From a virus (taxonomy: Duplodnaviria > Caudoviricetes), in IMG/VR virus record IMGVR_UViG_3300029288_005873, positions 320,001-384,000 of that record: a DNA stretch of 64,000 nucleotides. One strand, given 5' to 3'. Numbering within the stretch: position 1 is the stretch's first letter; each line of letters starts with the position of its first letter. Shown in pieces: positions 1 through 64,000 of this stretch. The notes beneath the pieces are model-generated. The model saw only the letters and a program-made list of their open reading frames with translations, had not been told where the DNA came from and made no database searches. The translations under genes and the position numbers were made by a program.

Positions 1-3000
1 TACTAAGGTCAATGAAATATCTTCGCGCAGGATCATTATAAGTATCCATTATAGGATTTGCCCAAAATTCTATAGTTCCAGAATTATTGAAGAAAATACC
101 TTTATTATCTAAAGCCATTGAACTGGCTTTGTCAAATACAGCTGATTGTCCAAATAAACTATTGACACTACTCGAACTCTGAAAATATGATTGCGAAAAA
201 CCAGCATAAAATCCAGCCTTATTTTCTAGGCAACCGTTGAAATGATACAAAGCAAGAGATTGCGTGGTCGGTACAAGTTCACGTACACTGTTTGCTTCAG
301 AGGTTATACTTATTCCAGAACTTGGAAGCACTTCGCCAATCCCGGTGTCTGTTAGCATTTCCCCAAGTATATGCATCTCATCAATTACCGCAGAGGCTTG
401 ATTGGCTCCATTCATGTCTGAACCTACATATAAAGTCTCTGGAATCTCGTCGAATAGAATTACAGCATAGCTTGGGAAGTCGACCTCATACCAGCAATTG
501 CCCAACAGAAAAGGAAGACCGCCGCTATTGGCTATCTCCAATGTTATCAATCCATTAGCAAAACCAGAATCCGAAAACGATAGGTTAAGCATTTGCCATT
601 TCAAACCCGAATAAGATCCAGACACTGCCGTACCAGACAGAATTACTGTATCAGAATCCTTAACAATACCAGAAGGATCAAGCGGTACATCTGTTATAAC
701 AAACACTTGTCCAGAGCCAGAAGGCAAAGGAGTCTCAATATATATGAGTTTATTGATATCTTCCGCTCCAAAGCGCGAATATCCATCAGAGAATGTTTTT
801 GTACTTCCAATCTGAAGAATCCCGTCAGAACCAGCCTGCTCTACGACTGAAAGCCTGATTTGGGCATAATCACCGCCATTTTCGGATTGTGTGATAGGAG
901 AAGCTTCACGTATCTCAATAGCACCAGCTGATTTTGTAATATCCAATGGTGTAAAAGCTGCTGATATACTTGTTATTGATGTAAAGAATTGTGTAGTAGT
1001 TTGTGTTCCAACCTGTGCAAATGTAAGAGTTTCTGCTCCAGACGATACAGATGTCCCATTACTGACGTCACCAGTGATGATGACCTGATTTAAACCGCTG
1101 AAATCAAAATTATCACCAGTGATATTCACAGAAAACCTTCGACCCGTAGCCAAATTGCTTGGTTGACAGAATGGTAAGTTTGAAACAAGTGCTTGAACAG
1201 CGTGTCCTCCAACAACAGTTGCTATCAAGGCAAAAGAGCCAGCTTCTATATTAATACGCCTGGTTATTATATTCGTAATCCTGATTTTCGAAACAGCTGT
1301 TGGCTGCGGCATTATTGTTTTAATCAGGTTTGTTCTTCTATATGGCCAAATATATGCAAGTTGTTTACTACGTTGCTGAGTTAAACCATAAGAATACAAT
1401 ACAACATCATACCCTATTGGAACACCATTATTTACAACAACATAATCTTGGTAGCCATCGCGCAAAAAAGAATAATCTGGATCAAGGGCATTAGGAGAAC
1501 GCAGCTCAGTTTCAACACCAGTAGGAGAAACAGAATATACCCTTACCTTCTCTATTAATGGATCTGAAACAGTTTCTAGAACAAGTCTATTTACAGAATA
1601 TTTAACATCAGTCAATGTTGAAATGGCATAATATGGTAAACCCCCACACTCAAGTCTTAGTGTGTTTTCATCAACAACCTCTGAAACAAGGACATATGGA
1701 GGAACAACTGTGCGCGTATTTGTTCCATCTGCTGTATTGTCCAATATTGTGAACCTATCCCCAGGCACAATTCCGTCTGTAACAAATGTCGCTCCAGACG
1801 AACGAAAAATGTCTGAACCAGAAAAGGTTACCATGTCTTGTCCGCCGACAGTGGCTGAATAAGCATCTGCTAGAAGTATCTCTCCAGCAGTATCCATATA
1901 TTTAACACCACCAGTAGATGGAACGGGAAGGTATCCAGCAAACCTATATGTGTTTGGCACTTCACGTCCATCGACAAAAAGATGTAGTTCATCGCGCTGT
2001 TCGACAGTTCCTACTTTCCATGATACTGCGACTGCATGCGTGTCTCCAGCTTCCCAGTCACGAATATTTGTACTTATTGTTTTAAGTCTACCATTATGGT
2101 CGTTAACCTTGTAGCGAAGGAATCCGTGTCCATCTTTAAACAAGGACATACGGTCAATATTCTCAGAAACTCCAGTATCGAAGACAAAGTGTACATTGTC
2201 GGACTGAAAGTCTATACCGTCAAAAGCTGCCCAAGTTCCACTTCCATATGCGTCAAATGGAAGATTTACGATGTCCCACCCATCAACCGTAAATGAAAAC
2301 TCAACCAAGGAATCGGTAGACCTGATAAAATCATTGATTTCATCCCCGCCGTAGCCGTCTGCGGGCGCAATTCCATCAACCGAAGAAGCCACCTCTACCT
2401 CTGAGAATTGTCCTGTTGATGTAATCTGTCCATCAAAGAGTCGAGCTTCATCAATTGGAGCTCTTACGCGCAAACGCCATTTTTTTGCCGTGCTGTCGTA
2501 CCAAATAAAATATCCATTTTCACTGTGTAAAGTTAAAGGTCTCCCTAAAACCAATGGATCGGTGCGATCTAAGGTGAACGGTATATCTTCTGGATTGTAG
2601 GAACTAGAGCCTACAAATACTTTGGATGGCATCCTATATCCATCAAAAAGGATGTCGAATGTTAGAGATGCATCATTATCTATTCCAGACCAAAGAGGAG
2701 TAAGTTGACATTCCCATGTCCCTTCGGAAAAGCGCATATTCGATGTAGCTGGAAGTGTAGCAGTTTGTCCAGAACTATCCAAAAGAATGCCATCTCCAAA
2801 TTTGCCTGGAGCAAATGCGGGGTCAAATGAAACACCAGGAGTTCCTTCGGCTACCATTGGAATAAGGTTAAGATAGTCACGCCCAAGTATCCATTCAAAA
2901 AATACAGATTCTTCGATTGTTGGATCAATTGATGTAAATGCGCTCACCAGTCTTTTAATAGCTGGAATGGTTGGACCTTGTAGAAAAGATTGAAGAGATC

Positions 3001-5962
3001 CAACTAAGGCTGCGCGGTATATTTCCCTATTAAGGTTTAATGGGGCTGTCGATAGTTCATCTATACCAGTAAGTACACCAAAATTGTCCCTCAACGAGTT
3101 ACGTAATGCGCCGTATCTATAACTTACATAATATGTAGATCCTTCAGAAAGCGTATCGGATATGCTCCAATCAAGAACATTGTCCCCATATTCATAGCTG
3201 ACAAGGATTTCGTCTGCCAAATATGTGTAATCTATGAAAATATCTCCAGGAGTATAGTCTACAATAACTGCTGCCCCAGGAACCAAAGCAGCCCTATATC
3301 GCGCTTCAACCATTGATCCTATGGCACTATCAGGTGTTCCAGTTGGTAAGTATATACGATTGGAGTTGGCATCGATATAGCCATCCGATCCAAGAGCAAA
3401 TAGATTTGCCCCAGTTATCATATCAATAATCCAATATTCTCGTAAAAGAAAAGATGGATCAGCTGGTTTATTAACCATAAAGGCAAGCTGAGTTATCCCT
3501 GACACTATTCCAGAAAGTCTAGTAACCTCCACAAATTTCCTGGATCCATCAGACTGGACCTCAAGTCCTAAGCCGCTTCCAATATCAACTACTGGAACTC
3601 CGTCCTGATCCATTACAATAGTTGTTGGCTGGGATGACGATATTGAAGATCCCGATACAAAATCAACTGGGCTATCAGAGGTACGCAGATCAGTAACTTG
3701 GAAAATATGTCTAACACGCAAAGCATTTTTCGATACAGTTACCGTATTTCCAGCCGAACCATTTGTAACAAGTATTGGATCTCCATCAACATCTGACTCT
3801 CCCACATGTTCTAGATCACTAATTCCAACCGTATCATCTCCAATAGAACCTATTGAAAAAGTTTTTATGTTATCAGATTTTGTGCTCGCACTCCTATATA
3901 TATTTGATACTTCTGTAATATGTCCATTGTATGTCTTTACAGTTCCAAAACGGTATGATGCGTCTCCTATGTCCGTATCACTTCCAGAAAGTACAGCCAC
4001 GTAAGCTATGCCATTTACATAATCGACCATAAAGTCTCCTACCCCTTGGAGACGCTGAAGGTTTTCATCCTCTGTTCCGCTTGGGTCGAAGTACATTTCA
4101 CGTACAAAAGTCGAAGTATCAGAAAATGTCAAAGAAGAGTTAAAACTAGCCCCTATGTAGTCACCCGTTGCAGCTGCTATGTCTGCATCCTGGAGTTCAA
4201 CCTTAAATGCAACAAAGGCTTTAGAAGGAATGGTTATCTCATCAGATACAACAATTTGAGCTTGTGTATGTTCGTCAAATGTGGCAGCTTCCCTTATTAC
4301 GGAAAAAAGCCTTGGCGGTTGTGAGGACTCAAAAAAGACCTGATTCCCCGAAATCCTGGATACATTATAGAGTTCTCCCGTGGTCTCATTAAAGATGCGA
4401 AAAACCTCATTTACGGGACCATGAAGAGTCCTGAGCCCAAAATTGCCTATTAACCTATTATCAATACGTTCATCTATACTTTCGACATGCGAGGAGAACG
4501 CAAAATCTGTGCCCTCAGCAAAAGCTTCTTCATATTCAAAAGATATAGTAGCAGCTTCTCCATCCAAATCCCGCCCCGGTACTACTGCTATCTCCCACAA
4601 ATCACTGGAGAAATTGTAGTCAAGTCCATCCTGAAATGTGCGAAGAAAATAGTATGTAGCAACTGGTGGCACAACTGTTGTTCCGTCTGTACCAGTACCA
4701 TCAACACCAAAAACTATAACCTGACCAGTGCTGTAGTTGACCGCAAACTCACCAGGGCTGGTCGGCAAACTGGATTCACTAAATGGTATTTCAACCAAAA
4801 AGGCTGGATGTTTTGTAGATGGATCGAAATTAACTGCTGGATTCAGCCATATTATTCCTCCAGATGTCACAGTATTGCCAAGCTGATCGACAATAGGCGC
4901 ATGGTTCAAAAAGAAAGATGTTGCAACAGCCGGAACACTTTCTCTTGGCACTAATACAACAGATGTTATAACCACTGTTGACGCATCAGGAGAAATACCA
5001 AGTTTTTTGTATATATATCCAACTTCTATGGTATCGTTACCCTGTGGCATCGGAAAAGTTGGTCCAACTGCCGCAGTACTTAGACGTATCTGATTAACAT
5101 CAATATCAAGTGCTGGATAAGCATTTTGACTATCATATTTGCTTTCAGATATTCCATACCTATATGTGCTTATATCATATGTATATCTGTTCGTACCTCT
5201 AACAAGCACTATTGAAGATACCGATATAACTGGGCTTTTAGAAACAGATATGAGCAAACCATCAAAACCGTTACCACTTCCAGATGTATTTGACACAATC
5301 TCACTTGATACAGAAGTTTGCTGTAGACTTACTGGGTCTAGTGGAAATTGATCATACTGTATTGATCCGTCCAAATTAGCATTTGTGGTTGAGGCTCCAG
5401 CACGCAGTAGCTTAAACACCCCCTCATTGGCAAATCTGTCATATGGACCAGAACCTCGGACAATTTCTTCATCTACTACATCTATGGAAACGTAATTCGC
5501 AGCTCCGACTTCATTGGCAGAATGTTTTGCGTCCTCTATTTCATCTGCTGTTGGCATAATAAGATTACGCAACAGTGATCCTGAAGATGGGTCATATATA
5601 GATGGCAACGAATCGGTCATGGATTTGAAAGTGTCGCTTTCCTCCTCCATGCCTACAAAAAATAGATGATTAGTAGCGCCGTCTTCAACAAGCCTTTCCC
5701 CATGAGCACCTTGGAAAGGCTGACTGTCAGTCGACCCCAAAACCATCTCATACAAGGAACCTGATACCATTGGCTGAGTATAAACGGTCATATTCCATTT
5801 GGATATGGACACCGATTTAACGTCAATACCAGAAGTAGTTCCTCCAGCTCCATTTATGACAATATTGGCTACACCAATATTCTGGTCAAGGCTAGCCGTA
5901 AAAGTTAGCTCGATGGAGGAGCTGGTCAAAACTGTCAGTTTTGTGGCGCGCAGATTAGCCAT
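1..5962 (-). CDS. Very large baseplate/tail-associated protein with LamG (ConA-like) domains, >1980 aa, truncated at the left window edge
   Basis: Absent from the ORF track, presumably because no stop falls in the window. ATG at 5962 reads MANLRATKLTVLTSSSIELTF. Spot checks at 1451, 1859, 2246, 2351, 2636 and 3377 and the first ~25 codons of the window are all in the same open frame. The left end reads NSGTIEFWANPIMDTYNDPARRYFIDLS (LamG-like). Lies directly downstream of baseplate J. Confidence 0.8.
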   Translation of the reverse strand, partial: MANLRATKLTVLTSSSIELTFTASLDQNIGVANIVINGAGGTTSGIDVKSVSISKWNMTVYTQPMVSGSLYEMVLGSTDSQPFQGAHGERLVEDGATNHLFFVGMEEESDTFKSMTDSLPSIYDPSSGSLLRNLIMPTADEIEDAKHSANEVGAANYVSIDVVDEEIVRGSGPYDRFANEGVFKLLRAGASTTNANLDGSIQYDQFPLDPVSLQQTSVSSEIVSNTSGSGNGFDGLLISVSKSPVISVSSIVLVRGTNRYTYDISTYRYGISESKYDSQNAYPALDIDVNQIRLSTAAVGPTFPMPQGNDTIEVGYIYKKLGISPDASTVVITSVVLVPRESVPAVATSFFLNHAPIVDQLGNTVTSGGIIWLNPAVNFDPSTKHPAFLVEIPFSESSLPTSPGEFAVNYSTGQVIVFGVDGTGTDGTTVVPPVATYYFLRTFQDGLDYNFSSDLWEIAVVPGRDLDGEAATISFEYEEAFAEGTDFAFSSHVESIDERIDNRLIGNFGLRTLHGPVNEVFRIFNETTGELYNVSRISGNQVFFESSQPPRLFSVIREAATFDEHTQAQIVVSDEITIPSKAFVAFKVELQDADIAAATGDYIGASFNSSLTFSDTSTFVREMYFDPSGTEDENLQRLQGVGDFMVDYVNGIAYVAVLSGSDTDIGDASYRFGTVKTYNGHITEVSNIYRSASTKSDNIKTFSIGSIGDDTVGISDLEHVGESDVDGDPILVTNGSAGNTVTVSKNALRVRHIFQVTDLRTSDSPVDFVSGSSISSSQPTTIVMDQDGVPVVDIGSGLGLEVQSDGSRKFVEVTRLSGIVSGITQLAFMVNKPADPSFLLREYWIIDMITGANLFALGSDGYIDANSNRIYLPTGTPDSAIGSMVEARYRAALVPGAAVIVDYTPGDIFIDYTYLADEILVSYEYGDNVLDWSISDTLSEGSTYYVSYRYGALRNSLRDNFGVLTGIDELSTAPLNLNREIYRAALVGSLQSFLQGPTIPAIKRLVSAFTSIDPTIEESVFFEWILGRDYLNLIPMVAEGTPGVSFDPAFAPGKFGDGILLDSSGQTATLPATSNMRFSEGTWECQLTPLWSGIDNDASLTFDILFDGYRMPSKVFVGSSSYNPEDIPFTLDRTDPLVLGRPLTLHSENGYFIWYDSTAKKWRLRVRAPIDEARLFDGQITSTGQFSEVEVASSVDGIAPADGYGGDEINDFIRSTDSLVEFSFTVDGWDIVNLPFDAYGSGTWAAFDGIDFQSDNVHFVFDTGVSENIDRMSLFKDGHGFLRYKVNDHNGRLKTISTNIRDWEAGDTHAVAVSWKVGTVEQRDELHLFVDGREVPNTYRFAGYLPVPSTGGVKYMDTAGEILLADAYSATVGGQDMVTFSGSDIFRSSGATFVTDGIVPGDRFTILDNTADGTNTRTVVPPYVLVSEVVDENTLRLECGGLPYYAISTLTDVKYSVNRLVLETVSDPLIEKVRVYSVSPTGVETELRSPNALDPDYSFLRDGYQDYVVVNNGVPIGYDVVLYSYGLTQQRSKQLAYIWPYRRTNLIKTIMPQPTAVSKIRITNIITRRINIEAGSFALIATVVGGHAVQALVSNLPFCQPSNLATGRRFSVNITGDNFDFSGLNQVIITGDVSNGTSVSSGAETLTFAQVGTQTTTQFFTSITSISAAFTPLDITKSAGAIEIREASPITQSENGGDYAQIRLSVVEQAGSDGILQIGSTKTFSDGYSRFGAEDINKLIYIETPLPSGSGQVFVITDVPLDPSGIVKDSDTVILSGTAVSGSYSGLKWQMLNLSFSDSGFANGLITLEIANSGGLPFLLGNCWYEVDFPSYAVILFDEIPETLYVGSDMNGANQASAVIDEMHILGEMLTDTGIGEVLPSSGISITSEANSVRELVPTTQSLALYHFNGCLENKAGFYAGFSQSYFQSSSSVNSLFGQSAVFDKASSMALDNKGIFFNNSGTIEFWANPIMDTYNDPARRYFIDLS

Positions 5963-5979
5963 TTTTCAACCCCATGTGT

Positions 5980-8900
5980 TCAGCGGGTCTTTACCGTCAC
6001 GTTTATATCGCCTGCCGCAAGATATTCATTCTTCTTGGCAGAGATGGTTGTTACCGTTCCAGACAGACCTTGTTTGTTGAAATGTGTTATCGTAATTTTA
6101 TCCAAACCAGCAACGCTATGTGCGGCAGTTGACACATCATCTACATCCAATGTCGTTCCAAGAGCTGTTGCATTCAGGCTAGATGATATGTTGTTTGCTA
6201 CATCTTGTTTAACGGATGAAGATGATGTTTCATAAGCTGGAAGTACAATTATGTCAGCTGTCACATCAATAGGTACTTTGGTAGAAGCTTTTACAAGAAC
6301 ATCCGCAGTTATTGGTCTTCCACTCTCTACAGAATTTGTAGCATCACCTATAAGCTTATTATATTCGTAGTTTATTGTTATCCTTTCGTTGTTTTTTGGA
6401 GCCGTATAGCTATAATCTACTGAATACGAGGCATTCTGGTCTGGTTGTGTAACTGTATCAATGGACATTCTGCCGCTTACAGCTCCAGCCGAATTCGTAA
6501 ATCCAGATATCCTACCTATGGAAGTTACTTTTGCAAAAACCTTGTCCGTAATTTGTGAACCGTTTTTGGAGAAAAACAGTCTTTCACTATCGTTCTGTTT
6601 CGTATAGTAAAATGTGGCCCTTATGTGTGTTCCAGTAGTTATTGGTTCCGAAGTATTCGCAGTCACCGAAGCAAGCTGTACGGAGGCGTTTCCTAGTGCT
6701 GTATTCTGTACAGCATGAGCTAGATCCCATCGCGAAGTTTTCAGCCCATAATTCGTAAGGTCATATGTTGTCAAAATACCAGAAATACTTCCAGAAATTG
6801 ATAAGGATACTTTTTCAATTGAAGCAACCCTACTAATCGTTATACTTGATGGTATAGACGCCGTTCTTCCAAGACCCTCTGCCGTACGTATTAGAGGAGC
6901 AAGATCAATAATATTCGAACTGCCAGTACTTGCCGAGGTGGTGGTAAATACACCAGTTACAGCTACCATAGTTGTTCCAACTACTTCAATGGTACCTTGG
7001 GTCGGAATTGCCGTAAGGCTGACCTTAAGATGAGCTGGAGTTCGACGCATATTATCCAACACAGAACTGCCAGAGAAAAGGTCAAGAAAGGGCTGATACC
7101 CATCAACATCTGAAAAAGAGTTATACCCATCTCCAGACACCGGCAAAGATATTATGTTCGTCTGAGGAAGTACGTTTGGTAAATTTGTAACATAGCTTAC
7201 CAAAAGATTTGTTCCCGAGGCAACCATGTTGGATGGAAAAAGAGTTATTGTCCTACCAACTGCCGAACATGATTGGTACGAATCCACAAGGTCTGTTAGA
7301 CTATATGTGGCATTTATGCTATCCCCTAATGATGCCAAAGTATCACTTGGAAGAACAATTAGCTTATTTGAGAATGTACCATCTGCCTCCAAGGTATTAT
7401 ATACTTCTGATCCGTTTTTTGTACTATCTTTCATACTATGTATATTACTTACCACATTTGATGTTATAACTGTTCTCCTAGATGATGTTCCAGATACTAG
7501 TAGTGTCTCATTATAGAATGTATTAACAGACAAAATTCGGCTTATTGGATATGACACTGTTACAGTTAAATTGCCATAGGAATCCAATATAGCCGTGGAC
7601 ATCTCATCCCTGATGTAGTTAGAAAATCCCCAGTCAACAGAATCTTGGGCTTCATCAGCAACATCCCTTGGGTCAAACGTATCAAATTCAACTTGCGGTA
7701 CAAAAGACATAACCCAAGTGTAATCAACCTGAAGTATGTCACTAGCTGTAGGAAGAGTTCGTCCGGATATCTGTATGCGCCCAGTGGTATTCAGACTTCC
7801 ACTTTCACCATCTGGATTCTGATTAGATATTGTATACCTCTCTCCAGTTGTAAGATTAAATACCCTGCTAACCGTACGTACAGGCTTATGCTTTGTGGTT
7901 ACGTATGAACGATCACTTGATACGGTTGAGTTTTCATTTGTGACGCGCACATCCTGAGAGATTGCCGAAACATTTAATACATCTGAAAATGAAAGCCCAT
8001 CTACGCTATTGAATGCGCCTTTTGTGCGATTTTCTCCTTGAAGGTCTATCTGTCCATTGGTCCATACGAGCTTATCCAATCCAAATGGACTTCCTGCTGC
8101 CGAACCTGTATCTTTTACAAGTTTATAGTTTCCAGCAAGTTCACCAAGATCATTGGTATATTGTTCAACAAAATTTGGTCCAGATGAACTTCCAGACACA
8201 GAAGTAATAGCGGACACTGGCTGTGTGGGCATCTGTTCTCCATCAGTGAGAACGGCTAGACGCCTACTATTAAGAGACAAACTTGCATCTGGTGTTAGAG
8301 AACTTTGCCCGAGCACATAGTCATTTTCTGGGTCAGAGGGATCATTTTTACCACTTTTATCTTTGTATATGAAACTATCAGTACCCTCCTGTAGATTTTC
8401 TCCAAACACATATATATCAACTTTTCCTCCAGTTCCTGGTTCTGCTACAATTACGTTTCCACTACTGTCTGTTGTAGTTACCGTACCATCCCTAGTCATT
8501 AGGGGGTCACCAGGTTCCACTACTAGTGCATCAATAGCATCAGCCAAAGATAGAATAATTCCCCTGTATCCAAGAGCTGTTCCAGTATTAGCGCCAGCAA
8601 AAGTCGAAAGAATGCGCGATCTGAAAGCCGCATCGGTCTCTAGGTCAGCCCCTCCAGTAAAAGACACCACATTAGTAACGCCATTTACACCAGGGGCAGT
8701 ATGAGATACAACAGAATATGTTGCTATATTTCCGCCAGATCCAACACTTTGTGCTTGTACGGACACTTCTATTGCATATTGGTCAGTTATTCCAGCGGTA
8801 TCTAGTTCATTTCGCAATCTTGTAGCTGTTGCTCTAAGAGCATTTGCGTCTGAAGGCTTAACCGTCACACTAGATATTGTCGAAAATGTTATACCATTTC

Positions 8901-9234
8901 TAGTACTTACGACAGTACCAGATGATATGGTTGTAGTTGTATCAATTGTTCGAAATGTAAACACAACCTGTCCACTAGCTCTTGTTCCCGTTTTTCGGCT
9001 AGCCCCAAAATTTGCACCATAGTTGGTGAGATCATTACCAGACAAGTTTGCCAATGCCTGTAATCTGGCAATATTTCTCATTGTTTCATATACATCTCCA
9101 AGCTCGAAAGCTGGAGGATCGACAAACACATCTCTTGCAACAGAGTTTGGTTTTGTATCCAATTGCGGCTGCGTCAAACGCAGACGTTCGAGTATAGAAA
9201 GCACTACTTCATTGAAACTTTTGAACCTTGTCAT
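5980..9234 (-). CDS. Baseplate J-like wedge protein (1084 aa) with large internal insertions
   Basis: N-terminal RKTGTRASGQVVFTF, VQAQSVGSGGNIA and FTGGADLETDAAFRSRI are typical baseplate-J motifs. The C-terminus VKQDVANNI...LGTTLDVDDV...VAGLDKI matches the J C-terminal domain. Follows a gp25-like gene. Confidence 0.85.
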   Translation of the reverse strand: MTRFKSFNEVVLSILERLRLTQPQLDTKPNSVARDVFVDPPAFELGDVYETMRNIARLQALANLSGNDLTNYGANFGASRKTGTRASGQVVFTFRTIDTTTTISSGTVVSTRNGITFSTISSVTVKPSDANALRATATRLRNELDTAGITDQYAIEVSVQAQSVGSGGNIATYSVVSHTAPGVNGVTNVVSFTGGADLETDAAFRSRILSTFAGANTGTALGYRGIILSLADAIDALVVEPGDPLMTRDGTVTTTDSSGNVIVAEPGTGGKVDIYVFGENLQEGTDSFIYKDKSGKNDPSDPENDYVLGQSSLTPDASLSLNSRRLAVLTDGEQMPTQPVSAITSVSGSSSGPNFVEQYTNDLGELAGNYKLVKDTGSAAGSPFGLDKLVWTNGQIDLQGENRTKGAFNSVDGLSFSDVLNVSAISQDVRVTNENSTVSSDRSYVTTKHKPVRTVSRVFNLTTGERYTISNQNPDGESGSLNTTGRIQISGRTLPTASDILQVDYTWVMSFVPQVEFDTFDPRDVADEAQDSVDWGFSNYIRDEMSTAILDSYGNLTVTVSYPISRILSVNTFYNETLLVSGTSSRRTVITSNVVSNIHSMKDSTKNGSEVYNTLEADGTFSNKLIVLPSDTLASLGDSINATYSLTDLVDSYQSCSAVGRTITLFPSNMVASGTNLLVSYVTNLPNVLPQTNIISLPVSGDGYNSFSDVDGYQPFLDLFSGSSVLDNMRRTPAHLKVSLTAIPTQGTIEVVGTTMVAVTGVFTTTSASTGSSNIIDLAPLIRTAEGLGRTASIPSSITISRVASIEKVSLSISGSISGILTTYDLTNYGLKTSRWDLAHAVQNTALGNASVQLASVTANTSEPITTGTHIRATFYYTKQNDSERLFFSKNGSQITDKVFAKVTSIGRISGFTNSAGAVSGRMSIDTVTQPDQNASYSVDYSYTAPKNNERITINYEYNKLIGDATNSVESGRPITADVLVKASTKVPIDVTADIIVLPAYETSSSSVKQDVANNISSSLNATALGTTLDVDDVSTAAHSVAGLDKITITHFNKQGLSGTVTTISAKKNEYLAAGDINVTVKTR

Positions 9235-9244
9235 TTGTAAACTC

Positions 9245-9673
9245 CTAAACCCTAAGCAGGAATGTTTCTTCGACTGGAGAAAGCTGGCGTGTTAGAGCCA
9301 CAATGGTTATCGACCACTGTCTTGGATCACTAGCATCTCTCTCAACCCTTATATCACTTACGCCAGCTAGAGTTTCGCCAGGAGACACATACTGAACACG
9401 AGCTTGTGCCGTTTGTAGAGCCATAAGTGTCGACAGTGTTTCCTGAATAGCACCAAAAACCTCTGCCTCCAATTGCTCGTTAGCTAGAACCTTTCCTACA
9501 GTACGTTCTGAAATTACACTTCCATACCACTGATGAAATCTATTGCTTCCGCGCGCAGTCAGAATTGCTTTGAGCAAATCCTGTTTCAGTTTTTCATTAT
9601 CCCGCACCGTCTGGACCGACCCATCAGGATTTAGGGCTAAGCTGTTACCAACTATTTTCAGATCGTAGGACAT
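9245..9673 (-). CDS. gp25/GpW-like baseplate wedge (sheath initiator) protein
   Basis: KLKQDLLKAILTARGSNRFHQWYGS motif, 142 aa, immediately upstream of baseplate J. Confidence 0.8.
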   Translation of the reverse strand: MSYDLKIVGNSLALNPDGSVQTVRDNEKLKQDLLKAILTARGSNRFHQWYGSVISERTVGKVLANEQLEAEVFGAIQETLSTLMALQTAQARVQYVSPGETLAGVSDIRVERDASDPRQWSITIVALTRQLSPVEETFLLRV

Positions 9674-11265
9674 TATTGCTCCTTTGAAATATCTTCTGGA
9701 ATTTCATCCATATCCTGGTACCTTTCTTCCTGGTCATTTGGAAGCGGAGAACTACTTCTGCCAGACTGCTTTTCTCTATGCATGCGAATATCTATAGCAG
9801 CACCAAGCGTAGAATACAGGTCAAGTACCTTGTTTTCAAGGTTCTCTATAGCGCCAATGGGATCCCCTCCTGAATAAGTGTCTACAATCGTCTTAAGGAT
9901 TTTGTCATTTGCCATTTGTCCTAATGTATCTGTATCAAGCATGGCGATAAGATCACTGCGATCGACAAGAAAAAGACCTAATATTGTAAACACAATGTCT
10001 GGAAGCGACAAACCGGTAAATTCTCCTGTCATCATCTCCAACTCAAGACGAAGTTTATCCGCACGTTGCGTCCATGTATCTATCTGGTTATTCAGCTCTT
10101 CAAGCTTCTTCCTCTGCTGCTCCAAAGGTTGTCTTAGCACAGTTACAAAAGAGTTTGTTAAAGCATTAGGCATTACATTTCTAACCTTTGCTCCTGTGGG
10201 GTCAACAATATCCTCAGTAGGCAGTAGTCCGAGTAGCGCCTCTGATACCGCAATTCCGCGGTTAAGTGCTGCAAGGCGTTGACCTGTTGCACTATTATCC
10301 TTCACTTGTAGTTCCGTAGCCAAATTTCCGCGCTTTCCGAAAGAACTCCTTTGTGATGATAGGGTTTTTGGCTTAAGAGCAATCGTAATATCTTTGGACA
10401 ACCGTTCCCTGCGATTTTGTAGCATAACCCAACGGTCAGCAAATTGGTCAATCGACCCAAGCATCTGATTAACCACAAAAGCTTCATACATAGATGATTC
10501 TTGAGGTATCATATCTGAAGCACTTGACGACAGTTGAGAAACACGATCTCTAGTAGCTTTCAAATAGTCTTCTTGTTGTTGGTTTCCACCATCAAGCATA
10601 ACGGTGCGGATTCTAATCACGGTTTCAATAAAAGGTCGCCTAATCGGAGTCGAGGAAGGCGGAGGACGACCATCTTCTGGATCGGTTAAAAAAGGCTTAG
10701 AAAGTTCATTTTGTGCTGGAAACACCTGACTATAAGACACGGCAAAAGGAGATACCCTTTTGAAAACATCAAATCCATTTCTTGAATTATCATAGTTAAG
10801 AATCAATTCAAGCGGATCGTAAAAAGCGGCAGCCATCCTATTATTCATATCAGCTGTTCCTATTCTCTGCTCAATGCCCAAAAGACCTTTCTCTCTTATT
10901 TGTAGAAGAGTTTGAGCATCTATGTTTGTACCATCTGGACTAAGAATCTTTGTTTCACCACTGTCTACAACTATACCGCTTGGAGCACCGCTTTTTTTGA
11001 ACCCCGGTGTCATTACCATTTGTGCCGAATTGTTTCCAGACTTTTCCTTATCATTTTTTGGGGTTACAGATACAAACATCGGTAAACCCACAAGTCGGAA
11101 AAAGGCGTTGACTCTAGATTCCGTGGGACGCTGGTCAACCAATTTAACCTCGTCGTCAAACATTGGCGTATATGACCGTATGCTGTCGATTTCGGACATG
11201 ATTTCACTGGCAAATTTGATAATGTCCAATTTTGCGACAGTTCCTGAAGATGAAGAGGCAACCAT
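9673..11265 (-). CDS. Hypothetical baseplate-region protein with a coiled coil (530 aa)
   Basis: Long ORF abutting both neighbours; heptad segment LEQQRKKLEELNNQIDTWTQRADKLRLELE. Confidence 0.7.
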   Translation of the reverse strand: MVASSSSGTVAKLDIIKFASEIMSEIDSIRSYTPMFDDEVKLVDQRPTESRVNAFFRLVGLPMFVSVTPKNDKEKSGNNSAQMVMTPGFKKSGAPSGIVVDSGETKILSPDGTNIDAQTLLQIREKGLLGIEQRIGTADMNNRMAAAFYDPLELILNYDNSRNGFDVFKRVSPFAVSYSQVFPAQNELSKPFLTDPEDGRPPPSSTPIRRPFIETVIRIRTVMLDGGNQQQEDYLKATRDRVSQLSSSASDMIPQESSMYEAFVVNQMLGSIDQFADRWVMLQNRRERLSKDITIALKPKTLSSQRSSFGKRGNLATELQVKDNSATGQRLAALNRGIAVSEALLGLLPTEDIVDPTGAKVRNVMPNALTNSFVTVLRQPLEQQRKKLEELNNQIDTWTQRADKLRLELEMMTGEFTGLSLPDIVFTILGLFLVDRSDLIAMLDTDTLGQMANDKILKTIVDTYSGGDPIGAIENLENKVLDLYSTLGAAIDIRMHREKQSGRSSSPLPNDQEERYQDMDEIPEDISKEQ

Positions 11266-11266
11266 A

Positions 11267-13360
11267 TTATCTCACTCCACTGTTTGAACCAACTGCCCCA
11301 AGAGGCTCCCTGGAATCCTGTGGCGCTGCGTCGGCAGGCTTGATGTCCGTAAAAACCAATGTCAATTTACGAGTCACATAATCAGGGGGACTAATAGACG
11401 TATCAAAGTCACTAATATATTGATCAGCCACAGTTGCCGTAACTTCTGCTGCCCCTGTTATTTTGCTCGTAAGCGTTGCCCTGAATTCCCCAGTTGATGC
11501 CCCATAAGCATCCATGACCTCTACAACCGAGGAAATTGTCCCAAATGTTGAGAAGGCCTTAACATCAACCACACCGGGTGGAAGATCGTCTGCAAGACGA
11601 TTTCCATTTATATCGATTGGGATGATGCTAATAACAATGTCCCCACCCGCTGTCTGAAAATATCTATTTGCTGATAGCAAAGATTTATCCCGACTAAGTA
11701 CACGAGGATAGATTTGTTCAGCATATAAAACTACGTCGTTTGCCAATGTCCCTAGAACATTTGACACACAGACACCAGCTGTAGCAGCGCCTTGTGCAAT
11801 ACTACCATAGTTGTCTATGATATATTGTGTATCAGCATCTATTGGCGCTATTGCTGTTATACATGCCATTGCAGCAGTAGCTGCTCCACTTATATCTGGA
11901 AGTTCTGGTATTGGAATGTCAAGGTAAGGGCTTCTGTTTTTAGCACCCCTTACTGCCGCCTTGACATCTGGATGACATCCCACACCAATCATATTGTGGC
12001 GCAAAAGTTCTTCATGATTTATACCAAGAACATATGAGAGCCCAGAGCCACTTGATGGAGCAGCAATTTTGCGCCATACCATTTTAGATCCTGGACCAGA
12101 AGCTGGATTATAAAGCCCAGATGCTAGCCAGGAGTTTGCTGTTAAATGGTCGATTTTTACATTGTATGCGTCATACGCAGATATAATTTGAAAAGTTCCA
12201 GAATTCTTGACAGCTCCAGTGCTGTCAGAATCCATTATTTCAAGCCACATGCCGTCATATCCATCACTACTGGAAAACTGTGGAGTCCTTGTTCCAAACC
12301 GGGCATATCGTCCAGGATTGAGATCATCTACATTTGCGGCACCATTCGAAGATCTGTATATACTTGATAGATAACCATCACTATGTTGCCTATCAGGTAT
12401 CCTCATAATATCAAGTGTTCCGTTTTCGCTTTCGTCCCCAGACACGATAACTGATGTAACAGCATAGTATCCATCACAATATAGATAATAAGGAATTTTC
12501 CTGTAATCTGTCACAGAGGCATAATCTATCCCATCTGGGAAAAACGAGGAGAGCGCAAGAAAATCCTCTTTATGAACTGCTGAAGCAAAACGCAGAAAAT
12601 AGCTTAAACTACTTCCCCCAAACATTGGCGTAACCGTCAAAACGCCGTCGGAGCCATTTAACGTGAAATTCTCAAACACCTCTGGACACTGGTCGTCTCC
12701 ACAACCTCCGCAAGATCCTCCACTCCCTCCACAAGGAATGCCTATACCAAGACCCAAAAGCGCCTTTACCATAGCTAAAATTGCATCAAGAGCAGCCATG
12801 ATGCCAACAACATTCATAAGTTCCCTTAAAAGGGAGACAATTTTGAATGCTACGGCGTTGACAGCTTGCTGATTTCCAGTCGACATAGCATCAATGAGAT
12901 CCTGGATATTTGATATAATATCCTGGATAAGAGGAATTATAACCGTTATAACATATGTTACAATTGCTAGAATGATCTTTATTAGGCACAATATCATTGC
13001 CGGTATTGCTAGCTGAGGCAGTATAAGTATAAAATCAGGTATACACGATCCGAATAAACGTATAACGGCAGCAATTAAAGAAAATGGATTAGTAAGAGCG
13101 CATATAACATCAATAATACAGGTCACCAGCTTCATAACCACTGTCAACATGCTATATCCAGCAGCAAAAGCAGAAAGAAGTTTAGCCTGGTCGGCGATTA
13201 TATCGCCCATATTGAATCCCGTTATTGGTTGGATACTCGGCTTTATTATAGCACCAGCTGGACATGTACATGACATAGAGCGCACAAGCTCAGGATATGT
13301 CTTGTCAATACCGCCATTGGTTGGCAAGGGAAACAGTGTTCTAATGCTTGGTGACGTCAT
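11267..13360 (-). CDS. Baseplate-region protein with a hydrophobic Cys-rich helical N-terminus and an Ig-like C-terminus
   Basis: 697 aa ORF. About 150 aa of apolar helices, then CGGSGGSCGGCGDDQC. C-terminal TGEFRATLTSKITGAAEVTATV resembles a bacterial Ig-like (invasin) strand pattern. Confidence 0.7.
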   Translation of the reverse strand: MTSPSIRTLFPLPTNGGIDKTYPELVRSMSCTCPAGAIIKPSIQPITGFNMGDIIADQAKLLSAFAAGYSMLTVVMKLVTCIIDVICALTNPFSLIAAVIRLFGSCIPDFILILPQLAIPAMILCLIKIILAIVTYVITVIIPLIQDIISNIQDLIDAMSTGNQQAVNAVAFKIVSLLRELMNVVGIMAALDAILAMVKALLGLGIGIPCGGSGGSCGGCGDDQCPEVFENFTLNGSDGVLTVTPMFGGSSLSYFLRFASAVHKEDFLALSSFFPDGIDYASVTDYRKIPYYLYCDGYYAVTSVIVSGDESENGTLDIMRIPDRQHSDGYLSSIYRSSNGAANVDDLNPGRYARFGTRTPQFSSSDGYDGMWLEIMDSDSTGAVKNSGTFQIISAYDAYNVKIDHLTANSWLASGLYNPASGPGSKMVWRKIAAPSSGSGLSYVLGINHEELLRHNMIGVGCHPDVKAAVRGAKNRSPYLDIPIPELPDISGAATAAMACITAIAPIDADTQYIIDNYGSIAQGAATAGVCVSNVLGTLANDVVLYAEQIYPRVLSRDKSLLSANRYFQTAGGDIVISIIPIDINGNRLADDLPPGVVDVKAFSTFGTISSVVEVMDAYGASTGEFRATLTSKITGAAEVTATVADQYISDFDTSISPPDYVTRKLTLVFTDIKPADAAPQDSREPLGAVGSNSGVR

Positions 13361-13369
13361 CTATATCCT

Positions 13370-15616
13370 CTACATTGTCTTATTAGATGTGGTTTTCCTG
13401 AGAACGATTCTCTGCTGGTCGCCTTTATAGAATACCACCGATTTTGCGTCAAGTACTATTTGTCCACCACTCTGTAAAATCATATCCATGGTAGACTTCA
13501 TGCTCAACTGACCAGTTGCCTGTATACTTACGCCATTTTCATCTATAATGATCTGCTGGTCTAGGTTATCACTATCTGTGTCTGGACCTGTCCTTTCGGC
13601 ATTCGCTCTACGTACACAGAGCACAACTTTTCCAGCCCTAAATACTTTTGTATCTTTCGGCAACGTTATTTCGCGATTAGCGAAACGCTGATCAACCGCA
13701 GAAGCATCCGAACCTACAAAATCATATCCGCCAATATCCATGGCTAGATATCCGTCCATCTGTAGTAGGGCACTCCTACCATACCTATCTCTGCCTATCC
13801 TTGCGACTATTCCTCCGGCCGTATCTAATATCCACGATAAGCGATCTACAGTATTTGCGCCAATGGATATTTCCAAACTACCATCCATGTTTGCATGAAG
13901 ACTTCGTCCTCCAGCATTGGGATAGTTTACTGGACAACCCGTTACATCTCTCTTGACGTTTTCGCCCGAATTCGAAAGAAAACCTTGGACTATTTCACCA
14001 TGTAGGGCAGGACCATCTGGGGATGGAGTTGGTGCGTCCTTATCAACAATCTCATAAGATGCTTTATTCATCGACGAAGCAAGAAGTCTGGATGCCGTAC
14101 GCGTAATATCGTGAAATGCGGTTCCAGCATGTACTTTTGCTGGTAATGAAATCTTAGTATTATCAACAAAACTTGTGTCCTTTCCAGCCAGTCTGTTGTT
14201 TGGTGATTGAATTGTTTGGGAGGGTGCCTGAGTTACGGAAATCCCTCCAGGTCCAAACTGGTCAAGAAAGATATCTGGACGTTGTTGACCAGCCTCAAGG
14301 TCATTACGAAACAACTTCTTTGTGCCGTTCTCGTCGCGCCCATTTACTTCAGGATTGCCATTCTCATCCACCTCTATAGAACTTGAACTTTCATGCCGTA
14401 CAAGAAGTGGCACATTACCAGTTTCGGATGTAGCTGGTATGTTTAGTTTAGTCAAACCTTCTTTATCTACATCTATAAACCAGCGGCTACGATCACGCGC
14501 ATTGTCTGAAGATTCCGATGGATCTGGTATGTCAACAAGATCTGGAATTCCAGGACCGCGATAGGACCACCCTTTTCTTGTGTTTATCTCCCTATGTAGA
14601 ACTACAGAATGCCTGGTGTTCTCTATCATACTTTCTAGAAGTGTATGAGGATCTGAACCAGTTGGTGGAAGGATAATGTTTCTATTTATGTCAAGAATGT
14701 TTCCAAACACATCAACCAATGTGCCATCAACAGATTCCATAAGTTCATTAGGGAATGACAAAGAAAGGCTAAGTATATTGCTACGTCGTTCTCGCCTATC
14801 AGAGAAAACGCGAACAGGAAGGATTCCCTCACGAAGCATTCTCTCTTCTTCCTGTTTAGTATCAACATTCCATCCCGTTCCAAATTCATACATGACGCGA
14901 CGATTCTCAACAAAAGGAGGATTTCTAAATGCAGCAACGGCAGCATTCTGACCACCATTTGTTGTTCGCCTAGTACCATGTGTAACATCCTGTATCGGAT
15001 TACGTCCTACCTCCTCAAGAAGATGTTCAGCATCTAGATCAAACATAAGATCATAGGCCGCAGCATCAAGAGATTCTTCATTGGGTCGCATATCGCGCCT
15101 AATTATTCCTTGTGCCTCTAGTCCCATTTGGGAAAGTGTATATGATACTGGGGGTAGACGCATAATAGCGCATCGATGTGCTTCATCTTGATCATCACCG
15201 ATTAAAAACCCCTCCCAAGCGCTATTTTTCAGCGATATATCTCCAGACGAACTAAACCTGAATTGACCACCCGTAGGTCCTTGTAGTACAATTTCACCCT
15301 CCTCCAAAGAAGGAGGATTGACATCGTCAAAATACATCTCGGCAATATCAGACAAGTCCGCAGCGTAAAATCCACGCAATGGTATGACGGCAACCGGAAT
15401 AAAGCGCGCATTTGAAGCTCTAGTGAGCGCAACAAGTGAACCTTTGCGCAGACCCACATAAATTCCCTCTCCACGCCCAGAAAATGGATGTGGCAGCGGA
15501 ATGGTGGGACCATCCTCATCATCATCAAGCCATCTGGTCTGAGCCTGCCCAGTACTAAAGTCTACTGAGGTAACAATTGCCAAACGTGTCTGTAGATTAT
15601 GAAACCTGCTGGTCAT
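13370..15616 (-). CDS. Baseplate central spike (gpV/gp5/VgrG C-terminal-like)
   Basis: Start reassigned to ATG 15616 (ATGA overlap with the hub stop). N-terminal OB-fold-like RLAIVTSVDFSTGQAQTRW...GIYVGLRKGSLVAL; C-terminal beta-helix-like IIIDENGVSIQATGQLSMKS...IVLDAKSV. Follows the hub gene. Confidence 0.65.
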   Translation of the reverse strand: MTSRFHNLQTRLAIVTSVDFSTGQAQTRWLDDDEDGPTIPLPHPFSGRGEGIYVGLRKGSLVALTRASNARFIPVAVIPLRGFYAADLSDIAEMYFDDVNPPSLEEGEIVLQGPTGGQFRFSSSGDISLKNSAWEGFLIGDDQDEAHRCAIMRLPPVSYTLSQMGLEAQGIIRRDMRPNEESLDAAAYDLMFDLDAEHLLEEVGRNPIQDVTHGTRRTTNGGQNAAVAAFRNPPFVENRRVMYEFGTGWNVDTKQEEERMLREGILPVRVFSDRRERRSNILSLSLSFPNELMESVDGTLVDVFGNILDINRNIILPPTGSDPHTLLESMIENTRHSVVLHREINTRKGWSYRGPGIPDLVDIPDPSESSDNARDRSRWFIDVDKEGLTKLNIPATSETGNVPLLVRHESSSSIEVDENGNPEVNGRDENGTKKLFRNDLEAGQQRPDIFLDQFGPGGISVTQAPSQTIQSPNNRLAGKDTSFVDNTKISLPAKVHAGTAFHDITRTASRLLASSMNKASYEIVDKDAPTPSPDGPALHGEIVQGFLSNSGENVKRDVTGCPVNYPNAGGRSLHANMDGSLEISIGANTVDRLSWILDTAGGIVARIGRDRYGRSALLQMDGYLAMDIGGYDFVGSDASAVDQRFANREITLPKDTKVFRAGKVVLCVRRANAERTGPDTDSDNLDQQIIIDENGVSIQATGQLSMKSTMDMILQSGGQIVLDAKSVVFYKGDQQRIVLRKTTSNKTM

Positions 15617-18600
15617 TTTCCAGACTCCTGCGACCATCCACCAACTGGAGGTTGTCTAAGCCGCACTTCAACCACGCTGTCAAGAGTATCATCTAATGTC
15701 CACGACTGATCACTAGCAGCCACACCAGCTTTCAGAAGGTCAAGATCAGTCTTGCTTAAACCAGAGGCATTTGCTGCCAACTGTTGTAGCCAATCCTGCT
15801 GTATAAGTTTCTGTGGTACTGCTGTATTTACCGCATTAGGACTACCCATTACAGCACTGGCGGCCGAAGAGAACCCGTCGCTTTTTTCTCCAGGAGCTAC
15901 AGGTTGCGACAACCAATTAGCCACTGTTGCCATGCGATCTTTTTGGCTAGATTCGTTCGAAGAACTGCCAAAAGCTATAACCACAATGCGTGGACTAATA
16001 TCGGGCTTGTTTGGGTCTAATAGGTTCTTAGCAACATTAAGAACATTTAGAAGCATCTGATAATTTCTCGTTCCATCCTGCCCACCAAGCAAACCTGTCT
16101 GTCCAGTCTCATTTGGAGAAAATCTTAAAGCAGCAAGCACCGTATCCGTTCCAGAACGGCTACGTCGTACTCTAAATGCGCCTTGGGCATTTGCTTTATT
16201 TGACAAACCTTTGCCTATAACATCCAAAGGAGTAGGTATGTATTCTCCAGGAGCATGACCATATGTAAGAGTTAAATTGGTTGAGAATCCATTCTCATAT
16301 GTAAAATTGTGTCCAACTCCATTTACATAGAATAACATCTGTAGGTCTGGGAGATAAACAACATCACCAAGCTGATAGAACTCATTCCCAACAACCTCTG
16401 CACTTCCACTTAGTATCTCTTTATATTGACGCGTCAAAAGCATTTTAGCATATGGTGCGCATTGAGTCTCAGCATTCCAGAAAAAGGGCTTCTCGAAATT
16501 CGGCTCCTGCCTAAAACCATATTGCCTCCAAAGGTCGAAATCTACCCCCACAGCTTTGTACATTGGAAAGTTTCCCGCTATAAGTCCACCGGGCTGACCA
16601 ACAAAGGCATCCGTACCAGTAACCGAGCATACTGTAAATGTAGGGGGCTTCTCATCAACTTTATATGTGTGTAGGTTCTCATCAGACAATATAAACCTTC
16701 TACCTGATAGGTGACCAAGAACACTCTGTGTATCATCCTCGATCATCTTCTCAAAAAGAGCCGAAGGTCTTGTAGATGTATTAGACCAACCTGGGGCTGA
16801 TTGAATTGCTCCACCACTATTTACGCTGGCTATTTCAACACTTTGCTCGAATGTTTTACCAAGAACGCGAAGAAGTTTTGAGCGTATACCAACTTGTTCA
16901 GCTATCCTATCCGTAATAGACGAAACATCGCTAGCTGGTGTTTGTTTGCCGTTCCTTATGGCGCCAACTTTTGCCTCATCAAAGGCTGGAAAGCTTCGTT
17001 TTGGCTGACCTGTTAGCTTTACAAGGTTATCTACCTGTTCATCATAGAAACTTGAACTGCCAATCGCGGCACCCGTAGGTGACACTTCGCTCTTCACCAA
17101 ATTGGCTTGAGCAACAGCCGAAAAAAGACCAGATCCATATGACGACACTCCGCTCCCAGTAGATACCAACTCTTGTAATTTTGCGAGTTCAACTTCGTTA
17201 ATTGCTTGGTCCTTAGTTACAGCAGCTGACCACGATCCTTCTATTAGTAATTGGGCTGAACCACTACCATTCCTAGATAGCGAACCTTTGAATATCATAG
17301 CTTTAGCTGATTCATTATCCGTTGCCCCAAGAAGCGCAGCTTGACGCAACATTTCATATTCGGCTGCCCTAATATCATTCATCAATGAATCAACACGATT
17401 TGATACCAGCTTCTCCAGGAAATCTGGAAAAATCTTTATTCCTGAGTTCGCATTTAGCGCAAGCATAGCATTCAAAACAGTAAGTGGAACACGATTGTAC
17501 TGAGGGGGTCGAAGCTCAAGATGACCCGACGAGTTACAGAAAAATTCCAGATCCATGGTATCCGCAGCCTTTTTACAAAGTTCGTACACCGAATCTCTGG
17601 TATTCTTCCACATCTCTGGGCTCTGGTCCCGTAAACTAAGCGCAAATGCCTGAACGTCGAAATCTTTATCATATTCCTCAGATACGATGAGGAAATTCTT
17701 GTCCCTGTTATACATTACATCTTCGCGGCGACGCTGGCTGACGAAAAGCATCCGATCTCCAAAAAGCTTAGCATCATCCGTATCGGTTGGATTAACTAAG
17801 TCGAAACCTATATCGTCTCCAGCTATACGCCAAGTGGATGGATTGTTCTGGACAAGATCATTAAAAACATTCTCTTCACTATCAAGCTTGCTTTTGAGTC
17901 TCGCTTGCTCACGTTCCAAGGCGCTTTTGCTTTGGAAATAAAGAGGATCACGCTGACGACCCGTTTCATTGAGGTTTGCGAAAGAATTCTCAAGATTCAT
18001 AATATCGTCGGAAACCTTAGCATATTGGCTAACAGTTTGCCTAAGTTGTGCCGACTTTTGCGTAAGACGTTGCTGAGTGGATATAGCCTGAGCAAGGTCT
18101 TTTCTATCCGCATTTACAACTTTGAAGGGAGCAAAATTTCCTTGTACAAGGTTTAGTGACTTCTGGACATCCAACAAACTATGAAAATAGTCCCTTCCAC
18201 TATTCAAGGTTGTGTCTAGAGAGAAAGAGCCAGAATTAAGGGCGCTAGATACGAATGTGGCAGTGTTGTGCGGATAACCAGTTACCAGAGAACTTATAAT
18301 ATTTGCTATGTCCATATTAGCCATGGCAACATTTGCCGCAAAAAAACCAATATCGCGACGTAGCTGACGTTCGTTCGCCTTGGTTGGATCAAGGGGATCA
18401 GTAGTAGACATGTCGTATGTCATTGTTACAATTCCCTCTTTCCATCGATATTTTAACCCTGGAGGCATTTCGTATATTGGAATAAGCGATCCTCCAATTA
18501 CTTGTATATCCTGCTGCATTTGATCAAGACTACTAATGCTATCGCCCCTATTCCTACCATGTGTAGCAAAAATACCATTGTTTAGCAATTTTGTATTTGT

Positions 18601-20346
18601 ATCAGATAATACAGCCCTACCAACAGGAAGACCTGTGGCAGGATCGGTATCAAACTTAAATGGTGTAAGTGGGTCATATATGATACCTTCAGTCTGCTGT
18701 AGAGCTGGTTGTTGATTATATTTGGATATTTTCAACCACTCCATATTCGAAGTAGCAGACACGGAAACTTCATATTTGCCAGCCTCAGCATTGTATGACC
18801 CAGAGGCACTCATAGTGAGACCGCCAAAAACCGGAGCACCCGGAGCTCCAGCTATTGAATATAACTTTTTGAAGTCATCAAAATTAAGCCATTTTCCACT
18901 GCGTTCCCATGCAACTCTTAACAATGGTTCGTCTATCTGCCATGTCTCTTGTAAACCAAGAGCTTGACCAAGTGATGAAAGCGGATCTGTGTCAACAGAT
19001 GTTCCGATATCAGCAGCCTCACCAGAAAGTCTAGAACCACTGTCAATAAAGATATAAATGGCATCCATTGGCTGTATGACAAGTTTACCCATATAGAACT
19101 TTCGCATCATGCTTCTGGCATAACGCATTGATTCCCTAGTTGTAGCATCGTCGCCACCGCTAACTTGTAAACCATCCATTAGATTTCGCCTAGTAGACAT
19201 AGAATAAGCTTCAAGGTTGTTCAAAATAAGCTTTACTAAACTCTTCTCATTTGAACTCAAAGTGTGCGGTTCAGGAACCATGTCCAAATTATCCGCCGTA
19301 AGTGTCATACCTACGGCATCAAGTGTAGCTGAGGCTCCTTGTCCAGACACGCTTACAGAGAATGATATTGAGCTTTTTTTGGAACTGCGACGACTTTCCG
19401 TTAATTGGGCATCCTGTCTTTGCGCGTTTGCCAAAGCTAGACCGGCTGCTTTGTCCAAAACATTCACTAATTTAGAAAGTGCTGTATCACGCAAAGCCAT
19501 TTCTATGTCGTTCTCTGAAATTCTAAGTATATTATATGGATTTTCAAGCGTTAGACTACATGTACCCTCGCCACCTATAGATAGATTTGTATTAAGCGCA
19601 GACACCAATGTTAATTCGAATACTCCACTACCAGCTCCAAGCTTAGGATCGAATGGAACATCTGGATCATAGAACCAAGTCGTTACATCTACAGGCTGTC
19701 TGTCTCTTATTGCTTTCTCTAGGTTGCGCATAGATGTAAAAAATCCCACTTGCGAATCCGAGGATTGTGTATCATCCAACTCTGCTGCGAAACCACTTAT
19801 CAATGAGGCAAGTGCAGATCCTGCGGTCGAACCTCCCTCAGCCAGTTTTTTAATTTTCGAAAGACGCTCATAATCAGCTATTTCTGCGCATTTCCTAGCA
19901 AACAACCTTTTGGTTGCGCGAAATAGCCATTGTTCAGCATCATCCATGAGAGTGGGATCATATAGATGGTTTAGTGATGCAAAGGCTCGTTTCTTCACCA
20001 GAACGCTTAGAATAGGCGTTTGGTTAGTAACGCGCATTACAGAAGCACCCTCCATTGGAGATAATAAACCTCCAGAAGGAGCACCACCACCTGGAATAAC
20101 AGTATGACCACTACCGGTAAAGTTCTTGTCGAAAATCTCGGCATTGGCACTATACAATCTATCTAAAACCCCACCCATAGCATCTTGGACAGAACTTAGA
20201 AAATCGCTACCACCGCGTAGTTTTGTACCATTTGGTGCGTTGAAAAGGTCGGGTTGCCCAATAGAGGATCCAAATTCACGAAGTAGTGATCCGAATCCGT
20301 CCCCAGAAGATATATCGGCCTGAGCCGAGGAGATAATTATAGACAC
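15613..20346 (-). CDS. Baseplate hub protein (gp27/gpD-like) with large insertions (1577 aa)
   Basis: Hub-like segments GTCSLTLENPY, LEFFCNSSGHLELRPPQYN and GSAEVVGNEFYQLGDVVYLPDLQMLFYVNGVGHNFTYENGFSTNLTLTYGH; position between tube initiator and spike. Confidence 0.7.
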   Translation of the reverse strand: MSIIISSAQADISSGDGFGSLLREFGSSIGQPDLFNAPNGTKLRGGSDFLSSVQDAMGGVLDRLYSANAEIFDKNFTGSGHTVIPGGGAPSGGLLSPMEGASVMRVTNQTPILSVLVKKRAFASLNHLYDPTLMDDAEQWLFRATKRLFARKCAEIADYERLSKIKKLAEGGSTAGSALASLISGFAAELDDTQSSDSQVGFFTSMRNLEKAIRDRQPVDVTTWFYDPDVPFDPKLGAGSGVFELTLVSALNTNLSIGGEGTCSLTLENPYNILRISENDIEMALRDTALSKLVNVLDKAAGLALANAQRQDAQLTESRRSSKKSSISFSVSVSGQGASATLDAVGMTLTADNLDMVPEPHTLSSNEKSLVKLILNNLEAYSMSTRRNLMDGLQVSGGDDATTRESMRYARSMMRKFYMGKLVIQPMDAIYIFIDSGSRLSGEAADIGTSVDTDPLSSLGQALGLQETWQIDEPLLRVAWERSGKWLNFDDFKKLYSIAGAPGAPVFGGLTMSASGSYNAEAGKYEVSVSATSNMEWLKISKYNQQPALQQTEGIIYDPLTPFKFDTDPATGLPVGRAVLSDTNTKLLNNGIFATHGRNRGDSISSLDQMQQDIQVIGGSLIPIYEMPPGLKYRWKEGIVTMTYDMSTTDPLDPTKANERQLRRDIGFFAANVAMANMDIANIISSLVTGYPHNTATFVSSALNSGSFSLDTTLNSGRDYFHSLLDVQKSLNLVQGNFAPFKVVNADRKDLAQAISTQQRLTQKSAQLRQTVSQYAKVSDDIMNLENSFANLNETGRQRDPLYFQSKSALEREQARLKSKLDSEENVFNDLVQNNPSTWRIAGDDIGFDLVNPTDTDDAKLFGDRMLFVSQRRREDVMYNRDKNFLIVSEEYDKDFDVQAFALSLRDQSPEMWKNTRDSVYELCKKAADTMDLEFFCNSSGHLELRPPQYNRVPLTVLNAMLALNANSGIKIFPDFLEKLVSNRVDSLMNDIRAAEYEMLRQAALLGATDNESAKAMIFKGSLSRNGSGSAQLLIEGSWSAAVTKDQAINEVELAKLQELVSTGSGVSSYGSGLFSAVAQANLVKSEVSPTGAAIGSSSFYDEQVDNLVKLTGQPKRSFPAFDEAKVGAIRNGKQTPASDVSSITDRIAEQVGIRSKLLRVLGKTFEQSVEIASVNSGGAIQSAPGWSNTSTRPSALFEKMIEDDTQSVLGHLSGRRFILSDENLHTYKVDEKPPTFTVCSVTGTDAFVGQPGGLIAGNFPMYKAVGVDFDLWRQYGFRQEPNFEKPFFWNAETQCAPYAKMLLTRQYKEILSGSAEVVGNEFYQLGDVVYLPDLQMLFYVNGVGHNFTYENGFSTNLTLTYGHAPGEYIPTPLDVIGKGLSNKANAQGAFRVRRSRSGTDTVLAALRFSPNETGQTGLLGGQDGTRNYQMLLNVLNVAKNLLDPNKPDISPRIVVIAFGSSSNESSQKDRMATVANWLSQPVAPGEKSDGFSSAASAVMGSPNAVNTAVPQKLIQQDWLQQLAANASGLSKTDLDLLKAGVAASDQSWTLDDTLDSVVEVRLRQPPVGGWSQESGK

Positions 20347-21177
20347 TTACTCCTCCCCCTTGAAGGTAAGTGGGGTTGTCTCATAGTCTGAATGCCTATA
20401 GTTTATTGGCTTACCAGTCGTCTGGTCTATATCTGCGGGAGACCTGTGCCATCCTACGAAATTGGTACGTGTACCTCTCCTGTCAGTAACCTGGAAAGAC
20501 ATCTGGTATGTAAAAACTCCAACTCCTTGTTGTACACTTTCTTCTATAGAGAAATCAATAAAGTATCCCTTAAAAACCCATCCTTGAAAATACATCTCAA
20601 CTGCCAAGGCAAGAGAACCCAAGGTAGGAAGAAGGGGAGGATTTACACCCGGACCAAAAAGACCAGCTATGGCGCTACCAATAGCTTTACCTGGGTTTGA
20701 AACTGCTGCTTGTATACTCCCAGTAATACTTCCAAGAGAAAAACTACCTAGACGGTCGGAAAGAGATTGAGCAACTTTCTCAAATGCTTTCTGTTCGGCA
20801 AGGTATACATCCCGCAGAATGTTTATGCCCTCAATCCCAGATGCACCAGTTGTTCCACTGATTATTACAGCGGGAAACTCAAGACCCCAGTATTGAACTA
20901 TGTATCCACCCTTTGTTCTGCGTTTTGAGATAACCTTTTTTTCCTGTATTCTCATCTGCTGTGGGTTGATATACATATCGACATAACCAAGGTCTGGAAC
21001 GCGCCAACGCATAAGCTGTCTCTTGCGAGAGCCGTTCGGCATTTGCTGATTATTAGAAACAATTGAAGGAAGCTGTGGGTCCCCTTCGCGTATATTTCCC
21101 TTATCACGCAATGGATCAGTTGCTGGATCCTGCGCTGGATTTACTGTTATTTGCTGACCAACGGTTGATATAGCCAT
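20347..21177 (-). CDS. Tail tube initiator / baseplate-tube junction protein
   Basis: MYINPQQMRIQEKK...TKGGYIVQYWG...ISGTTG and MYFQGWVFKGYFIDFSIEES...FTYQMSFQV; lies directly after the tape measure. Confidence 0.65.
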   Translation of the reverse strand: MAISTVGQQITVNPAQDPATDPLRDKGNIREGDPQLPSIVSNNQQMPNGSRKRQLMRWRVPDLGYVDMYINPQQMRIQEKKVISKRRTKGGYIVQYWGLEFPAVIISGTTGASGIEGINILRDVYLAEQKAFEKVAQSLSDRLGSFSLGSITGSIQAAVSNPGKAIGSAIAGLFGPGVNPPLLPTLGSLALAVEMYFQGWVFKGYFIDFSIEESVQQGVGVFTYQMSFQVTDRRGTRTNFVGWHRSPADIDQTTGKPINYRHSDYETTPLTFKGEE

Positions 21178-21198
21178 CAGGTCCTCAATAAGACAAAA

Positions 21199-23334
21199 CT
21201 ATTCCGTCTCTCCCCCAAATTCCCTACCTGCCCCGCGTACTATTTTCCTAACCTCTTTCCTCAAACAGTCTTTACATATGATATGAACATCTATCGTCTC
21301 TGATTTTATCGGCTCGGCTATATATGTCTCAGCTTCAGTATTTTGAGCCCGCCCTCCAGTCTTTCTAGTTGGTTCGGCTCCACCTTCTGCTGCTTTTGGT
21401 ATTTCTAACTCAGGTTTCCTATAGAAAATCGGCATAGCACCAGTGCCAGCAAATGCTGAATTTGATCTATTATCCAATGCCGGTCGCAACGGTTCTGCCA
21501 TAAACTGCTCCATAGGTCTGGATGGATTTATTGGAGCTTCACCAGAAACTGTTCGACGCGCCATCCAAGCTGTCCTTCTTGCTTCTGCGCTGCCCGCTCC
21601 AATAAAACCTCGCCTATATGCCTGACCTTCTTCCTCTATTCGCGCAAAAGCACTTCCTGCAACACTACGAATAGCACGCCCAGCCATAGGAATGGATCTG
21701 GATGCCCTTGTTACATCAAGATGACTGAGTCTTTCACCAACAGATCTCGCCCCAAGGGCTTCACCTATACCAGCAAGTTTTGACCCAGCAGCACTCTCTA
21801 TATCCACAAGGCGACGCATGAATTCATTCATACGCCCAATGCCCATGGCTGTCTTTTCTGCGGCAGTTGTACTAGCATTTTGAGCCTTTTGTCCATCGGA
21901 CATCAGACTTTGCATATCCTTGGAAGCAGCAGCGCTTGTTATACCACCCTTCTCTACATTCTGTAGAACCTCTAAAACCCTAGATTGCTGAGCGCTACCT
22001 TGGACTCCTAGCATTTGACCGGCTAATTGCCTCTGTAACTGGAATTGCATCTCTAGTGCGGGACTATTTGCGGCTTCTTGTAAAGTTATAATTCGTCCAC
22101 CGCCAAGTCTAGATATCGCCTGTTGGACGCGCTCAAGATTCTTTTCCATTCCACCTTCCTGTCGCATCTCAAGCTCCATACGCAGGGCACCACCAAGAGC
22201 AGATGCGCCACGAGCCATACCTGACATCTGAGCCACAAAAGCTTGTGTATTTAAGCTCATACCAGCTATTCCACTGGACACTACACGAGTAAGCTCTCCA
22301 ACCTGTGACACTGGAACTCCAGTTAATGAAGTCTTAAATGTTGTCCATAGATTCTGAGCTTCGGAGATGTGCCTTCCAAAAATTGCCAAAGGAGCACTTG
22401 CTTGCTGAATCTGGCTGGATGCAATCTCAACTGATACTCCACCAACTGCTGCCGCATTCTTGAAATCAACAAGGGCTTTTGCGACTTCTGGAAGTCTAGC
22501 CTCCCCAAAATCTTTGAACGAGGTATTTAGAAGCTTTGCTGCCTCAGTAGCATCAATACCAGCTCCACGCGCAACCAGGAGATATTGTGCCAACTGAGTC
22601 ATATTTTGACCAGTTCCACGCGCTGCCGTCGTAACAGCATCCAAGGCACCTGGAACCATGCGGGTAGCTTCTACAAATCTCTTTTGTGTTTCACCGGAGA
22701 TGAAGAACTGCGCAGCCGTTTTCTGTATAGAATCAATGACGAGATTTCCCCGACCACTGACTTCATCCATGGACTTTCCTAGTCCTAAGTATCCAATATT
22801 AACAAGATCCTGAGCTTGAGCATGTTTACTAAATACTTCATTGAGCTTCAAAAGATCAGGACTCATTGCGCCTATGACATCTTTAGCCTCGGAAAATGGC
22901 TGTAGCAGAGCCTTGCCTGTATCTGAAGCAAGCATAAGTCCAGCTATTCCAGCTCCAACCAGACTTTGCTGTAGTTGAAGCATACTTTTATCAAGTCCTA
23001 AGCTAGAGACTGCGGTTTCGCTGAGACGTTCGCGCATATCTGCCACAGATCGTGAAACAGCCTGGGCTGCCTCTTTAGCCTTTATAAAAGCAAGTTGTGC
23101 CGCATCTAACGATGGGGTTAACTTAGCCATACTTTTGCTTATCCCATCAATTTCCTCTTGTAGTTCCTTGACCTGTTTGGAGTTGTCGCCATAGACCCTT
23201 TTTAGGGTCGTCATCTTATCGATAAGCGCTTCCTTCTCCCTCGACAATTTTGCATACGAAGCAGCAGCCTTGTCAGCAGCTTGCGAAGAAGCTTGTAACA
23301 GTTCAGGATCCACGGTGTTGGGATCATCAGCCAT
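21199..23334 (-). CDS. Tape measure protein (~711 aa)
   Basis: Ala/Gly/Gln-rich helical protein directly downstream of the frameshifted chaperone pair; start reassigned to ATG 23334 (MADDPN) after GGAG. Confidence 0.75.
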   Translation of the reverse strand: MADDPNTVDPELLQASSQAADKAAASYAKLSREKEALIDKMTTLKRVYGDNSKQVKELQEEIDGISKSMAKLTPSLDAAQLAFIKAKEAAQAVSRSVADMRERLSETAVSSLGLDKSMLQLQQSLVGAGIAGLMLASDTGKALLQPFSEAKDVIGAMSPDLLKLNEVFSKHAQAQDLVNIGYLGLGKSMDEVSGRGNLVIDSIQKTAAQFFISGETQKRFVEATRMVPGALDAVTTAARGTGQNMTQLAQYLLVARGAGIDATEAAKLLNTSFKDFGEARLPEVAKALVDFKNAAAVGGVSVEIASSQIQQASAPLAIFGRHISEAQNLWTTFKTSLTGVPVSQVGELTRVVSSGIAGMSLNTQAFVAQMSGMARGASALGGALRMELEMRQEGGMEKNLERVQQAISRLGGGRIITLQEAANSPALEMQFQLQRQLAGQMLGVQGSAQQSRVLEVLQNVEKGGITSAAASKDMQSLMSDGQKAQNASTTAAEKTAMGIGRMNEFMRRLVDIESAAGSKLAGIGEALGARSVGERLSHLDVTRASRSIPMAGRAIRSVAGSAFARIEEEGQAYRRGFIGAGSAEARRTAWMARRTVSGEAPINPSRPMEQFMAEPLRPALDNRSNSAFAGTGAMPIFYRKPELEIPKAAEGGAEPTRKTGGRAQNTEAETYIAEPIKSETIDVHIICKDCLRKEVRKIVRGAGREFGGETE

Positions 23335-23338
23335 TTTT

Positions 23339-23773
23339 TTAGTGCTCCATTGGAACAAACTTCACATCGTCCAACTCTGTCTCAAGATATGCGCTAGCAT
23401 CCAAATCTTCGCGCATCTTCCTGCGAACAACCTTTCCAGTATTCGGAAGAGCGAGTCCTTCCTTCTTTTCGGGCACGCTCAGTTTTCTTCCAAAAGTCTC
23501 CTCTATCTGTCGCGCAAAATCCTTATCACTTATCTTAAAGGTTTTTTCGCGCGCCTTGCGAACCTGGTCGACACCTTCTGGGTTCCAGAAACTGGCATTA
23601 TATTCAGCCATATCGCGCATAAGTTCAAACTGTTCTTTGTCGTCCGCCGCTAATTGCGCAGCATACCACAACCATTGTGTAACACTTATGCGCTCAAGAA
23701 GGGGGTCGTCGACAGGCAAATGGAGAGCTTTACATAGCTTCCAGCGCAGCCGAGCCCACGGCCCCTCTGCTAG
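23339..23773 (-). CDS. Tail assembly chaperone T segment, reached by -1 frameshift
   Basis: Frame is open from the slippery site: LAEGPWARLRWKLCKALHLPVDDPLLERISVTQWLW; no convincing independent start. Confidence 0.75.
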   Translation of the reverse strand, partial: LAEGPWARLRWKLCKALHLPVDDPLLERISVTQWLWYAAQLAADDKEQFELMRDMAEYNASFWNPEGVDQVRKAREKTFKISDKDFARQIEETFGRKLSVPEKKEGLALPNTGKVVRRKMREDLDASAYLETELDDVKFVPMEH

Positions 23774-24264
23774 TTTTTTACCTGCTCCGGTTCCACTCTC
23801 TGCTTACTGCGTTTGAGAAGTTCTTCGTAGAACATATAAAGCCTGTCAACCACGGATCCCTGCATTTTCCGCACAAGTGTAAGCTTTTTCTCGAGAATGT
23901 TAGCCTTTGGTTCCGCATCAGCTGGATAAAGATCCTCAAATGGGCGACCACAAAAAGTCTCCACCGACATGGCTACAACTAGACGGCGAAGTTCGACAAA
24001 CCCAGCTGCATCGGATGCTGTTGACGAAAAATTCCTAAATATGGTTTCCTGGGTGTCGTCGGCCAGAGTGGACATCCTAAAAGGTTTGCCATCCACTTCG
24101 ACAGTGGCTGTTACTTTTCCACATTCAATTAGCGACCGCAGGTCATCCGTAGAAATAGTTGGCTCTTCGACCGGCTCAACCTTAGCGATGGGCTCATTTG
24201 CCTGTGTGCCCTGTGGACGCCCAATATTACCAAATATAGGATGGGAAAACTCTACCATGTTCAT
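23770..24264 (-). CDS. Tail assembly chaperone G
   Basis: 164 aa, ends EQVKN-stop with A AAA AAC just before the stop; canonical position between tube and tape measure. Confidence 0.75.
   Translation of the reverse strand: MNMVEFSHPIFGNIGRPQGTQANEPIAKVEPVEEPTISTDDLRSLIECGKVTATVEVDGKPFRMSTLADDTQETIFRNFSSTASDAAGFVELRRLVVAMSVETFCGRPFEDLYPADAEPKANILEKKLTLVRKMQGSVVDRLYMFYEELLKRSKQRVEPEQVKN
23773..23779 (-). other. Programmed -1 ribosomal frameshift slippery heptamer A AAA AAC
   Basis: GTA AAA AAC TAG on the minus strand fits X XXY YYZ in the correct phase, and the -1 frame continues to 23339. Confidence 0.8.
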
Positions 24265-24638
24265 GCTCCTTCTTTTTCAGCCAGAATTTTGGCTGAATTG
24301 TAAATAATATGGTCATCAGTGGAAATAAAGATGTCTATTTCCTCAGTTAACCAGCAATACCTAAATGCCTCTAAAAGATGTCCGTCTTTAACTCGGCGCA
24401 CTTCAATTCTAAATGGCATGCGCTGCGTTTTCATCATAACGGGAGAGTTAAATATATCAAAAATTTTCTCAAGGTTTAGCACAAACTGGAAAGCTGATAC
24501 GAACTCTATATAGGATCTAATCTCCTGGATGGTACCAATTTGTTCTCCCTGATCCGACAACACAATAATATGCGTAGACGAATCAGTACGGAAAACGGTT
24601 TGAGCCGTCTCGGTCTGCGGATAAGAAAGTTCTGCCAT
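24261..24638 (-). CDS. Short divergent tail-tube paralogue (tube 3, 125 aa)
   Basis: YPQT, STHIIV, IGTIQEIR, QRMPFRIEV and CW align with the two full tube proteins; the central ~35 aa are missing. Confidence 0.6.
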   Translation of the reverse strand: MAELSYPQTETAQTVFRTDSSTHIIVLSDQGEQIGTIQEIRSYIEFVSAFQFVLNLEKIFDIFNSPVMMKTQRMPFRIEVRRVKDGHLLEAFRYCWLTEEIDIFISTDDHIIYNSAKILAEKEGA

Positions 24639-24736
24639 GGAATGCCCCTTTGACGTCTAAAAGGCTGATGCCAGCCGGGTTGTCGGCGGAGGAGGGAACC
24701 TTCCATTTTTCCGCCGTTGGGAAAGAAATGGGAAAA

Positions 24737-25510
24737 TCAAGATTGATTTCCCTGATTGTTTTTATGGAAACAATGTCCATAGATTCCAAAAGATTGATTA
24801 CAATTCTGACAAAGTACTCTAAAACCAATGGGATAATTGTTTTTTCTCAACCATGAATATAGCCTTATGCTACTTCCTCCAACTTCTTTGCGATGTTTTG
24901 TTCCTCCACCATCAATATGGTCAATACATAGAAATTCGAGATTCGTTTCATTACAACAAGCACCATAGTGTTCAATTACTTGGCATCGCAAACGTACACA
25001 ATATCTAGCTACACATTCTGTTTGTTTTGTTCTAGATTTCTTTTTGTTTTTATACTCATTAACAATTTCCTGAGCTTGATGTGGACAATATCCATAAGCA
25101 CCAAAAGATTGATTACAGTTGTAACAAAGAATCCTAAAACCCTCTGGATATCCTTCTCTGCGCAACTGAGCATAAAATGTACTGCTGTGTTTTCCTGTTT
25201 CTCTTCGCTGCCTTGTCCCTCCTCCGTTTATGTGATCCAAACACAATAATTCGAAAATAGATTCCCCACAACACTCACATTTGTTTCCATAGTGCGCAAA
25301 CACTTCTTTTTTAAGAAGTAAACGATAAGCAACAGCACGCTCAGCATCTTTTAATCTAAAACTAGGTCCTTCTTCACGCAATTTACGCATACGAGTGCGT
25401 GCTCTGGTATTTATTTCATCCCTATGCGCTTCATCGTATGCGTGTTTTCGTTTTAACACTTTATCACGATTTTCGCGATAATATCTCTGATAACGCGTAA
25501 GTTCTTCCAT
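24737..25510 (-). CDS. Free-standing HNH-type endonuclease with two tandem nuclease units
   Basis: Two copies of HYG..C...L.(L/I)DHI.GGG...R...GFR(I/V)LC.NCNQSFG.YG.C.H. Confidence 0.8.
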   Translation of the reverse strand: MEELTRYQRYYRENRDKVLKRKHAYDEAHRDEINTRARTRMRKLREEGPSFRLKDAERAVAYRLLLKKEVFAHYGNKCECCGESIFELLCLDHINGGGTRQRRETGKHSSTFYAQLRREGYPEGFRILCYNCNQSFGAYGYCPHQAQEIVNEYKNKKKSRTKQTECVARYCVRLRCQVIEHYGACCNETNLEFLCIDHIDGGGTKHRKEVGGSSIRLYSWLRKNNYPIGFRVLCQNCNQSFGIYGHCFHKNNQGNQS

Positions 25511-25517
25511 ATTTATT

Positions 25518-26120
25518 TTACGAACTGAATGCTGCAGAAATTAACCCAGGTGCATCAAGAACACCTCGACGATTTCCAAGGTCTGCCTCGCGCTCAATCT
25601 GTTCAATCTGAGGCTTCATGTCGCGCGACCCGCCCTGAGCCGCATTTGCACTCGACCCAAGCCTGCTGCTTATATCCTCAGCCCAAATTGTTGCCGACTC
25701 GGTGATGATGTAATTGTCGGCCTTGTATGGCGTCGAATAGTCCTGAAACCAGCAGTTCGTGTATGTATGTGTAACTGCCAGTTCTCCATCTCCGCCCATC
25801 TGGTCGATAACAAGAATGTCAAACGGAAGCCGTTGAGACTTGATATTCAAGAACCCACGCTCAAAAGCTTCGGGAAGGCGCAAACGATCAAAGACCACGC
25901 GCTGTACCGAAAGCTGTACTTCGGCGCATTTGGTCGGGACAATCTCAAGAACGCCGTCCAAACCTAGTTCTACAACCCTTGTCAGCTGGCGACTTTGCCG
26001 CACCTCGATCGACTGGAGTGCTCCAACCGTATCTGAACCGACCTTTACGACAATCTGCGTAGAAAGTCCAGTGCTAACGCTGCTCTGGAGTGTACTCCCA
26101 GTTTTCGGATAATCCGACAT
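25518..26120 (-). CDS. Tail tube protein 2
   Basis: 200 aa beta-rich protein, paralogous to 26932..27510 (RLPEAF.RGFLN...QR.PFDI...CWF..YSTPY.ADN); GGAGG SD. Confidence 0.8.
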   Translation of the reverse strand: MSDYPKTGSTLQSSVSTGLSTQIVVKVGSDTVGALQSIEVRQSRQLTRVVELGLDGVLEIVPTKCAEVQLSVQRVVFDRLRLPEAFERGFLNIKSQRLPFDILVIDQMGGDGELAVTHTYTNCWFQDYSTPYKADNYIITESATIWAEDISSRLGSSANAAQGGSRDMKPQIEQIEREADLGNRRGVLDAPGLISAAFSS

Positions 26121-26124
26121 TTGT

Positions 26125-26922
26125 TTACCTCCAACTACATGTGGTCATTTTGCCGCTTTCAATACGCGCCACATCAATGTATTTGCGCGCTATTTCAAAT
26201 TTTCTATCAAGTCTAATCGCTTCTGAAGAATCAGCATACAACCATTCGGCTATTTTTACTACTTGGAATTTTCCACCAAATGTAACCGTAAAAATCTTGT
26301 TTTTCCGACACACTGATGGTTCTTTTCCGCCAATTGGTATTAGAATGTTTCGCATCCAGGTCATCATACTTTCTGTTCCAAGAATAGCTAATTGTGGACG
26401 TGTGCGCAAAAAACTTCCATCACCATCAATATATCCCCTGATAAAATGTGCCGCAAACTCCACAGGCATCCTATCAGGTGGCTGTATTGTCAAACTTTTC
26501 TTTGGTCCTATTCCAAACATTTTCCAAAGGTCATAAGCCATATAGTCTGAAGTTAAAACTATGGAAGATTGTCTATCATATCTATAAATACGACCGTCAA
26601 ATTCCAATGCCTTAGAAAACTTTTCCAGATGTCCAATATCACTGTTTTTCAGTCCAAGCGAAATCTTCGGATGCTGGGTTGCTGAAATGTTCCCGTCGGC
26701 AGCAAGCATCCCAGCCCAATAGCAAGTTTCAACCGAAAACCGTGAAAAAAACGCATGGTTAAAGTGAAGCCTGCGCACCCTATCTGATAAATCCCGCATT
26801 TTGGTACCAATTTTGCGCAACCGTTTTAAAACTGTGGACTTTGGAATCCCCGTATTGGCTGATATTCTATAAGTAGAAAGACCACTAGAATACATATTTA
26901 CAATTTCAGAATCACTAATCAT
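26125..26922 (-). CDS. Free-standing LAGLIDADG homing endonuclease with N-terminal HTH
   Basis: YWAGMLAADGNI and HFIRGYIDGDGS motifs. Confidence 0.85.
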   Translation of the reverse strand: MISDSEIVNMYSSGLSTYRISANTGIPKSTVLKRLRKIGTKMRDLSDRVRRLHFNHAFFSRFSVETCYWAGMLAADGNISATQHPKISLGLKNSDIGHLEKFSKALEFDGRIYRYDRQSSIVLTSDYMAYDLWKMFGIGPKKSLTIQPPDRMPVEFAAHFIRGYIDGDGSFLRTRPQLAILGTESMMTWMRNILIPIGGKEPSVCRKNKIFTVTFGGKFQVVKIAEWLYADSSEAIRLDRKFEIARKYIDVARIESGKMTTCSWR

Positions 26923-26931
26923 TTCTTTTCT

Positions 26932-27510
26932 CTAAAACGATGGCTCGAATTTGCCAGGACGCCCATGGAAATCGGTAGCACGTTCGATGGTATCGTATTC
27001 ATACGAAATTCCACGCGTACCGCCGTTAGCCACATTACCATTTCCTTGGAGTGAGGTTATACGTTCACACACCAACTCTGCTGTTTCGGATACCAGGAAA
27101 TTATCGGCACGGTATGGCGTCGAGTATCTTTTGAACCAGCATCCCTTCAAAGTGTGGATAGATGCCAGCATGCCATCACCAGCGAACGTGTCAACAATCT
27201 GGATGTCGAAAGGTATCCTCTGTGCCTGGAGGTTCAAAAATCCCCTAGAAAAGGCTTCGGGAAGACGCATCTGATCAAATACTATCCTGGTCACATTTAC
27301 GCCGATCTTCGCAGCTCCCTTTGGATGGATTTCGACCACTCCATCTGTCCCGATCTCCTCCCACACATTCATGTCCCTGTTTTGATCTATCCTAAGTTCC
27401 TGTATTGCTCCAACAGGCGTGCCGCGGACTTTCACCGTAATGAGCGTAGAAAGCCCAGTTTGCGGCGTACTCGATATCAAGCTTCCAGTCTGTGGATATT
27501 CAGCGGACAA
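26932..27510 (-). CDS. Tail tube protein 1 (~192 aa, TTG start)
   Basis: AAGGAGG-6nt-TTG at 27510 gives MSAEYPQTGS, matching MSDYPKTGS of tube 2; first structural gene after the sheath. Confidence 0.8.
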   Translation of the reverse strand: MSAEYPQTGSLISSTPQTGLSTLITVKVRGTPVGAIQELRIDQNRDMNVWEEIGTDGVVEIHPKGAAKIGVNVTRIVFDQMRLPEAFSRGFLNLQAQRIPFDIQIVDTFAGDGMLASIHTLKGCWFKRYSTPYRADNFLVSETAELVCERITSLQGNGNVANGGTRGISYEYDTIERATDFHGRPGKFEPSF

Positions 27511-28669
27511 CTGGCGCCTCCTTGGCGCGTCGGATGGCAATCCAGAAACTGGATTTCGCAATCCCAAATCGTCTGGCGATGTCTTCAGCCTTTTCTCCAT
27601 TCTCGTATGCTGTCAACATCTCTTTATCACGTTTCATTAATTGCTGTCCAACCAGACTATCCGTCTTCTTTGTGCGTTTCTGAATACTAGTCTGCCTGAG
27701 ATAATATGACACATTTTCTTTTGTTGTGTTTAATTGTTTCGCGATTTCACTATACGACAACCCTTGAGCATAGAGATTGACCATATTATCTATGGTTATT
27801 TGTCGTTTATTAGCACATGTAATACGTTTAATTTTAAGAAGTTCTTGACATTCCAAAAATTTTTCTCGTTTGCGTTTTAAGCACAAAACATCTCCACCAT
27901 CGGAGTACATCCATTCGAAAACCTTGATGGCAGCATCTCCAGACAAATCTAATGTACGAACTTTAGAATTTTTTCGCCTTCCTATCATCCTTTGCCCAAG
28001 ACCACCTAACTCTTCACACATTGTATTCCAAATCCACTCAAGGAACTTTTCTGAACCAGAACAGAAATTGAGACGTACTGTTTTATTGTGTTTATGCCAT
28101 CCAACCGAACCATCACCATCAAAATAACCCCGAATAAAATGACGACGTAAATTTTTGGGCAAATCTGGTGGTTCGAGAATTAACGATTTGCGCGGCACAA
28201 TATGGAATAATCTAAATAAATCCTCCAAAATCTGTTCCGACAGCAAATTCACACCAGCATATTCATGTATTTTTCCATTTTTATACCTTGTGCGATACCA
28301 TAAACTTTCATCTCTACCTACAAATCTACAAAGTGATTTAATATGGTCAATATCAATGGCTGATAATTCTATACCTACACCATTGTGTCCAGAGAGAACA
28401 AAACCATCGGCTGCTAAAAATCCAGCCCAGTAACAATTGCCAGAAACTGGAATAGCAAAAACATCGGACTTAGCAACATGATGTCTCTGTGTGCGACGAA
28501 GACCCAACTTTTTAAGATGCGTCAATACAGTCCATTGTGAGATATTCATCCCATCTGCAATTCTTAAAACCTCAAGTCCAGAGTTGAACAGGCGCACCAA
28601 TTCTACATCATTAATATTATAACCGCGCCTGCCGGGGATCTTGCCATTTCTATATGCGTCTTTTTTCAT
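27500..28669 (-). CDS. Free-standing LAGLIDADG homing endonuclease with N- and C-terminal HTH domains
   Basis: YWAGFLAADGFV and HFIRGYFDGDGSV; GLSYSEIAKQL HTH. Confidence 0.85.
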   Translation of the reverse strand: MKKDAYRNGKIPGRRGYNINDVELVRLFNSGLEVLRIADGMNISQWTVLTHLKKLGLRRTQRHHVAKSDVFAIPVSGNCYWAGFLAADGFVLSGHNGVGIELSAIDIDHIKSLCRFVGRDESLWYRTRYKNGKIHEYAGVNLLSEQILEDLFRLFHIVPRKSLILEPPDLPKNLRRHFIRGYFDGDGSVGWHKHNKTVRLNFCSGSEKFLEWIWNTMCEELGGLGQRMIGRRKNSKVRTLDLSGDAAIKVFEWMYSDGGDVLCLKRKREKFLECQELLKIKRITCANKRQITIDNMVNLYAQGLSYSEIAKQLNTTKENVSYYLRQTSIQKRTKKTDSLVGQQLMKRDKEMLTAYENGEKAEDIARRFGIAKSSFWIAIRRAKEAPVVR

Positions 28670-28670
28670 T

Positions 28671-31199
28671 CTAGAACAAACCTACCGAAACATCTACGAA
28701 AATCCACGAGACGGGATAGTTAGGCTGTACTTCTACTCTGATGTTATATTGCCTAGGCTCAACCTCATCTCTAGACACGGACAGGTTCTGGTATGCTGTC
28801 AACAGGTTCTGGGAAACAAATGCATTCAACAGTCCAACTGCTGTAGCCGTCAAGGACGGTATTAATGTTGGATCCTCGGGCTGTCCGATGAATGCGCGGA
28901 ATCCTTGACGCATAACCCTGGCGACCTGATCGCGGATGAAAACTATAGAGATTTCTTCCTCTTCTGGTGCGCCGCTCTGTGTAGTAGTTTTTCCATGTAG
29001 TACCTTAGCTCCACCCGTTACTGGCTGTAGAACGGTAATTCCATGGTCACCAAGTCTATTAAGCTGGTCCTGTGTGAAAATCCTAGTATTTAGGATCGTG
29101 AAACCAACCAAGGTTTTGAAGGTAAGTGGTTCCGCAATATTCGCAGTACCTGATACGCGCCCACCTGCTGCGGCAGCAATATAGTATCCCGGAAGGGTTT
29201 CACTGCTACCATTTATAACTTTGACAATCTCATCGGGGTAAAAATATACCACGCGGAAAGTGTCACCGAAATTTACAGCAACATCGTAATTGGCAAGATC
29301 TTCGATGTTACTATCAAGCAGTTCTTCGGGATCATCCCCCTGTATTCCTTCAAGAATACCAACATCCTCAACAGCAGCCTCAGAGACCCCAGTAACATTA
29401 TCAACAGTAAGCCCATCAAGGGCTCCGGTGAACAAAACACGTTCACGTTTGTAGTATGTTGTTGACATCTGCTCAACATGAACGCGGAAAGCCTGTTGAA
29501 TAGCAGACACAGTCTGGGAAGGCAGTGGGACTAGAATCTGTACATCCTGCTTCTCCAGCTCAGCAAGAACCTCGCTCCAATTAGGATCGTAGAATTCGGC
29601 ATCCTCCTGGTCTATATAGGTGATGCGAAGCCCCTGACCAGCTGCAAGAGCAAGATCTGTAGTGAAAAGAACACGCTGAGATGTTCCACTAGCTGCAAGA
29701 AGCTGCCATCTAACACCAGTCTCGGCAGAAAAACTTCCAGATACCCTTACAATCCTGACAGTATTCGCATTGATAATGGCGGTGATCTCAAAACGTCCCT
29801 CATTCAGCGCACTGGCGTTTATGAAGTCAAGATACTTGCCAACATCAGCCGCCTCGAACTGAGCAGACGGACTGTAGAAGGTACCAGTGCTTAGCCCGTA
29901 AATAGATATGGAGCCATCAGTACCATCCTGTTCAATCTTATCGTCGCTAACTACTGTGTATGAGAACGGCATACCAGTCTGTCCAGGATCCATAAATTCC
30001 GACATCAGAAGCGTGTCAACTTGTGTATCCTCATAGACAGAATATGCAGCAGTGACCGTTGGATCATAGAAACTAATTTTGTTTGGAAAGATTTGGGTTT
30101 CATTTCCGTCGGTGCCAATGATAAAGAAGCGTACCTGCGACTCCGTGTCAGGTTTACCTGGCGGTGTGATGTAGAATATGAGATCATCAGCGGTAGCATT
30201 ACCAGAAGCTCCACCTGTACCAGTTGTAGCATCACGTGCTGGTAGAACGATCTCTGATGTGCGCCTAGGAAGAGGCGGCTTGGCCTGTACAGCCATAACG
30301 GATGCTGCACCATTCTCGAAAGCCATCTGAGCGCCAAGAGACAGTGTATTGGTAATAGAAGGCTGTCCATGTTTGTCATATAGCTTAGCAGGATCAGTGA
30401 AAGTCTCAGGGTCGTTTAGATCAAGCTCTCCAATATAGTGTGCCTCAAGACTGTCATTCTCCTGGAGAACCTTACTTGATACCTGAATTGTAAAACGGTC
30501 TCCAACATCTAGAACATTACCAGTAGGATTCCAGATGGCAAACTGTAGAACAGTATTACCAATAGCTACGCCATCACTTTTCCAAATGAAAGGTTGACCA
30601 TAACCATCGAGAAGTTGCCCGCTTACGGTACCAGATGCTATAAAGCTAGCTTGCTCGCGCCTAGGAGCACCATAGCTATCACGTAGAACGCTAACACATC
30701 TAATAGTCCAGGTCTCAGCTGGAGCATTAGCATCAAGCAGGGTAATACCATTAAGGTATCCGTCTCCAGTATTGGATGTTCCAGCCTTATAGTAAGCGCC
30801 ACCCTGGTCAACTAGTGCGGCACTCTGTAGTTCTATTTTTCCAGTAGTTGGATCGATCCTAGCGTCATATTCAGCCGAGAATCCATTAATGTCGATAGTA
30901 TCCTCAAGCAGACGGAGGGCTCCTCCATTTAGGTAAAGAGTCGTCCTGTTTGGGACGAGTGGATAAACTGCAGTTTTGAAGAACCTACCATATCCATCGG
31001 ATGGCGTGACGAAATCAGGATTGAAGCCATCCTGTCCGCCTCCCTTGGCAGAGTCGATAATGACTTCCTCACGTTCTCCCTCGCCAATAATAGAAAGTAC
31101 ACGCAATCCTCCAGGGATGGACACTGCGCGTCGCATAGTACGAACGCGAGAGAACACGTCGGGCTGATTATATCCGATTAATCCAGGGATATTGGGCAT
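28671..31199 (-). CDS. Contractile tail sheath protein (842 aa)
   Basis: N-terminal YNQPDVFSRV; C-terminal EEISIVFIRDQVARVMR...FIGQP...YQNLSVSRDEVEPRQYNIRVEVQPNYPVSWIFV; AGGAGG SD. Confidence 0.9.
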   Translation of the reverse strand: MPNIPGLIGYNQPDVFSRVRTMRRAVSIPGGLRVLSIIGEGEREEVIIDSAKGGGQDGFNPDFVTPSDGYGRFFKTAVYPLVPNRTTLYLNGGALRLLEDTIDINGFSAEYDARIDPTTGKIELQSAALVDQGGAYYKAGTSNTGDGYLNGITLLDANAPAETWTIRCVSVLRDSYGAPRREQASFIASGTVSGQLLDGYGQPFIWKSDGVAIGNTVLQFAIWNPTGNVLDVGDRFTIQVSSKVLQENDSLEAHYIGELDLNDPETFTDPAKLYDKHGQPSITNTLSLGAQMAFENGAASVMAVQAKPPLPRRTSEIVLPARDATTGTGGASGNATADDLIFYITPPGKPDTESQVRFFIIGTDGNETQIFPNKISFYDPTVTAAYSVYEDTQVDTLLMSEFMDPGQTGMPFSYTVVSDDKIEQDGTDGSISIYGLSTGTFYSPSAQFEAADVGKYLDFINASALNEGRFEITAIINANTVRIVRVSGSFSAETGVRWQLLAASGTSQRVLFTTDLALAAGQGLRITYIDQEDAEFYDPNWSEVLAELEKQDVQILVPLPSQTVSAIQQAFRVHVEQMSTTYYKRERVLFTGALDGLTVDNVTGVSEAAVEDVGILEGIQGDDPEELLDSNIEDLANYDVAVNFGDTFRVVYFYPDEIVKVINGSSETLPGYYIAAAAGGRVSGTANIAEPLTFKTLVGFTILNTRIFTQDQLNRLGDHGITVLQPVTGGAKVLHGKTTTQSGAPEEEEISIVFIRDQVARVMRQGFRAFIGQPEDPTLIPSLTATAVGLLNAFVSQNLLTAYQNLSVSRDEVEPRQYNIRVEVQPNYPVSWIFVDVSVGLF

Positions 31200-31257
31200 T
31201 TATAAATTCCTCCTGGCAATGATTGCCTTGCTTGCGCTCTGGTCTTCCCTATGTCAG

Positions 31258-31275
31258 ATGTGGGTTTATTGATAG
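31258..31275 (-). promoter_or_regulatory. Putative phage late promoter CTATCAAT-N6-ACAT upstream of the sheath
   Basis: One of five exact intergenic copies of CTATCAAT-N6-RCAT, each oriented toward the downstream gene. Confidence 0.7.
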
Positions 31276-31319
31276 ATCTTCAACGTTTGTAGGAAAAAGA
31301 TTGAAAGCTTGATTAAAAT

Positions 31320-31337
31320 CTATCAATAAAAAAGCAT
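31320..31337 (+). promoter_or_regulatory. Putative phage late promoter CTATCAAT-N6-GCAT, divergent copy
   Basis: CTATCAAT AAAAAA GCAT, 36 nt upstream of the only plus-strand gene. Confidence 0.7.
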
Positions 31338-31373
31338 CTCTTTGGAGCACAATGGTCAGAAAAGGAGAACAAA

Positions 31374-31868
31374 ATGCCTGAATGCGAAAATTGCGGGAAA
31401 TCGTTTCCAAAAACAGTTAAAGAAAATGGCAGAATATGGGATCTAACGAGTCGCAGATTCTGTCCAAAATGCTCGCCTCTGGGTGGCAATAATAGACGTA
31501 CATATGTGGTGATACCAGAACCAGGACAGGCTTTCTGTGCTCGCTGCCAAAAAATAAAAGACCGTGGGGAATTCCATAATAGAAAAGGCGGAACACCCCT
31601 TAGCTATTGTAAAATTTGTCAAGAAGTGGTCAAAGCTTTGAAACTAGAAGAGAAGATGGAGAAGGCTGTCGCTCTGAAGGGAGGAGCGTGTATTGACTGC
31701 GGAAATACATTTCCCGTTCCCGTGTTTGAATTTCTAAAAGATGGCAAAACACTGCCATTGAGTGTCGTAAAGAACATGTCATGGGAACGATTTAGTGAAC
31801 TACTTGGACAGTATGAAATGCTATGCCACAATTGTAGTTCCCTGCGCAAATGGGAATCGGGTGATTAA
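31374..31868 (+). CDS. Multi-zinc-finger protein, degenerate HNH-like
   Basis: Six CxxC pairs; KGGACIDCG...FEF...SWE...LCHNC scaffold without the expected histidines; AAGGAGA SD; own promoter-like motif. Confidence 0.7.
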   Translation: MPECENCGKSFPKTVKENGRIWDLTSRRFCPKCSPLGGNNRRTYVVIPEPGQAFCARCQKIKDRGEFHNRKGGTPLSYCKICQEVVKALKLEEKMEKAVALKGGACIDCGNTFPVPVFEFLKDGKTLPLSVVKNMSWERFSELLGQYEMLCHNCSSLRKWESGD

Positions 31869-32626
31869 GTATCTGTAGTCGTTACCGAAGTTACAACAGC
31901 ACTGAAGTTTCCGCTACCAAGAAGACCAAATTCAAAACAAAAGTTTATGGTTTCCAGGAGGCTATTTGCTGGTATTGGAATCTGTCTTTTCCACTCACTA
32001 AAAGTTTCCACAGTTATAGACTGCATATAGATTTTGTCATTGGCGAAATCTTCCTCCTGTTCTCCTCCACATGATACCATTTTTATGAAGAGCCCAGCAT
32101 CCAGTAAAGGCTGTCTTGCTACACCTATAAGGTATGAAGATACTATGTCTGAAAGCTCTTCTCTATCCTGTGTGCTTTTTGCCGCTATGCGTATCTCGAA
32201 AGTCTGATCCCAGGCGCCTGCGAATACCTTATGCGTAGGAACTTTCACAAATGACCTATTTCCGTATCCATCCACAACCAAATCTACCCTATAGCGTGTT
32301 GTGCCCTCTTGATTAAAGCTTATCGGAAAATACCGCCCTCCTGTATGCCTTATAGTCAAAGAAGGCAGATAGCGCTTATCGTACCTGAAAATATCTCCTA
32401 TGAATATCCTTGTCGTCCTTGTCTCTTCGATATCTGGTGGTAGATCCGTCAGATCTGGTGTAAGTGGAAAACCAAAAGCATCCGTGCTGTAGCGATATAT
32501 GGTATCCTGCTTAAAATGCTCGCGGAGAGAATCTATCAGCAAATTTTTGCCCTGCCCGACCTCCGTCTGCCTGACGAAGTCCGCGAGCTCGAAAAGGTCG
32601 CTGAACACACGGAAACTTGTCGCCAT
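31865..32626 (-). CDS. Tail completion / terminator-like protein
   Basis: RYLPSLTIRHTGG, FEIRIAAKSTQDREELSDIV and IYMQSITVET pattern; last minus-strand gene before the sheath. Confidence 0.6.
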   Translation of the reverse strand: MATSFRVFSDLFELADFVRQTEVGQGKNLLIDSLREHFKQDTIYRYSTDAFGFPLTPDLTDLPPDIEETRTTRIFIGDIFRYDKRYLPSLTIRHTGGRYFPISFNQEGTTRYRVDLVVDGYGNRSFVKVPTHKVFAGAWDQTFEIRIAAKSTQDREELSDIVSSYLIGVARQPLLDAGLFIKMVSCGGEQEEDFANDKIYMQSITVETFSEWKRQIPIPANSLLETINFCFEFGLLGSGNFSAVVTSVTTTDT

Positions 32627-32634
32627 CTCTCACC

Positions 32635-33105
32635 TCATTGGGGCTGACCCACTCTCACAATTTTTGCGCCATTTTCCACATTAAATACTACATTCCCGTT
32701 TATTCTTCCCTCTAAGAGACATTCGGCTACGTACCTTCCTGGAGGCAGTTGTGCCATCCATTCGCCCGACCGGTTGGTACGCGTTTTCTTTACAGCATTA
32801 TTTATATCATCGTATATAGTAATTCCAACCTCTGAAACCGGTTTTCCGCCGTCCATTATTTTACCAATTACCCTAGCGTTTGGCGCCGCTTTAATTAAAG
32901 GCTCGGGTGCGACTCGGGCAGGCTCGGAGATAATAGCCCTAGTTTCCTCTTTATTAGTTGGCGCACAGCAAGCATTAGAATTATTTGCCGCAAGAAGCTG
33001 TTTTAGAAGCTGTTCCACTACCTGTAGGCGGCGATCCATGAGAACGAAGTTCCCTAGAAGCTCCTCAATCATTTGTATTCCCGTCTTCCCTGTCTTTTCT
33101 GCCAT
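32635..33105 (-). CDS. Hypothetical protein with a C-terminal prealbumin/carboxypeptidase-regulatory-like beta domain
   Basis: GKPVSEVGITIYD...KTRTNRSGEWMAQLPPGRY. Confidence 0.6.
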   Translation of the reverse strand: MAEKTGKTGIQMIEELLGNFVLMDRRLQVVEQLLKQLLAANNSNACCAPTNKEETRAIISEPARVAPEPLIKAAPNARVIGKIMDGGKPVSEVGITIYDDINNAVKKTRTNRSGEWMAQLPPGRYVAECLLEGRINGNVVFNVENGAKIVRVGQPQ

Positions 33106-33113
33106 TTAATCAC

Positions 33114-36100
33114 CTATAGTTTGTATGCTACCCTAACACCATGTATAACAGTGGCATCAGCTGATGTAGTAGTAAAGTACACATTATGAATTTCCCCAGA
33201 ACCCATTACAGTTGTTGTTGCTGGAGTTAAAACAATGGTTGAAAGGGAATGAATATTACCAGTTCCAGGACAAGATGTTGCCGCAACAACTGATGTTACT
33301 GGTAATGTGTCACCATTCCAAGCTGTAGAATTCCATCCAGCATCAAATGATGAATTCGGAGAAACTGCAGCAGAACCATACGTGATGGATACAGATACAA
33401 AAGTTGCTCCAAAAGGCAAATGAGCACCAGAAAATTCAACCTCAGATATTAGACCAGAAGACCCAGTTGTGTATAATACTGTCTTACCAATATCTGAACC
33501 AAAGTTACATGTTTGATCAAGACCTCCAAGATAATCTGCAGAAGCAGTTGATAGAGGAATATCAACATAGTATGTCTGACCTTTATTAAATATGTCTATT
33601 GTTGTAGCATTACTATAATATATTTTTGCATTGGTTGCTGGTGACATTGTAGTATCAACTACATTATTAAATGCCACTAAGCAATTATCAGATATTAAAG
33701 CTATAGCTACAACATTATTATTGAATGTTCCGCCAGAGAATATGTTTCCAGTTACAAGACAATCATCCTGTGTGACGGATAGAAGACCATATGTTGACGC
33801 TCCTGTGGCCTCACTCTGGAACGTGTTCCCAGACACAACGCCCCCTCTTGCATTGGTGTATATATCCACTAATTGTACGTCTCCAAATCCGCTTGTATCT
33901 ACAAGATTTGCTATATAGTTTCCGCATACATGAAACATATTGGTGGTGTTACCAGTCATCCACAAGGCAGATGAGTCTGCTCCAACAACATCCCTTGATA
34001 GAATTGTATTATCAAGAACCATAACATATGGACACTTATCAATACTTATTGAATTTCTACAACTTGAGAATGTGTTTCCCGAAACCATAGCATTCGAACA
34101 ATTTGAGAGCACAAGACCTCTTCCTATGGTTCCAACATATAGGTCTATAAAGACATTATCGCGTACAACAATGCTAGAGGCGGTCGTCGGATCACACCTC
34201 ATGCCTACGGCAAATCCATTAGTCGTCGAAGCTACATTTTTTAGGAAATTTCGCTCTATAAGCAATGCAGTCACAGAAGATGCGCTACTAATGTCGATCA
34301 TTGCCATATTGGCTGCCGCAACCTGTGTGCCACCATACAACATAAAGTTGTCGGTTATCCTAGTATAAATATTTGACCCAATACCAATGAAGGATGAACC
34401 AGCAACTATCGTAGCTGAAGTTGTAACTATGTTGTTTCCAGATATTGTATCATAAAGAGAAGAACTAATCACAATTCCGTTCTTTAGGACCTGGAATATG
34501 GTGTTATCCTTTATATTGTTGTAATTAGACGTCGATGTTATAGATATACCAACGTCTACGTTATGGAGCGCGCACTGCCTTATGTGGGAAAACTGAAGGT
34601 TGGTCATAACAATGGCATTATTACCTGCCGCAGATGCCAAGAAGGCAAAGTCGCAGTCTTCGATGCGGATTCCAACAGCCGAACCAGAACTAATAAAACC
34701 ACTGGTAAGTGTACCAGACCTGTAGAACGACAGATCGCGCACAATATTTCCTGTGCCAAGTACGATTGTCGATGCTGCAGATGTAAAGGTGATTCTGGCA
34801 CCAGTTGAACTTGGTCCGATGCCATCACCTTCTAGGATGGTATAATCTGGAAGAGTTACAGACCCAGCTAGTAACACATTACCGCGAATCCTTATCTTCC
34901 TAGAATAGGAGTTTCCAGAAGATAATGCGGACAAATAGGCAGCAGCTGACTCAAGACTGGCGAATGAGCCATGGTCAATACCATCCTCTTCAACAAGAAT
35001 ATCTAGTTTTCCATCTACGTCTCCCACAAACCTACGCACATCGGTTATAGATGTTATGACGTTTGAACTATTGACTACAACCTGGGCAAAGGCAACTTGT
35101 GTCCTGCCTGCCAGGATTTCCGCAATAGATGGTGTAGAAAGCACACTGGACGCAAAATAGTTATCCCTCATAAGACGCAGAGAACCATCAGTGTCCATGA
35201 GAAGATTGTATGTTGCTACTCCGTCAGCAGGAATAGTGAATGTTGCCCCGCCAACAGACTTTATCTGACCATCTACTAAAGCCTCTCCTCCTATTACAGA
35301 AAGTACGGAAGTTCCTGTTCCACTTGCCTCGAAGCCTTTGATTACTCCATTCCCACGCAGAAGTGAACGTGGATATGATACATAGTCACGCGTAAAGTCA
35401 TCGCGAACATCCTGTCTGCCAACATTTCCAAATTCCCTTGTGTCAATAAGCTGTCCAAAAGTCGTCCTGTTATGAAGAACTGTAGCTAATTGAAGGAATC
35501 TCTCTTCGCTTATGCGCGGATATGTCGTAATGTCGAGATAACCGTCAGATCCAGGAAGAGAACCAACAATCTCAAAGTTTATGTAATCCACATTGTTGGC
35601 ATCATATAGAGAAAAGCAAAAACCTGCTTCAGATGTCGACGGAAGGGCAACTTTAACACCAATATTTGAAATAGAAGGACCAGCAGCTCTTGTCCCAAGG
35701 ACTAGCGTACGTGCTGAGAAGTCATAAAAAGCACGTCGCAATGACGAACCAAATGTTCTAGAGATGCCTGTAACATCTAATATTACCTCAAGTCCTGCGC
35801 CTCCACCAGAAGTGTCAACATATTGAACCCTAGTTGAGGCTTTCAATTCTGCTTCGGGACCATAACCACCATGGTATCCGTCCAGAAAAACTTCGTACAG
35901 TGTTCTTTGGATAGGTGCTGCGGCTGCGGCTACAGAAAAGGCATCAGCCCAGATGCGTACCTGTACCCATTTGTTAATATTTGAGCTAAAATCGTGCTCG
36001 TTTGCACTGTCGAAAACCACAGCAGTAGAAGTAACGCTATTTATGATATATGTACCAGTTTCAAATACGGATACGTGAGCCACCTGTCCCGCTTTGACGG

Positions 36101-37646
36101 CAGAAGCAAGAGGATTTATGCTCGGGAATGTTATAGTATCACCAGACGTAATTTGTCCATATGCGTCAATGAGCAACCTAAGAGATGGAATTTCATATCC
36201 ATCTATATACAGGTTACGCGATGACACAGCATATGATACTCCATATGAAAAGCCAAGAGTTGCCGCAGCATCGTTAGCTGGAACTGCTGCAACGGCAACC
36301 TCTATAAATCCATTGTCCTGCGGAGAGTCATATGCAAAACCAAGCTCACCATTATGTGAGAAAGCTATGATGGGATATCTTGTGCTTCCAATTCCTGGAG
36401 ATAGAAGTGAATAATTTATTACACGCGCAACATTTTCCGCAGTCCATGTGCTTGGTGTAGCGGAAAATGCCGTCATAGCTGTATATACGTCCAAATCTCC
36501 CGTATCACCGCCACGGTATTTGAGTCGCAGAGACTTTATTGTTGCCGTAAGGTCGCTTCCGCGAAAACCATTACTCAATACATACGGTGCTGATGGATGT
36601 GCGATCTGTAGGGTCGATGGACGTCGCATACAGACTATTGCTGGAGAAGGTTCTGAGGTTTCCTCAGAATTTCTATACACGGCAGCCACACCAGTACCAG
36701 AAACAGGGAGCTGCCCAAATATGTTTACCTGATTCGTGCTTTGTGTACTATCTACAATAAATCGGTATGTTCTTCCCCCTATAATCAGATCAATTCTATC
36801 ATTTCTGGATATAAGCGCAAAATCAGCTGGGGTTGGAGCAACAGCAAACTTTATAAAAGAACTGCCTACTGTACCAGAAGTCGTTGTTGCTGGTGCGATA
36901 ATTGTTACACCATGATCTGTACCAGATATAAAGGCATCCTGAGAATTAAGTATCCCGTTTCCGTGCTGTCTGTCCCTATGTCTGATTACCTCAACAAGCT
37001 GAAGATTTTCTAGTTGTTCTGTAGCATCCTGTACATTATCGGCAGTTATGGTTGTAAACCTATTTGGGTCTAATGATATGGCACTTCCATCGTGAGCATC
37101 AATGGGATCAATTATGTGCGCGATTAATCTAGTATCAAGCTCAGTAAGAGCCCCTTGTACTGTCTTCCCAGTAAACACACCATAAGCATCAACATCACCA
37201 GAAGTATGCCGTCCCCACAATGCTGGATGCGCAACATGTTGAGATAGATTCGATATATCCTGTGCCAGCGCTATCTCTAGAGCATCAACCCTAACTCTTA
37301 GACTGTCTATCCAAAACTTTAGCAGAGTAGTACCATAGTTTAGGTCAAGCTTTGACTCCTCGATCCCAGCATTTGTACCAACCTGAGAGTCGGTTATCGG
37401 AAGAGTCACAAGTCCTATACCAGCTAGAGCTGAGGCTTTAATATAGCCGTTAGCATCAAGAGATACGCCCAGCCTTGTAACCAAATCGGTAGCGCTGCCT
37501 TGGGGTAACCGACCCAGAGCCTTTTCGATCGCAAATACGGCACTGCGAAGCAGGTTAATTACATCCCCCCCGATTTCTGAGATATTATCGTCTATTCTTG
37601 GTATTTCTGCATCGGTATCTATGCTTGTTGGGTACTTGATAACCAT
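33114..37646 (-). CDS. Tail fibre/spike with a right-handed parallel beta-helix (pectin-lyase-like) domain (1510 aa)
   Basis: N-terminal anchor; AHIIDPIDAHDGSAIS and VQGALTEL/VQDATEQL fibre repeats; FASLESAA...LEGDG entry into the helix, then many I.DN.I / VSGNTF rungs. Confidence 0.8.
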   Translation of the reverse strand: MVIKYPTSIDTDAEIPRIDDNISEIGGDVINLLRSAVFAIEKALGRLPQGSATDLVTRLGVSLDANGYIKASALAGIGLVTLPITDSQVGTNAGIEESKLDLNYGTTLLKFWIDSLRVRVDALEIALAQDISNLSQHVAHPALWGRHTSGDVDAYGVFTGKTVQGALTELDTRLIAHIIDPIDAHDGSAISLDPNRFTTITADNVQDATEQLENLQLVEVIRHRDRQHGNGILNSQDAFISGTDHGVTIIAPATTTSGTVGSSFIKFAVAPTPADFALISRNDRIDLIIGGRTYRFIVDSTQSTNQVNIFGQLPVSGTGVAAVYRNSEETSEPSPAIVCMRRPSTLQIAHPSAPYVLSNGFRGSDLTATIKSLRLKYRGGDTGDLDVYTAMTAFSATPSTWTAENVARVINYSLLSPGIGSTRYPIIAFSHNGELGFAYDSPQDNGFIEVAVAAVPANDAAATLGFSYGVSYAVSSRNLYIDGYEIPSLRLLIDAYGQITSGDTITFPSINPLASAVKAGQVAHVSVFETGTYIINSVTSTAVVFDSANEHDFSSNINKWVQVRIWADAFSVAAAAAPIQRTLYEVFLDGYHGGYGPEAELKASTRVQYVDTSGGGAGLEVILDVTGISRTFGSSLRRAFYDFSARTLVLGTRAAGPSISNIGVKVALPSTSEAGFCFSLYDANNVDYINFEIVGSLPGSDGYLDITTYPRISEERFLQLATVLHNRTTFGQLIDTREFGNVGRQDVRDDFTRDYVSYPRSLLRGNGVIKGFEASGTGTSVLSVIGGEALVDGQIKSVGGATFTIPADGVATYNLLMDTDGSLRLMRDNYFASSVLSTPSIAEILAGRTQVAFAQVVVNSSNVITSITDVRRFVGDVDGKLDILVEEDGIDHGSFASLESAAAYLSALSSGNSYSRKIRIRGNVLLAGSVTLPDYTILEGDGIGPSSTGARITFTSAASTIVLGTGNIVRDLSFYRSGTLTSGFISSGSAVGIRIEDCDFAFLASAAGNNAIVMTNLQFSHIRQCALHNVDVGISITSTSNYNNIKDNTIFQVLKNGIVISSSLYDTISGNNIVTTSATIVAGSSFIGIGSNIYTRITDNFMLYGGTQVAAANMAMIDISSASSVTALLIERNFLKNVASTTNGFAVGMRCDPTTASSIVVRDNVFIDLYVGTIGRGLVLSNCSNAMVSGNTFSSCRNSISIDKCPYVMVLDNTILSRDVVGADSSALWMTGNTTNMFHVCGNYIANLVDTSGFGDVQLVDIYTNARGGVVSGNTFQSEATGASTYGLLSVTQDDCLVTGNIFSGGTFNNNVVAIALISDNCLVAFNNVVDTTMSPATNAKIYYSNATTIDIFNKGQTYYVDIPLSTASADYLGGLDQTCNFGSDIGKTVLYTTGSSGLISEVEFSGAHLPFGATFVSVSITYGSAAVSPNSSFDAGWNSTAWNGDTLPVTSVVAATSCPGTGNIHSLSTIVLTPATTTVMGSGEIHNVYFTTTSADATVIHGVRVAYKL

Positions 37647-37664
37647 TGTGCCAGCTCCTCCGGC

Positions 37665-37967
37665 TTATGCTTCCTTTTCGCTGTCATCTTCCTCTTCGGT
37701 CCCTCCAACTCCACTTGCTAGCGGATTAAAGGACATTTTGTAGCGCTCAGTGTTGTGTTCAACATTCTTCTGCCAAACATTGCCGCCTATATACAAACCA
37801 GTTACCAGTGTTATGACAGACACCCATTCGGTACCTGATAATAGTACAAGAGGCTTTTCCGCAGCAAACAACCACGCACTAACAAGGGGTGGTAAAAAAG
37901 CTCCAATGGTTGCAAGTATGACCACCAATAATGCAAGATGCCATTTCCTGGACGGCAGAGCACTCAT
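37665..37967 (-). CDS. Holin-like two-TM membrane protein
   Basis: SRKWHLALLVVILATIGAFL and WVSVITLVTGLYIGGNVWQK with a charged C-terminal tail. Confidence 0.55.
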   Translation of the reverse strand: MSALPSRKWHLALLVVILATIGAFLPPLVSAWLFAAEKPLVLLSGTEWVSVITLVTGLYIGGNVWQKNVEHNTERYKMSFNPLASGVGGTEEEDDSEKEA

Positions 37968-38224
37968 TTTTTATCCCCCTTTTCTATAATTGGTGGTTTA
38001 ACTTTTGTATTAGCGGCTTGCATAATCTGCGCACGTGCTTGATTAGCTTGAGCCATAATTAACTGTCTTTGACGCTCGATCTCTGCCCTAATGTCCTGAT
38101 GTCCAATATTTACTGGTGTATTGCCACTACGCATTCTTGATCGAAGCTTTCCAACGCATCTTTCCAAAAGAATACGCATATGATCAAGATCTTCAGTCAA
38201 CTCCTCAAGAAATCTATCGTCCAT
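37964..38224 (-). CDS. Hypothetical coiled-coil protein
   Basis: AGGAGA SD; ATGA overlap with the next gene. Confidence 0.6.
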   Translation of the reverse strand: MDDRFLEELTEDLDHMRILLERCVGKLRSRMRSGNTPVNIGHQDIRAEIERQRQLIMAQANQARAQIMQAANTKVKPPIIEKGDKK

Positions 38225-38233
38225 TTCTATCTC

Positions 38234-38500
38234 CTAGTATATGTCCTTTATAAGACCATGTAGTATTTGTATTGTAACGCCACCAAAAATTACGGTGCCA
38301 GAATATCCGTCAGCCTGGTCGTCAAGACGTTCTGCAACCGTTCCAAAAATACCTTGAGGCTGGACACCAAGCGCTTGTTCAATAGCAATTATAGCGCTTC
38401 TATTGTCATTGTGGTCTCTAGCCACAACCTCTTCTATCTTATCACGAACAACCCTTATATTTGAATATCCGTCTATCGCCGACGGGTAAACTGTGCTCAT
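38234..38500 (-). CDS. Miniature paralogue of the tail-fibre N-terminal anchor domain (88 aa)
   Basis: YPSAID...RSAIIAIEQALGVQPQG...VAERL versus YPTSID...RSAVFAIEKALGRLPQG...LVTRL in 33114..37646. Confidence 0.7.
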   Translation of the reverse strand: MSTVYPSAIDGYSNIRVVRDKIEEVVARDHNDNRSAIIAIEQALGVQPQGIFGTVAERLDDQADGYSGTVIFGGVTIQILHGLIKDIY

Positions 38501-38524
38501 TTTTTCCTCCTAGATAAATGGCGT

Positions 38525-39409
38525 CTAGATATAAAATTGTGCGGTTCGCCATTTTCTATCTAGACGCGTACTCTCGTTGGAGTCGCGATATAACCACTCA
38601 ATTATTCTGGATGTCTGTTTCCTACCACCAAAAGTCAATTCGAACACTTGAGCATTTCTCTTTTTCCGTACAGCTGGACTTTTTGTAGCACAATGTATTA
38701 TTAGTTCATTTCTAATCCACTGTAGCATTTGTTCAGTACCAGCGAAACCCAAAGCAGCTGATGTGCTACCAATCCACCCATCTCCATCCATATATCCGCG
38801 TATAAAATGCCGCACCATATCAACAGGAATTTTTAATGGTGGCATTAAAACAAGGCTTTTCTTAGCCACTACATTGAAATTATACGCCAGGTCAGTAACA
38901 AGAAGTTTTGAGCCAATAACAAGGACAATCGATTCTCTGTCCATGCGCAAAGGTCTGTCCCATCCAAGCCATTTAGCAAATGAAGTTACATGTTCTACAT
39001 CAGATTTTTTCAAACTCAATTTCATTTGAGTGCGCACAATGCTACCATCAGCTGCCATAAGCCCTGCCCAATAACAACTTTCTGGTGAAAATGACGCAAA
39101 AGCAGAATGATTTACAGATTTATTTCTCGCGGCTTCTGATATATTACGCATCACACCTGCGTTTTTTATCCTATATGCTATACTACTACACGAAATTCCG
39201 AGTTCATCACCAATCATTTTACAAGTTTTGCCAGATAAATACATTTTAACAAGTATGGCAGTATCAATATTAATAATCCTATTTCTGGATTTTTTACCGC
39301 AAGATTTTAATGCTTTATAAACCATTCTAGTTGTGGTATGAAACATTTTTGCAACTGTTAGAAGAGATTTTCCAGTCATATATGCGTCGGAGATTGCTTT
39401 TTGATCCAT
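38525..39409 (-). CDS. Free-standing LAGLIDADG homing endonuclease with HTH
   Basis: YWAGLMAADGSI and HFIRGYMDGDGWI; visibly related to 26125..26922. Confidence 0.85.
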   Translation of the reverse strand: MDQKAISDAYMTGKSLLTVAKMFHTTTRMVYKALKSCGKKSRNRIINIDTAILVKMYLSGKTCKMIGDELGISCSSIAYRIKNAGVMRNISEAARNKSVNHSAFASFSPESCYWAGLMAADGSIVRTQMKLSLKKSDVEHVTSFAKWLGWDRPLRMDRESIVLVIGSKLLVTDLAYNFNVVAKKSLVLMPPLKIPVDMVRHFIRGYMDGDGWIGSTSAALGFAGTEQMLQWIRNELIIHCATKSPAVRKKRNAQVFELTFGGRKQTSRIIEWLYRDSNESTRLDRKWRTAQFYI

Positions 39410-39418
39410 TATAAATTC

Positions 39419-41395
39419 TCACAATATGTGCGAATGTCCAAGCACAGTCAGAACAACTCCTTGTCTTACTACATGACTATGCATTTCATTCACTGATGTA
39501 GTTCCATTAATAGAAGAAATCTCATCTCCATTTGGAACCATAACATTATGGTAATGCCGAGGAATACCTGGAGCCAATGAAACGCTTGTTGTTACCGCTA
39601 TACCATATGGAGATAAATCACGCTGAACAAGAAATTGGTACACAATAGAAGAACGAGCAAATCTCTGCATATTAAACTTCTGAACACCAGACTGGGAAAA
39701 GAAACCGCGCACTCTGTTTACATCTAAAATTTCATACCTAAAGGCTTCAGTGTTATCTGCGTTAAACCGTACCAATACATCCCTATCTTTAACTGCTGGA
39801 AATGCCATAGTCCAACTGCTTGGTTTATATTCTGGCGTCAATCCATCTTTATCTCCGATCTTAAGATCGTCGACCGCTGGATCGACCCTTACAAGTATAC
39901 GTCCATCGGGTCGTCTCGGATTGATGAATTGCTCATAACCGCCTACAAAACCAGTTGACAGGCATACTGGACAACGGGCATCTGGATTCTCGCGTCTAAG
40001 CATAAAGCAACTACAGCGTATACCTGTCCACAAGCGTCTCATCAAAACAAAAGGTTCACCCGTCGTCTCAAGAAGAAGTTCCTCTCGCTGTAGGGTCTGC
40101 ATTAAAACATCATTTGCTCTAACTGTTTGCCCATTGCGTTTCTGTACGCCGCCGAAATACGTTCCGACACACTGCCCACGCCAAAAATCAGAGGGTGCTA
40201 AACGACGATACGTTCCACAATAGTCGAAACGATCAAAATTTCCTTGGGAATCGTTGTTCGACCCATCTGTAGTGATATCATCGCGCTTAACCTGACGCGG
40301 GAAAAAATAACCATCATGACCCGTTACATCATATCCATCATATCCATCTCTGTAGCCATCTGGTCCATATCCATCGCCAAGAACCCACGTCATAGCATAA
40401 TTAGGTTTTTCGAACGTCGGAGTCGTTTGTGCTATGATAGTGTTTCCATCTTCGTTTCCGCGCCATAGATCAACTATAGACTCTGAATCATGTGACTCGG
40501 CAACCGTTCCAAGATAACCTCGTCCAGTGGCATCGGTCAAAAAAGCAGGCGGAAATTGCCGCAGAGACAGATATCTAACTAGTTCCGTTCCTATCTCTAC
40601 AATACCAAATTCTGGAAAACCATCTACGGATACAACTGGAAGTTCAATATCTGTGTCATAGACATGCCCATCAAGTTCCGTGCTAGGGTATGCGTACATG
40701 TTAGTACCGACTAAACGCAAACCTACTAAACTAGAGACGGAAGGAACAACCTCGGAAGCTCGTACACCAAAATATCGTGTGCTCCCTGGCGCAATACCGC
40801 CTAACGATGCGGTTTGTGCGACAACCATAAATTGCGGTTTTTCCTCAAACACGTCAACACGCTTGGTAGCATGATATAAATTGTAGACGACATAATCATT
40901 CTCGTCATACGGTGCTGCTTCATTCCACTCTAACTCAGCTTCTGTCCCAGTCCCTTCATCCAAGGCTGCCTGTAAACCTGCATTATTACTCATAAAAAAA
41001 GGTTTGCCAACAAGGCAAGCTCTTCCTGTGGCAGGTTCTGGTGGAGGTGGAGGTGGAGGAACATACCCTGATGTGTAAAAACTGTACCCATATGAGTCAA
41101 TGGATCCATATGAGTCCAGTACGGACATCGCCACTACTACCTCAGATGCAGCTGGAAGGTATGATGGTCCCTTCGGATAAATACCAACTACATGTCTTCC
41201 AGTACCAGCAAAGATGTTACCCATAAATCCATTCACGAAAACGCCACCAGTAATCACCTGCGTACCATCAAGTGAAACGGACAACGTTCCAATCTGCTCT
41301 CCATAAGAGTCAGCTACTACGGTGAAACCAACCATCGTAGTTCTTGGTACGCTCGTCTGTTCTGGCTCTGGCGTAAACCTCGTGAAGTATGCCAT
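39419..41395 (-). CDS. Head-closure/neck protein with N-terminal Ig/FN3-like domains (658 aa)
   Basis: TGEPFVLMRR...GIRCSC...CPVCLSTGFVGGY...FPAVKDRDVLVR...RYEI neck-type zinc motif; FN3-like LEWNEA...YNLY...YFGVRA; His-rich C-terminus. Confidence 0.6.
   Translation of the reverse strand: MAYFTRFTPEPEQTSVPRTTMVGFTVVADSYGEQIGTLSVSLDGTQVITGGVFVNGFMGNIFAGTGRHVVGIYPKGPSYLPAASEVVVAMSVLDSYGSIDSYGYSFYTSGYVPPPPPPPEPATGRACLVGKPFFMSNNAGLQAALDEGTGTEAELEWNEAAPYDENDYVVYNLYHATKRVDVFEEKPQFMVVAQTASLGGIAPGSTRYFGVRASEVVPSVSSLVGLRLVGTNMYAYPSTELDGHVYDTDIELPVVSVDGFPEFGIVEIGTELVRYLSLRQFPPAFLTDATGRGYLGTVAESHDSESIVDLWRGNEDGNTIIAQTTPTFEKPNYAMTWVLGDGYGPDGYRDGYDGYDVTGHDGYFFPRQVKRDDITTDGSNNDSQGNFDRFDYCGTYRRLAPSDFWRGQCVGTYFGGVQKRNGQTVRANDVLMQTLQREELLLETTGEPFVLMRRLWTGIRCSCFMLRRENPDARCPVCLSTGFVGGYEQFINPRRPDGRILVRVDPAVDDLKIGDKDGLTPEYKPSSWTMAFPAVKDRDVLVRFNADNTEAFRYEILDVNRVRGFFSQSGVQKFNMQRFARSSIVYQFLVQRDLSPYGIAVTTSVSLAPGIPRHYHNVMVPNGDEISSINGTTSVNEMHSHVVRQGVVLTVLGHSHIL
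40307..40378 (-). repeat. Tandem DGY peptide repeat GDGYGPDGYRDGYDGYDVTGHDGY
   Basis: Five DGY units in 24 codons with varied synonymous codons (GAT GGA TAT, GAT GGC TAC, GAT GGT TAT). Confidence 0.9.
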
Positions 41396-41397
41396 CG

Positions 41398-41895
41398 CTA
41401 CTCCAGCAGTTCCTCAATCTTTTTCCTGCGCTCCTTTCCGCGCAATCCATGATGGTCCATCAGATCATCGATGTACTGCTGTATCTCTTCAGGACAATAC
41501 ACCATTTCATCATGACCATCACCTTCCATGTAATCTATTTGGGTTTGGAAAGCTTCAACTTCATTTTCGTCGTCCAAGTAATCTCCGTCCTGCGTTTCGG
41601 TTACATCGCTAGTAGCCTGTTGACCCACATGACAGGTTTCATGAACAAGATATCTCATGATGTCCCGCCATTCGCAGTCGAGGAGATTCTCATTAAGGAT
41701 TATGTTACCGTCCACCGTCTTTGCTGAAACATCCAAAGGCTCAAAACGTATGGATAGATGATCAAGAACGGAGTCATCGAGTTCGTACTTTTTCAAAATC
41801 TCTTGGATGACCTTTTCCCCTTTCAGGGCATTACGCAATTTGCCAACAAGTTCCTTGCGGTCCATTTCCTTAAAATTGCCTGATGGCATTGACAT
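41398..41895 (-). CDS. Zincin-like metallopeptidase
   Basis: LVHETCHVGQ (HExxH) plus downstream EVEAF; start inferred from GGAGG spacing. Confidence 0.7.
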   Translation of the reverse strand: MSMPSGNFKEMDRKELVGKLRNALKGEKVIQEILKKYELDDSVLDHLSIRFEPLDVSAKTVDGNIILNENLLDCEWRDIMRYLVHETCHVGQQATSDVTETQDGDYLDDENEVEAFQTQIDYMEGDGHDEMVYCPEEIQQYIDDLMDHHGLRGKERRKKIEELLE

Positions 41896-41909
41896 ATCCA
41901 TCCTCCAAA

Positions 41910-42161
41910 TCATCTTATCAATGGTGGGCAAACAGTAGGCTTTGTATCCTCTGGAACCTCACTAGGTTCTTCATCAGCACCTTCACGCATAGGCATGCGT
42001 CCAACAAGCACAGCTATCTCAAGCGCCTGTTCGTGTCGGCTAATAAGCTCTTCAGCTTGCCTGATTGCATTCCTAAGCCCAAGGATTTCAATTTTAATCT
42101 CAAACGGATTCGATGGGTCAACTATGCCCGCATACTCAATCGTCTTTCGCGAAAGCTTCAT
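41910..42161 (-). CDS. Hypothetical protein
   Basis: GGAGA SD before MKLSRKT; fills the gap between neighbours. Confidence 0.5.
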   Translation of the reverse strand: MKLSRKTIEYAGIVDPSNPFEIKIEILGLRNAIRQAEELISRHEQALEIAVLVGRMPMREGADEEPSEVPEDTKPTVCPPLIR

Positions 42162-43365
42162 TAATATCTCCATGTACGCCTACAATTACTTTATAAAGAC
42201 TACTCTTAGCAGCAAGAACCATGGACACAACTTTTCTCATATCCATGTATTTGAATTTTTTACAGTCATCTTCAATTACAACAACTGTCCATCCTGCGTT
42301 ACGAAGGAGCGCAATCTTTCCAGCGTCTCGACGCTTCACAAGTTTTAGTCTATCTGTTCCGAAAATTGGGTACCTATGTAATGGACCATCCCAGAGTATA
42401 GCAAGTTTACGATCGCGAACAGATATGTCAACCTCATATGGAGGGGCAATATCCATATCATGATGTCTAACTCCAACAATTCGCGAAGAAAGCTCAAGGA
42501 AACATTCATATTCTGGTCGCGAGCCTTGACCGCTTGCTGTCATACGACCCATTGCCTCTAGAGATTTTAAGATGCCGAGTGCCCGCATTTCCTTGGCACG
42601 TTTGGCATATGCCTCTTCGCCAAATTTTTCTTCCCAGATTCTCTTTACATGATAGACGTGCGTCTCAAACCGTCTAGCGATTTCTTTACAACTTTCCTTG
42701 GATTTGAACAATTTTAATATAGCATTTTCATCTTCTTTTGACGGTTTGATGAACCGCCATGTTCTGTCCAGTCTGGAGTTGTATTCCTCGTCAGAAAACT
42801 CTTCTTTCCATATTTTGGAAACGGTCTCGTTTTTACATCCGATCTCTTTGGCTATTTCATTAATCTGTTTGTCAGAGGCAAAAGCAGCTAGAATAGATTC
42901 CCTTTTCTCCTTTGACATATAATTTCCAGTACCTAAGTCTTTCGAAGCTTTCCACCCTTTTCCAAAGGTTGTTTGTCTTTTCCTGCGACCATCACCATAT
43001 TGTCTACTGGTGTCCGTTGACCTATGTATTTTTGCCTTTTCTTTCCATTGTGAACGAAAAGTCGTCAGAAGTGCTCGCACATGGGATTCGGAACAATATA
43101 TTCCAGGAAAAAAGGATAAAGCCTCTACGGAAAAGTTCATAGCATCTGTGGCATCAAAATTCGCCAATAAGATTTTATCCTGTTCCGCCATAAACTCCTC
43201 ATGCCTTGGTTCTCCCCTGCTATTCATAATGTGTCTGGATAATTTTGAACGCGTTCCACTTTTTCCGCACACTGGACATTTTTCGATCCCAGTGCGCCCA
43301 AATTTTGCTTCCAACATAAATTTTCTGTTACCTACTTTTCCCTTTACCATAGTATTTGTATCCAC
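42136..43365 (-). CDS. Putative free-standing PD-(D/E)xK (Vsr/DUF559-like) endonuclease with zinc finger and HTH repeats
   Basis: CPVCGK...LSRH, two EIA(K/R)...(K/R)IW HTH repeats, C-terminal SRPE...YEVDISVRDRKLAILWDGPLH...RDAGKIALLRNAGWTVVVI. Confidence 0.7.
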   Translation of the reverse strand: MDTNTMVKGKVGNRKFMLEAKFGRTGIEKCPVCGKSGTRSKLSRHIMNSRGEPRHEEFMAEQDKILLANFDATDAMNFSVEALSFFPGIYCSESHVRALLTTFRSQWKEKAKIHRSTDTSRQYGDGRRKRQTTFGKGWKASKDLGTGNYMSKEKRESILAAFASDKQINEIAKEIGCKNETVSKIWKEEFSDEEYNSRLDRTWRFIKPSKEDENAILKLFKSKESCKEIARRFETHVYHVKRIWEEKFGEEAYAKRAKEMRALGILKSLEAMGRMTASGQGSRPEYECFLELSSRIVGVRHHDMDIAPPYEVDISVRDRKLAILWDGPLHRYPIFGTDRLKLVKRRDAGKIALLRNAGWTVVVIEDDCKKFKYMDMRKVVSMVLAAKSSLYKVIVGVHGDINEAFAKDD

Positions 43366-43395
43366 AAACCAAAATCGTTACCACAATATTCTTCA

Positions 43396-44280
43396 CTATA
43401 TTATTTGACGCTGCCGCAAATGGCGAAGTCTCAAATACGCTGGGGAAACAGCGAGAACACGAAAAGTTCCAACACCTTGAGGACTTGGTTTATAAGAACA
43501 TTTGATGAATTTTAGGCGTTCAGTATGCGCCGTCAACAGTGAACCAAACTGATTATTCATCGTGGTGGACAGTGGCGGCGGAAGCATGCTAATACCATTG
43601 TCATTAACTGTATATTCTCTTCCAGCTTCAACCAACATCTGGGCAGCCAATGCAATTATATAGGCGCCTTCCACTATCACATGTGCGTTCCGGTCATGGA
43701 TAACCTGGTCATTGAACCCAAAATTGGTCCAATGCGGCGTCTGATTGAATTCAGCTAGACTATTGACAAGGAAACAGACAAGCTCGTCATCTGAAAAAAT
43801 GGGACATTCTGTGTAGGTTACCTGACCATTCTCATCAGTAGTCTGGGCAATACCATCATTTTTGAGACGACATTTAAGCTGGGCAAGAAGAATGTTTATC
43901 CCTAAAATCTCATCATCGGAGTATGTAACACATGGAGCATCGCCAATTTGTGGACCAGCGGCTGATATAGCGCTTCCAGACAAAACGGTGAATGTCAACG
44001 TTGCTGTGACCTGCTCTCCACCCACCATTGCCGTCCATATATCGCTCCACAGCCCATCATCCTGGGTTGTTGGTGGCGTATACGATAGGCGATAGAGACC
44101 TACGCCAAGTTTAGCAACTCCAGTAGACGACGATGTGCGCACAAATACATTGTGACTGTTTTTGACCCCAACCTCGGGAATCGCGTCAGCGTCCACAAGG
44201 TTACCTAACGGATCAGATATGCGGATGTCCAGGTCTACTGGCAAACCCAGAACAGTCGTCCTGGTGTTACAGGAAGCCAT
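43396..44280 (-). CDS. Head-tail adaptor-like protein with an N-terminal Ig-like domain
   Basis: IFSDDELVCFLVNSLAEFNQTPHWT...EYTVNDNGIS helical adaptor pattern; N-terminal GVGLYRLSY...WSDIW; lies upstream of the neck gene. Confidence 0.6.
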   Translation of the reverse strand: MASCNTRTTVLGLPVDLDIRISDPLGNLVDADAIPEVGVKNSHNVFVRTSSSTGVAKLGVGLYRLSYTPPTTQDDGLWSDIWTAMVGGEQVTATLTFTVLSGSAISAAGPQIGDAPCVTYSDDEILGINILLAQLKCRLKNDGIAQTTDENGQVTYTECPIFSDDELVCFLVNSLAEFNQTPHWTNFGFNDQVIHDRNAHVIVEGAYIIALAAQMLVEAGREYTVNDNGISMLPPPLSTTMNNQFGSLLTAHTERLKFIKCSYKPSPQGVGTFRVLAVSPAYLRLRHLRQRQII

Positions 44281-44377
44281 TGATGGTTCCTCCGATGCCT
44301 AGTGATAGTATGTAGATTGCCTTTCGCACCATATACGAAAAAGCGGGAGTGTTCTCCCGTCAGTAATCTACAGCCTA

Positions 44378-44395
44378 ATGCCGCGTTATTGATAG
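44378..44395 (-). promoter_or_regulatory. Putative phage late promoter CTATCAAT-N6-GCAT upstream of the adaptor gene
   Basis: CTATCAAT AACGCG GCAT in the intergenic gap. Confidence 0.7.
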
Positions 44396-44397
44396 TT

Positions 44398-44715
44398 TTA
44401 TGGATCGATGTCGTCGGAGTCGCCAGGAAGGGTTCGAACAAGGGGATTTTCTTTAACCAACCAAAGTTCCTTGGGGAAAGGAGGTTCTTCATTGCTCTTA
44501 AACCAAACAAGACATCTTCCGTCGGTAGACGGATATACACCAATGATTATGAACTCACCGGCATGAACTTTGGAATGGCAATTTGGACATAGGCAAGTTA
44601 GGTTGCCTTGACTATTTGTACAACGGGAATCGGAACGTGGGATTATGTGGTGTCTATGGATTATATGTAAATCAGCAAGTCCGCAGATTTCACATGCCTT
44701 TTTAGCAAAAGTCAT
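44398..44715 (-). CDS. Small HNH endonuclease
   Basis: CEICG...HRHHIIPR...NSQGNLTCLCPNCHSKVH; start at 44715 by ATGA overlap. Confidence 0.85.
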   Translation of the reverse strand: MTFAKKACEICGLADLHIIHRHHIIPRSDSRCTNSQGNLTCLCPNCHSKVHAGEFIIIGVYPSTDGRCLVWFKSNEEPPFPKELWLVKENPLVRTLPGDSDDIDP

Positions 44716-45248
44716 TTCTTTTTCTTCTTTCCGCAACAGCTGCCGGAGACTTTATCTAATACAGCAGCAGCTTTATTTGGATCTATACTAACTGGAAGAC
44801 CTGCAGCTTCGCCATCTGAGATTGACTTCTCCTCCTCCTCCATTTGACGGAGAAGTTCCTCGTCCTCCATATCCATTACGGTAGACCTAATACTGTCTAT
44901 AAGGTCTTCATTTTCAGGCACTGCCAATGTTTTTGTACGTTGTGGAAAAGATATGGCTGAAGGCGAAGCTACTGATACTGTAGGAGGCGTCGCAAGGACT
45001 ATCGCCTGTACCTCAACTATTACCCCTTGGGCAATTCGTTTGGCAATTGAGCCATTAAGGCGAGATCTCTCTATAGCAGCAGGATCTAAATGGGCAGTCG
45101 GAGACAATAAGTCCCGCGACTGCCCATAAGGAATCCGGTAATACAGATCGCCGAGCATAACATCCATCTTTTTCGGATGAATGTTACGCAAAATGTATTT
45201 TGGCCTCCGGCTTGGAGGAGTTGTCCATTTCCTTCCATTCCTGGCCAT
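44712..45248 (-). CDS. Hypothetical protein
   Basis: 178 aa ORF, GAGG SD, tight packing. Confidence 0.65.
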   Translation of the reverse strand: MARNGRKWTTPPSRRPKYILRNIHPKKMDVMLGDLYYRIPYGQSRDLLSPTAHLDPAAIERSRLNGSIAKRIAQGVIVEVQAIVLATPPTVSVASPSAISFPQRTKTLAVPENEDLIDSIRSTVMDMEDEELLRQMEEEEKSISDGEAAGLPVSIDPNKAAAVLDKVSGSCCGKKKKK

Positions 45249-45256
45249 CTACAACC

Positions 45257-45502
45257 TCACTCTGATTCACTCTCTGGCTCGCCGATGATTTCTACCTCAA
45301 CAGCCTGTGGTCCACGATTATTCTTTCCGATGGCAAAAGATACAAGCTGCCCTGAGATAAGTTCTTTGAATCCTTCCATATTTACGTTGCTATAATGTAC
45401 GAAAATATCGCCGCCACCATCATCGCGCGAAACGAATCCAAAACCTTTTCTTGCATTAAACCATACTACCTTACCAGTAAGTCTCTTTCCTGCATCAGTC
45501 AT
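45257..45502 (-). CDS. cspA: Cold-shock domain protein (CspA family)
   Basis: GKVVWFNARKGFGFV (RNP1) and DIFVHYS (RNP2)...GPQAVEV; AAGGAGG SD. Confidence 0.95.
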   Translation of the reverse strand: MTDAGKRLTGKVVWFNARKGFGFVSRDDGGGDIFVHYSNVNMEGFKELISGQLVSFAIGKNNRGPQAVEVEIIGEPESESE

Positions 45503-45565
45503 TCTCTTTCCTCCTTAAATTGCGCCATTGTGGCACGGTGTTTTAAGTTCCTATTCTTACAGAAC

Positions 45566-45766
45566 TTATTCGATATCATTTCCTTTCATAGTATAACTTG
45601 TCGGACCCCCGTTATTTGGCACAAGGGTAACCTTGCCGCGCCTAACAGTTTTCCCACTACGTACTTTGAACCCCTCAATAATACAATCGTGTCCATTAGG
45701 AACCATGCCAATTGTATCGCCTATCCGCCATTTTCCATCCTGAAGATCAACAACTGGTCGCGTCAT
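45566..45766 (-). CDS. Hypothetical protein
   Basis: ATGA overlap with the upstream gene; AAGGA SD. Confidence 0.5.
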   Translation of the reverse strand: MTRPVVDLQDGKWRIGDTIGMVPNGHDCIIEGFKVRSGKTVRRGKVTLVPNNGGPTSYTMKGNDIE

Positions 45767-46026
45767 GGTATATCCTTCTTTTCAGCAGCTGGGATTACGG
45801 TCTCACCATTAATAGTCAAACCATCATGCTGTGCGGAATAGATGTCGAGCAGACGCTCAACCTCCATAATAGCCATATGCGCCATCTGATTCCTCTCGTT
45901 CTGCGGAGCAAGGGGGAGAATAGCATCCCACTTCATAAAAAGCTGTTCTAGATCCTCTTGGGCGCCGATCAATTTAGCATATTCCATGAGGCGCTTGCGT
46001 GTCTTCTGTTCCGAAGGGGCTTTCAT
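45763..46026 (-). CDS. Hypothetical protein
   Basis: AAGGAGA SD before MKAPSEQK. Confidence 0.6.
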   Translation of the reverse strand: MKAPSEQKTRKRLMEYAKLIGAQEDLEQLFMKWDAILPLAPQNERNQMAHMAIMEVERLLDIYSAQHDGLTINGETVIPAAEKKDIP

Positions 46027-46030
46027 TTTC

Positions 46031-46336
46031 TTATCTCCTTCCAAAAGGCGGCTCGGGAAGTTCCTGGCGCTTTGGCACCAATCCCCAGAGCAGTTGAGTT
46101 AGTTCTGTGGCATTATCATCTTCGTCCCACGATTCCCAGTCTCCAGACCATCTTTGCCCAAAAGATGCTTCGCGGGTAAGCATGGCCGACCTAGCAGCCG
46201 TCTCCCATGCGACGTCTTCATCTGGAATGCCTTCCGAGAAATCATCAGCTCCAGTTTCATAAATGTTGCGAATCGATCCACGCGAACCAACATGTGGTCC
46301 CGAATAGACGGTTGTACCATCACGGCGACGAATCAT
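46031..46336 (-). CDS. Hypothetical acidic protein
   Basis: AGGA SD; follows a degenerate promoter-like motif. Confidence 0.55.
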   Translation of the reverse strand: MIRRRDGTTVYSGPHVGSRGSIRNIYETGADDFSEGIPDEDVAWETAARSAMLTREASFGQRWSGDWESWDEDDNATELTQLLWGLVPKRQELPEPPFGRR

Positions 46337-46356
46337 TATAGTTGTCCTATATCTGG

Positions 46357-46374
46357 ATGTACGGCTATTAGTTA
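46357..46374 (-). promoter_or_regulatory. Degenerate copy of the late promoter motif (TAACTAAT-N6-ACAT)
   Basis: Same spacing and intergenic, with 4 of 8 mismatches in the first box. Confidence 0.35.
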
Positions 46375-46378
46375 ATTT

Positions 46379-47281
46379 TTAAAATCTATTGATAAATACA
46401 GGCTGACTATAAGCATATCGTGTGGAGTCAGCAGTACAGATAACTTTAGTTCGAAGGTATTGCTCATCTCCTACTACGGTATATTCATCAAAAGTAGTAA
46501 CTGCTGCAGTAGTTCGTACAATTACCCCATTAGCTTTATACCAAACGATTGTAGAAGATTGAGCTGGTACAACACGAATTGTTCGCCCTTGTGCTATAAT
46601 CTGGTTGATATAACACGTAGGTCTGGTCATATTATCTTGTGAACATGTTGAATAGAAATTCCCAATTCGCAAAGCATTCAGGATCGATGTGGCATCAGCT
46701 ACGTCAACATTAACTACTACGGCTCCAGACCAATCCTCACTAAGTGGAGTAACGCCATCAATATATGGGTAGTGTGTATCGTCAGCAAGAATACCCCAAA
46801 TTCTTCGCCCTGCTGTAAGATTGCGATCCCAAAGCCCTGTTGTATGTGTTAATTCAATATGTGTATACCCAGTAAGCGCTTGTGCTCCAGCATCATTAAG
46901 AGCGTGAGCTAGAATAACAATGTCCGTTCGAGCTAGAGTGGAATTTATATTAGTCTGAACATCGTAAACTTCCGGAACCGCTTCAGCAAGATTGAGTCCT
47001 ACAATGTGGTAAGGACTAGTTGTTGGAGTAGACTGAGCCACCTCTTGTCCAGATATGAAAATTAATCCAGCTGCTGGATCAGGAGTTAGAGCGTGATGTC
47101 CAGTGAGTGCGATAAAAGAATGTCCGCGAGTTATGTAATCCGCTTCAACCTGCTCCCGCGTTAAATCTCCATCATCCACTCCATAATTTGTATGACAGTG
47201 GGTGAGTCCTAATAGGTGTAGTTCAGTATCCTTCCATGGATTTATTAGTTCAAAAGTCGGATTTACCGTTAAGAAACTCAT
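46379..47281 (-). CDS. PHP-family (CehA/McbA-like) metallohydrolase
   Basis: THCHT..DGD, FIALTGH, ISGQE, HI, LAH and ADDTH motifs; C-terminal ILNALRIGNFYST...YLRTKV...AYSQPVF. Confidence 0.8.
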   Translation of the reverse strand: MSFLTVNPTFELINPWKDTELHLLGLTHCHTNYGVDDGDLTREQVEADYITRGHSFIALTGHHALTPDPAAGLIFISGQEVAQSTPTTSPYHIVGLNLAEAVPEVYDVQTNINSTLARTDIVILAHALNDAGAQALTGYTHIELTHTTGLWDRNLTAGRRIWGILADDTHYPYIDGVTPLSEDWSGAVVVNVDVADATSILNALRIGNFYSTCSQDNMTRPTCYINQIIAQGRTIRVVPAQSSTIVWYKANGVIVRTTAAVTTFDEYTVVGDEQYLRTKVICTADSTRYAYSQPVFINRF

Positions 47282-47329
47282 TTAGATTAATCCTATACAG
47301 CAGAAAAAATGACATTATCCGTCATCAAA

Positions 47330-49300
47330 CTAACCTCTGTCATACCAACTATTCTGGTAGCGGGAATAATTGCGTATCTCTCCAATAACTACAGGTCCAC
47401 TTCTTGATGAGCCATCGTAATTTTGACCTACTGTTTCAAATGTCAAATTAGATGGAATATCACATGCTACATCGTGTGTAGCCCATGCTCCATCACAAGC
47501 AAGTGAAAGCTGTCCGGGTCTTACAGAGAGAAGCACTTCGTGGATCCTATCATCACATTTACTACCTATGAGGAAAACGTCTCCATTGACACCAGCAGTT
47601 TTCCTACTTTCAGCCTTTATAGTTCCATCTGTATCAATAAACACTTCGATGCGATTGTCGGCATCAGTATAGAACGAACGCAATGTTAAACGACCTGTTG
47701 GAAAGAAAGTAGGAGCCCAAAAACAGAATCTAGTTGCTAGTTCTATGGTTCCAATGTTTCCAACCACAGATGCTATATAAGAATCTGCTGTTTTACTTAC
47801 AGCAGTTGCCACAGTATCGACTGGCAAACTTGGGTAATTACCAACCTCAACTTGTACATGAGATAGTGCGACGGAATCTTGGTTGAGACCGTCAAAACTA
47901 TTATCATTGTCTCCTTCTGCCAAGAATATTGTAGGATTTCCAGTGGTGCTGCTAGATGTAAGCGTTATCCAAACGTGATACCAGCTATTTCCCAAACTTT
48001 TAATGTGCCCAACAACAGAACCAACAGCTGTTCCTACTGTTCCTGAGCCAGACAAGTTAAAACTAACGACTTTGCCATTTAGTTGGACTAGGATCCAAGT
48101 GCGATTAATAGGTCTAGCCCTTAGTGATAGAACATAAGGTGTAGCATTGGAAATAGCAAGTGTCTGTTGTAAAAAATGGTTATTGGCTGCAGTTGCATCC
48201 TCGTGTAGAACAACAGTTGTTCGAGCTATACCATCGGAACATACAATAGATGTAGTTGGTATTGACAGTCTAGCCTTTGTAGTCCAGGATCCATAAGTTA
48301 GACTCTGGAGACAAATATTCTGTACAACTCCTTCATTTACCAAACCAACGAGAGTTTTACCAGTCGTATCCATCACACTAACAAAACGCTGTTCAACACC
48401 ACCAGTAATACGATGGAGACGGGTTATTCCATCATTTCCGATCTGTGTCTGATAAGCATAGGATGTTGTACCACTTGTAGGAGTAGTTGCAGAAGGTCCC
48501 CAATACTTCTGTGGGATGGTACCATATAGTAGATGAGTTCTATGTGGAGCTATAATTGGTTGAAGATGCGAATCCAAAAACCCTGGGGCTACCCAAAATT
48601 GGAGAAGGTCAATAACCCCGCCAAATGGAACAGCTCCAGCACTATCCGCACCTATCGATAGTGCCTTGGTATTATCTAGCGTATTCAATCCTGTTAGAGC
48701 TACCGCAGCACCACTTGCGATTCCTTGTAAATACCACTGACCTGACCCAGAACGATCGAAAAAACCCAATGCGTGGAAATAGGTATTACTAGCTAGTGCG
48801 GCTGTCACTGGGCTTACAGTTACCCCAGACGTCATAAATAATGTTAAAAGAGACCCTGAAGTGATATATAGTAACCACTCTGGGCTTCCAACACCAGTAC
48901 GCTTTGCCGCAATAGCCTGAGACACACCTAGGGTCCCAGTCCTTCCAAAAATCTCAACAGCAATATCATTCGTTCCAAAATTGCCATATGTTGTGTCAGA
49001 GAACTGAAAAAAACCACCTAAATTTAGCTGTACGCCGGGATCTAGTGTTCCTAAGAATGGTGAATTAATTTGATAGGTTGGCGCTGTTCCAGCTTGTAAT
49101 GATGCAATGTTAGCAGGCGCATTATATACTGGCCAACCATCATCTGATGCCTGACTTCCAACAAATGTAATTGGGACAGGTGCGCCTGTAATCAAAGGGG
49201 TTTCAATCAACCGCTGAACACCAGCAAAAAGTCCAGGTTGAAACTCTAGACATGTACCTCGAGATGGTCGTAAATTTTTAAATTTTCTTGTGCTACTCAT
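47330..49300 (-). CDS. LamG / carbohydrate-binding-type virion appendage protein (656 aa)
   Basis: LamG-like LSIGADSAGAVPFGGVIDLLQFW; head-fibre-like GLVNEGVVQNICLQS...SLGNSWYHVWIT...QVEVGNYPS...TAVSKTAD. Confidence 0.65.
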   Translation of the reverse strand: MSSTRKFKNLRPSRGTCLEFQPGLFAGVQRLIETPLITGAPVPITFVGSQASDDGWPVYNAPANIASLQAGTAPTYQINSPFLGTLDPGVQLNLGGFFQFSDTTYGNFGTNDIAVEIFGRTGTLGVSQAIAAKRTGVGSPEWLLYITSGSLLTLFMTSGVTVSPVTAALASNTYFHALGFFDRSGSGQWYLQGIASGAAVALTGLNTLDNTKALSIGADSAGAVPFGGVIDLLQFWVAPGFLDSHLQPIIAPHRTHLLYGTIPQKYWGPSATTPTSGTTSYAYQTQIGNDGITRLHRITGGVEQRFVSVMDTTGKTLVGLVNEGVVQNICLQSLTYGSWTTKARLSIPTTSIVCSDGIARTTVVLHEDATAANNHFLQQTLAISNATPYVLSLRARPINRTWILVQLNGKVVSFNLSGSGTVGTAVGSVVGHIKSLGNSWYHVWITLTSSSTTGNPTIFLAEGDNDNSFDGLNQDSVALSHVQVEVGNYPSLPVDTVATAVSKTADSYIASVVGNIGTIELATRFCFWAPTFFPTGRLTLRSFYTDADNRIEVFIDTDGTIKAESRKTAGVNGDVFLIGSKCDDRIHEVLLSVRPGQLSLACDGAWATHDVACDIPSNLTFETVGQNYDGSSRSGPVVIGEIRNYSRYQNSWYDRG

Positions 49301-49311
49301 ATATTCTATCC

Positions 49312-49863
49312 CTATCCAACTGGAAGTATCATTAAAGACCCAGTTGCACCACCTGTTGTAATAGCTGCTATGCGCTGTGACGCTGTCAGCCTAAAAGGCA
49401 AAAACACACCAGCGGAAAGTATAATTCCAGGTGAAGTAGCCCATACTACAGAGCCGCCGCCTCCTGCGGCTGTAATAGCAAAAGTTACATCACAAGTACA
49501 GAAAATTAGATATTCTCCAGCTGTAATATCAGCACCAAGTTCAGCAGATACACCAGATACAGTCAAATAAACCGAAGTACCAAGTACAGGTCCATCTAAT
49601 AAATTATTAAGCGCGAGAAGAAGAGTAACCAAACCACGTAGTTTTGCTGAAAGTGTACCAGGTGAGTTGTCAACCACCGCAACATCATCTATAATTCCGA
49701 GCACTGGAGCCTGTACCCCAAGAAGTTCATTGCTCTCGGACATATGTATTGGTATATCTACAATAGCCCTCGCGGATCCATAGGCATCTTTTATTTCAAC
49801 TGCGCCGATTGTAATATCAGATCCGTTGATGTTGACCTTGCCCGAATTAGCAAAACCGCTCAT
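49312..49863 (-). CDS. Hypothetical virion protein
   Basis: DITIGAVEIKD and GTLSAKLRGL motifs with a small beta-rich C-terminal domain; GGGAGA SD. Confidence 0.6.
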   Translation of the reverse strand: MSGFANSGKVNINGSDITIGAVEIKDAYGSARAIVDIPIHMSESNELLGVQAPVLGIIDDVAVVDNSPGTLSAKLRGLVTLLLALNNLLDGPVLGTSVYLTVSGVSAELGADITAGEYLIFCTCDVTFAITAAGGGGSVVWATSPGIILSAGVFLPFRLTASQRIAAITTGGATGSLMILPVG

Positions 49864-49875
49864 TATAATCTCCCA

Positions 49876-50151
49876 TTATTTCCATGCTTCAACTCGAACA
49901 ATTCCATATCCGTCAAGGGCGCGGAACCACACTTTACATTCACAGCGTCCATCAAACGCCAAACCAATCGATGAATCGTTAGGATTCATATCTCCATGAA
50001 GTCTCAACCCATCAAATGAATATTGGATCACATGACCACTGCGATTAAGAAAAGTAAAGGATTGTGGATTAAGACCAAAATTGGCCTGTGGTATAGGTGG
50101 GAAGGAATATCCATCCACTGTAATTGTATTGAAATAGTTGAATTTACTCAT
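49876..50151 (-). CDS. Small beta-rich virion (decoration-like) protein
   Basis: IQYSFDG...KVWFR...VRVEAW; first gene after a late-type motif; two DGY. Confidence 0.6.
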   Translation of the reverse strand: MSKFNYFNTITVDGYSFPPIPQANFGLNPQSFTFLNRSGHVIQYSFDGLRLHGDMNPNDSSIGLAFDGRCECKVWFRALDGYGIVRVEAWK

Positions 50152-50183
50152 TCGCTACCCCCAGGAAGCAGACTTCCCAACCA

Positions 50184-50201
50184 ATGCGGGAAAATTGATA
50201 G
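50184..50201 (-). promoter_or_regulatory. Putative phage late promoter CTATCAAT-N6-GCAT
   Basis: CTATCAAT TTTCCC GCAT, 32 nt upstream of ATG 50151. Confidence 0.7.
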
Positions 50202-50308
50202 ATTTTGCCACCTGAGGGCTATTTCAAACACTCAATGCTGAAACTATACAGAAAAATTGACAGGTTAAAATAGGAAAATGCTTAAAGGGCGTAGAAAAGA
50301 ATTAGACT

Positions 50309-51679
50309 CTACCAAACAGGTTTGGAAAAAATCAAGGCGATCTCAACATTTCTACGACGAGTTAGGTGGGTGGGAGTATTGGATAGATCATGCTGCTCAA
50401 GGTGTAAAAGACCAATAGAGTCAGCCAGGCGCAAACAGGGCTCCACATTGTCACGATCAAAAATCACTATGGCTTTTCCACCACGTTTCAACGAATTATA
50501 AATACGACCCATGAGGGTCCTAATGAATCTTTCCTCCCATTCTGCTTTGGATCGGTATCTAAAGCTAGCTTGATTTGGAAGGTTACAATACGTTTCTTTG
50601 TCGAAATAAGGTGGACAGGTTAAAACAAGATCTGCAAACTCACCCTCTACATTAGCATCCTCCATAGCAATCGGTTCCACTGAAGTGCGATTTTTAATAC
50701 CCAAAACATCTGACAATTCCATAAGTTCAGAACAAGTGACTGTATTTGGTTCACATGCAACATAGCGACCATCTGGACAAGCTGCTGCAAACCCCAATAA
50801 CCTTCCGCCAAAACCAGCGCAAGGATCCCAAACTACAGAATCCTTGGCTCCATACTTTAACAACAACCATTTGGTAAGCAAAGGTTTGAAAAGTGATACT
50901 ACTTGCTTATTGACCTCAAGTCCTCGCCTAATCTGTTTGAATGAAATATCAAACAATTCTTGGCATGCCACTTCATTATTATTAAATATATATTTATAGT
51001 CTTTACTATTTCCTAAACCAAAACGATATGAAACAACCATATCTGCTATTCGATTGTTGTTAAACGCATAAATAGGTGGATCGGATCGTCCAACCGAAGC
51101 GCACCACATGCTCTTAAACCATCCTTTGATTTCTGCCATTCCTACAATACTTGAAGTGTTTAATGTGCCATCAGTCGACTCCATTTTATATAGTAAATCA
51201 CGTATTTCATCAGACGACGGTTTCGGAGGATAAATCCATCCAGACAAAGAAATATGCCTACGTAGGAAATCTATAAATGGAACAACGAGACTAGCATGGG
51301 CGGTTTTTTTCAAATTGCGCTCGTAATGATGCTTCCAGATCTCTTCCCTAGAGAAGAAAACGTGGTTGTCGGAATATGTTTTGTTAGCATCCAAAGTTTT
51401 CCAACCAACAAGAAATTCATTTGGATTATTGTTCAATTGCTGTTTGAAACCCGCTTTTGTGTCCGATTTTGGTCTTCCTGTTCTCTTTCCCTCCGAAAGA
51501 CCAGAATATTCTAAGGCTTTTTTCCAAGACCCAAATAGGCGTACACAGGTGGTTGAGCTTGGAGTATACGGATCGTTGTCAGCATCGCGTTTGCCCAGCT
51601 CGGTCCGCCCGAGCCTTTTGGCAAGTTTTTTTAAGGCTGCTGCGGCTGATATCTTATCATATTCTTGAGTTCTGCTCAT
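50309..51679 (-). CDS. Amino (N6A/N4C) DNA methyltransferase fused to a homing-endonuclease-associated repeat
   Basis: VWDPCAGFGGRLLG (SAM binding) and LVLTCPPYF (catalytic); N-terminal PSSTTCVRLFGSWKKALEYSGL repeat. Confidence 0.8.
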   Translation of the reverse strand: MSRTQEYDKISAAAALKKLAKRLGRTELGKRDADNDPYTPSSTTCVRLFGSWKKALEYSGLSEGKRTGRPKSDTKAGFKQQLNNNPNEFLVGWKTLDANKTYSDNHVFFSREEIWKHHYERNLKKTAHASLVVPFIDFLRRHISLSGWIYPPKPSSDEIRDLLYKMESTDGTLNTSSIVGMAEIKGWFKSMWCASVGRSDPPIYAFNNNRIADMVVSYRFGLGNSKDYKYIFNNNEVACQELFDISFKQIRRGLEVNKQVVSLFKPLLTKWLLLKYGAKDSVVWDPCAGFGGRLLGFAAACPDGRYVACEPNTVTCSELMELSDVLGIKNRTSVEPIAMEDANVEGEFADLVLTCPPYFDKETYCNLPNQASFRYRSKAEWEERFIRTLMGRIYNSLKRGGKAIVIFDRDNVEPCLRLADSIGLLHLEQHDLSNTPTHLTRRRNVEIALIFSKPVW

Positions 51680-52656
51680 CGGTTATCCTCTTTATTCTGT
51701 TTTGCCTCTAATACTATCTTTTTGGCAGCATTCCATGATCCAAAAAGACGAATGGCGGTTACGGAACTAAACTCTCCCTGCCTATCGAAACAGGAACGGG
51801 AAATGTTGGTATTAGTTCCCATACAATTTTCAACAGCTTGGATTATTTGCTCTTTTGATATTCTTTGTCGTTTTGGTACAATTTTCCATTTGTGCTCATA
51901 ACCAGATACTGGGCAAGGTCCTATCCATTCCAAAAAAGCAGGCGCAACCAATCTTGACATGCGGATAATATTATATCCTCCACTATGATTATTCCTAGCG
52001 GATCGAAATCCAAGTTCTGTCAACAGTCTTGCTAATTTCTCTACTTCCCCTTTTGTAAACCCACAAGTTGAAAACTTAACAGTATTCTGTTCAATATAGC
52101 CATCTCCCAAATACCAATGTAAACATCGCGTTCTATTCAAAAAAATATTGGCTGGAATGACTTTAATACTTTGGGGATACCAAAGTTTTCTCAACTCTCC
52201 AAAAGTGATATTTGATGAGCTTCGAACTCTTTTCTGTGGTTTGCCTTTGTTCCTAGCGGGTAGAAACTCTTCGTTTTTCAAAGGCACACCGCAATTATAA
52301 AGTGATTGTCTCAGAAAATCCGAATAGAACCAATTCGCTGTAGAATGAGCAAAACAACCAGATTGTTCTATACTTCCATCACCAAGTAATTCTCCTTCAA
52401 TTATATCCAATGCTTTTTTGCTCAATAATATTGGTGGATCATGCGGTCTACCTGTTATAATACCAGCCTCTAGTTTGGCAGCAGATAAAGCTTTACTCCA
52501 TGATCCAAAATATCGTTTAAAAGTGACTGATCCAGGCATGTCTGGATCTTTATCTATCATTGATTTCGATAAATTCCTAGAGCCAACTTTATCAGAAAAA
52601 GCCAATAATTTTTCCACTAATTCCTTTTGGGTAAATTTTTTCATATGCCCTCCCAT
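51676..52656 (-). CDS. LAGLIDADG endonuclease flanked by two homing-endonuclease-associated repeats
   Basis: IEGELLGDGSI and LHWYLGDGYI...FSTCGFT; FKRYFGSWSKAL and AIRLFGSWNAA repeats. Confidence 0.85.
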   Translation of the reverse strand: MGGHMKKFTQKELVEKLLAFSDKVGSRNLSKSMIDKDPDMPGSVTFKRYFGSWSKALSAAKLEAGIITGRPHDPPILLSKKALDIIEGELLGDGSIEQSGCFAHSTANWFYSDFLRQSLYNCGVPLKNEEFLPARNKGKPQKRVRSSSNITFGELRKLWYPQSIKVIPANIFLNRTRCLHWYLGDGYIEQNTVKFSTCGFTKGEVEKLARLLTELGFRSARNNHSGGYNIIRMSRLVAPAFLEWIGPCPVSGYEHKWKIVPKRQRISKEQIIQAVENCMGTNTNISRSCFDRQGEFSSVTAIRLFGSWNAAKKIVLEAKQNKEDNR

Positions 52657-52660
52657 TTAC

Positions 52661-52689
52661 AATATATCACCGTCTTATTTGGTTGTCAA
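52661..52689 (-). promoter_or_regulatory. Sigma70-type promoter TTGACA-17-TATATT with extended -10 TG
   Basis: Minus strand TTGACA ACCAAATAAGACGGTGA TATATT, directly upstream of the endonuclease-MTase pair. Confidence 0.75.
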
Positions 52690-52708
52690 TATGTCGGGAA
52701 CATATTGA
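52686..52708. promoter_or_regulatory. Operator-like inverted repeat TCAATATGT-N5-ACATATTGA overlapping the -35 box
   Basis: Perfect 9-bp inverted repeat. Confidence 0.5.
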
Positions 52709-52711
52709 GCC

Positions 52712-52745
52712 AAAAAAATCGGACCGCATTTTGCGGTCCGATTTT
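52712..52745 (-). terminator. Intrinsic terminator after the major capsid gene
   Basis: AAAATCGGACCGCA-AAA-TGCGGTCCGATTTTTTT. Confidence 0.85.
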
Positions 52746-52769
52746 ATTTCAATCTATTACTGTTGAAAA

Positions 52770-53795
52770 CTAGCCAACAGCCACGTTTTTACGACCAACA
52801 GCAGTACCGCGCGGGTTCACAATACCAATACCGATGATCTCATTGACCACCCACCCAAGCTTTAACTGTTTAGGTTCATCAGCTGGCAATACCTCGATAT
52901 CCTGCCTAATAGGCATCACGCCCACGAACTCAGGGTCTGCGGTCCCGAAGACGGTGCCCGGAGGAACAATCTTCGACACGATGATGTCGGCGCCCCAGAT
53001 GTGAGCATAGAGACCAGTCTGGAGGATCTCGCGCATCGTCACGGGATCAACTTCTCCACCCGTTCCAGCAGCCTGACCACCACCAGAACCCCAGTTCAGG
53101 ATATCATTAAACTCAATGATATTCATGAGGAACTTAGTTGTTACAAGGTCCCAACGGTCAACCTGGACCTTGATCTCAGACAGGTCGCGCTTGAGCAGAC
53201 CAGCATCTGCGATATCCTGGGCAGTGTTCTCACCACCAAGGGTCGAGTCAGCTGCATAGTCGAGGGCTGCGAAGATATTGGCGTCTTCCTGAGCCTGGAT
53301 CTCCTGCCTCGCCTTCTGCTGAGCTCTGTCGATCACGTTGAACCGGCGCCTACGCACTTCAGCAATACGTACGGTTGGGTTCGAGACAAGCTCGAACTCG
53401 GGAACGGTCACACGGTCACCGAACACGCGGCTCTCAGGAGCAGCACCGTTCGAGGACACGACAACGGCCGCTACGTCAATATCGCGGTCGTACACGGGCA
53501 GGGCGCCCTGGGGCAGAGGGTCAATAACCAGAACTCGACGACCTACACCCTGATAATCAAGGTTTCGGCGGATCGGGTTAGCCATCGCCTGACCGAGGGC
53601 GATTTTGCCCTCCTGGGTAAGCAGAGCGCGCTTAATAAGCTCGTCACGCTGCTCGTCGTTAAACGACGGGGGCTGGGCAAGCCCGGTATTGGCGGGCTCC
53701 ATGTTTTCAAGAATCGTGGCATACTTTACGATCTGAGCGAGAGCGTCCTTAACATTGCCGGCGTTCATTTCGCCATGGGTATTAAACATAGACAT
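52770..53795 (-). CDS. Major capsid protein, HK97 fold, encapsulin-like compact type (341 aa)
   Basis: LGQAMANPIRRNLDYQGVGRRVLVIDPLPQG...PEFELVSNP...IDRAQQKARQEIQAQEDANIF...IWGADIIVSKIVPPG...GWVVNEIIGIGIVNPRG; strong C/G-ending codon bias, strong SD, terminator. Confidence 0.85.
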   Translation of the reverse strand: MSMFNTHGEMNAGNVKDALAQIVKYATILENMEPANTGLAQPPSFNDEQRDELIKRALLTQEGKIALGQAMANPIRRNLDYQGVGRRVLVIDPLPQGALPVYDRDIDVAAVVVSSNGAAPESRVFGDRVTVPEFELVSNPTVRIAEVRRRRFNVIDRAQQKARQEIQAQEDANIFAALDYAADSTLGGENTAQDIADAGLLKRDLSEIKVQVDRWDLVTTKFLMNIIEFNDILNWGSGGGQAAGTGGEVDPVTMREILQTGLYAHIWGADIIVSKIVPPGTVFGTADPEFVGVMPIRQDIEVLPADEPKQLKLGWVVNEIIGIGIVNPRGTAVGRKNVAVG

Positions 53796-53841
53796 TTGTC
53801 CTTCTCCTCCTATTGGATGTCTTTCTCTCCTTTCTTCCTAA

Positions 53842-53914
53842 GTTCCCCAAAGGGGAACGGTGTTACATAAAACTCTTTCACTGTGTCTTGCGGGAAATCA
53901 CTTTCCCGCAAGAC
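53842..53914 (-). promoter_or_regulatory. Two stem-loops in the capsid gene leader
   Basis: 13-bp stem GTCTTGCGGGAAA-GTGA-TTTCCCGCAAGAC (53885-53914) and 7-bp GTTCCCC-TTT-GGGGAAC (53842-53858); no U tract. Confidence 0.65.
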
Positions 53915-53925
53915 GAAAGTTTTCA

Positions 53926-54579
53926 CTACTCGACGAAGTAGGAGATCACAGCATGCTCCCAAGCGGTCGCGGCGCCAACAAGCGAGGCTGGCGTACGGAC
54001 GAGGGAACGGGCAGTGGACTCGAACTCCACGAAGCGAGCGACAACTGGACCAGCGGCATCAACGGAACGGGCCTGGGTCGGAGTGAGAACGCCTAGGATG
54101 GTCGGGTAGATTCTGGACTGCGGAACCAGCGATGTGTTACTGGGGAGCAGACCGAGAGATACGCTGGTGTCAACAGCATCAAGAGTGACGCCATAAAGAC
54201 CAGGCTTATCCCAAGCAGTCACCTTTCCAGAACCAGAGGCAGTGTGAGGTCCAAGGTTTGTTCCTGTGGTCGAGAGACCAGCGGGAATTCCAATCACCTG
54301 ACCAAACAGGGTGCCGTATCCCGAAGTACCATCGTCGGTAAGCCACAGTGGACGAGCAGTAGAAACTGCAACGTTCAGCGTAAGACCAACACGCATACTC
54401 TGGGTGTAATTGGTGTATCCATCGAGCACATCGGCCGCAGCCTTCTCAGTAGCGGTATTGGTGCGCGAAAGAGCAACCAGGGTACAGATCTCTCCGCCCT
54501 TGACGCTAGAGAGATATCCGTCCTCGAAATCGAACTGACCAAGCGGCTGAATGCCGGGGTTAAGGATCTTGAGAGCCAT
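53926..54579 (-). CDS. Capsid decoration/cement protein 1 (~217 aa)
   Basis: Start reassigned to ATG 54579 (AGGAGA SD, MALKILNPG); immediately upstream of the MCP with the same codon bias; HTASGSGKVTAW..PGLY. Confidence 0.65.
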   Translation of the reverse strand: MALKILNPGIQPLGQFDFEDGYLSSVKGGEICTLVALSRTNTATEKAAADVLDGYTNYTQSMRVGLTLNVAVSTARPLWLTDDGTSGYGTLFGQVIGIPAGLSTTGTNLGPHTASGSGKVTAWDKPGLYGVTLDAVDTSVSLGLLPSNTSLVPQSRIYPTILGVLTPTQARSVDAAGPVVARFVEFESTARSLVRTPASLVGAATAWEHAVISYFVE

Positions 54580-54663
54580 TTTTTTTTGTCTCCTATTGCC
54601 GCTGGAGGTTACTCCTCCTGCGGAAGTTGTCTTTGTCCTGGCCCTATGGGCCTTGTCAATAGT

Positions 54664-54681
54664 ATGCGAAACTATTGATAG
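54664..54681 (-). promoter_or_regulatory. Putative phage late promoter CTATCAAT-N6-GCAT for decoration protein + MCP
   Basis: CTATCAAT AGTTTC GCAT in the true intergenic gap 54580-54728. Confidence 0.7.
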
Positions 54682-54728
54682 TTTTTCATGAAAAAAATCG
54701 GTGCTTTGCGCTACTGCCAAAAAATCCT

Positions 54729-56006
54729 TTATTGCCAACCCTTTGGAGCCACGCGATCGGCAACTGCCAATAAGCGACGTAGATTATCAGGTTCCATTAC
54801 AGTGCCGTCTGGACGCAATATTGAACCATTGATATCCCAACCACGACGACCAATGATCTCGGCAGTCTCTGGATTTCCGCTAAAAACTGCGTCGAGCTTA
54901 TCTTCAAGACGACGGATTGCGTTCATGGTAGCAGTATCTAGTTTTCCACTATGTAAAGTACCAAAACCACGTTCAGATAGAAGCTCCTGAATTTCCGTTA
55001 TGCGATCGGGTCCAGGAAGTTCCTGCTTTACAGCCTGCGGCTTTTTTGCCTGGAATTTAGCCATTGCTTTATTAGCCACATTCGACAAAGCGTTTATGGA
55101 AAGTCTGGTATCCTCAAAAGTTTTTTTGAGGTCTGAAAATTTTTCATTCAGTCTAGACTTTGCTCCAAGCCCAAGTTTATACCATTCTTCAGGCATTGCA
55201 ACCATAGCCTCGACAATCGTAGAGGCTTGAGTCATGTCTGTTTCAAAGTTATCAAGCGCTGTACTGTATTTAGCAAGCCCAGCCTTATCATCTGGAAGCG
55301 GCATCGGTTGCCTAAATTTTGCAATATACGGTCCAAGGATTGATTGTAACTTATTCGCAAGACCAGCAAGCTCAGGTTTTTCGCCTACAGATGAAGCTGT
55401 ATCTAAAACATCCTGTATGTCGGTGGCAAGACCTTCACGCACGCTTGTAAGCTTTGACCCAAACCAATTCCATGCCCCAACGCCAAGTCCTCCCCACATC
55501 AGTAGCTTGGCTACAGGGGCTAATAGTGAAAGGAATGCCTCCTTATGGAGGCTATCGACGAAAGGGAAGGAAGCTAGCCTCTCAATGGTCAAATCGACCC
55601 TTGCCGCAGCTTCTGCCTTGCCTTCGCCTTCTAGATCATTTGCTAGCGAAACTAGGATCTCAACAAGGCTAGCATGTTTTCCAGTAAGCGCACCGGTCGG
55701 CATACATGTAGCAATCTCGATATCCTTATCCTGCTGTTGAACTATATTCTCGACAAGTGCTCCATCGCCCATAGATTCAGCTGGTTTAGCATCCTTTGGA
55801 TGCGCCTTACCAACAAGATCCTCGCCCGTCTCTTTAGTAACATTGTATTCTTTTCCAGGTTCATACCGTCTATGGTCCTTTACGGGCGTCTCCTTGTCGG
55901 TGTTTCCGACAACGGGTTTGCCGAGGTCCGAGACGATAAGGCCGCTTTCGGCGGCGATCTTGGCGAACTCGTCCATCACCAGGCTGCCGTTCCATTCTCT
56001 GCTCAT
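54729..56006 (-). CDS. Putative internal head/ejection protein with modular propeptide and a C-terminal peptidoglycan-binding-like domain
   Basis: Shared motifs A, B and C; hydrophobic segment after LHKEA; ITEIQELLSERGF...SGKLDTATMNAIRRLE. Confidence 0.55.
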   Translation of the reverse strand: MSREWNGSLVMDEFAKIAAESGLIVSDLGKPVVGNTDKETPVKDHRRYEPGKEYNVTKETGEDLVGKAHPKDAKPAESMGDGALVENIVQQQDKDIEIATCMPTGALTGKHASLVEILVSLANDLEGEGKAEAAARVDLTIERLASFPFVDSLHKEAFLSLLAPVAKLLMWGGLGVGAWNWFGSKLTSVREGLATDIQDVLDTASSVGEKPELAGLANKLQSILGPYIAKFRQPMPLPDDKAGLAKYSTALDNFETDMTQASTIVEAMVAMPEEWYKLGLGAKSRLNEKFSDLKKTFEDTRLSINALSNVANKAMAKFQAKKPQAVKQELPGPDRITEIQELLSERGFGTLHSGKLDTATMNAIRRLEDKLDAVFSGNPETAEIIGRRGWDINGSILRPDGTVMEPDNLRRLLAVADRVAPKGWQ

Positions 56007-57013
56007 CTTGGTCCTCCAAATGCGCCTTCCAGCTCCTTCTCGGTTTGCGATTTTCGATCAGCTGGGGCTTCTTTCGTGTATGTTGCTTGCGGCAAAAGTA
56101 TCCTGGCCATTTCAGCCAGCGGGGGTGCCGCAAATGTCCTGTAACTATTTATTTCCTGGATTGGGGCACCACCATGCGCTGCGCCAACCTCGGTCAAAAC
56201 CCTTTTCATCTCTTTGGATCCTACCGGAGAATATCCCTTCAAATCGATAAAGATACGCGAAAAAGGTTTTCCTGCCCTATCCTTTATAGCATTATCAAGA
56301 GTCATAATTAGCGATCTCTCGACATTATTTGCTGTATTCATATAAAGACGCATACCCGGAGCCGATGGTGCTTGGTTACCTGATGTCTGAGACGTTGTCC
56401 CATTACCTATACCGACCATATTTAGCATAGCTCCAGTTCCAGCATGAAGACCAAAACCAATTATTACAGCTTTCAAAAGTTGGTACAATGCGCCGCTGAT
56501 TAGCCCTTTTGAAGCATATCCTCCCATTCCCATGAGAGATCGAAACTTTGAGGCAAGATTACCCGCAGCTTCTTTGCCAATATTATCTGAACCATGCGTC
56601 CAAGCTACAACTAAAGATTGTCTATCAATTGTGCCACGTTTCTCAAGCTCGGCGCGAAATGCGGACGATTTTCCCAATAATCCACCAACAAGACGATCTA
56701 CAATCCCGCCAGAGGCTGATTCTAAGGACGATTCCGATACTGGTCCAGTATTTCCACTCCCAGGTCCTTTACCTATTGCCCTATCTATCCAGGCACCTAT
56801 AGTACCAGCATCAACTCCAAGAACCTCCTTGGAAGCAGAAAATAGGAGGGATAGAATCCACCTTCCCTTAAGCATTAAAATCCCAGGAACAACATATTGG
56901 AGAAGTATCTCAAATGGACGCTCCTGAATCTGTCTAATGTTCCCGAACTCTTTGATCGCTTGCTGTACAAAGGTGTTCGCAATCCCTTGGAGGTCAAGAG
57001 CCTGTTTTTCCAT
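56003..57013 (-). CDS. Putative internal head/ejection protein with hydrophobic Gly-rich helices
   Basis: 336 aa; MEKQA and IGKEAA boundaries; LISGALYQLLKAVIIGFGLHAGTGAML. Confidence 0.5.
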   Translation of the reverse strand: MEKQALDLQGIANTFVQQAIKEFGNIRQIQERPFEILLQYVVPGILMLKGRWILSLLFSASKEVLGVDAGTIGAWIDRAIGKGPGSGNTGPVSESSLESASGGIVDRLVGGLLGKSSAFRAELEKRGTIDRQSLVVAWTHGSDNIGKEAAGNLASKFRSLMGMGGYASKGLISGALYQLLKAVIIGFGLHAGTGAMLNMVGIGNGTTSQTSGNQAPSAPGMRLYMNTANNVERSLIMTLDNAIKDRAGKPFSRIFIDLKGYSPVGSKEMKRVLTEVGAAHGGAPIQEINSYRTFAAPPLAEMARILLPQATYTKEAPADRKSQTEKELEGAFGGPR

Positions 57014-57015
57014 GG

Positions 57016-59802
57016 CTACCGTCCCTTTGGAAGTGTCGTGTATATGTCGTGAATTTCGCCCTGCCTAAGGCGTAGTTCACTAAGTAGATCGTCCCTCATT
57101 GGCCTTGGAGCCCTCATTGTAGTATTTTGTAGCCGGGCGATCTCTTTACGCAGAAAATCTATTACCTCATGCGCAATAACATATGGTTCGCCTTCTCTTT
57201 TTGTCTTATCCCACCAATACCTCTGAGCCCATGACGCAAAAGCTGCTGGATCATTTGTGAATCCAGAAAGCTCTGGCAAATTATATACTTGGTCCTCCAA
57301 TGATGATTTGACTGGAGTCGATTCGTGACTATTACCATGTGTACCGTGTGCGCCTTCTAGTGTCCCAAATTCTCCAATACCACCATGCTGTTTACGCCCT
57401 TGTTCACTAGAGTCAGGCATACGATATGAAGGGATACCAGTACCTATTCCTCTTAACTGACCAATAAGTCGGTCCATAATTGCTGCCCGAGCCTGAACAT
57501 CTACACCTTCTTTGGCAAGTGCCCAGCTTTCATCACTATCGTCGCGCTCCAATGATTGCGCATATGCCTGTGCTAGCTTTAGTGCAATAGCTGCGTTCTC
57601 TTTTGGCGAGTTCTTGGCCGATATGCCGCTGTTCGGCTGAGCTGACAACGACTTGATAAAAGCTTGCGCATCAGAAAGACTCTTTTCCTGAACCTTTATT
57701 CCAGGTGCGATACTAACAGTAGCACGTGCAGAATAAAGCCGTCCAAGATGCTTTGCCATATTGAGAGCACCATTGATAGCCTGATCACTTGGACCATTGC
57801 CAGCTGGTGCGGGCGGTCGACCGATATCCCAACCAGGACCTTTGCGCTCTATAATTGCATTACGAAGAGCATTCCATGCATTCCATGTCTCAGAACCCCA
57901 TTTACCGTCAGCCTGATGCGACGGCAGAGGAATACCTGCCGACATCATAGCATTCTGTAGCTGCTGTAAATTTGGGCGTTGTTTCTTAGCTACGCCTTTG
58001 CCACGCGGAGCCGGTGCGCCTTTACTTGGAGTCTTGGCTGGAGCATTTCCTGGCACCGGCAGATCAAGCGGTCCAATAGGTGCGCCGGGGATTCCAACTG
58101 GGGGAGCAGCCTCACGTACAATTTTATCGTTTTTAATAGAAGCAAAAAGGTCAGCCAATTTCGGATTACCTTTTAAGGGTCTAAGATAGCTGTTCCACAG
58201 AATTTTGTTGTATTCGTTTAGTGTACCCCTTTCAGAAAGGGAAGTTGGCTCTTTTTGTTGGCGCAATTTCTTCAGCCAATCTATTGTCTCGTTCAACTTT
58301 CCCTTAAGCATACGGTTTGCTTCAGTTTCCTTTACTGGATCCGGAAGTGCTTTAACAAGCCCATTTAGAAGCATATCGACAGTGCCAAGGTATCGTTTAT
58401 GCGAAAGCTTTAGCACATCACGAAGCTGTTTTTCGTATGCCTGCTCTTTTGGCGATGTATCGTGAAACCACTCTGGATGCTGTTGTTCAGCAATAGTCAA
58501 ATTGGCTTTGATTCCACGCAAATATGCCCCAATCATAAGCATAGTCCCAGAAGGAGCACCAGCCCGAAGCGACTGCTCAATCTCTGGAAATTCCTTATCC
58601 AATGCTGCCGTAACTTTAGCTTCAGTCTTTGTACTATTATCGCGCTGAGCATTATACAGATCGCGCTGATAGTTTTTCAGCTTTGCTATTGTTTCAGCTT
58701 TGTTGCGAACATATTCTGGCTCGTGTTGAGCCCAATCATTTATTTTTTCACGTAACGCATCTATGAGGGCGACTATCCCCCATAGTGCTACTTTAACGAC
58801 GAAAGGGCGGGGGGAGCCCTCCCTCAACTCGTCGAGTGTCTTATCGACAAGCAGGGCGGCCTCCGTCTTACCCTCGGCATCCAGCCTGTTGGCCAAAGCT
58901 ACAAGCTGCTGTGCCACAAAAACAGCTTGTTTGCCTGTAGGTTTTGTCTCCACCACCTTTATGTCTCTTTTCTGCTGCTCGACCACAGTCTCTACTTTAC
59001 CGCCCTCTTCTTTAGCGGGAGCCATAGTTGGTCCGCCGCCAGGATGAGCCTCACCAATAAGCTGTTCTCCAGTTTCACCAGTAATATCATATAGCTTATC
59101 AATAGCCTCTTTATAGATCCTAAGCTGCTCGTCTACTGCCTCTGCAATTTTTGTCTCGCCCATGTCGTCGAGGTCGTTGGCAAGCGACACAAGTTCGGTA
59201 ACTATAGCCGAGGCTTTGGGCGCAAGTTCTTTTATTGTAGGGTACTGCCATGGCTGTGTCATGTGAGGCTCCTTGATCAGTTCCAATGGCGCAGAGGGTT
59301 CCTTTGGAATTTCCTCCTTAACTGCTGCTGGGGCAGGTATGCGCCTTTTCTGAGCAATGTCTGTGAGAAACGACAATATATTCATGAGTGTGTTAACATT
59401 TGGACGTACACTCGTAAGTCGTGAGACAAGGTCTGTCAAATTTTGTTGCCCTAAAACAAGAGCTATTTCGGAAAGAGTTGTAAGTGTCTTGGGTCCCCAT
59501 TTTCCATCCACACCATTAGGAGCGGATTTTGTAGCCAACGCAGCTCTGAATCGTGGAGCTATACTGGACATGATCCCTTGGATCTGCTTAACAAGACCCT
59601 CGACATATTCACCAGATTGCTCGGAGACTCTCTCTTCAGAATTTGATTGATCCTGATTATTAATCATATGCTCAGGTATATGCTCTGGCTCTGGAGCAAA
59701 TGTTGGCTCTTGGGCGGAATGCTTTACCATCCATCCTTTTTCGGCAGCTATGGCCTCAAACTCGCGCATAACTGCACTCTCGCCTTGTCTCATGTGACGC
59801 AT
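57016..59802 (-). CDS. Putative internal head polyprotein with repeated motifs and two peptidoglycan-binding-like units (928 aa)
   Basis: Motif A, two motif C copies and motif B; VDGKWGPKT and ADGKWGSET. Confidence 0.55.
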   Translation of the reverse strand: MRHMRQGESAVMREFEAIAAEKGWMVKHSAQEPTFAPEPEHIPEHMINNQDQSNSEERVSEQSGEYVEGLVKQIQGIMSSIAPRFRAALATKSAPNGVDGKWGPKTLTTLSEIALVLGQQNLTDLVSRLTSVRPNVNTLMNILSFLTDIAQKRRIPAPAAVKEEIPKEPSAPLELIKEPHMTQPWQYPTIKELAPKASAIVTELVSLANDLDDMGETKIAEAVDEQLRIYKEAIDKLYDITGETGEQLIGEAHPGGGPTMAPAKEEGGKVETVVEQQKRDIKVVETKPTGKQAVFVAQQLVALANRLDAEGKTEAALLVDKTLDELREGSPRPFVVKVALWGIVALIDALREKINDWAQHEPEYVRNKAETIAKLKNYQRDLYNAQRDNSTKTEAKVTAALDKEFPEIEQSLRAGAPSGTMLMIGAYLRGIKANLTIAEQQHPEWFHDTSPKEQAYEKQLRDVLKLSHKRYLGTVDMLLNGLVKALPDPVKETEANRMLKGKLNETIDWLKKLRQQKEPTSLSERGTLNEYNKILWNSYLRPLKGNPKLADLFASIKNDKIVREAAPPVGIPGAPIGPLDLPVPGNAPAKTPSKGAPAPRGKGVAKKQRPNLQQLQNAMMSAGIPLPSHQADGKWGSETWNAWNALRNAIIERKGPGWDIGRPPAPAGNGPSDQAINGALNMAKHLGRLYSARATVSIAPGIKVQEKSLSDAQAFIKSLSAQPNSGISAKNSPKENAAIALKLAQAYAQSLERDDSDESWALAKEGVDVQARAAIMDRLIGQLRGIGTGIPSYRMPDSSEQGRKQHGGIGEFGTLEGAHGTHGNSHESTPVKSSLEDQVYNLPELSGFTNDPAAFASWAQRYWWDKTKREGEPYVIAHEVIDFLRKEIARLQNTTMRAPRPMRDDLLSELRLRQGEIHDIYTTLPKGR

Positions 59803-59803
59803 C

Positions 59804-60136
59804 TTATTTTCCTCCGGCGATATCTTTGATGGCGCAAAGCGCCCTTTCTATACGATAAGCGATTTTCGTACGCCTAGCTTCAGCGATATCTTGCGCCATC
59901 TTTTCAATAGCTTCAACCAGCGCCACGTCTGCAGCAAAAGCCTTTGGCTCTACGTTATCCAATTCTGGAGCCTTTGGCTCCTCAATATCTTCATCTTCCC
60001 AGGTCTCTTCCTGGATAGGTTGGAAAGCCTCAGCAGGCGTACCTGTAAGCAAGTTAGTCTCTTTGGCTATTTTTTCAAGCTCAGACATTACTTCGCTTGC
60101 CTGCCATGCACGCTTGTCCTCTGGTACAAAAGCCAT
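59804..60136 (-). CDS. Small head-cluster protein made of motif A and a motif C-like helix (~110 aa)
   Basis: Start reassigned to ATG 60136 (AGGAGG SD); WQASEVMSELEKIAKE. Confidence 0.6.
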   Translation of the reverse strand: MAFVPEDKRAWQASEVMSELEKIAKETNLLTGTPAEAFQPIQEETWEDEDIEEPKAPELDNVEPKAFAADVALVEAIEKMAQDIAEARRTKIAYRIERALCAIKDIAGGK

Positions 60137-60161
60137 CGAAATCCTCCTAGAATAATAACAT

Positions 60162-60857
60162 TTACAACCAAAGAAACTCAAGAGTACCAATAAGTGCAGA
60201 AGGTGGGGCTGTAACAAGTCCTATAGCAGGGTGGTTTGGTGTAGCCTGCTTTGTAGTCAACTTGCCCTCCTCGTTCACAAAAAGAGCCGCATTGAGCGGA
60301 TATTTCTGCGTTGAGTCATACTGGTCGGTAGCATATATGCCGCGAGTAATCCATATTGTTATTCTGTTGCTCCCGACAGTTGTGTCCTCGCCAGGTAGAT
60401 TTGGAACCCTATATACGTAACTTACAACAGTTTTGATACTATCAGGTCTTCCGTCTCCATCTGAATCGTAGTTGAGTACACTTCCAGCTGGAGCCATAAG
60501 TACACCATTAACAGGATTCAAAACAAGATTTTCATAGTCAGCGACAAAGCTTGATGCAACCACATCGGCAAAGCGTAATTCCTGTTTAACATCAGTCGTA
60601 CTTACCCAACGTCCATAGGCATCAAGAATTCCTGTAGCTGGAATGACCACAATTTCATCAGGCGATGGTTTTGTAAACGCCGTAGTTCTAGCGTCATCTA
60701 TAATACCAAAAGGTGTTGTCCCATCAGAAAGTCCAGCAACAATATCCTGACCAAACAGCGTGAGCTGAGCAATACAGCCAGGCTCGAACACCGATGAGGA
60801 GTCGACTGGATAAGACACTGGCAGCGCATTGCCTATCTGTATCAGCTGCAGAACCAT
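60162..60857 (-). CDS. Capsid decoration/cement protein 2, paralogue of 53926..54579
   Basis: DTTVGSNRITIWITRGIY...LFVNEEGKLT versus HTASGSGKVTAWDKPGLY...IYPTILGVLT; similar N-terminus and GIIDD/WLTDD. Confidence 0.55.
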   Translation of the reverse strand: MVLQLIQIGNALPVSYPVDSSSVFEPGCIAQLTLFGQDIVAGLSDGTTPFGIIDDARTTAFTKPSPDEIVVIPATGILDAYGRWVSTTDVKQELRFADVVASSFVADYENLVLNPVNGVLMAPAGSVLNYDSDGDGRPDSIKTVVSYVYRVPNLPGEDTTVGSNRITIWITRGIYATDQYDSTQKYPLNAALFVNEEGKLTTKQATPNHPAIGLVTAPPSALIGTLEFLWL

Positions 60858-60866
60858 GTTTGTTCC

Positions 60867-61652
60867 TTACTTGCTTTTTGAGGTTAGCGGTCCACTTTTT
60901 CCAGGACCATGTTCAGGACCCGGCTCATCCAGATATTTCTTGTCGACTTTATCCAAAGCTGTACGGATGGCATATTCTTCAGCCTTGTCACCCTTAAGAC
61001 CCTTGTCCTTCTTAGCGGTCTCTAAAGCACTTTTGTAGGTCTTAGAGAACTTTTCCCCTTCTTTCTTACTCTTTTTGTTGAGGAAAGATACCCACTCAGA
61101 ATGGCTACGACCCTTCTTGGCCTTCTTCTTCGCTTCGGCAACAATTGGACGCTGACCAGAAAGTTTCTGAAGTGCCTCGTCGAGTACCTGCGCAACCTTC
61201 GTAAAACCAACCCTGTCAAGAGCATCAGCCAGCTTTACTACATGTCCGATGGCAAAATCTATAGCAATCGCCAAACCAGCATCTGCGCACTGCGGGCATC
61301 CGTCCTCAGCCTCAACATGTTCTGGGCATCCATCTTCAGCTTTCTGGGGCACAGACTCAAGAGCTGCTTGTTTGTCCTCAGAATATTCAATCATCGGCGT
61401 GAAATCATTGTGCTCTTTGCCGAGCGCAGTTGCGCCTTCAGAACCCGCAGCCAGCCATTTGTTGTGAATAGCTGCCGCCTCTGGCTGAGTTTTTGCAGCA
61501 TCCATTTCCGCCTTAAAAGCCTGCGACGCAGGTCCTTTTGTCCACCATGCGTCTTCTGCCTTTTTGTATAGTCCAACAAAATCCTCGTCTTTAAGCTTGG
61601 CATTAAAGGCTGAAGCAATCTCGTCTGAGCAATAATGCTTGAGTGTGGTCAT
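60867..61652 (-). CDS. Putative internal head/core protein with motif C and a Lys-rich C-terminus
   Basis: Start reassigned to ATG 61652 (GGAGG SD); VVKLADALDRVGFTKVAQVLD. Confidence 0.6.
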   Translation of the reverse strand: MTTLKHYCSDEIASAFNAKLKDEDFVGLYKKAEDAWWTKGPASQAFKAEMDAAKTQPEAAAIHNKWLAAGSEGATALGKEHNDFTPMIEYSEDKQAALESVPQKAEDGCPEHVEAEDGCPQCADAGLAIAIDFAIGHVVKLADALDRVGFTKVAQVLDEALQKLSGQRPIVAEAKKKAKKGRSHSEWVSFLNKKSKKEGEKFSKTYKSALETAKKDKGLKGDKAEEYAIRTALDKVDKKYLDEPGPEHGPGKSGPLTSKSK

Positions 61653-61677
61653 CTCACCAGTCCTCCATTGGGTTTCT

Positions 61678-62139
61678 TTACATTGACGGCTTGAAAGTCG
61701 GGCATTTTGCCAGACAGTCAAGCCGAGCCCTCATGAAGGAATCCTCAGCCTCCAGAAAGGGCGCAAAACGCTTATACACGCCATTTACCGCCTGGCAATC
61801 CCCAGGCTCAATTCCTTTGAGAGCTTCAGTAAAATCGTCATACGCAGACGCCGATTTTACTATAGTAAACAGAGCTGGAAGATTGCCAAGTTGCCTAATA
61901 GCACTATCCAGCATGTCGGCAACCGCTGTAAATCCAGCCGAATCCATATTGTCCGACAACTTGACCAAATATTCGCCTACTTGGCTCAAAGCTTGCCCGA
62001 TTTTAGTATTTGCTTGTTTGGCAGCAAATTCAAAAGCCAAGGCTAACCTATCTTCTTGTACCTTATCGGTAGAACTAGGGAAGCCTAGCCTTTCAGCCAT
62101 CGCAGCAGTGATCTCGTCAGAAACACATGATTGGCTCAT
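61678..62139 (-). CDS. Putative internal head/core protein with motif C
   Basis: Start reassigned to ATG 62139 (GAGG SD, ATGA overlap); LVKLSDNMDSAGFTAVADMLD; SDEITAAM shared with SDEIASAF of the next gene. Confidence 0.6.
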   Translation of the reverse strand: MSQSCVSDEITAAMAERLGFPSSTDKVQEDRLALAFEFAAKQANTKIGQALSQVGEYLVKLSDNMDSAGFTAVADMLDSAIRQLGNLPALFTIVKSASAYDDFTEALKGIEPGDCQAVNGVYKRFAPFLEAEDSFMRARLDCLAKCPTFKPSM

Positions 62140-62327
62140 TTTTTCCTCGGCGGTTGACGTACCATATGCCTTACGCGCAACATGTGGACACGTCGTGGCT
62201 TCAATCCGCACATCTCATAGATGACTTCAAGTTCTTCGTCCGTGACCCCTAATTCCGTAAGACACGCAAACTCAGCCTCAAGCTCCTGACGGAGCGTCTT
62301 TACAATATCTGGCATGATCGAATCCAT
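62136..62327 (-). CDS. Small hypothetical protein
   Basis: Fills the gap after the terminator, and its stop overlaps ATG 62139; start uncertain. Confidence 0.35.
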   Translation of the reverse strand: MDSIMPDIVKTLRQELEAEFACLTELGVTDEELEVIYEMCGLKPRRVHMLRVRHMVRQPPRKK

Positions 62328-62331
62328 AAGG

Positions 62332-62365
62332 AAAAAGGCGCCCCAGGGATAAACCTGGGGCGCCT
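62332..62365 (-). terminator. Intrinsic terminator after the scaffold-like gene
   Basis: AGGCGCCCCAGG-TTTATC-CCTGGGGCGCCT-TTTT. Confidence 0.8.
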
Positions 62366-62371
62366 CGAACA

Positions 62372-64000
62372 CTACTTCCTTCTAGGTACCCAAAGGCGGT
62401 TAAGCTGATCGGGAAGATCTACCCTCTCTGGCTCTTCCTCTCTAATGCCAACCTGTACCGCTGATTCGGACTTAGAAGCGGTCTTTACCGTACCAGTCGT
62501 ACGGGACAGTGCGCGTTTGAAAGCCTCAAAAGAAGGCTCGTCAAACTTCATGATGTCATCGACCTGCTTGTTCATGACGTCACGTCCCCTGCTAATAAGA
62601 CCCTTCTCCTGCATGTCAAGTGCCAGGTCAACGGCGCGACGAAGCTTCAGTCTATAAGACTCTGCTTCAGCAGCTGCCTTCTTCTGGGCAAATTCCTTAG
62701 TCAGGTCCTGACCAAACTGCTTGCTCGCCGGATCGCCCTCGCCGAAATACTGTTTCCAATACTTCGCAGCTTCTGGGTCAACAGCTAGCGCCTTCAGCTT
62801 AGCATCATCAGACAGGTCGGCTACCGAAAGCTTACCAGACTTGAGCAAATCACCTAGCTTAGCAGCAGCTTCGCGAACCTTCGGCAAGGTCTCGACCTGC
62901 CTCATAATTTTTGCTTTAATCTCGTCGATTCCCTCGACATGCGCACCCTCGTCGGAGGGCTTGGTGTCAAGATTTCCAAGAGTCGTGCCGCGCTGCGGAT
63001 GCGCCTTGGGAACCATATCGGTATCCATATCAGTCGCTGGCTCCAGCTTCAGCTGATACTTGGAACCGATTTCGGCTGCGATCTTCTCGCGCCTTGCGCG
63101 CCTGCTGGCAACATCGGAAATCTTGGGTTCAGCAACTGGTTCCTCAGCAGGCTTTTCCTCATCTAGCTGACCGAGCAGTTCTGCCACCAAACGCTCCTCG
63201 TCGTCGCCCGCATCGGCATACTGTACACCGTCATCGCCGTCATTGAGTTCCTTCATGTCGATATCCTCAAGCTCTTCAACCAGACCCTCAATTTCCTCGT
63301 GGATCTCGTGCTCCTTCTCCTCCATATCTTTCTCTTTCTCATCAATCGCAAGGCGAACAAGTTCGCGCCTCTTTGCAGCACGAGCCTTCAGCATCTTCTC
63401 CAGGACTAGTTCGGCTTCGGACTTCTTCTCTTTCTTGTCCTTCTTGTCCTCTTTGCCGTCACCCTCATCTTCATCCTCTTTATCTTCTTTATCTTCCTTC
63501 TCTTTCTTACCCTTCTTATCTTTCTTGTCGCCCTTCTTATCCTCTTTATCTTCCTTCTCATCTTCCTTCTTATCCTTCTTCTCTTTCTTGTCCTTCTTTC
63601 CTTCCTTCTCCTCAAGAGCCTTCTTTAGCCCTTCTGGCATACCTTTCTTAGCTTCAATGACCAAAGCCGCTTCGCGACGAATCTCAGCATTTGCCTCAAG
63701 CGATTCAGCAGCTAGCTTCAGCAGCTCATCCATCTCAGCCCCAGAAACTAGCCCAGCTTCAATCCTCTTTCCGAGCACCTCAGAAAGGATAGCAAGCTCG
63801 TCACCACTGTCATCAAGTTCGGCACAAATGACAGAAGCGGTCTTGGTCTCGCCATCACCAACCTCGATTGGGGGAAGTTCTTCCTTTCCACCCTCACCAG
63901 TCTTGCCCTCTTCCTTGAGGATCTCCTTCAGATCGCCGAAGGCCTTTTCAGTCTCAGCAAGAGCTTCCTCGACCCTATTTGTGGTCGCCTCTGCTCCAGG
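62372..64000 (-). CDS. Prohead scaffold/core-like protein, C-terminal part; 5' end is outside the window
   Basis: The frame is open from 64000 (PGAEATTNRVEEALAETEK...) through the track start at 63778. Highly charged and helical, with a short C-terminal helix DLPDQLNRLW, upstream of the head genes. Confidence 0.65.
   Translation of the reverse strand, partial: PGAEATTNRVEEALAETEKAFGDLKEILKEEGKTGEGGKEELPPIEVGDGETKTASVICAELDDSGDELAILSEVLGKRIEAGLVSGAEMDELLKLAAESLEANAEIRREAALVIEAKKGMPEGLKKALEEKEGKKDKKEKKDKKEDEKEDKEDKKGDKKDKKGKKEKEDKEDKEDEDEGDGKEDKKDKKEKKSEAELVLEKMLKARAAKRRELVRLAIDEKEKDMEEKEHEIHEEIEGLVEELEDIDMKELNDGDDGVQYADAGDDEERLVAELLGQLDEEKPAEEPVAEPKISDVASRRARREKIAAEIGSKYQLKLEPATDMDTDMVPKAHPQRGTTLGNLDTKPSDEGAHVEGIDEIKAKIMRQVETLPKVREAAAKLGDLLKSGKLSVADLSDDAKLKALAVDPEAAKYWKQYFGEGDPASKQFGQDLTKEFAQKKAAAEAESYRLKLRRAVDLALDMQEKGLISRGRDVMNKQVDDIMKFDEPSFEAFKRALSRTTGTVKTASKSESAVQVGIREEEPERVDLPDQLNRLWVPRRK
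63415..63620 (-). repeat. K/E/D low-complexity repeat (KKDKKEKK-type)
   Basis: EKEGKKDKKEKKDKKEDEKEDKEDKKGDKKDKKGKKEKEDKEDKEDEDEGDGKEDKKDKKEKK. Confidence 0.85.

Follow-up and report, generated by a model that had tools for sequence, protein, structure and literature searches.

The capsid of Chlorella virus PBCV-1 is glycosylated at atypical short sequons by virus-encoded, cytoplasmic, host-independent transferases. Glycogenin, the classic tyrosine-glucosylating enzyme, belongs to family GT8, and enzymes of this family (glycogenin; Gat1 on Skp1; GlyE on a pneumococcal serine-rich adhesin) act on cytoplasmic proteins. The virion glycans of mycobacteriophages are reported to be located on the C-termini of capsid and tail-tube subunits (Freeman et al., 2023, cited in PMC12619734). 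In Gram-positive bacteria (Paenibacillus alvei SpaA, Thermoanaerobacter), S-layer proteins are O-glycosylated on tyrosine: the glycan is assembled on a lipid carrier, from which a membrane O-oligosaccharyltransferase transfers it to the protein during secretion, and a review of these systems reports no sequon (PMC2943079).

Here we analyze a window of 64 kb from the genome of an uncultured 442-kb phage, the kin of which are jumbo phages related to phage G. In this phage and its relatives, the outward-facing proteins of the tail, neck, fibres and head decoration contain the exact tripeptide Asp-Gly-Tyr (DGY) at approximately 10 times the chance level. No paper describing this motif was found in our literature search.

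Enrichment of the DGY tripeptide

The window contains 30 in-frame DGY tripeptides spread over 12 ORFs, all on the minus strand (Table 1), compared to 3.07 expected from per-protein composition (Poisson P = 8e-20), in agreement with the three to four anticipated in the original prediction. The 11 virion-type ORFs among these account for 29 DGY; the earlier count had the same number of structural ORFs with 28 DGY, the ORF at the left edge containing five rather than four. The remaining one belongs to a LAGLIDADG nuclease, the single nuclease occurrence that had already been noted. Among all 8000 tripeptides, DGY ranks first in the window, with the runner-up at P = 1.5e-5. The anticipated excess over composition-shuffled proteins is borne out by per-protein shuffles (n = 2000), which yield a mean of 3.1 and a maximum of 10 DGY, and extends to related contigs. 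A dipeptide-aware Markov-1 null model predicts 5.6 DGY in the window (P = 5e-13), and when tandem runs are collapsed, 25 sites remain (P = 5e-15; 4e-11 after Bonferroni correction, x8000). Selection at the protein level, as originally proposed, agrees with the confinement of the motif to the reading frame (30 in frame vs 4 in another sense frame and 2 antisense) and with the ten different 9-mers that encode it. The glycine codon in the motif is GGA in 61% of the cases vs 39% elsewhere (P = 0.001). In addition, the window contains 17 D[AS]Y tripeptides (10 DAY vs 2.9 expected and 7 DSY vs 3.2 expected), 11 of which are directly followed by Gly, close to the previous estimate of about 15, many with a subsequent Gly.

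Across the whole genome, 72 DGY are found vs 17.3 expected, the excess being confined to fibre, tail and head-surface genes. The non-virion proteins encoded at 20-260 kb of the genome contain about 11 DGY vs 8 expected, i.e., are not depleted, which gives no indication that other parts of the genome avoid the motif. In the 35 non-carrier ORFs of the window, 1.22 DGY are expected and none is observed (P(0) = 0.29); that the MCP, tube, tape measure and remaining DGY-free ORFs lack the motif, as noted in the original prediction for the inner proteins, is therefore not significant on its own. Whole genomes show a 7-10 fold excess (P down to 1e-54), and the carrier proteins one of about 16 fold.

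The enrichment is limited to the exact ordered tripeptide; permutations and conservative variants are not enriched, and in every DGY-rich genome DGF, DGW, DGH, NGY, EGY, SGY, YGD, GDY and DYG are all at expectation. The context is nearly featureless: across 306 isolated sites, the residues that follow the Tyr are without amphipathic periodicity, and those that precede the Asp are only mildly biased towards hydrophobic ones. Most carriers are not homologous to each other at the BLAST/phmmer level, as had been stated; at least 60 of the 72 sites in this genome lie in windows without a similar partner, and a shared sheath-type domain accounts for 2 of the 72. The Asp-box pattern has 0 matches around the sites, [DN]x[DN]xDGY fits 2 of 366 sites, and L-x-P-G-x-Y occurs 0-4 times per genome.

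Proteins carrying the motif

Family assignments are supported by profiles for the sheath, Baseplate_J, the NosD-type beta-helix, the MCP and the LAGLIDADG nuclease only, whereas LamG, spike, neck, tail completion and decoration are names guessed from position.

Table 1. DGY carriers in the window (window coordinates) and glycan-synthesis genes (genome coordinates)
Feature	Position	Strand	Basis or remark	DGY residues	D[AS]Y residues
Giant distal fibre/baseplate protein, C-terminal 1987 of 2307 aa	2..5962	-	Whole gene, genome 319039-325962	860, 1107, 1202, 1502, 1726 in the window part (DNA 3377-3385, 2636-2644, 2351-2359, 1451-1459, 779-787)	2 DAY
Baseplate_J / wedge protein, 1084 aa	5980..9234	-	Profile; J core residues 66-276	702, 711	DSY 551, 651
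697-aa protein, baseplate region	11267..13360	-	No family found in profile searches	296, 328, 366	DAY 397, 617
755-aa protein (originally named spike)	13370..15637	-	No family	628	
Tail sheath, 842 aa	28671..31199	-	PHROG tail sheath	68, 146 (on/off); 198	DSY 174
Putative tail terminator/completion protein, 253 aa	31865..32626	-	Directly before the sheath in transcription order	119 (VVDGYGN)	
1510-aa fibre	33114..37646	-	NosD-type beta-helix, residues 1146-1251	482, 589, 701	DAY 153, 494
88-aa mini-fibre	38234..38500	-	Homologous to N-terminus of the 1510-aa fibre	10, 64	
Virion structural protein, 658 aa (originally named neck)	39419..41395	-	phrog_38102	5 in 341-363 (DNA 40307-40375)	DSYG 29, 94, 100
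91-aa protein	49876..50151	-	No family	13, 80	
LAGLIDADG homing endonuclease	51676..52656	-	phrog_11023, 1.4e-23	185 (WYLGDGY)	
Putative head decoration protein, 270 aa	53926..54738	-	Adjoins MCP gene; position like phage G gp26	73, 106	
Glycan-synthesis cluster, 19 kb	genome 294.6-313.2 kb				
GT8-like gene	genome 305803-306657		Unannotated; GT8 fold		
GT8-like gene	genome 306654-307496		Unannotated; GT8 fold		
GT4 module, residues 1-392	genome 310902-313166				

The giant distal fibre/baseplate protein matched no Pfam or PHROG family, and its orthologues in the related contigs G001, G002, G024, G029 and G033 contain 4-10 DGY. In the Baseplate_J protein, all sites are located in the C-terminal extension past the J core; the aligned triplets are DGY in G001 and G002, and LGF/KNF/SNR and TEY/LGE/SSN in G029, G024 and G033. 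The sites of the 697-aa protein are spaced by about 30-38 aa, with NGY/DGY/D-- aligned in G001, and the best match in G033, a protein of 2532 aa of which only 149 aa are aligned, has 0 DGY. The only DGY of the 755-aa protein is compatible with chance because conservation is lacking at this site, which reads DGA in G001 and DGT in G002. A homologue of the 253-aa protein adjoins the sheath of phage G; its site is DGY in G001, G002 and G029, and TDY in G033 and G036. G001 and G002 retain all three DGY sites of the 1510-aa fibre; its two orthologues in G036, of 1910 and 1192 aa, are free of DGY, and that of G029 has 6. The reciprocal best hits of the mini-fibre are proteins of 1302 aa (G001) and 1352 aa (G002). 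The five DGY of the 658-aa protein form the tandem run GDGYGPDGYRDGYDGYDVTGHDGY in an indel-rich loop that contains 10 DGY in G029 and nearly none in G033 and G036. Both DGY of the 91-aa protein are conserved in G002, and G029 encodes two paralogues with one DGY each. Orthologues of the putative decoration protein have 0 DGY in G033 and 1 in G029. The nuclease DGY was rejected as a virion tag, being part of the LAGLIDADG motif of that family.

The sheath sites all fall within about 520 aa of add-on domains, outside a conserved core of about 310 residues that matches the phi812 sheath with a VIA Z-score of 31.6 (rmsd 2.6 A over 309 residues) and the pyocin and CD1363 sheaths with Z of 27. In the AF2 model of the sheath (pLDDT 82.8), the sites either lie in coil or open a strand, i.e., are at loop-to-strand junctions. 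Among 114 sheath homologues, the number of DGY per protein is bimodal; on the sheath tree, the two on/off sites switched state at least 13 and 19 times, and a third site shows 2 changes. Site 428, where it has no Tyr in these 114 homologues, is occupied by V, S, E, A, T, Q or I and never by Phe, and a sheath clade of about 50% identity has unrelated residues at the aligned site positions.

At sheath positions 198 (DGY in this phage) and 174 (DSY), a D-x-Y-G hairpin is conserved across the family. As a structural turn, the D-x-x-G-N hairpin is conserved; it is only its Tyr that follows the lineage-specific on/off pattern. The grouping of D[AS]YG with DGY in the original prediction therefore holds only in part. 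In a giant protein of G024, DGY occupies regular positions of tandem Ig-like repeats, among them the canonical D-x-x-G-N hairpin.

Gain and loss of the motif in related phages

The DGY load of unrelated proteins shifts in concert between lineages, as seen in syntenic orthologues. Five related contigs are also enriched for DGY (for example, 106 vs 14.4 expected in G001, 42 vs 6.6 in G002, 75 vs 7.4 in G029 and 71 vs 8.0 in G024), and DGY is the top tripeptide in G001 and G002 as well. The load is raised in nearly every orthologue in G029; G033 has kept DGY only in two giant fibres beside its GT4 gene; and the G036 subclade shows no excess (4 DGY vs 4.2 expected), with unrelated residues at the aligned loops. 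The triplets aligned with DGY in the low-DGY lineage include SGD, TGI, NGS, EGS, TDY and DSF, and many DGY sites lie within loop insertions in the orthologue alignments. In close orthologues, the sites are conserved more often than the background predicts (38 of 57 where 17 are expected, and 18 of 29 where 6 are expected). There is no dispersed DGY excess in phage G, Rctr197k and LR745208, outgroups without the glycan cluster described below, and the modest excess in T4 and phage G is due to paralogy (Seg GIY-YIG motif; DGYWYVRG repeats). The distal, host-contacting fibres appear to be the ancestral location of DGY (G033, G007, G008). Given that the motif is gained and lost together across unrelated proteins, DGY on the outer virion proteins is probably read by something in trans.

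A glycan-synthesis cluster between the fibre genes

A modifying enzyme had been expected to be encoded elsewhere, but a complete glycan-synthesis cluster, flanked by DGY-rich fibre genes, is located at a distance of only 7-25 kb from the window. It encodes GT2, GT4, GT47-like and GT8-like glycosyltransferases, two methyltransferases, and enzymes that make nucleotide sugars of the GDP-6-deoxy/amino-sugar type. In all 8 of the 8 contigs that reach this point, down to 38% sheath identity, the GT4 gene comes immediately after the distal fibres. The association of glycosyltransferase genes with DGY carries little independent weight because it represents about one evolutionary event in a single clade. 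None of the informative relatives combines the tail region with a demonstrable lack of the cluster; all low-DGY contigs end short of where the cluster would lie. We know of no GT4 enzyme that uses Tyr as the acceptor.

The two GT8-like genes contain an invariant DxD (D102, D104), and the model (pLDDT 95.5) is closest in fold to glycogenin, Gat1 and GlyE. Foldseek gives E of about 1e-8 to Gat1, glycogenin and LgtC, and VIA gives Z of 17.4-19.1 to UGGT, glycogenin, LARGE1, LgtC, Gat1 and GlyE; direct Pfam scoring is marginal (E = 0.19). The fold matches include the structure of PBCV-1 A64R (2p6w, Z 14.9). The GT8-like genes are found only in the closest relatives, G001 (3 copies) and G020, and are absent from G002, G022, G024, G025, G026, G029, G031 and G032, which are DGY-rich and possess glycan clusters. 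Being confined to the closest relatives, they are ruled out as the general DGY reader and more probably serve to extend glycan chains in this subclade.

Neither PF04932 (Wzy_C-type) nor PF02397 (Bac_transf) was detected in the 442-kb genome, whereas control genomes were detected. As the genome lacks both a Wzy_C-type transferase and an initiating phosphoglycosyltransferase, glycosylation would proceed stepwise by soluble enzymes.

Possible reader of the motif

The original proposal that the motif is a recognition site on surface loops is supported by the exactness of the tripeptide, its nearly free context, the concerted change and the location in peripheral add-on domains. We consider DGY a candidate sequon at which soluble phage transferases would glycosylate the tyrosine, at a probability of roughly 0.45; the fuller version, in which these enzymes perform cytoplasmic Tyr O-glycosylation at DGY on a dozen unrelated outer proteins and so produce a virion glycan coat, is put forward more tentatively. 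The glycosyltransferase as the reader, the Tyr as the acceptor and the sugar coat are inferred, whereas the enrichment, its specificity, the concerted gain and loss, the location in add-on domains and the gene neighborhood are observed. Under this scheme, DGY and its relaxed form D-[A/S]-Y would be a short, nearly context-independent tag that the clade may have accumulated on loops and loop-to-strand junctions of add-on, outward-facing domains. A soluble phage-encoded glycosyltransferase, with the GT4 encoded directly after the distal fibre genes as the prime candidate for the initiator, would O-glycosylate the DGY tyrosine in the cytoplasm, and the sugar could then be extended by other transferases of the adjacent cluster. 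Alternatively, the cluster could make a glycan for another acceptor.

It is hardly credible that the excess is an artefact due to composition, codon usage, paralogy or a motif at the DNA level. The GGA preference and the origin of the T4 and phage G excess in paralogy point in that direction, but we reject this explanation given the frame confinement and multiple encoding 9-mers, the survival of the signal under shuffles, the Markov-1 null, run collapsing and Bonferroni correction, the non-paralogy of the carriers and the replication in five relatives. It is also rather unlikely that DGY is an intrinsic structural element without a reader, with an Asp-Gly turn and a Tyr strand cap stabilizing fast-evolving beta-rich add-on domains. 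The loop-to-strand junctions in the sheath model, the regular spacing in the Ig-like repeats of G024, the family-wide D-x-Y-G at sheath 174 and 198, the conservation in close orthologues and a weak general DGY excess in T4 structural proteins are all compatible with such a role. However, the orthologous domains of G033, G036 and the sheath clade of about 50% identity fold with unrelated residues at these positions, NGY, DGF and DGW are not enriched, Tyr is not exchanged for Phe at the on/off sites, the flanks are nearly devoid of a structural signature, and the load shifts in concert across unrelated folds. Furthermore, tandem runs inserted in loops, such as DGYGPDGYRDGYDGY, cannot each be a hairpin, and the Asp-box, tyrosine corner and DxDxDG motifs do not fit.

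A binding motif, either for RGD-like adhesion to a host or environmental ligand or for docking of a shared decoration or fibre protein, would account equally well for the exact tripeptide, the free context, the concerted gain and loss and the outward-facing domains; the tandem runs would be multivalent, and the apparent ancestral location on host-contacting distal fibres fits too. Nevertheless, we find this rather unlikely: a tripeptide in very different loop contexts is rarely a defined binding site alone, no partner candidate was identified, and both the strictly conserved GT4 beside the DGY-rich fibres and a full glycan pathway within the structural module are left unexplained. Other tyrosine chemistry (sulfation, phosphorylation, nucleotidylation or oxidative Tyr-Tyr cross-linking, with an Asp-Gly succinimide reaction conceivable as well) appears quite improbable. 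It would agree with the strict requirement for Tyr rather than Phe next to Asp, and DSYGAP-like contexts recall the cross-linkable repeats of resilin, but in known sulfation sites the residue immediately preceding the Tyr is preferentially Asp, and the glycan-related genes are the only conspicuous modification machinery beside the carriers.

If the glycosylation reading is correct, DGY would be a new, simple acceptor rule, namely a tripeptide whose Tyr receives the sugar in the cytoplasm with no need for a lipid carrier. It would also be the first sequon of virion-wide extent to be known from a phage. Large uncultured phages would then sugar-coat their entire outer surface, including the tail, baseplate, fibres and head, which would bear on adsorption, shielding from recognition by hosts or grazers and particle stability, and the tripeptide might serve as a portable tag for glyco-engineering. 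Whatever the reader, DGY provides an unusually clean handle on a virion-level process.

Comparison with known systems

Among turn motifs, the Asp-box S-x-D-x-G-x-T-W, the tyrosine corner, the DxDxDG calcium loop and the Big_1-type D-x-x-G-N hairpin resemble DGY in forming turns in non-homologous beta-rich proteins, and some DGY or D[AS]Y sites sit on D-x-x-G-N hairpins. However, motifs of the Asp-box type are universal and determined by the fold, whereas DGY is lineage-specific and switches at aligned positions. The S-layer systems share with the candidate proposed here a stable O-glycosidic sugar-Tyr linkage on a self-assembling prokaryotic surface protein but differ in that this genome lacks a Wzy_C-type or initiating phosphoglycosyltransferase and virions assemble in the cytoplasm. 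Two cluster genes are similar to the GT8 enzymes in their GT8-type GT-A fold with the invariant DxD; unlike a general reader, they are missing from most DGY-rich lineages. With PBCV-1, the proposed system would share a host-independent machinery encoded by the virus itself and a short non-canonical sequon on a virion protein; in PBCV-1, however, glycosylation is N-linked on Asn and affects a single capsid protein of a eukaryotic virus, whereas here the candidate acceptor is Tyr in many phage proteins.

The mycobacteriophage system is similar in having phage-encoded glycosyltransferases and structural proteins of a tailed phage as targets, which here would be glycosylated in the cytoplasm to give a sugar coat on the particle; in this phage, too, glycosyltransferase genes are associated with structural genes. 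In contrast to the C-terminal sites reported for mycobacteriophages, the candidate sites of this phage are a Tyr tripeptide in internal loops of peripheral proteins, with the MCP and tube free of DGY, and are dispersed over the fibres, baseplate periphery, outer sheath, neck and head decoration.

Distribution of DGY in the window, the genome and related phages

The enrichment of the Asp-Gly-Tyr (DGY) tripeptide in the window is confirmed and lies far beyond chance. In total, 30 in-frame DGY are distributed over 12 ORFs, with 29 in 11 virion-type ORFs and one in a nuclease, within its LAGLIDADG motif; the original prediction had the eleven structural ORFs and the single nuclease match right but counted 28 structural occurrences. 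The expectation from per-protein composition is 3.07 (Poisson P 8e-20), in line with the 3-4 previously estimated, and 2000 shuffles of the proteins gave a mean of 3.1 and a maximum of 10. DGY ranks first among the 8000 tripeptides of the window (runner-up P 1.5e-5), and the excess persists under a dipeptide-aware null (5.6 expected) as well as after collapsing tandem runs to 25 sites (Bonferroni-corrected P 4e-11). A DNA-level motif or codon artefact is ruled out: the signal is confined to the coding frame (30 matches vs 4 and 2 in other frames/antisense) and the codons vary, with ten different 9-mers used, as anticipated by the claim of selection at the protein level. The claim that DGY is excluded from inner virion proteins fared worse, given that zero occurrences in the ORFs lacking the motif, against 1.2 expected, are unremarkable and carry no statistical weight. 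Among all DGY codons of the genome, Gly is encoded by GGA in 61% of cases compared with 39% for other Gly of the same genes (chi-square P 0.001), and the commonest coding form, relatives included, is GATGGATAT.

Across the whole genome there are 72 DGY vs 17.3 expected. The excess is restricted to 260-280 kb and 300-380 kb, which encompass fibre, tail, neck and head-surface genes, and the 100-180 kb region contains none; no avoidance in non-virion proteins was seen in the genome-wide count. Several of the DGY outside virion proteins are part of established family motifs, for example LAGLIDADG/intein-like blocks. Spacing of 26-33 residues between motifs shows a mild excess in the present genome (9 vs 3.4) that is not clear in relatives.

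The related contigs G001 (sheath 82% identical; 106 DGY vs 14.4 expected), G002 (42 vs 6.6), G029 (75 vs 7.4) and G024 (71 vs 8.0 in the first 120 kb) all show an excess, so that the enrichment extends to related phages. In G024, 57 of the 71 DGY reside in a single 3634-aa protein. This protein has tandem Ig-like repeats of ~115 aa, every repeat bearing DGY pairs with a spacing of 23 aa, also contains a run DGYIDGYVDVDGYIDGYFVPDGY, and is homologous to a 420-aa protein of the present genome.

The dispersed pattern is absent from the outgroups. T4 encodes 17 DGY vs 8, and 6 of the 17 belong to the paralogous Seg GIY-YIG motif. Bacillus phage G has 33 vs 21, including a local cluster formed by a repeated DGYWYVRG module, which is a paralogous repeat distinct from the dispersed tag. 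DNA-level counts give no more than a slight excess for phiKZ (53 vs control 40) and no excess for LR745208 (58 vs 72). Rctr197k, a candidate counter-example without GT (glycosyltransferase) genes (22 vs 7 at the DNA level), was dropped because the reversed-pattern control misleads at 63% GC and the protein-level count is 5 vs 5.8 expected.

Gene content of the window

The window (bases 320,001-384,000 of a 441,904-bp, single-contig virus) corresponds to the virion module, and all its long ORFs are on the minus strand. Profile searches assigned tail sheath, Baseplate_J wedge protein, major capsid protein (MCP), NosD-type beta-helix fibre and LAGLIDADG homing endonuclease, and yielded no family match for most other large ORFs; hence, several of the originally proposed names derive from gene order alone. 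Phage G is the closest cultured relative (MCP identity 52%), and the capsid family includes 432 relatives in IMG/VR.

The LAGLIDADG endonuclease ORF and the adjoining 456-aa ORF, near the MCP gene, have a common N-terminal stretch of 47 residues (49% identity), which suggests either a duplicated leader or a gene broken by homing endonuclease insertion. The 88-aa "mini-fibre" is similar to the 1510-aa fibre only at the N-terminus, has as reciprocal best matches proteins of 1302 aa (G001) and 1352 aa (G002), and is followed by ORFs of 86 and 100 aa; a second long fibre gene may therefore have been truncated or replaced in the present phage.

Coordinates of DGY-carrying and associated features
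Feature	Coordinates	Observation
Tail sheath	window 28671-31199 (-)	842 aa
DGY codons (examples)	window 30990-30998, 40307-40375
Long fibre	window 33114..37646	1510 aa
"Mini-fibre"	window 37665-38500 (with the 86- and 100-aa ORFs after it)	88 aa
Neck protein	window 39419..41395	658 aa
ORF adjoining endonuclease	window 50309-51679	456 aa; weak DNA methyltransferase-like match
LAGLIDADG endonuclease	window 51676-52656
LAGLIDADG/intein-like blocks	genome 93715-95847, 13584-16719	DGY in family motifs, such blocks and the methyltransferase below being examples for the two ranges
C5-type DNA methyltransferase paralogue	genome 13584-14597	DGY in C-terminal region, …DGYKMVGNAVP…
Homologue of G024 3634-aa protein	genome 270471-271733	420 aa; 8 DGY
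DGY-rich fibre genes	genome 270-275 kb	~20 kb from glycan cluster
Glycan cluster	genome 294.6-313.2 kb	just outside window
GT8-type paralogues	genome 305803-307496	two adjacent genes, previously unannotated; invariant DxD
GT4 module	genome 310902-313166	residues 1-392
DGY-rich fibre genes	genome 313.5-326 kb	directly adjacent to glycan cluster
DGY-rich fibre protein	genome 316180-319008	942 aa; Dockerin_1-type calcium-binding repeat, residues 599-670 (E 1.4e-8)
3634-aa protein	G024:C1:1490-12394	Ig-like repeats
Phage G giant fibre ORFs	JN638751, 316.8-343.4 kb	repeated module ...(N/R)(H/N)(T/P)DGYWYVRG...

Gain and loss of DGY in the sheath and across lineages

Among 114 full-length sheath homologues, the number of DGY per protein is bimodal, and a clade at ~50% identity has none. 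DGY occupies sites 68, 146 and 428 in 64, 80 and 42 sequences, respectively, with unrelated triplets in the remainder of the 114, and the sheath tree implies at least 13, 2 and 19 state changes at these sites. The residues that replace Tyr at site 428 are V, S, E, A, T, Q and I, never Phe, which points to an unconstrained position where Tyr has been selected repeatedly. Sites 174 and 198 correspond to conserved D-x-Y-G hairpins whose middle residue varies; in low-DGY lineages, the D-x-x-G-N turn is kept and the Tyr is lost. The present genome, G001, G002 and G024 show a 7-9 fold enrichment of D[AS]YG that is not seen in G029, G033, G036 and T4; we interpret D[AS]YG as a relaxed version of the tag on a pre-existing hairpin.

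In the AF2 model of the sheath (pLDDT 82.8), the DGY sites occupy coil positions or the opening residue of a strand. Solved sheath cores align with only ~310 of its 842 residues (Z 31.6), which places the sites in ~520 residues of add-on domains. The extra domains of solved sheaths face outward.

Comparison of syntenic orthologues shows that the DGY load shifts in concert across unrelated proteins. In G036, which covers head through tape measure, there are 4 DGY vs 4.2 expected, with 2 in the neck protein, 0 and 0 in the fibre orthologues (1910 and 1192 aa) and 1 in the sheath; the respective counts in the DGY-rich G029 are 10 (neck), 6 (fibre orthologue) and 3 (sheath). For G033, a sister of G036, only the two giant distal fibres still show an excess. 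The triplets that align with DGY sites in the low-DGY lineage are SGD, TGI, NGS, EGS, TDY or DSF, and many sites of the DGY-rich lineages are in loop insertions.

A glycan cluster adjacent to the DGY-rich genes

A complete glycan pathway is flanked on both sides by DGY-rich fibre genes. The cluster encodes a sugar-1-phosphate nucleotidyltransferase, GDP-mannose 4,6-dehydratase, an epimerase/reductase, a DegT-type aminotransferase, two methyltransferases, and GT2, GT47-like and GT4 transferases. Genes for a Wzy_C-type oligosaccharyltransferase and for an initiating phosphoglycosyltransferase are both absent from the genome and, therefore, any protein glycosylation would be soluble and stepwise.

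The model of the GT8-type proteins (pLDDT 95.5) matches Gat1, glycogenin, LgtC, LARGE1 and GlyE. GT8 is the family of glycogenin, and this kinship is suggestive. The GT8-fold family comprises 96 members, all of them on contigs of the present phage group, and an in-frame TGA lies within the G020 copy. Outside the present genome, these GT8-like genes are present only in G001 and G020 and are therefore ruled out as a general DGY reader. In all 8 contigs that extend far enough, which span sheath identities down to 38%, the GT4 module is encoded immediately after the distal DGY-rich fibre genes. Its conservation far exceeds that of the fibres (in the G029 group, identity is 66% or more among the best 120 homologues, compared with ~30% for fibres between lineages), and the homologues among the matches listed in a search for members outside the family are close relatives throughout. 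The low-DGY contigs do not qualify as natural cluster knock-outs: G030, G034, G035 and G038 are without a tail region, and the G033 and G036 contigs stop at the place of the cluster or short of it. The association between GT genes and DGY corresponds to about one evolutionary event.

Interpretation and comparison with known systems

We consider DGY to be a tag read in trans, with a probability of roughly 0.75. The structural alternative, an intrinsic turn or strand-cap motif, is unlikely. Enrichment is specific to the exact tripeptide in its order, with DGF, DGW, DGH, NGY, EGY, SGY and all permutations at expectation in every DGY-rich genome; around 306 isolated sites, the flanking sequence is almost free of signal, being slightly hydrophobic before Asp and devoid of strand periodicity after Tyr; and aligned sites switch to unrelated triplets. 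Paralogy or a shared mobile domain is rejected as well: the sheath insertion domain covers 2 of the 72 sites in iterated HMM searches, the carriers are not paralogous, and all-against-all comparison of site windows found partners for 12 sites only, leaving at least 60 of 72 without a similar partner, in agreement with the original view of mostly non-homologous carriers. Because, in addition, the sites fit none of the Asp-box, tyrosine-corner and DxDxDG patterns, DGY does not appear to be an ordinary structural motif.

Among the functions that such a tag could have, we tentatively favor, at somewhat below even odds, a tyrosine O-glycosylation sequon, in which soluble transferases encoded by the phage itself would act stepwise on this tyrosine. 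A role in adhesion or docking is as unlikely as the intrinsic structural motif, and some other tyrosine chemistry still more so.

No mention of a DGY motif was found in the literature searched, and the matches for tyrosine glycosylation with bacteriophage concern toxin effectors. In mycobacteriophages, virion proteins are known to carry glycans at the C-termini of capsid and tail-tube subunits (Freeman et al. 2023, cited in PMC12619734). Tyrosine O-glycosylation is known in Gram-positive S-layers, where it follows a membrane route with no sequon reported (PMC2943079), whereas any such route in the present phage would be soluble, with DGY as a candidate sequon.
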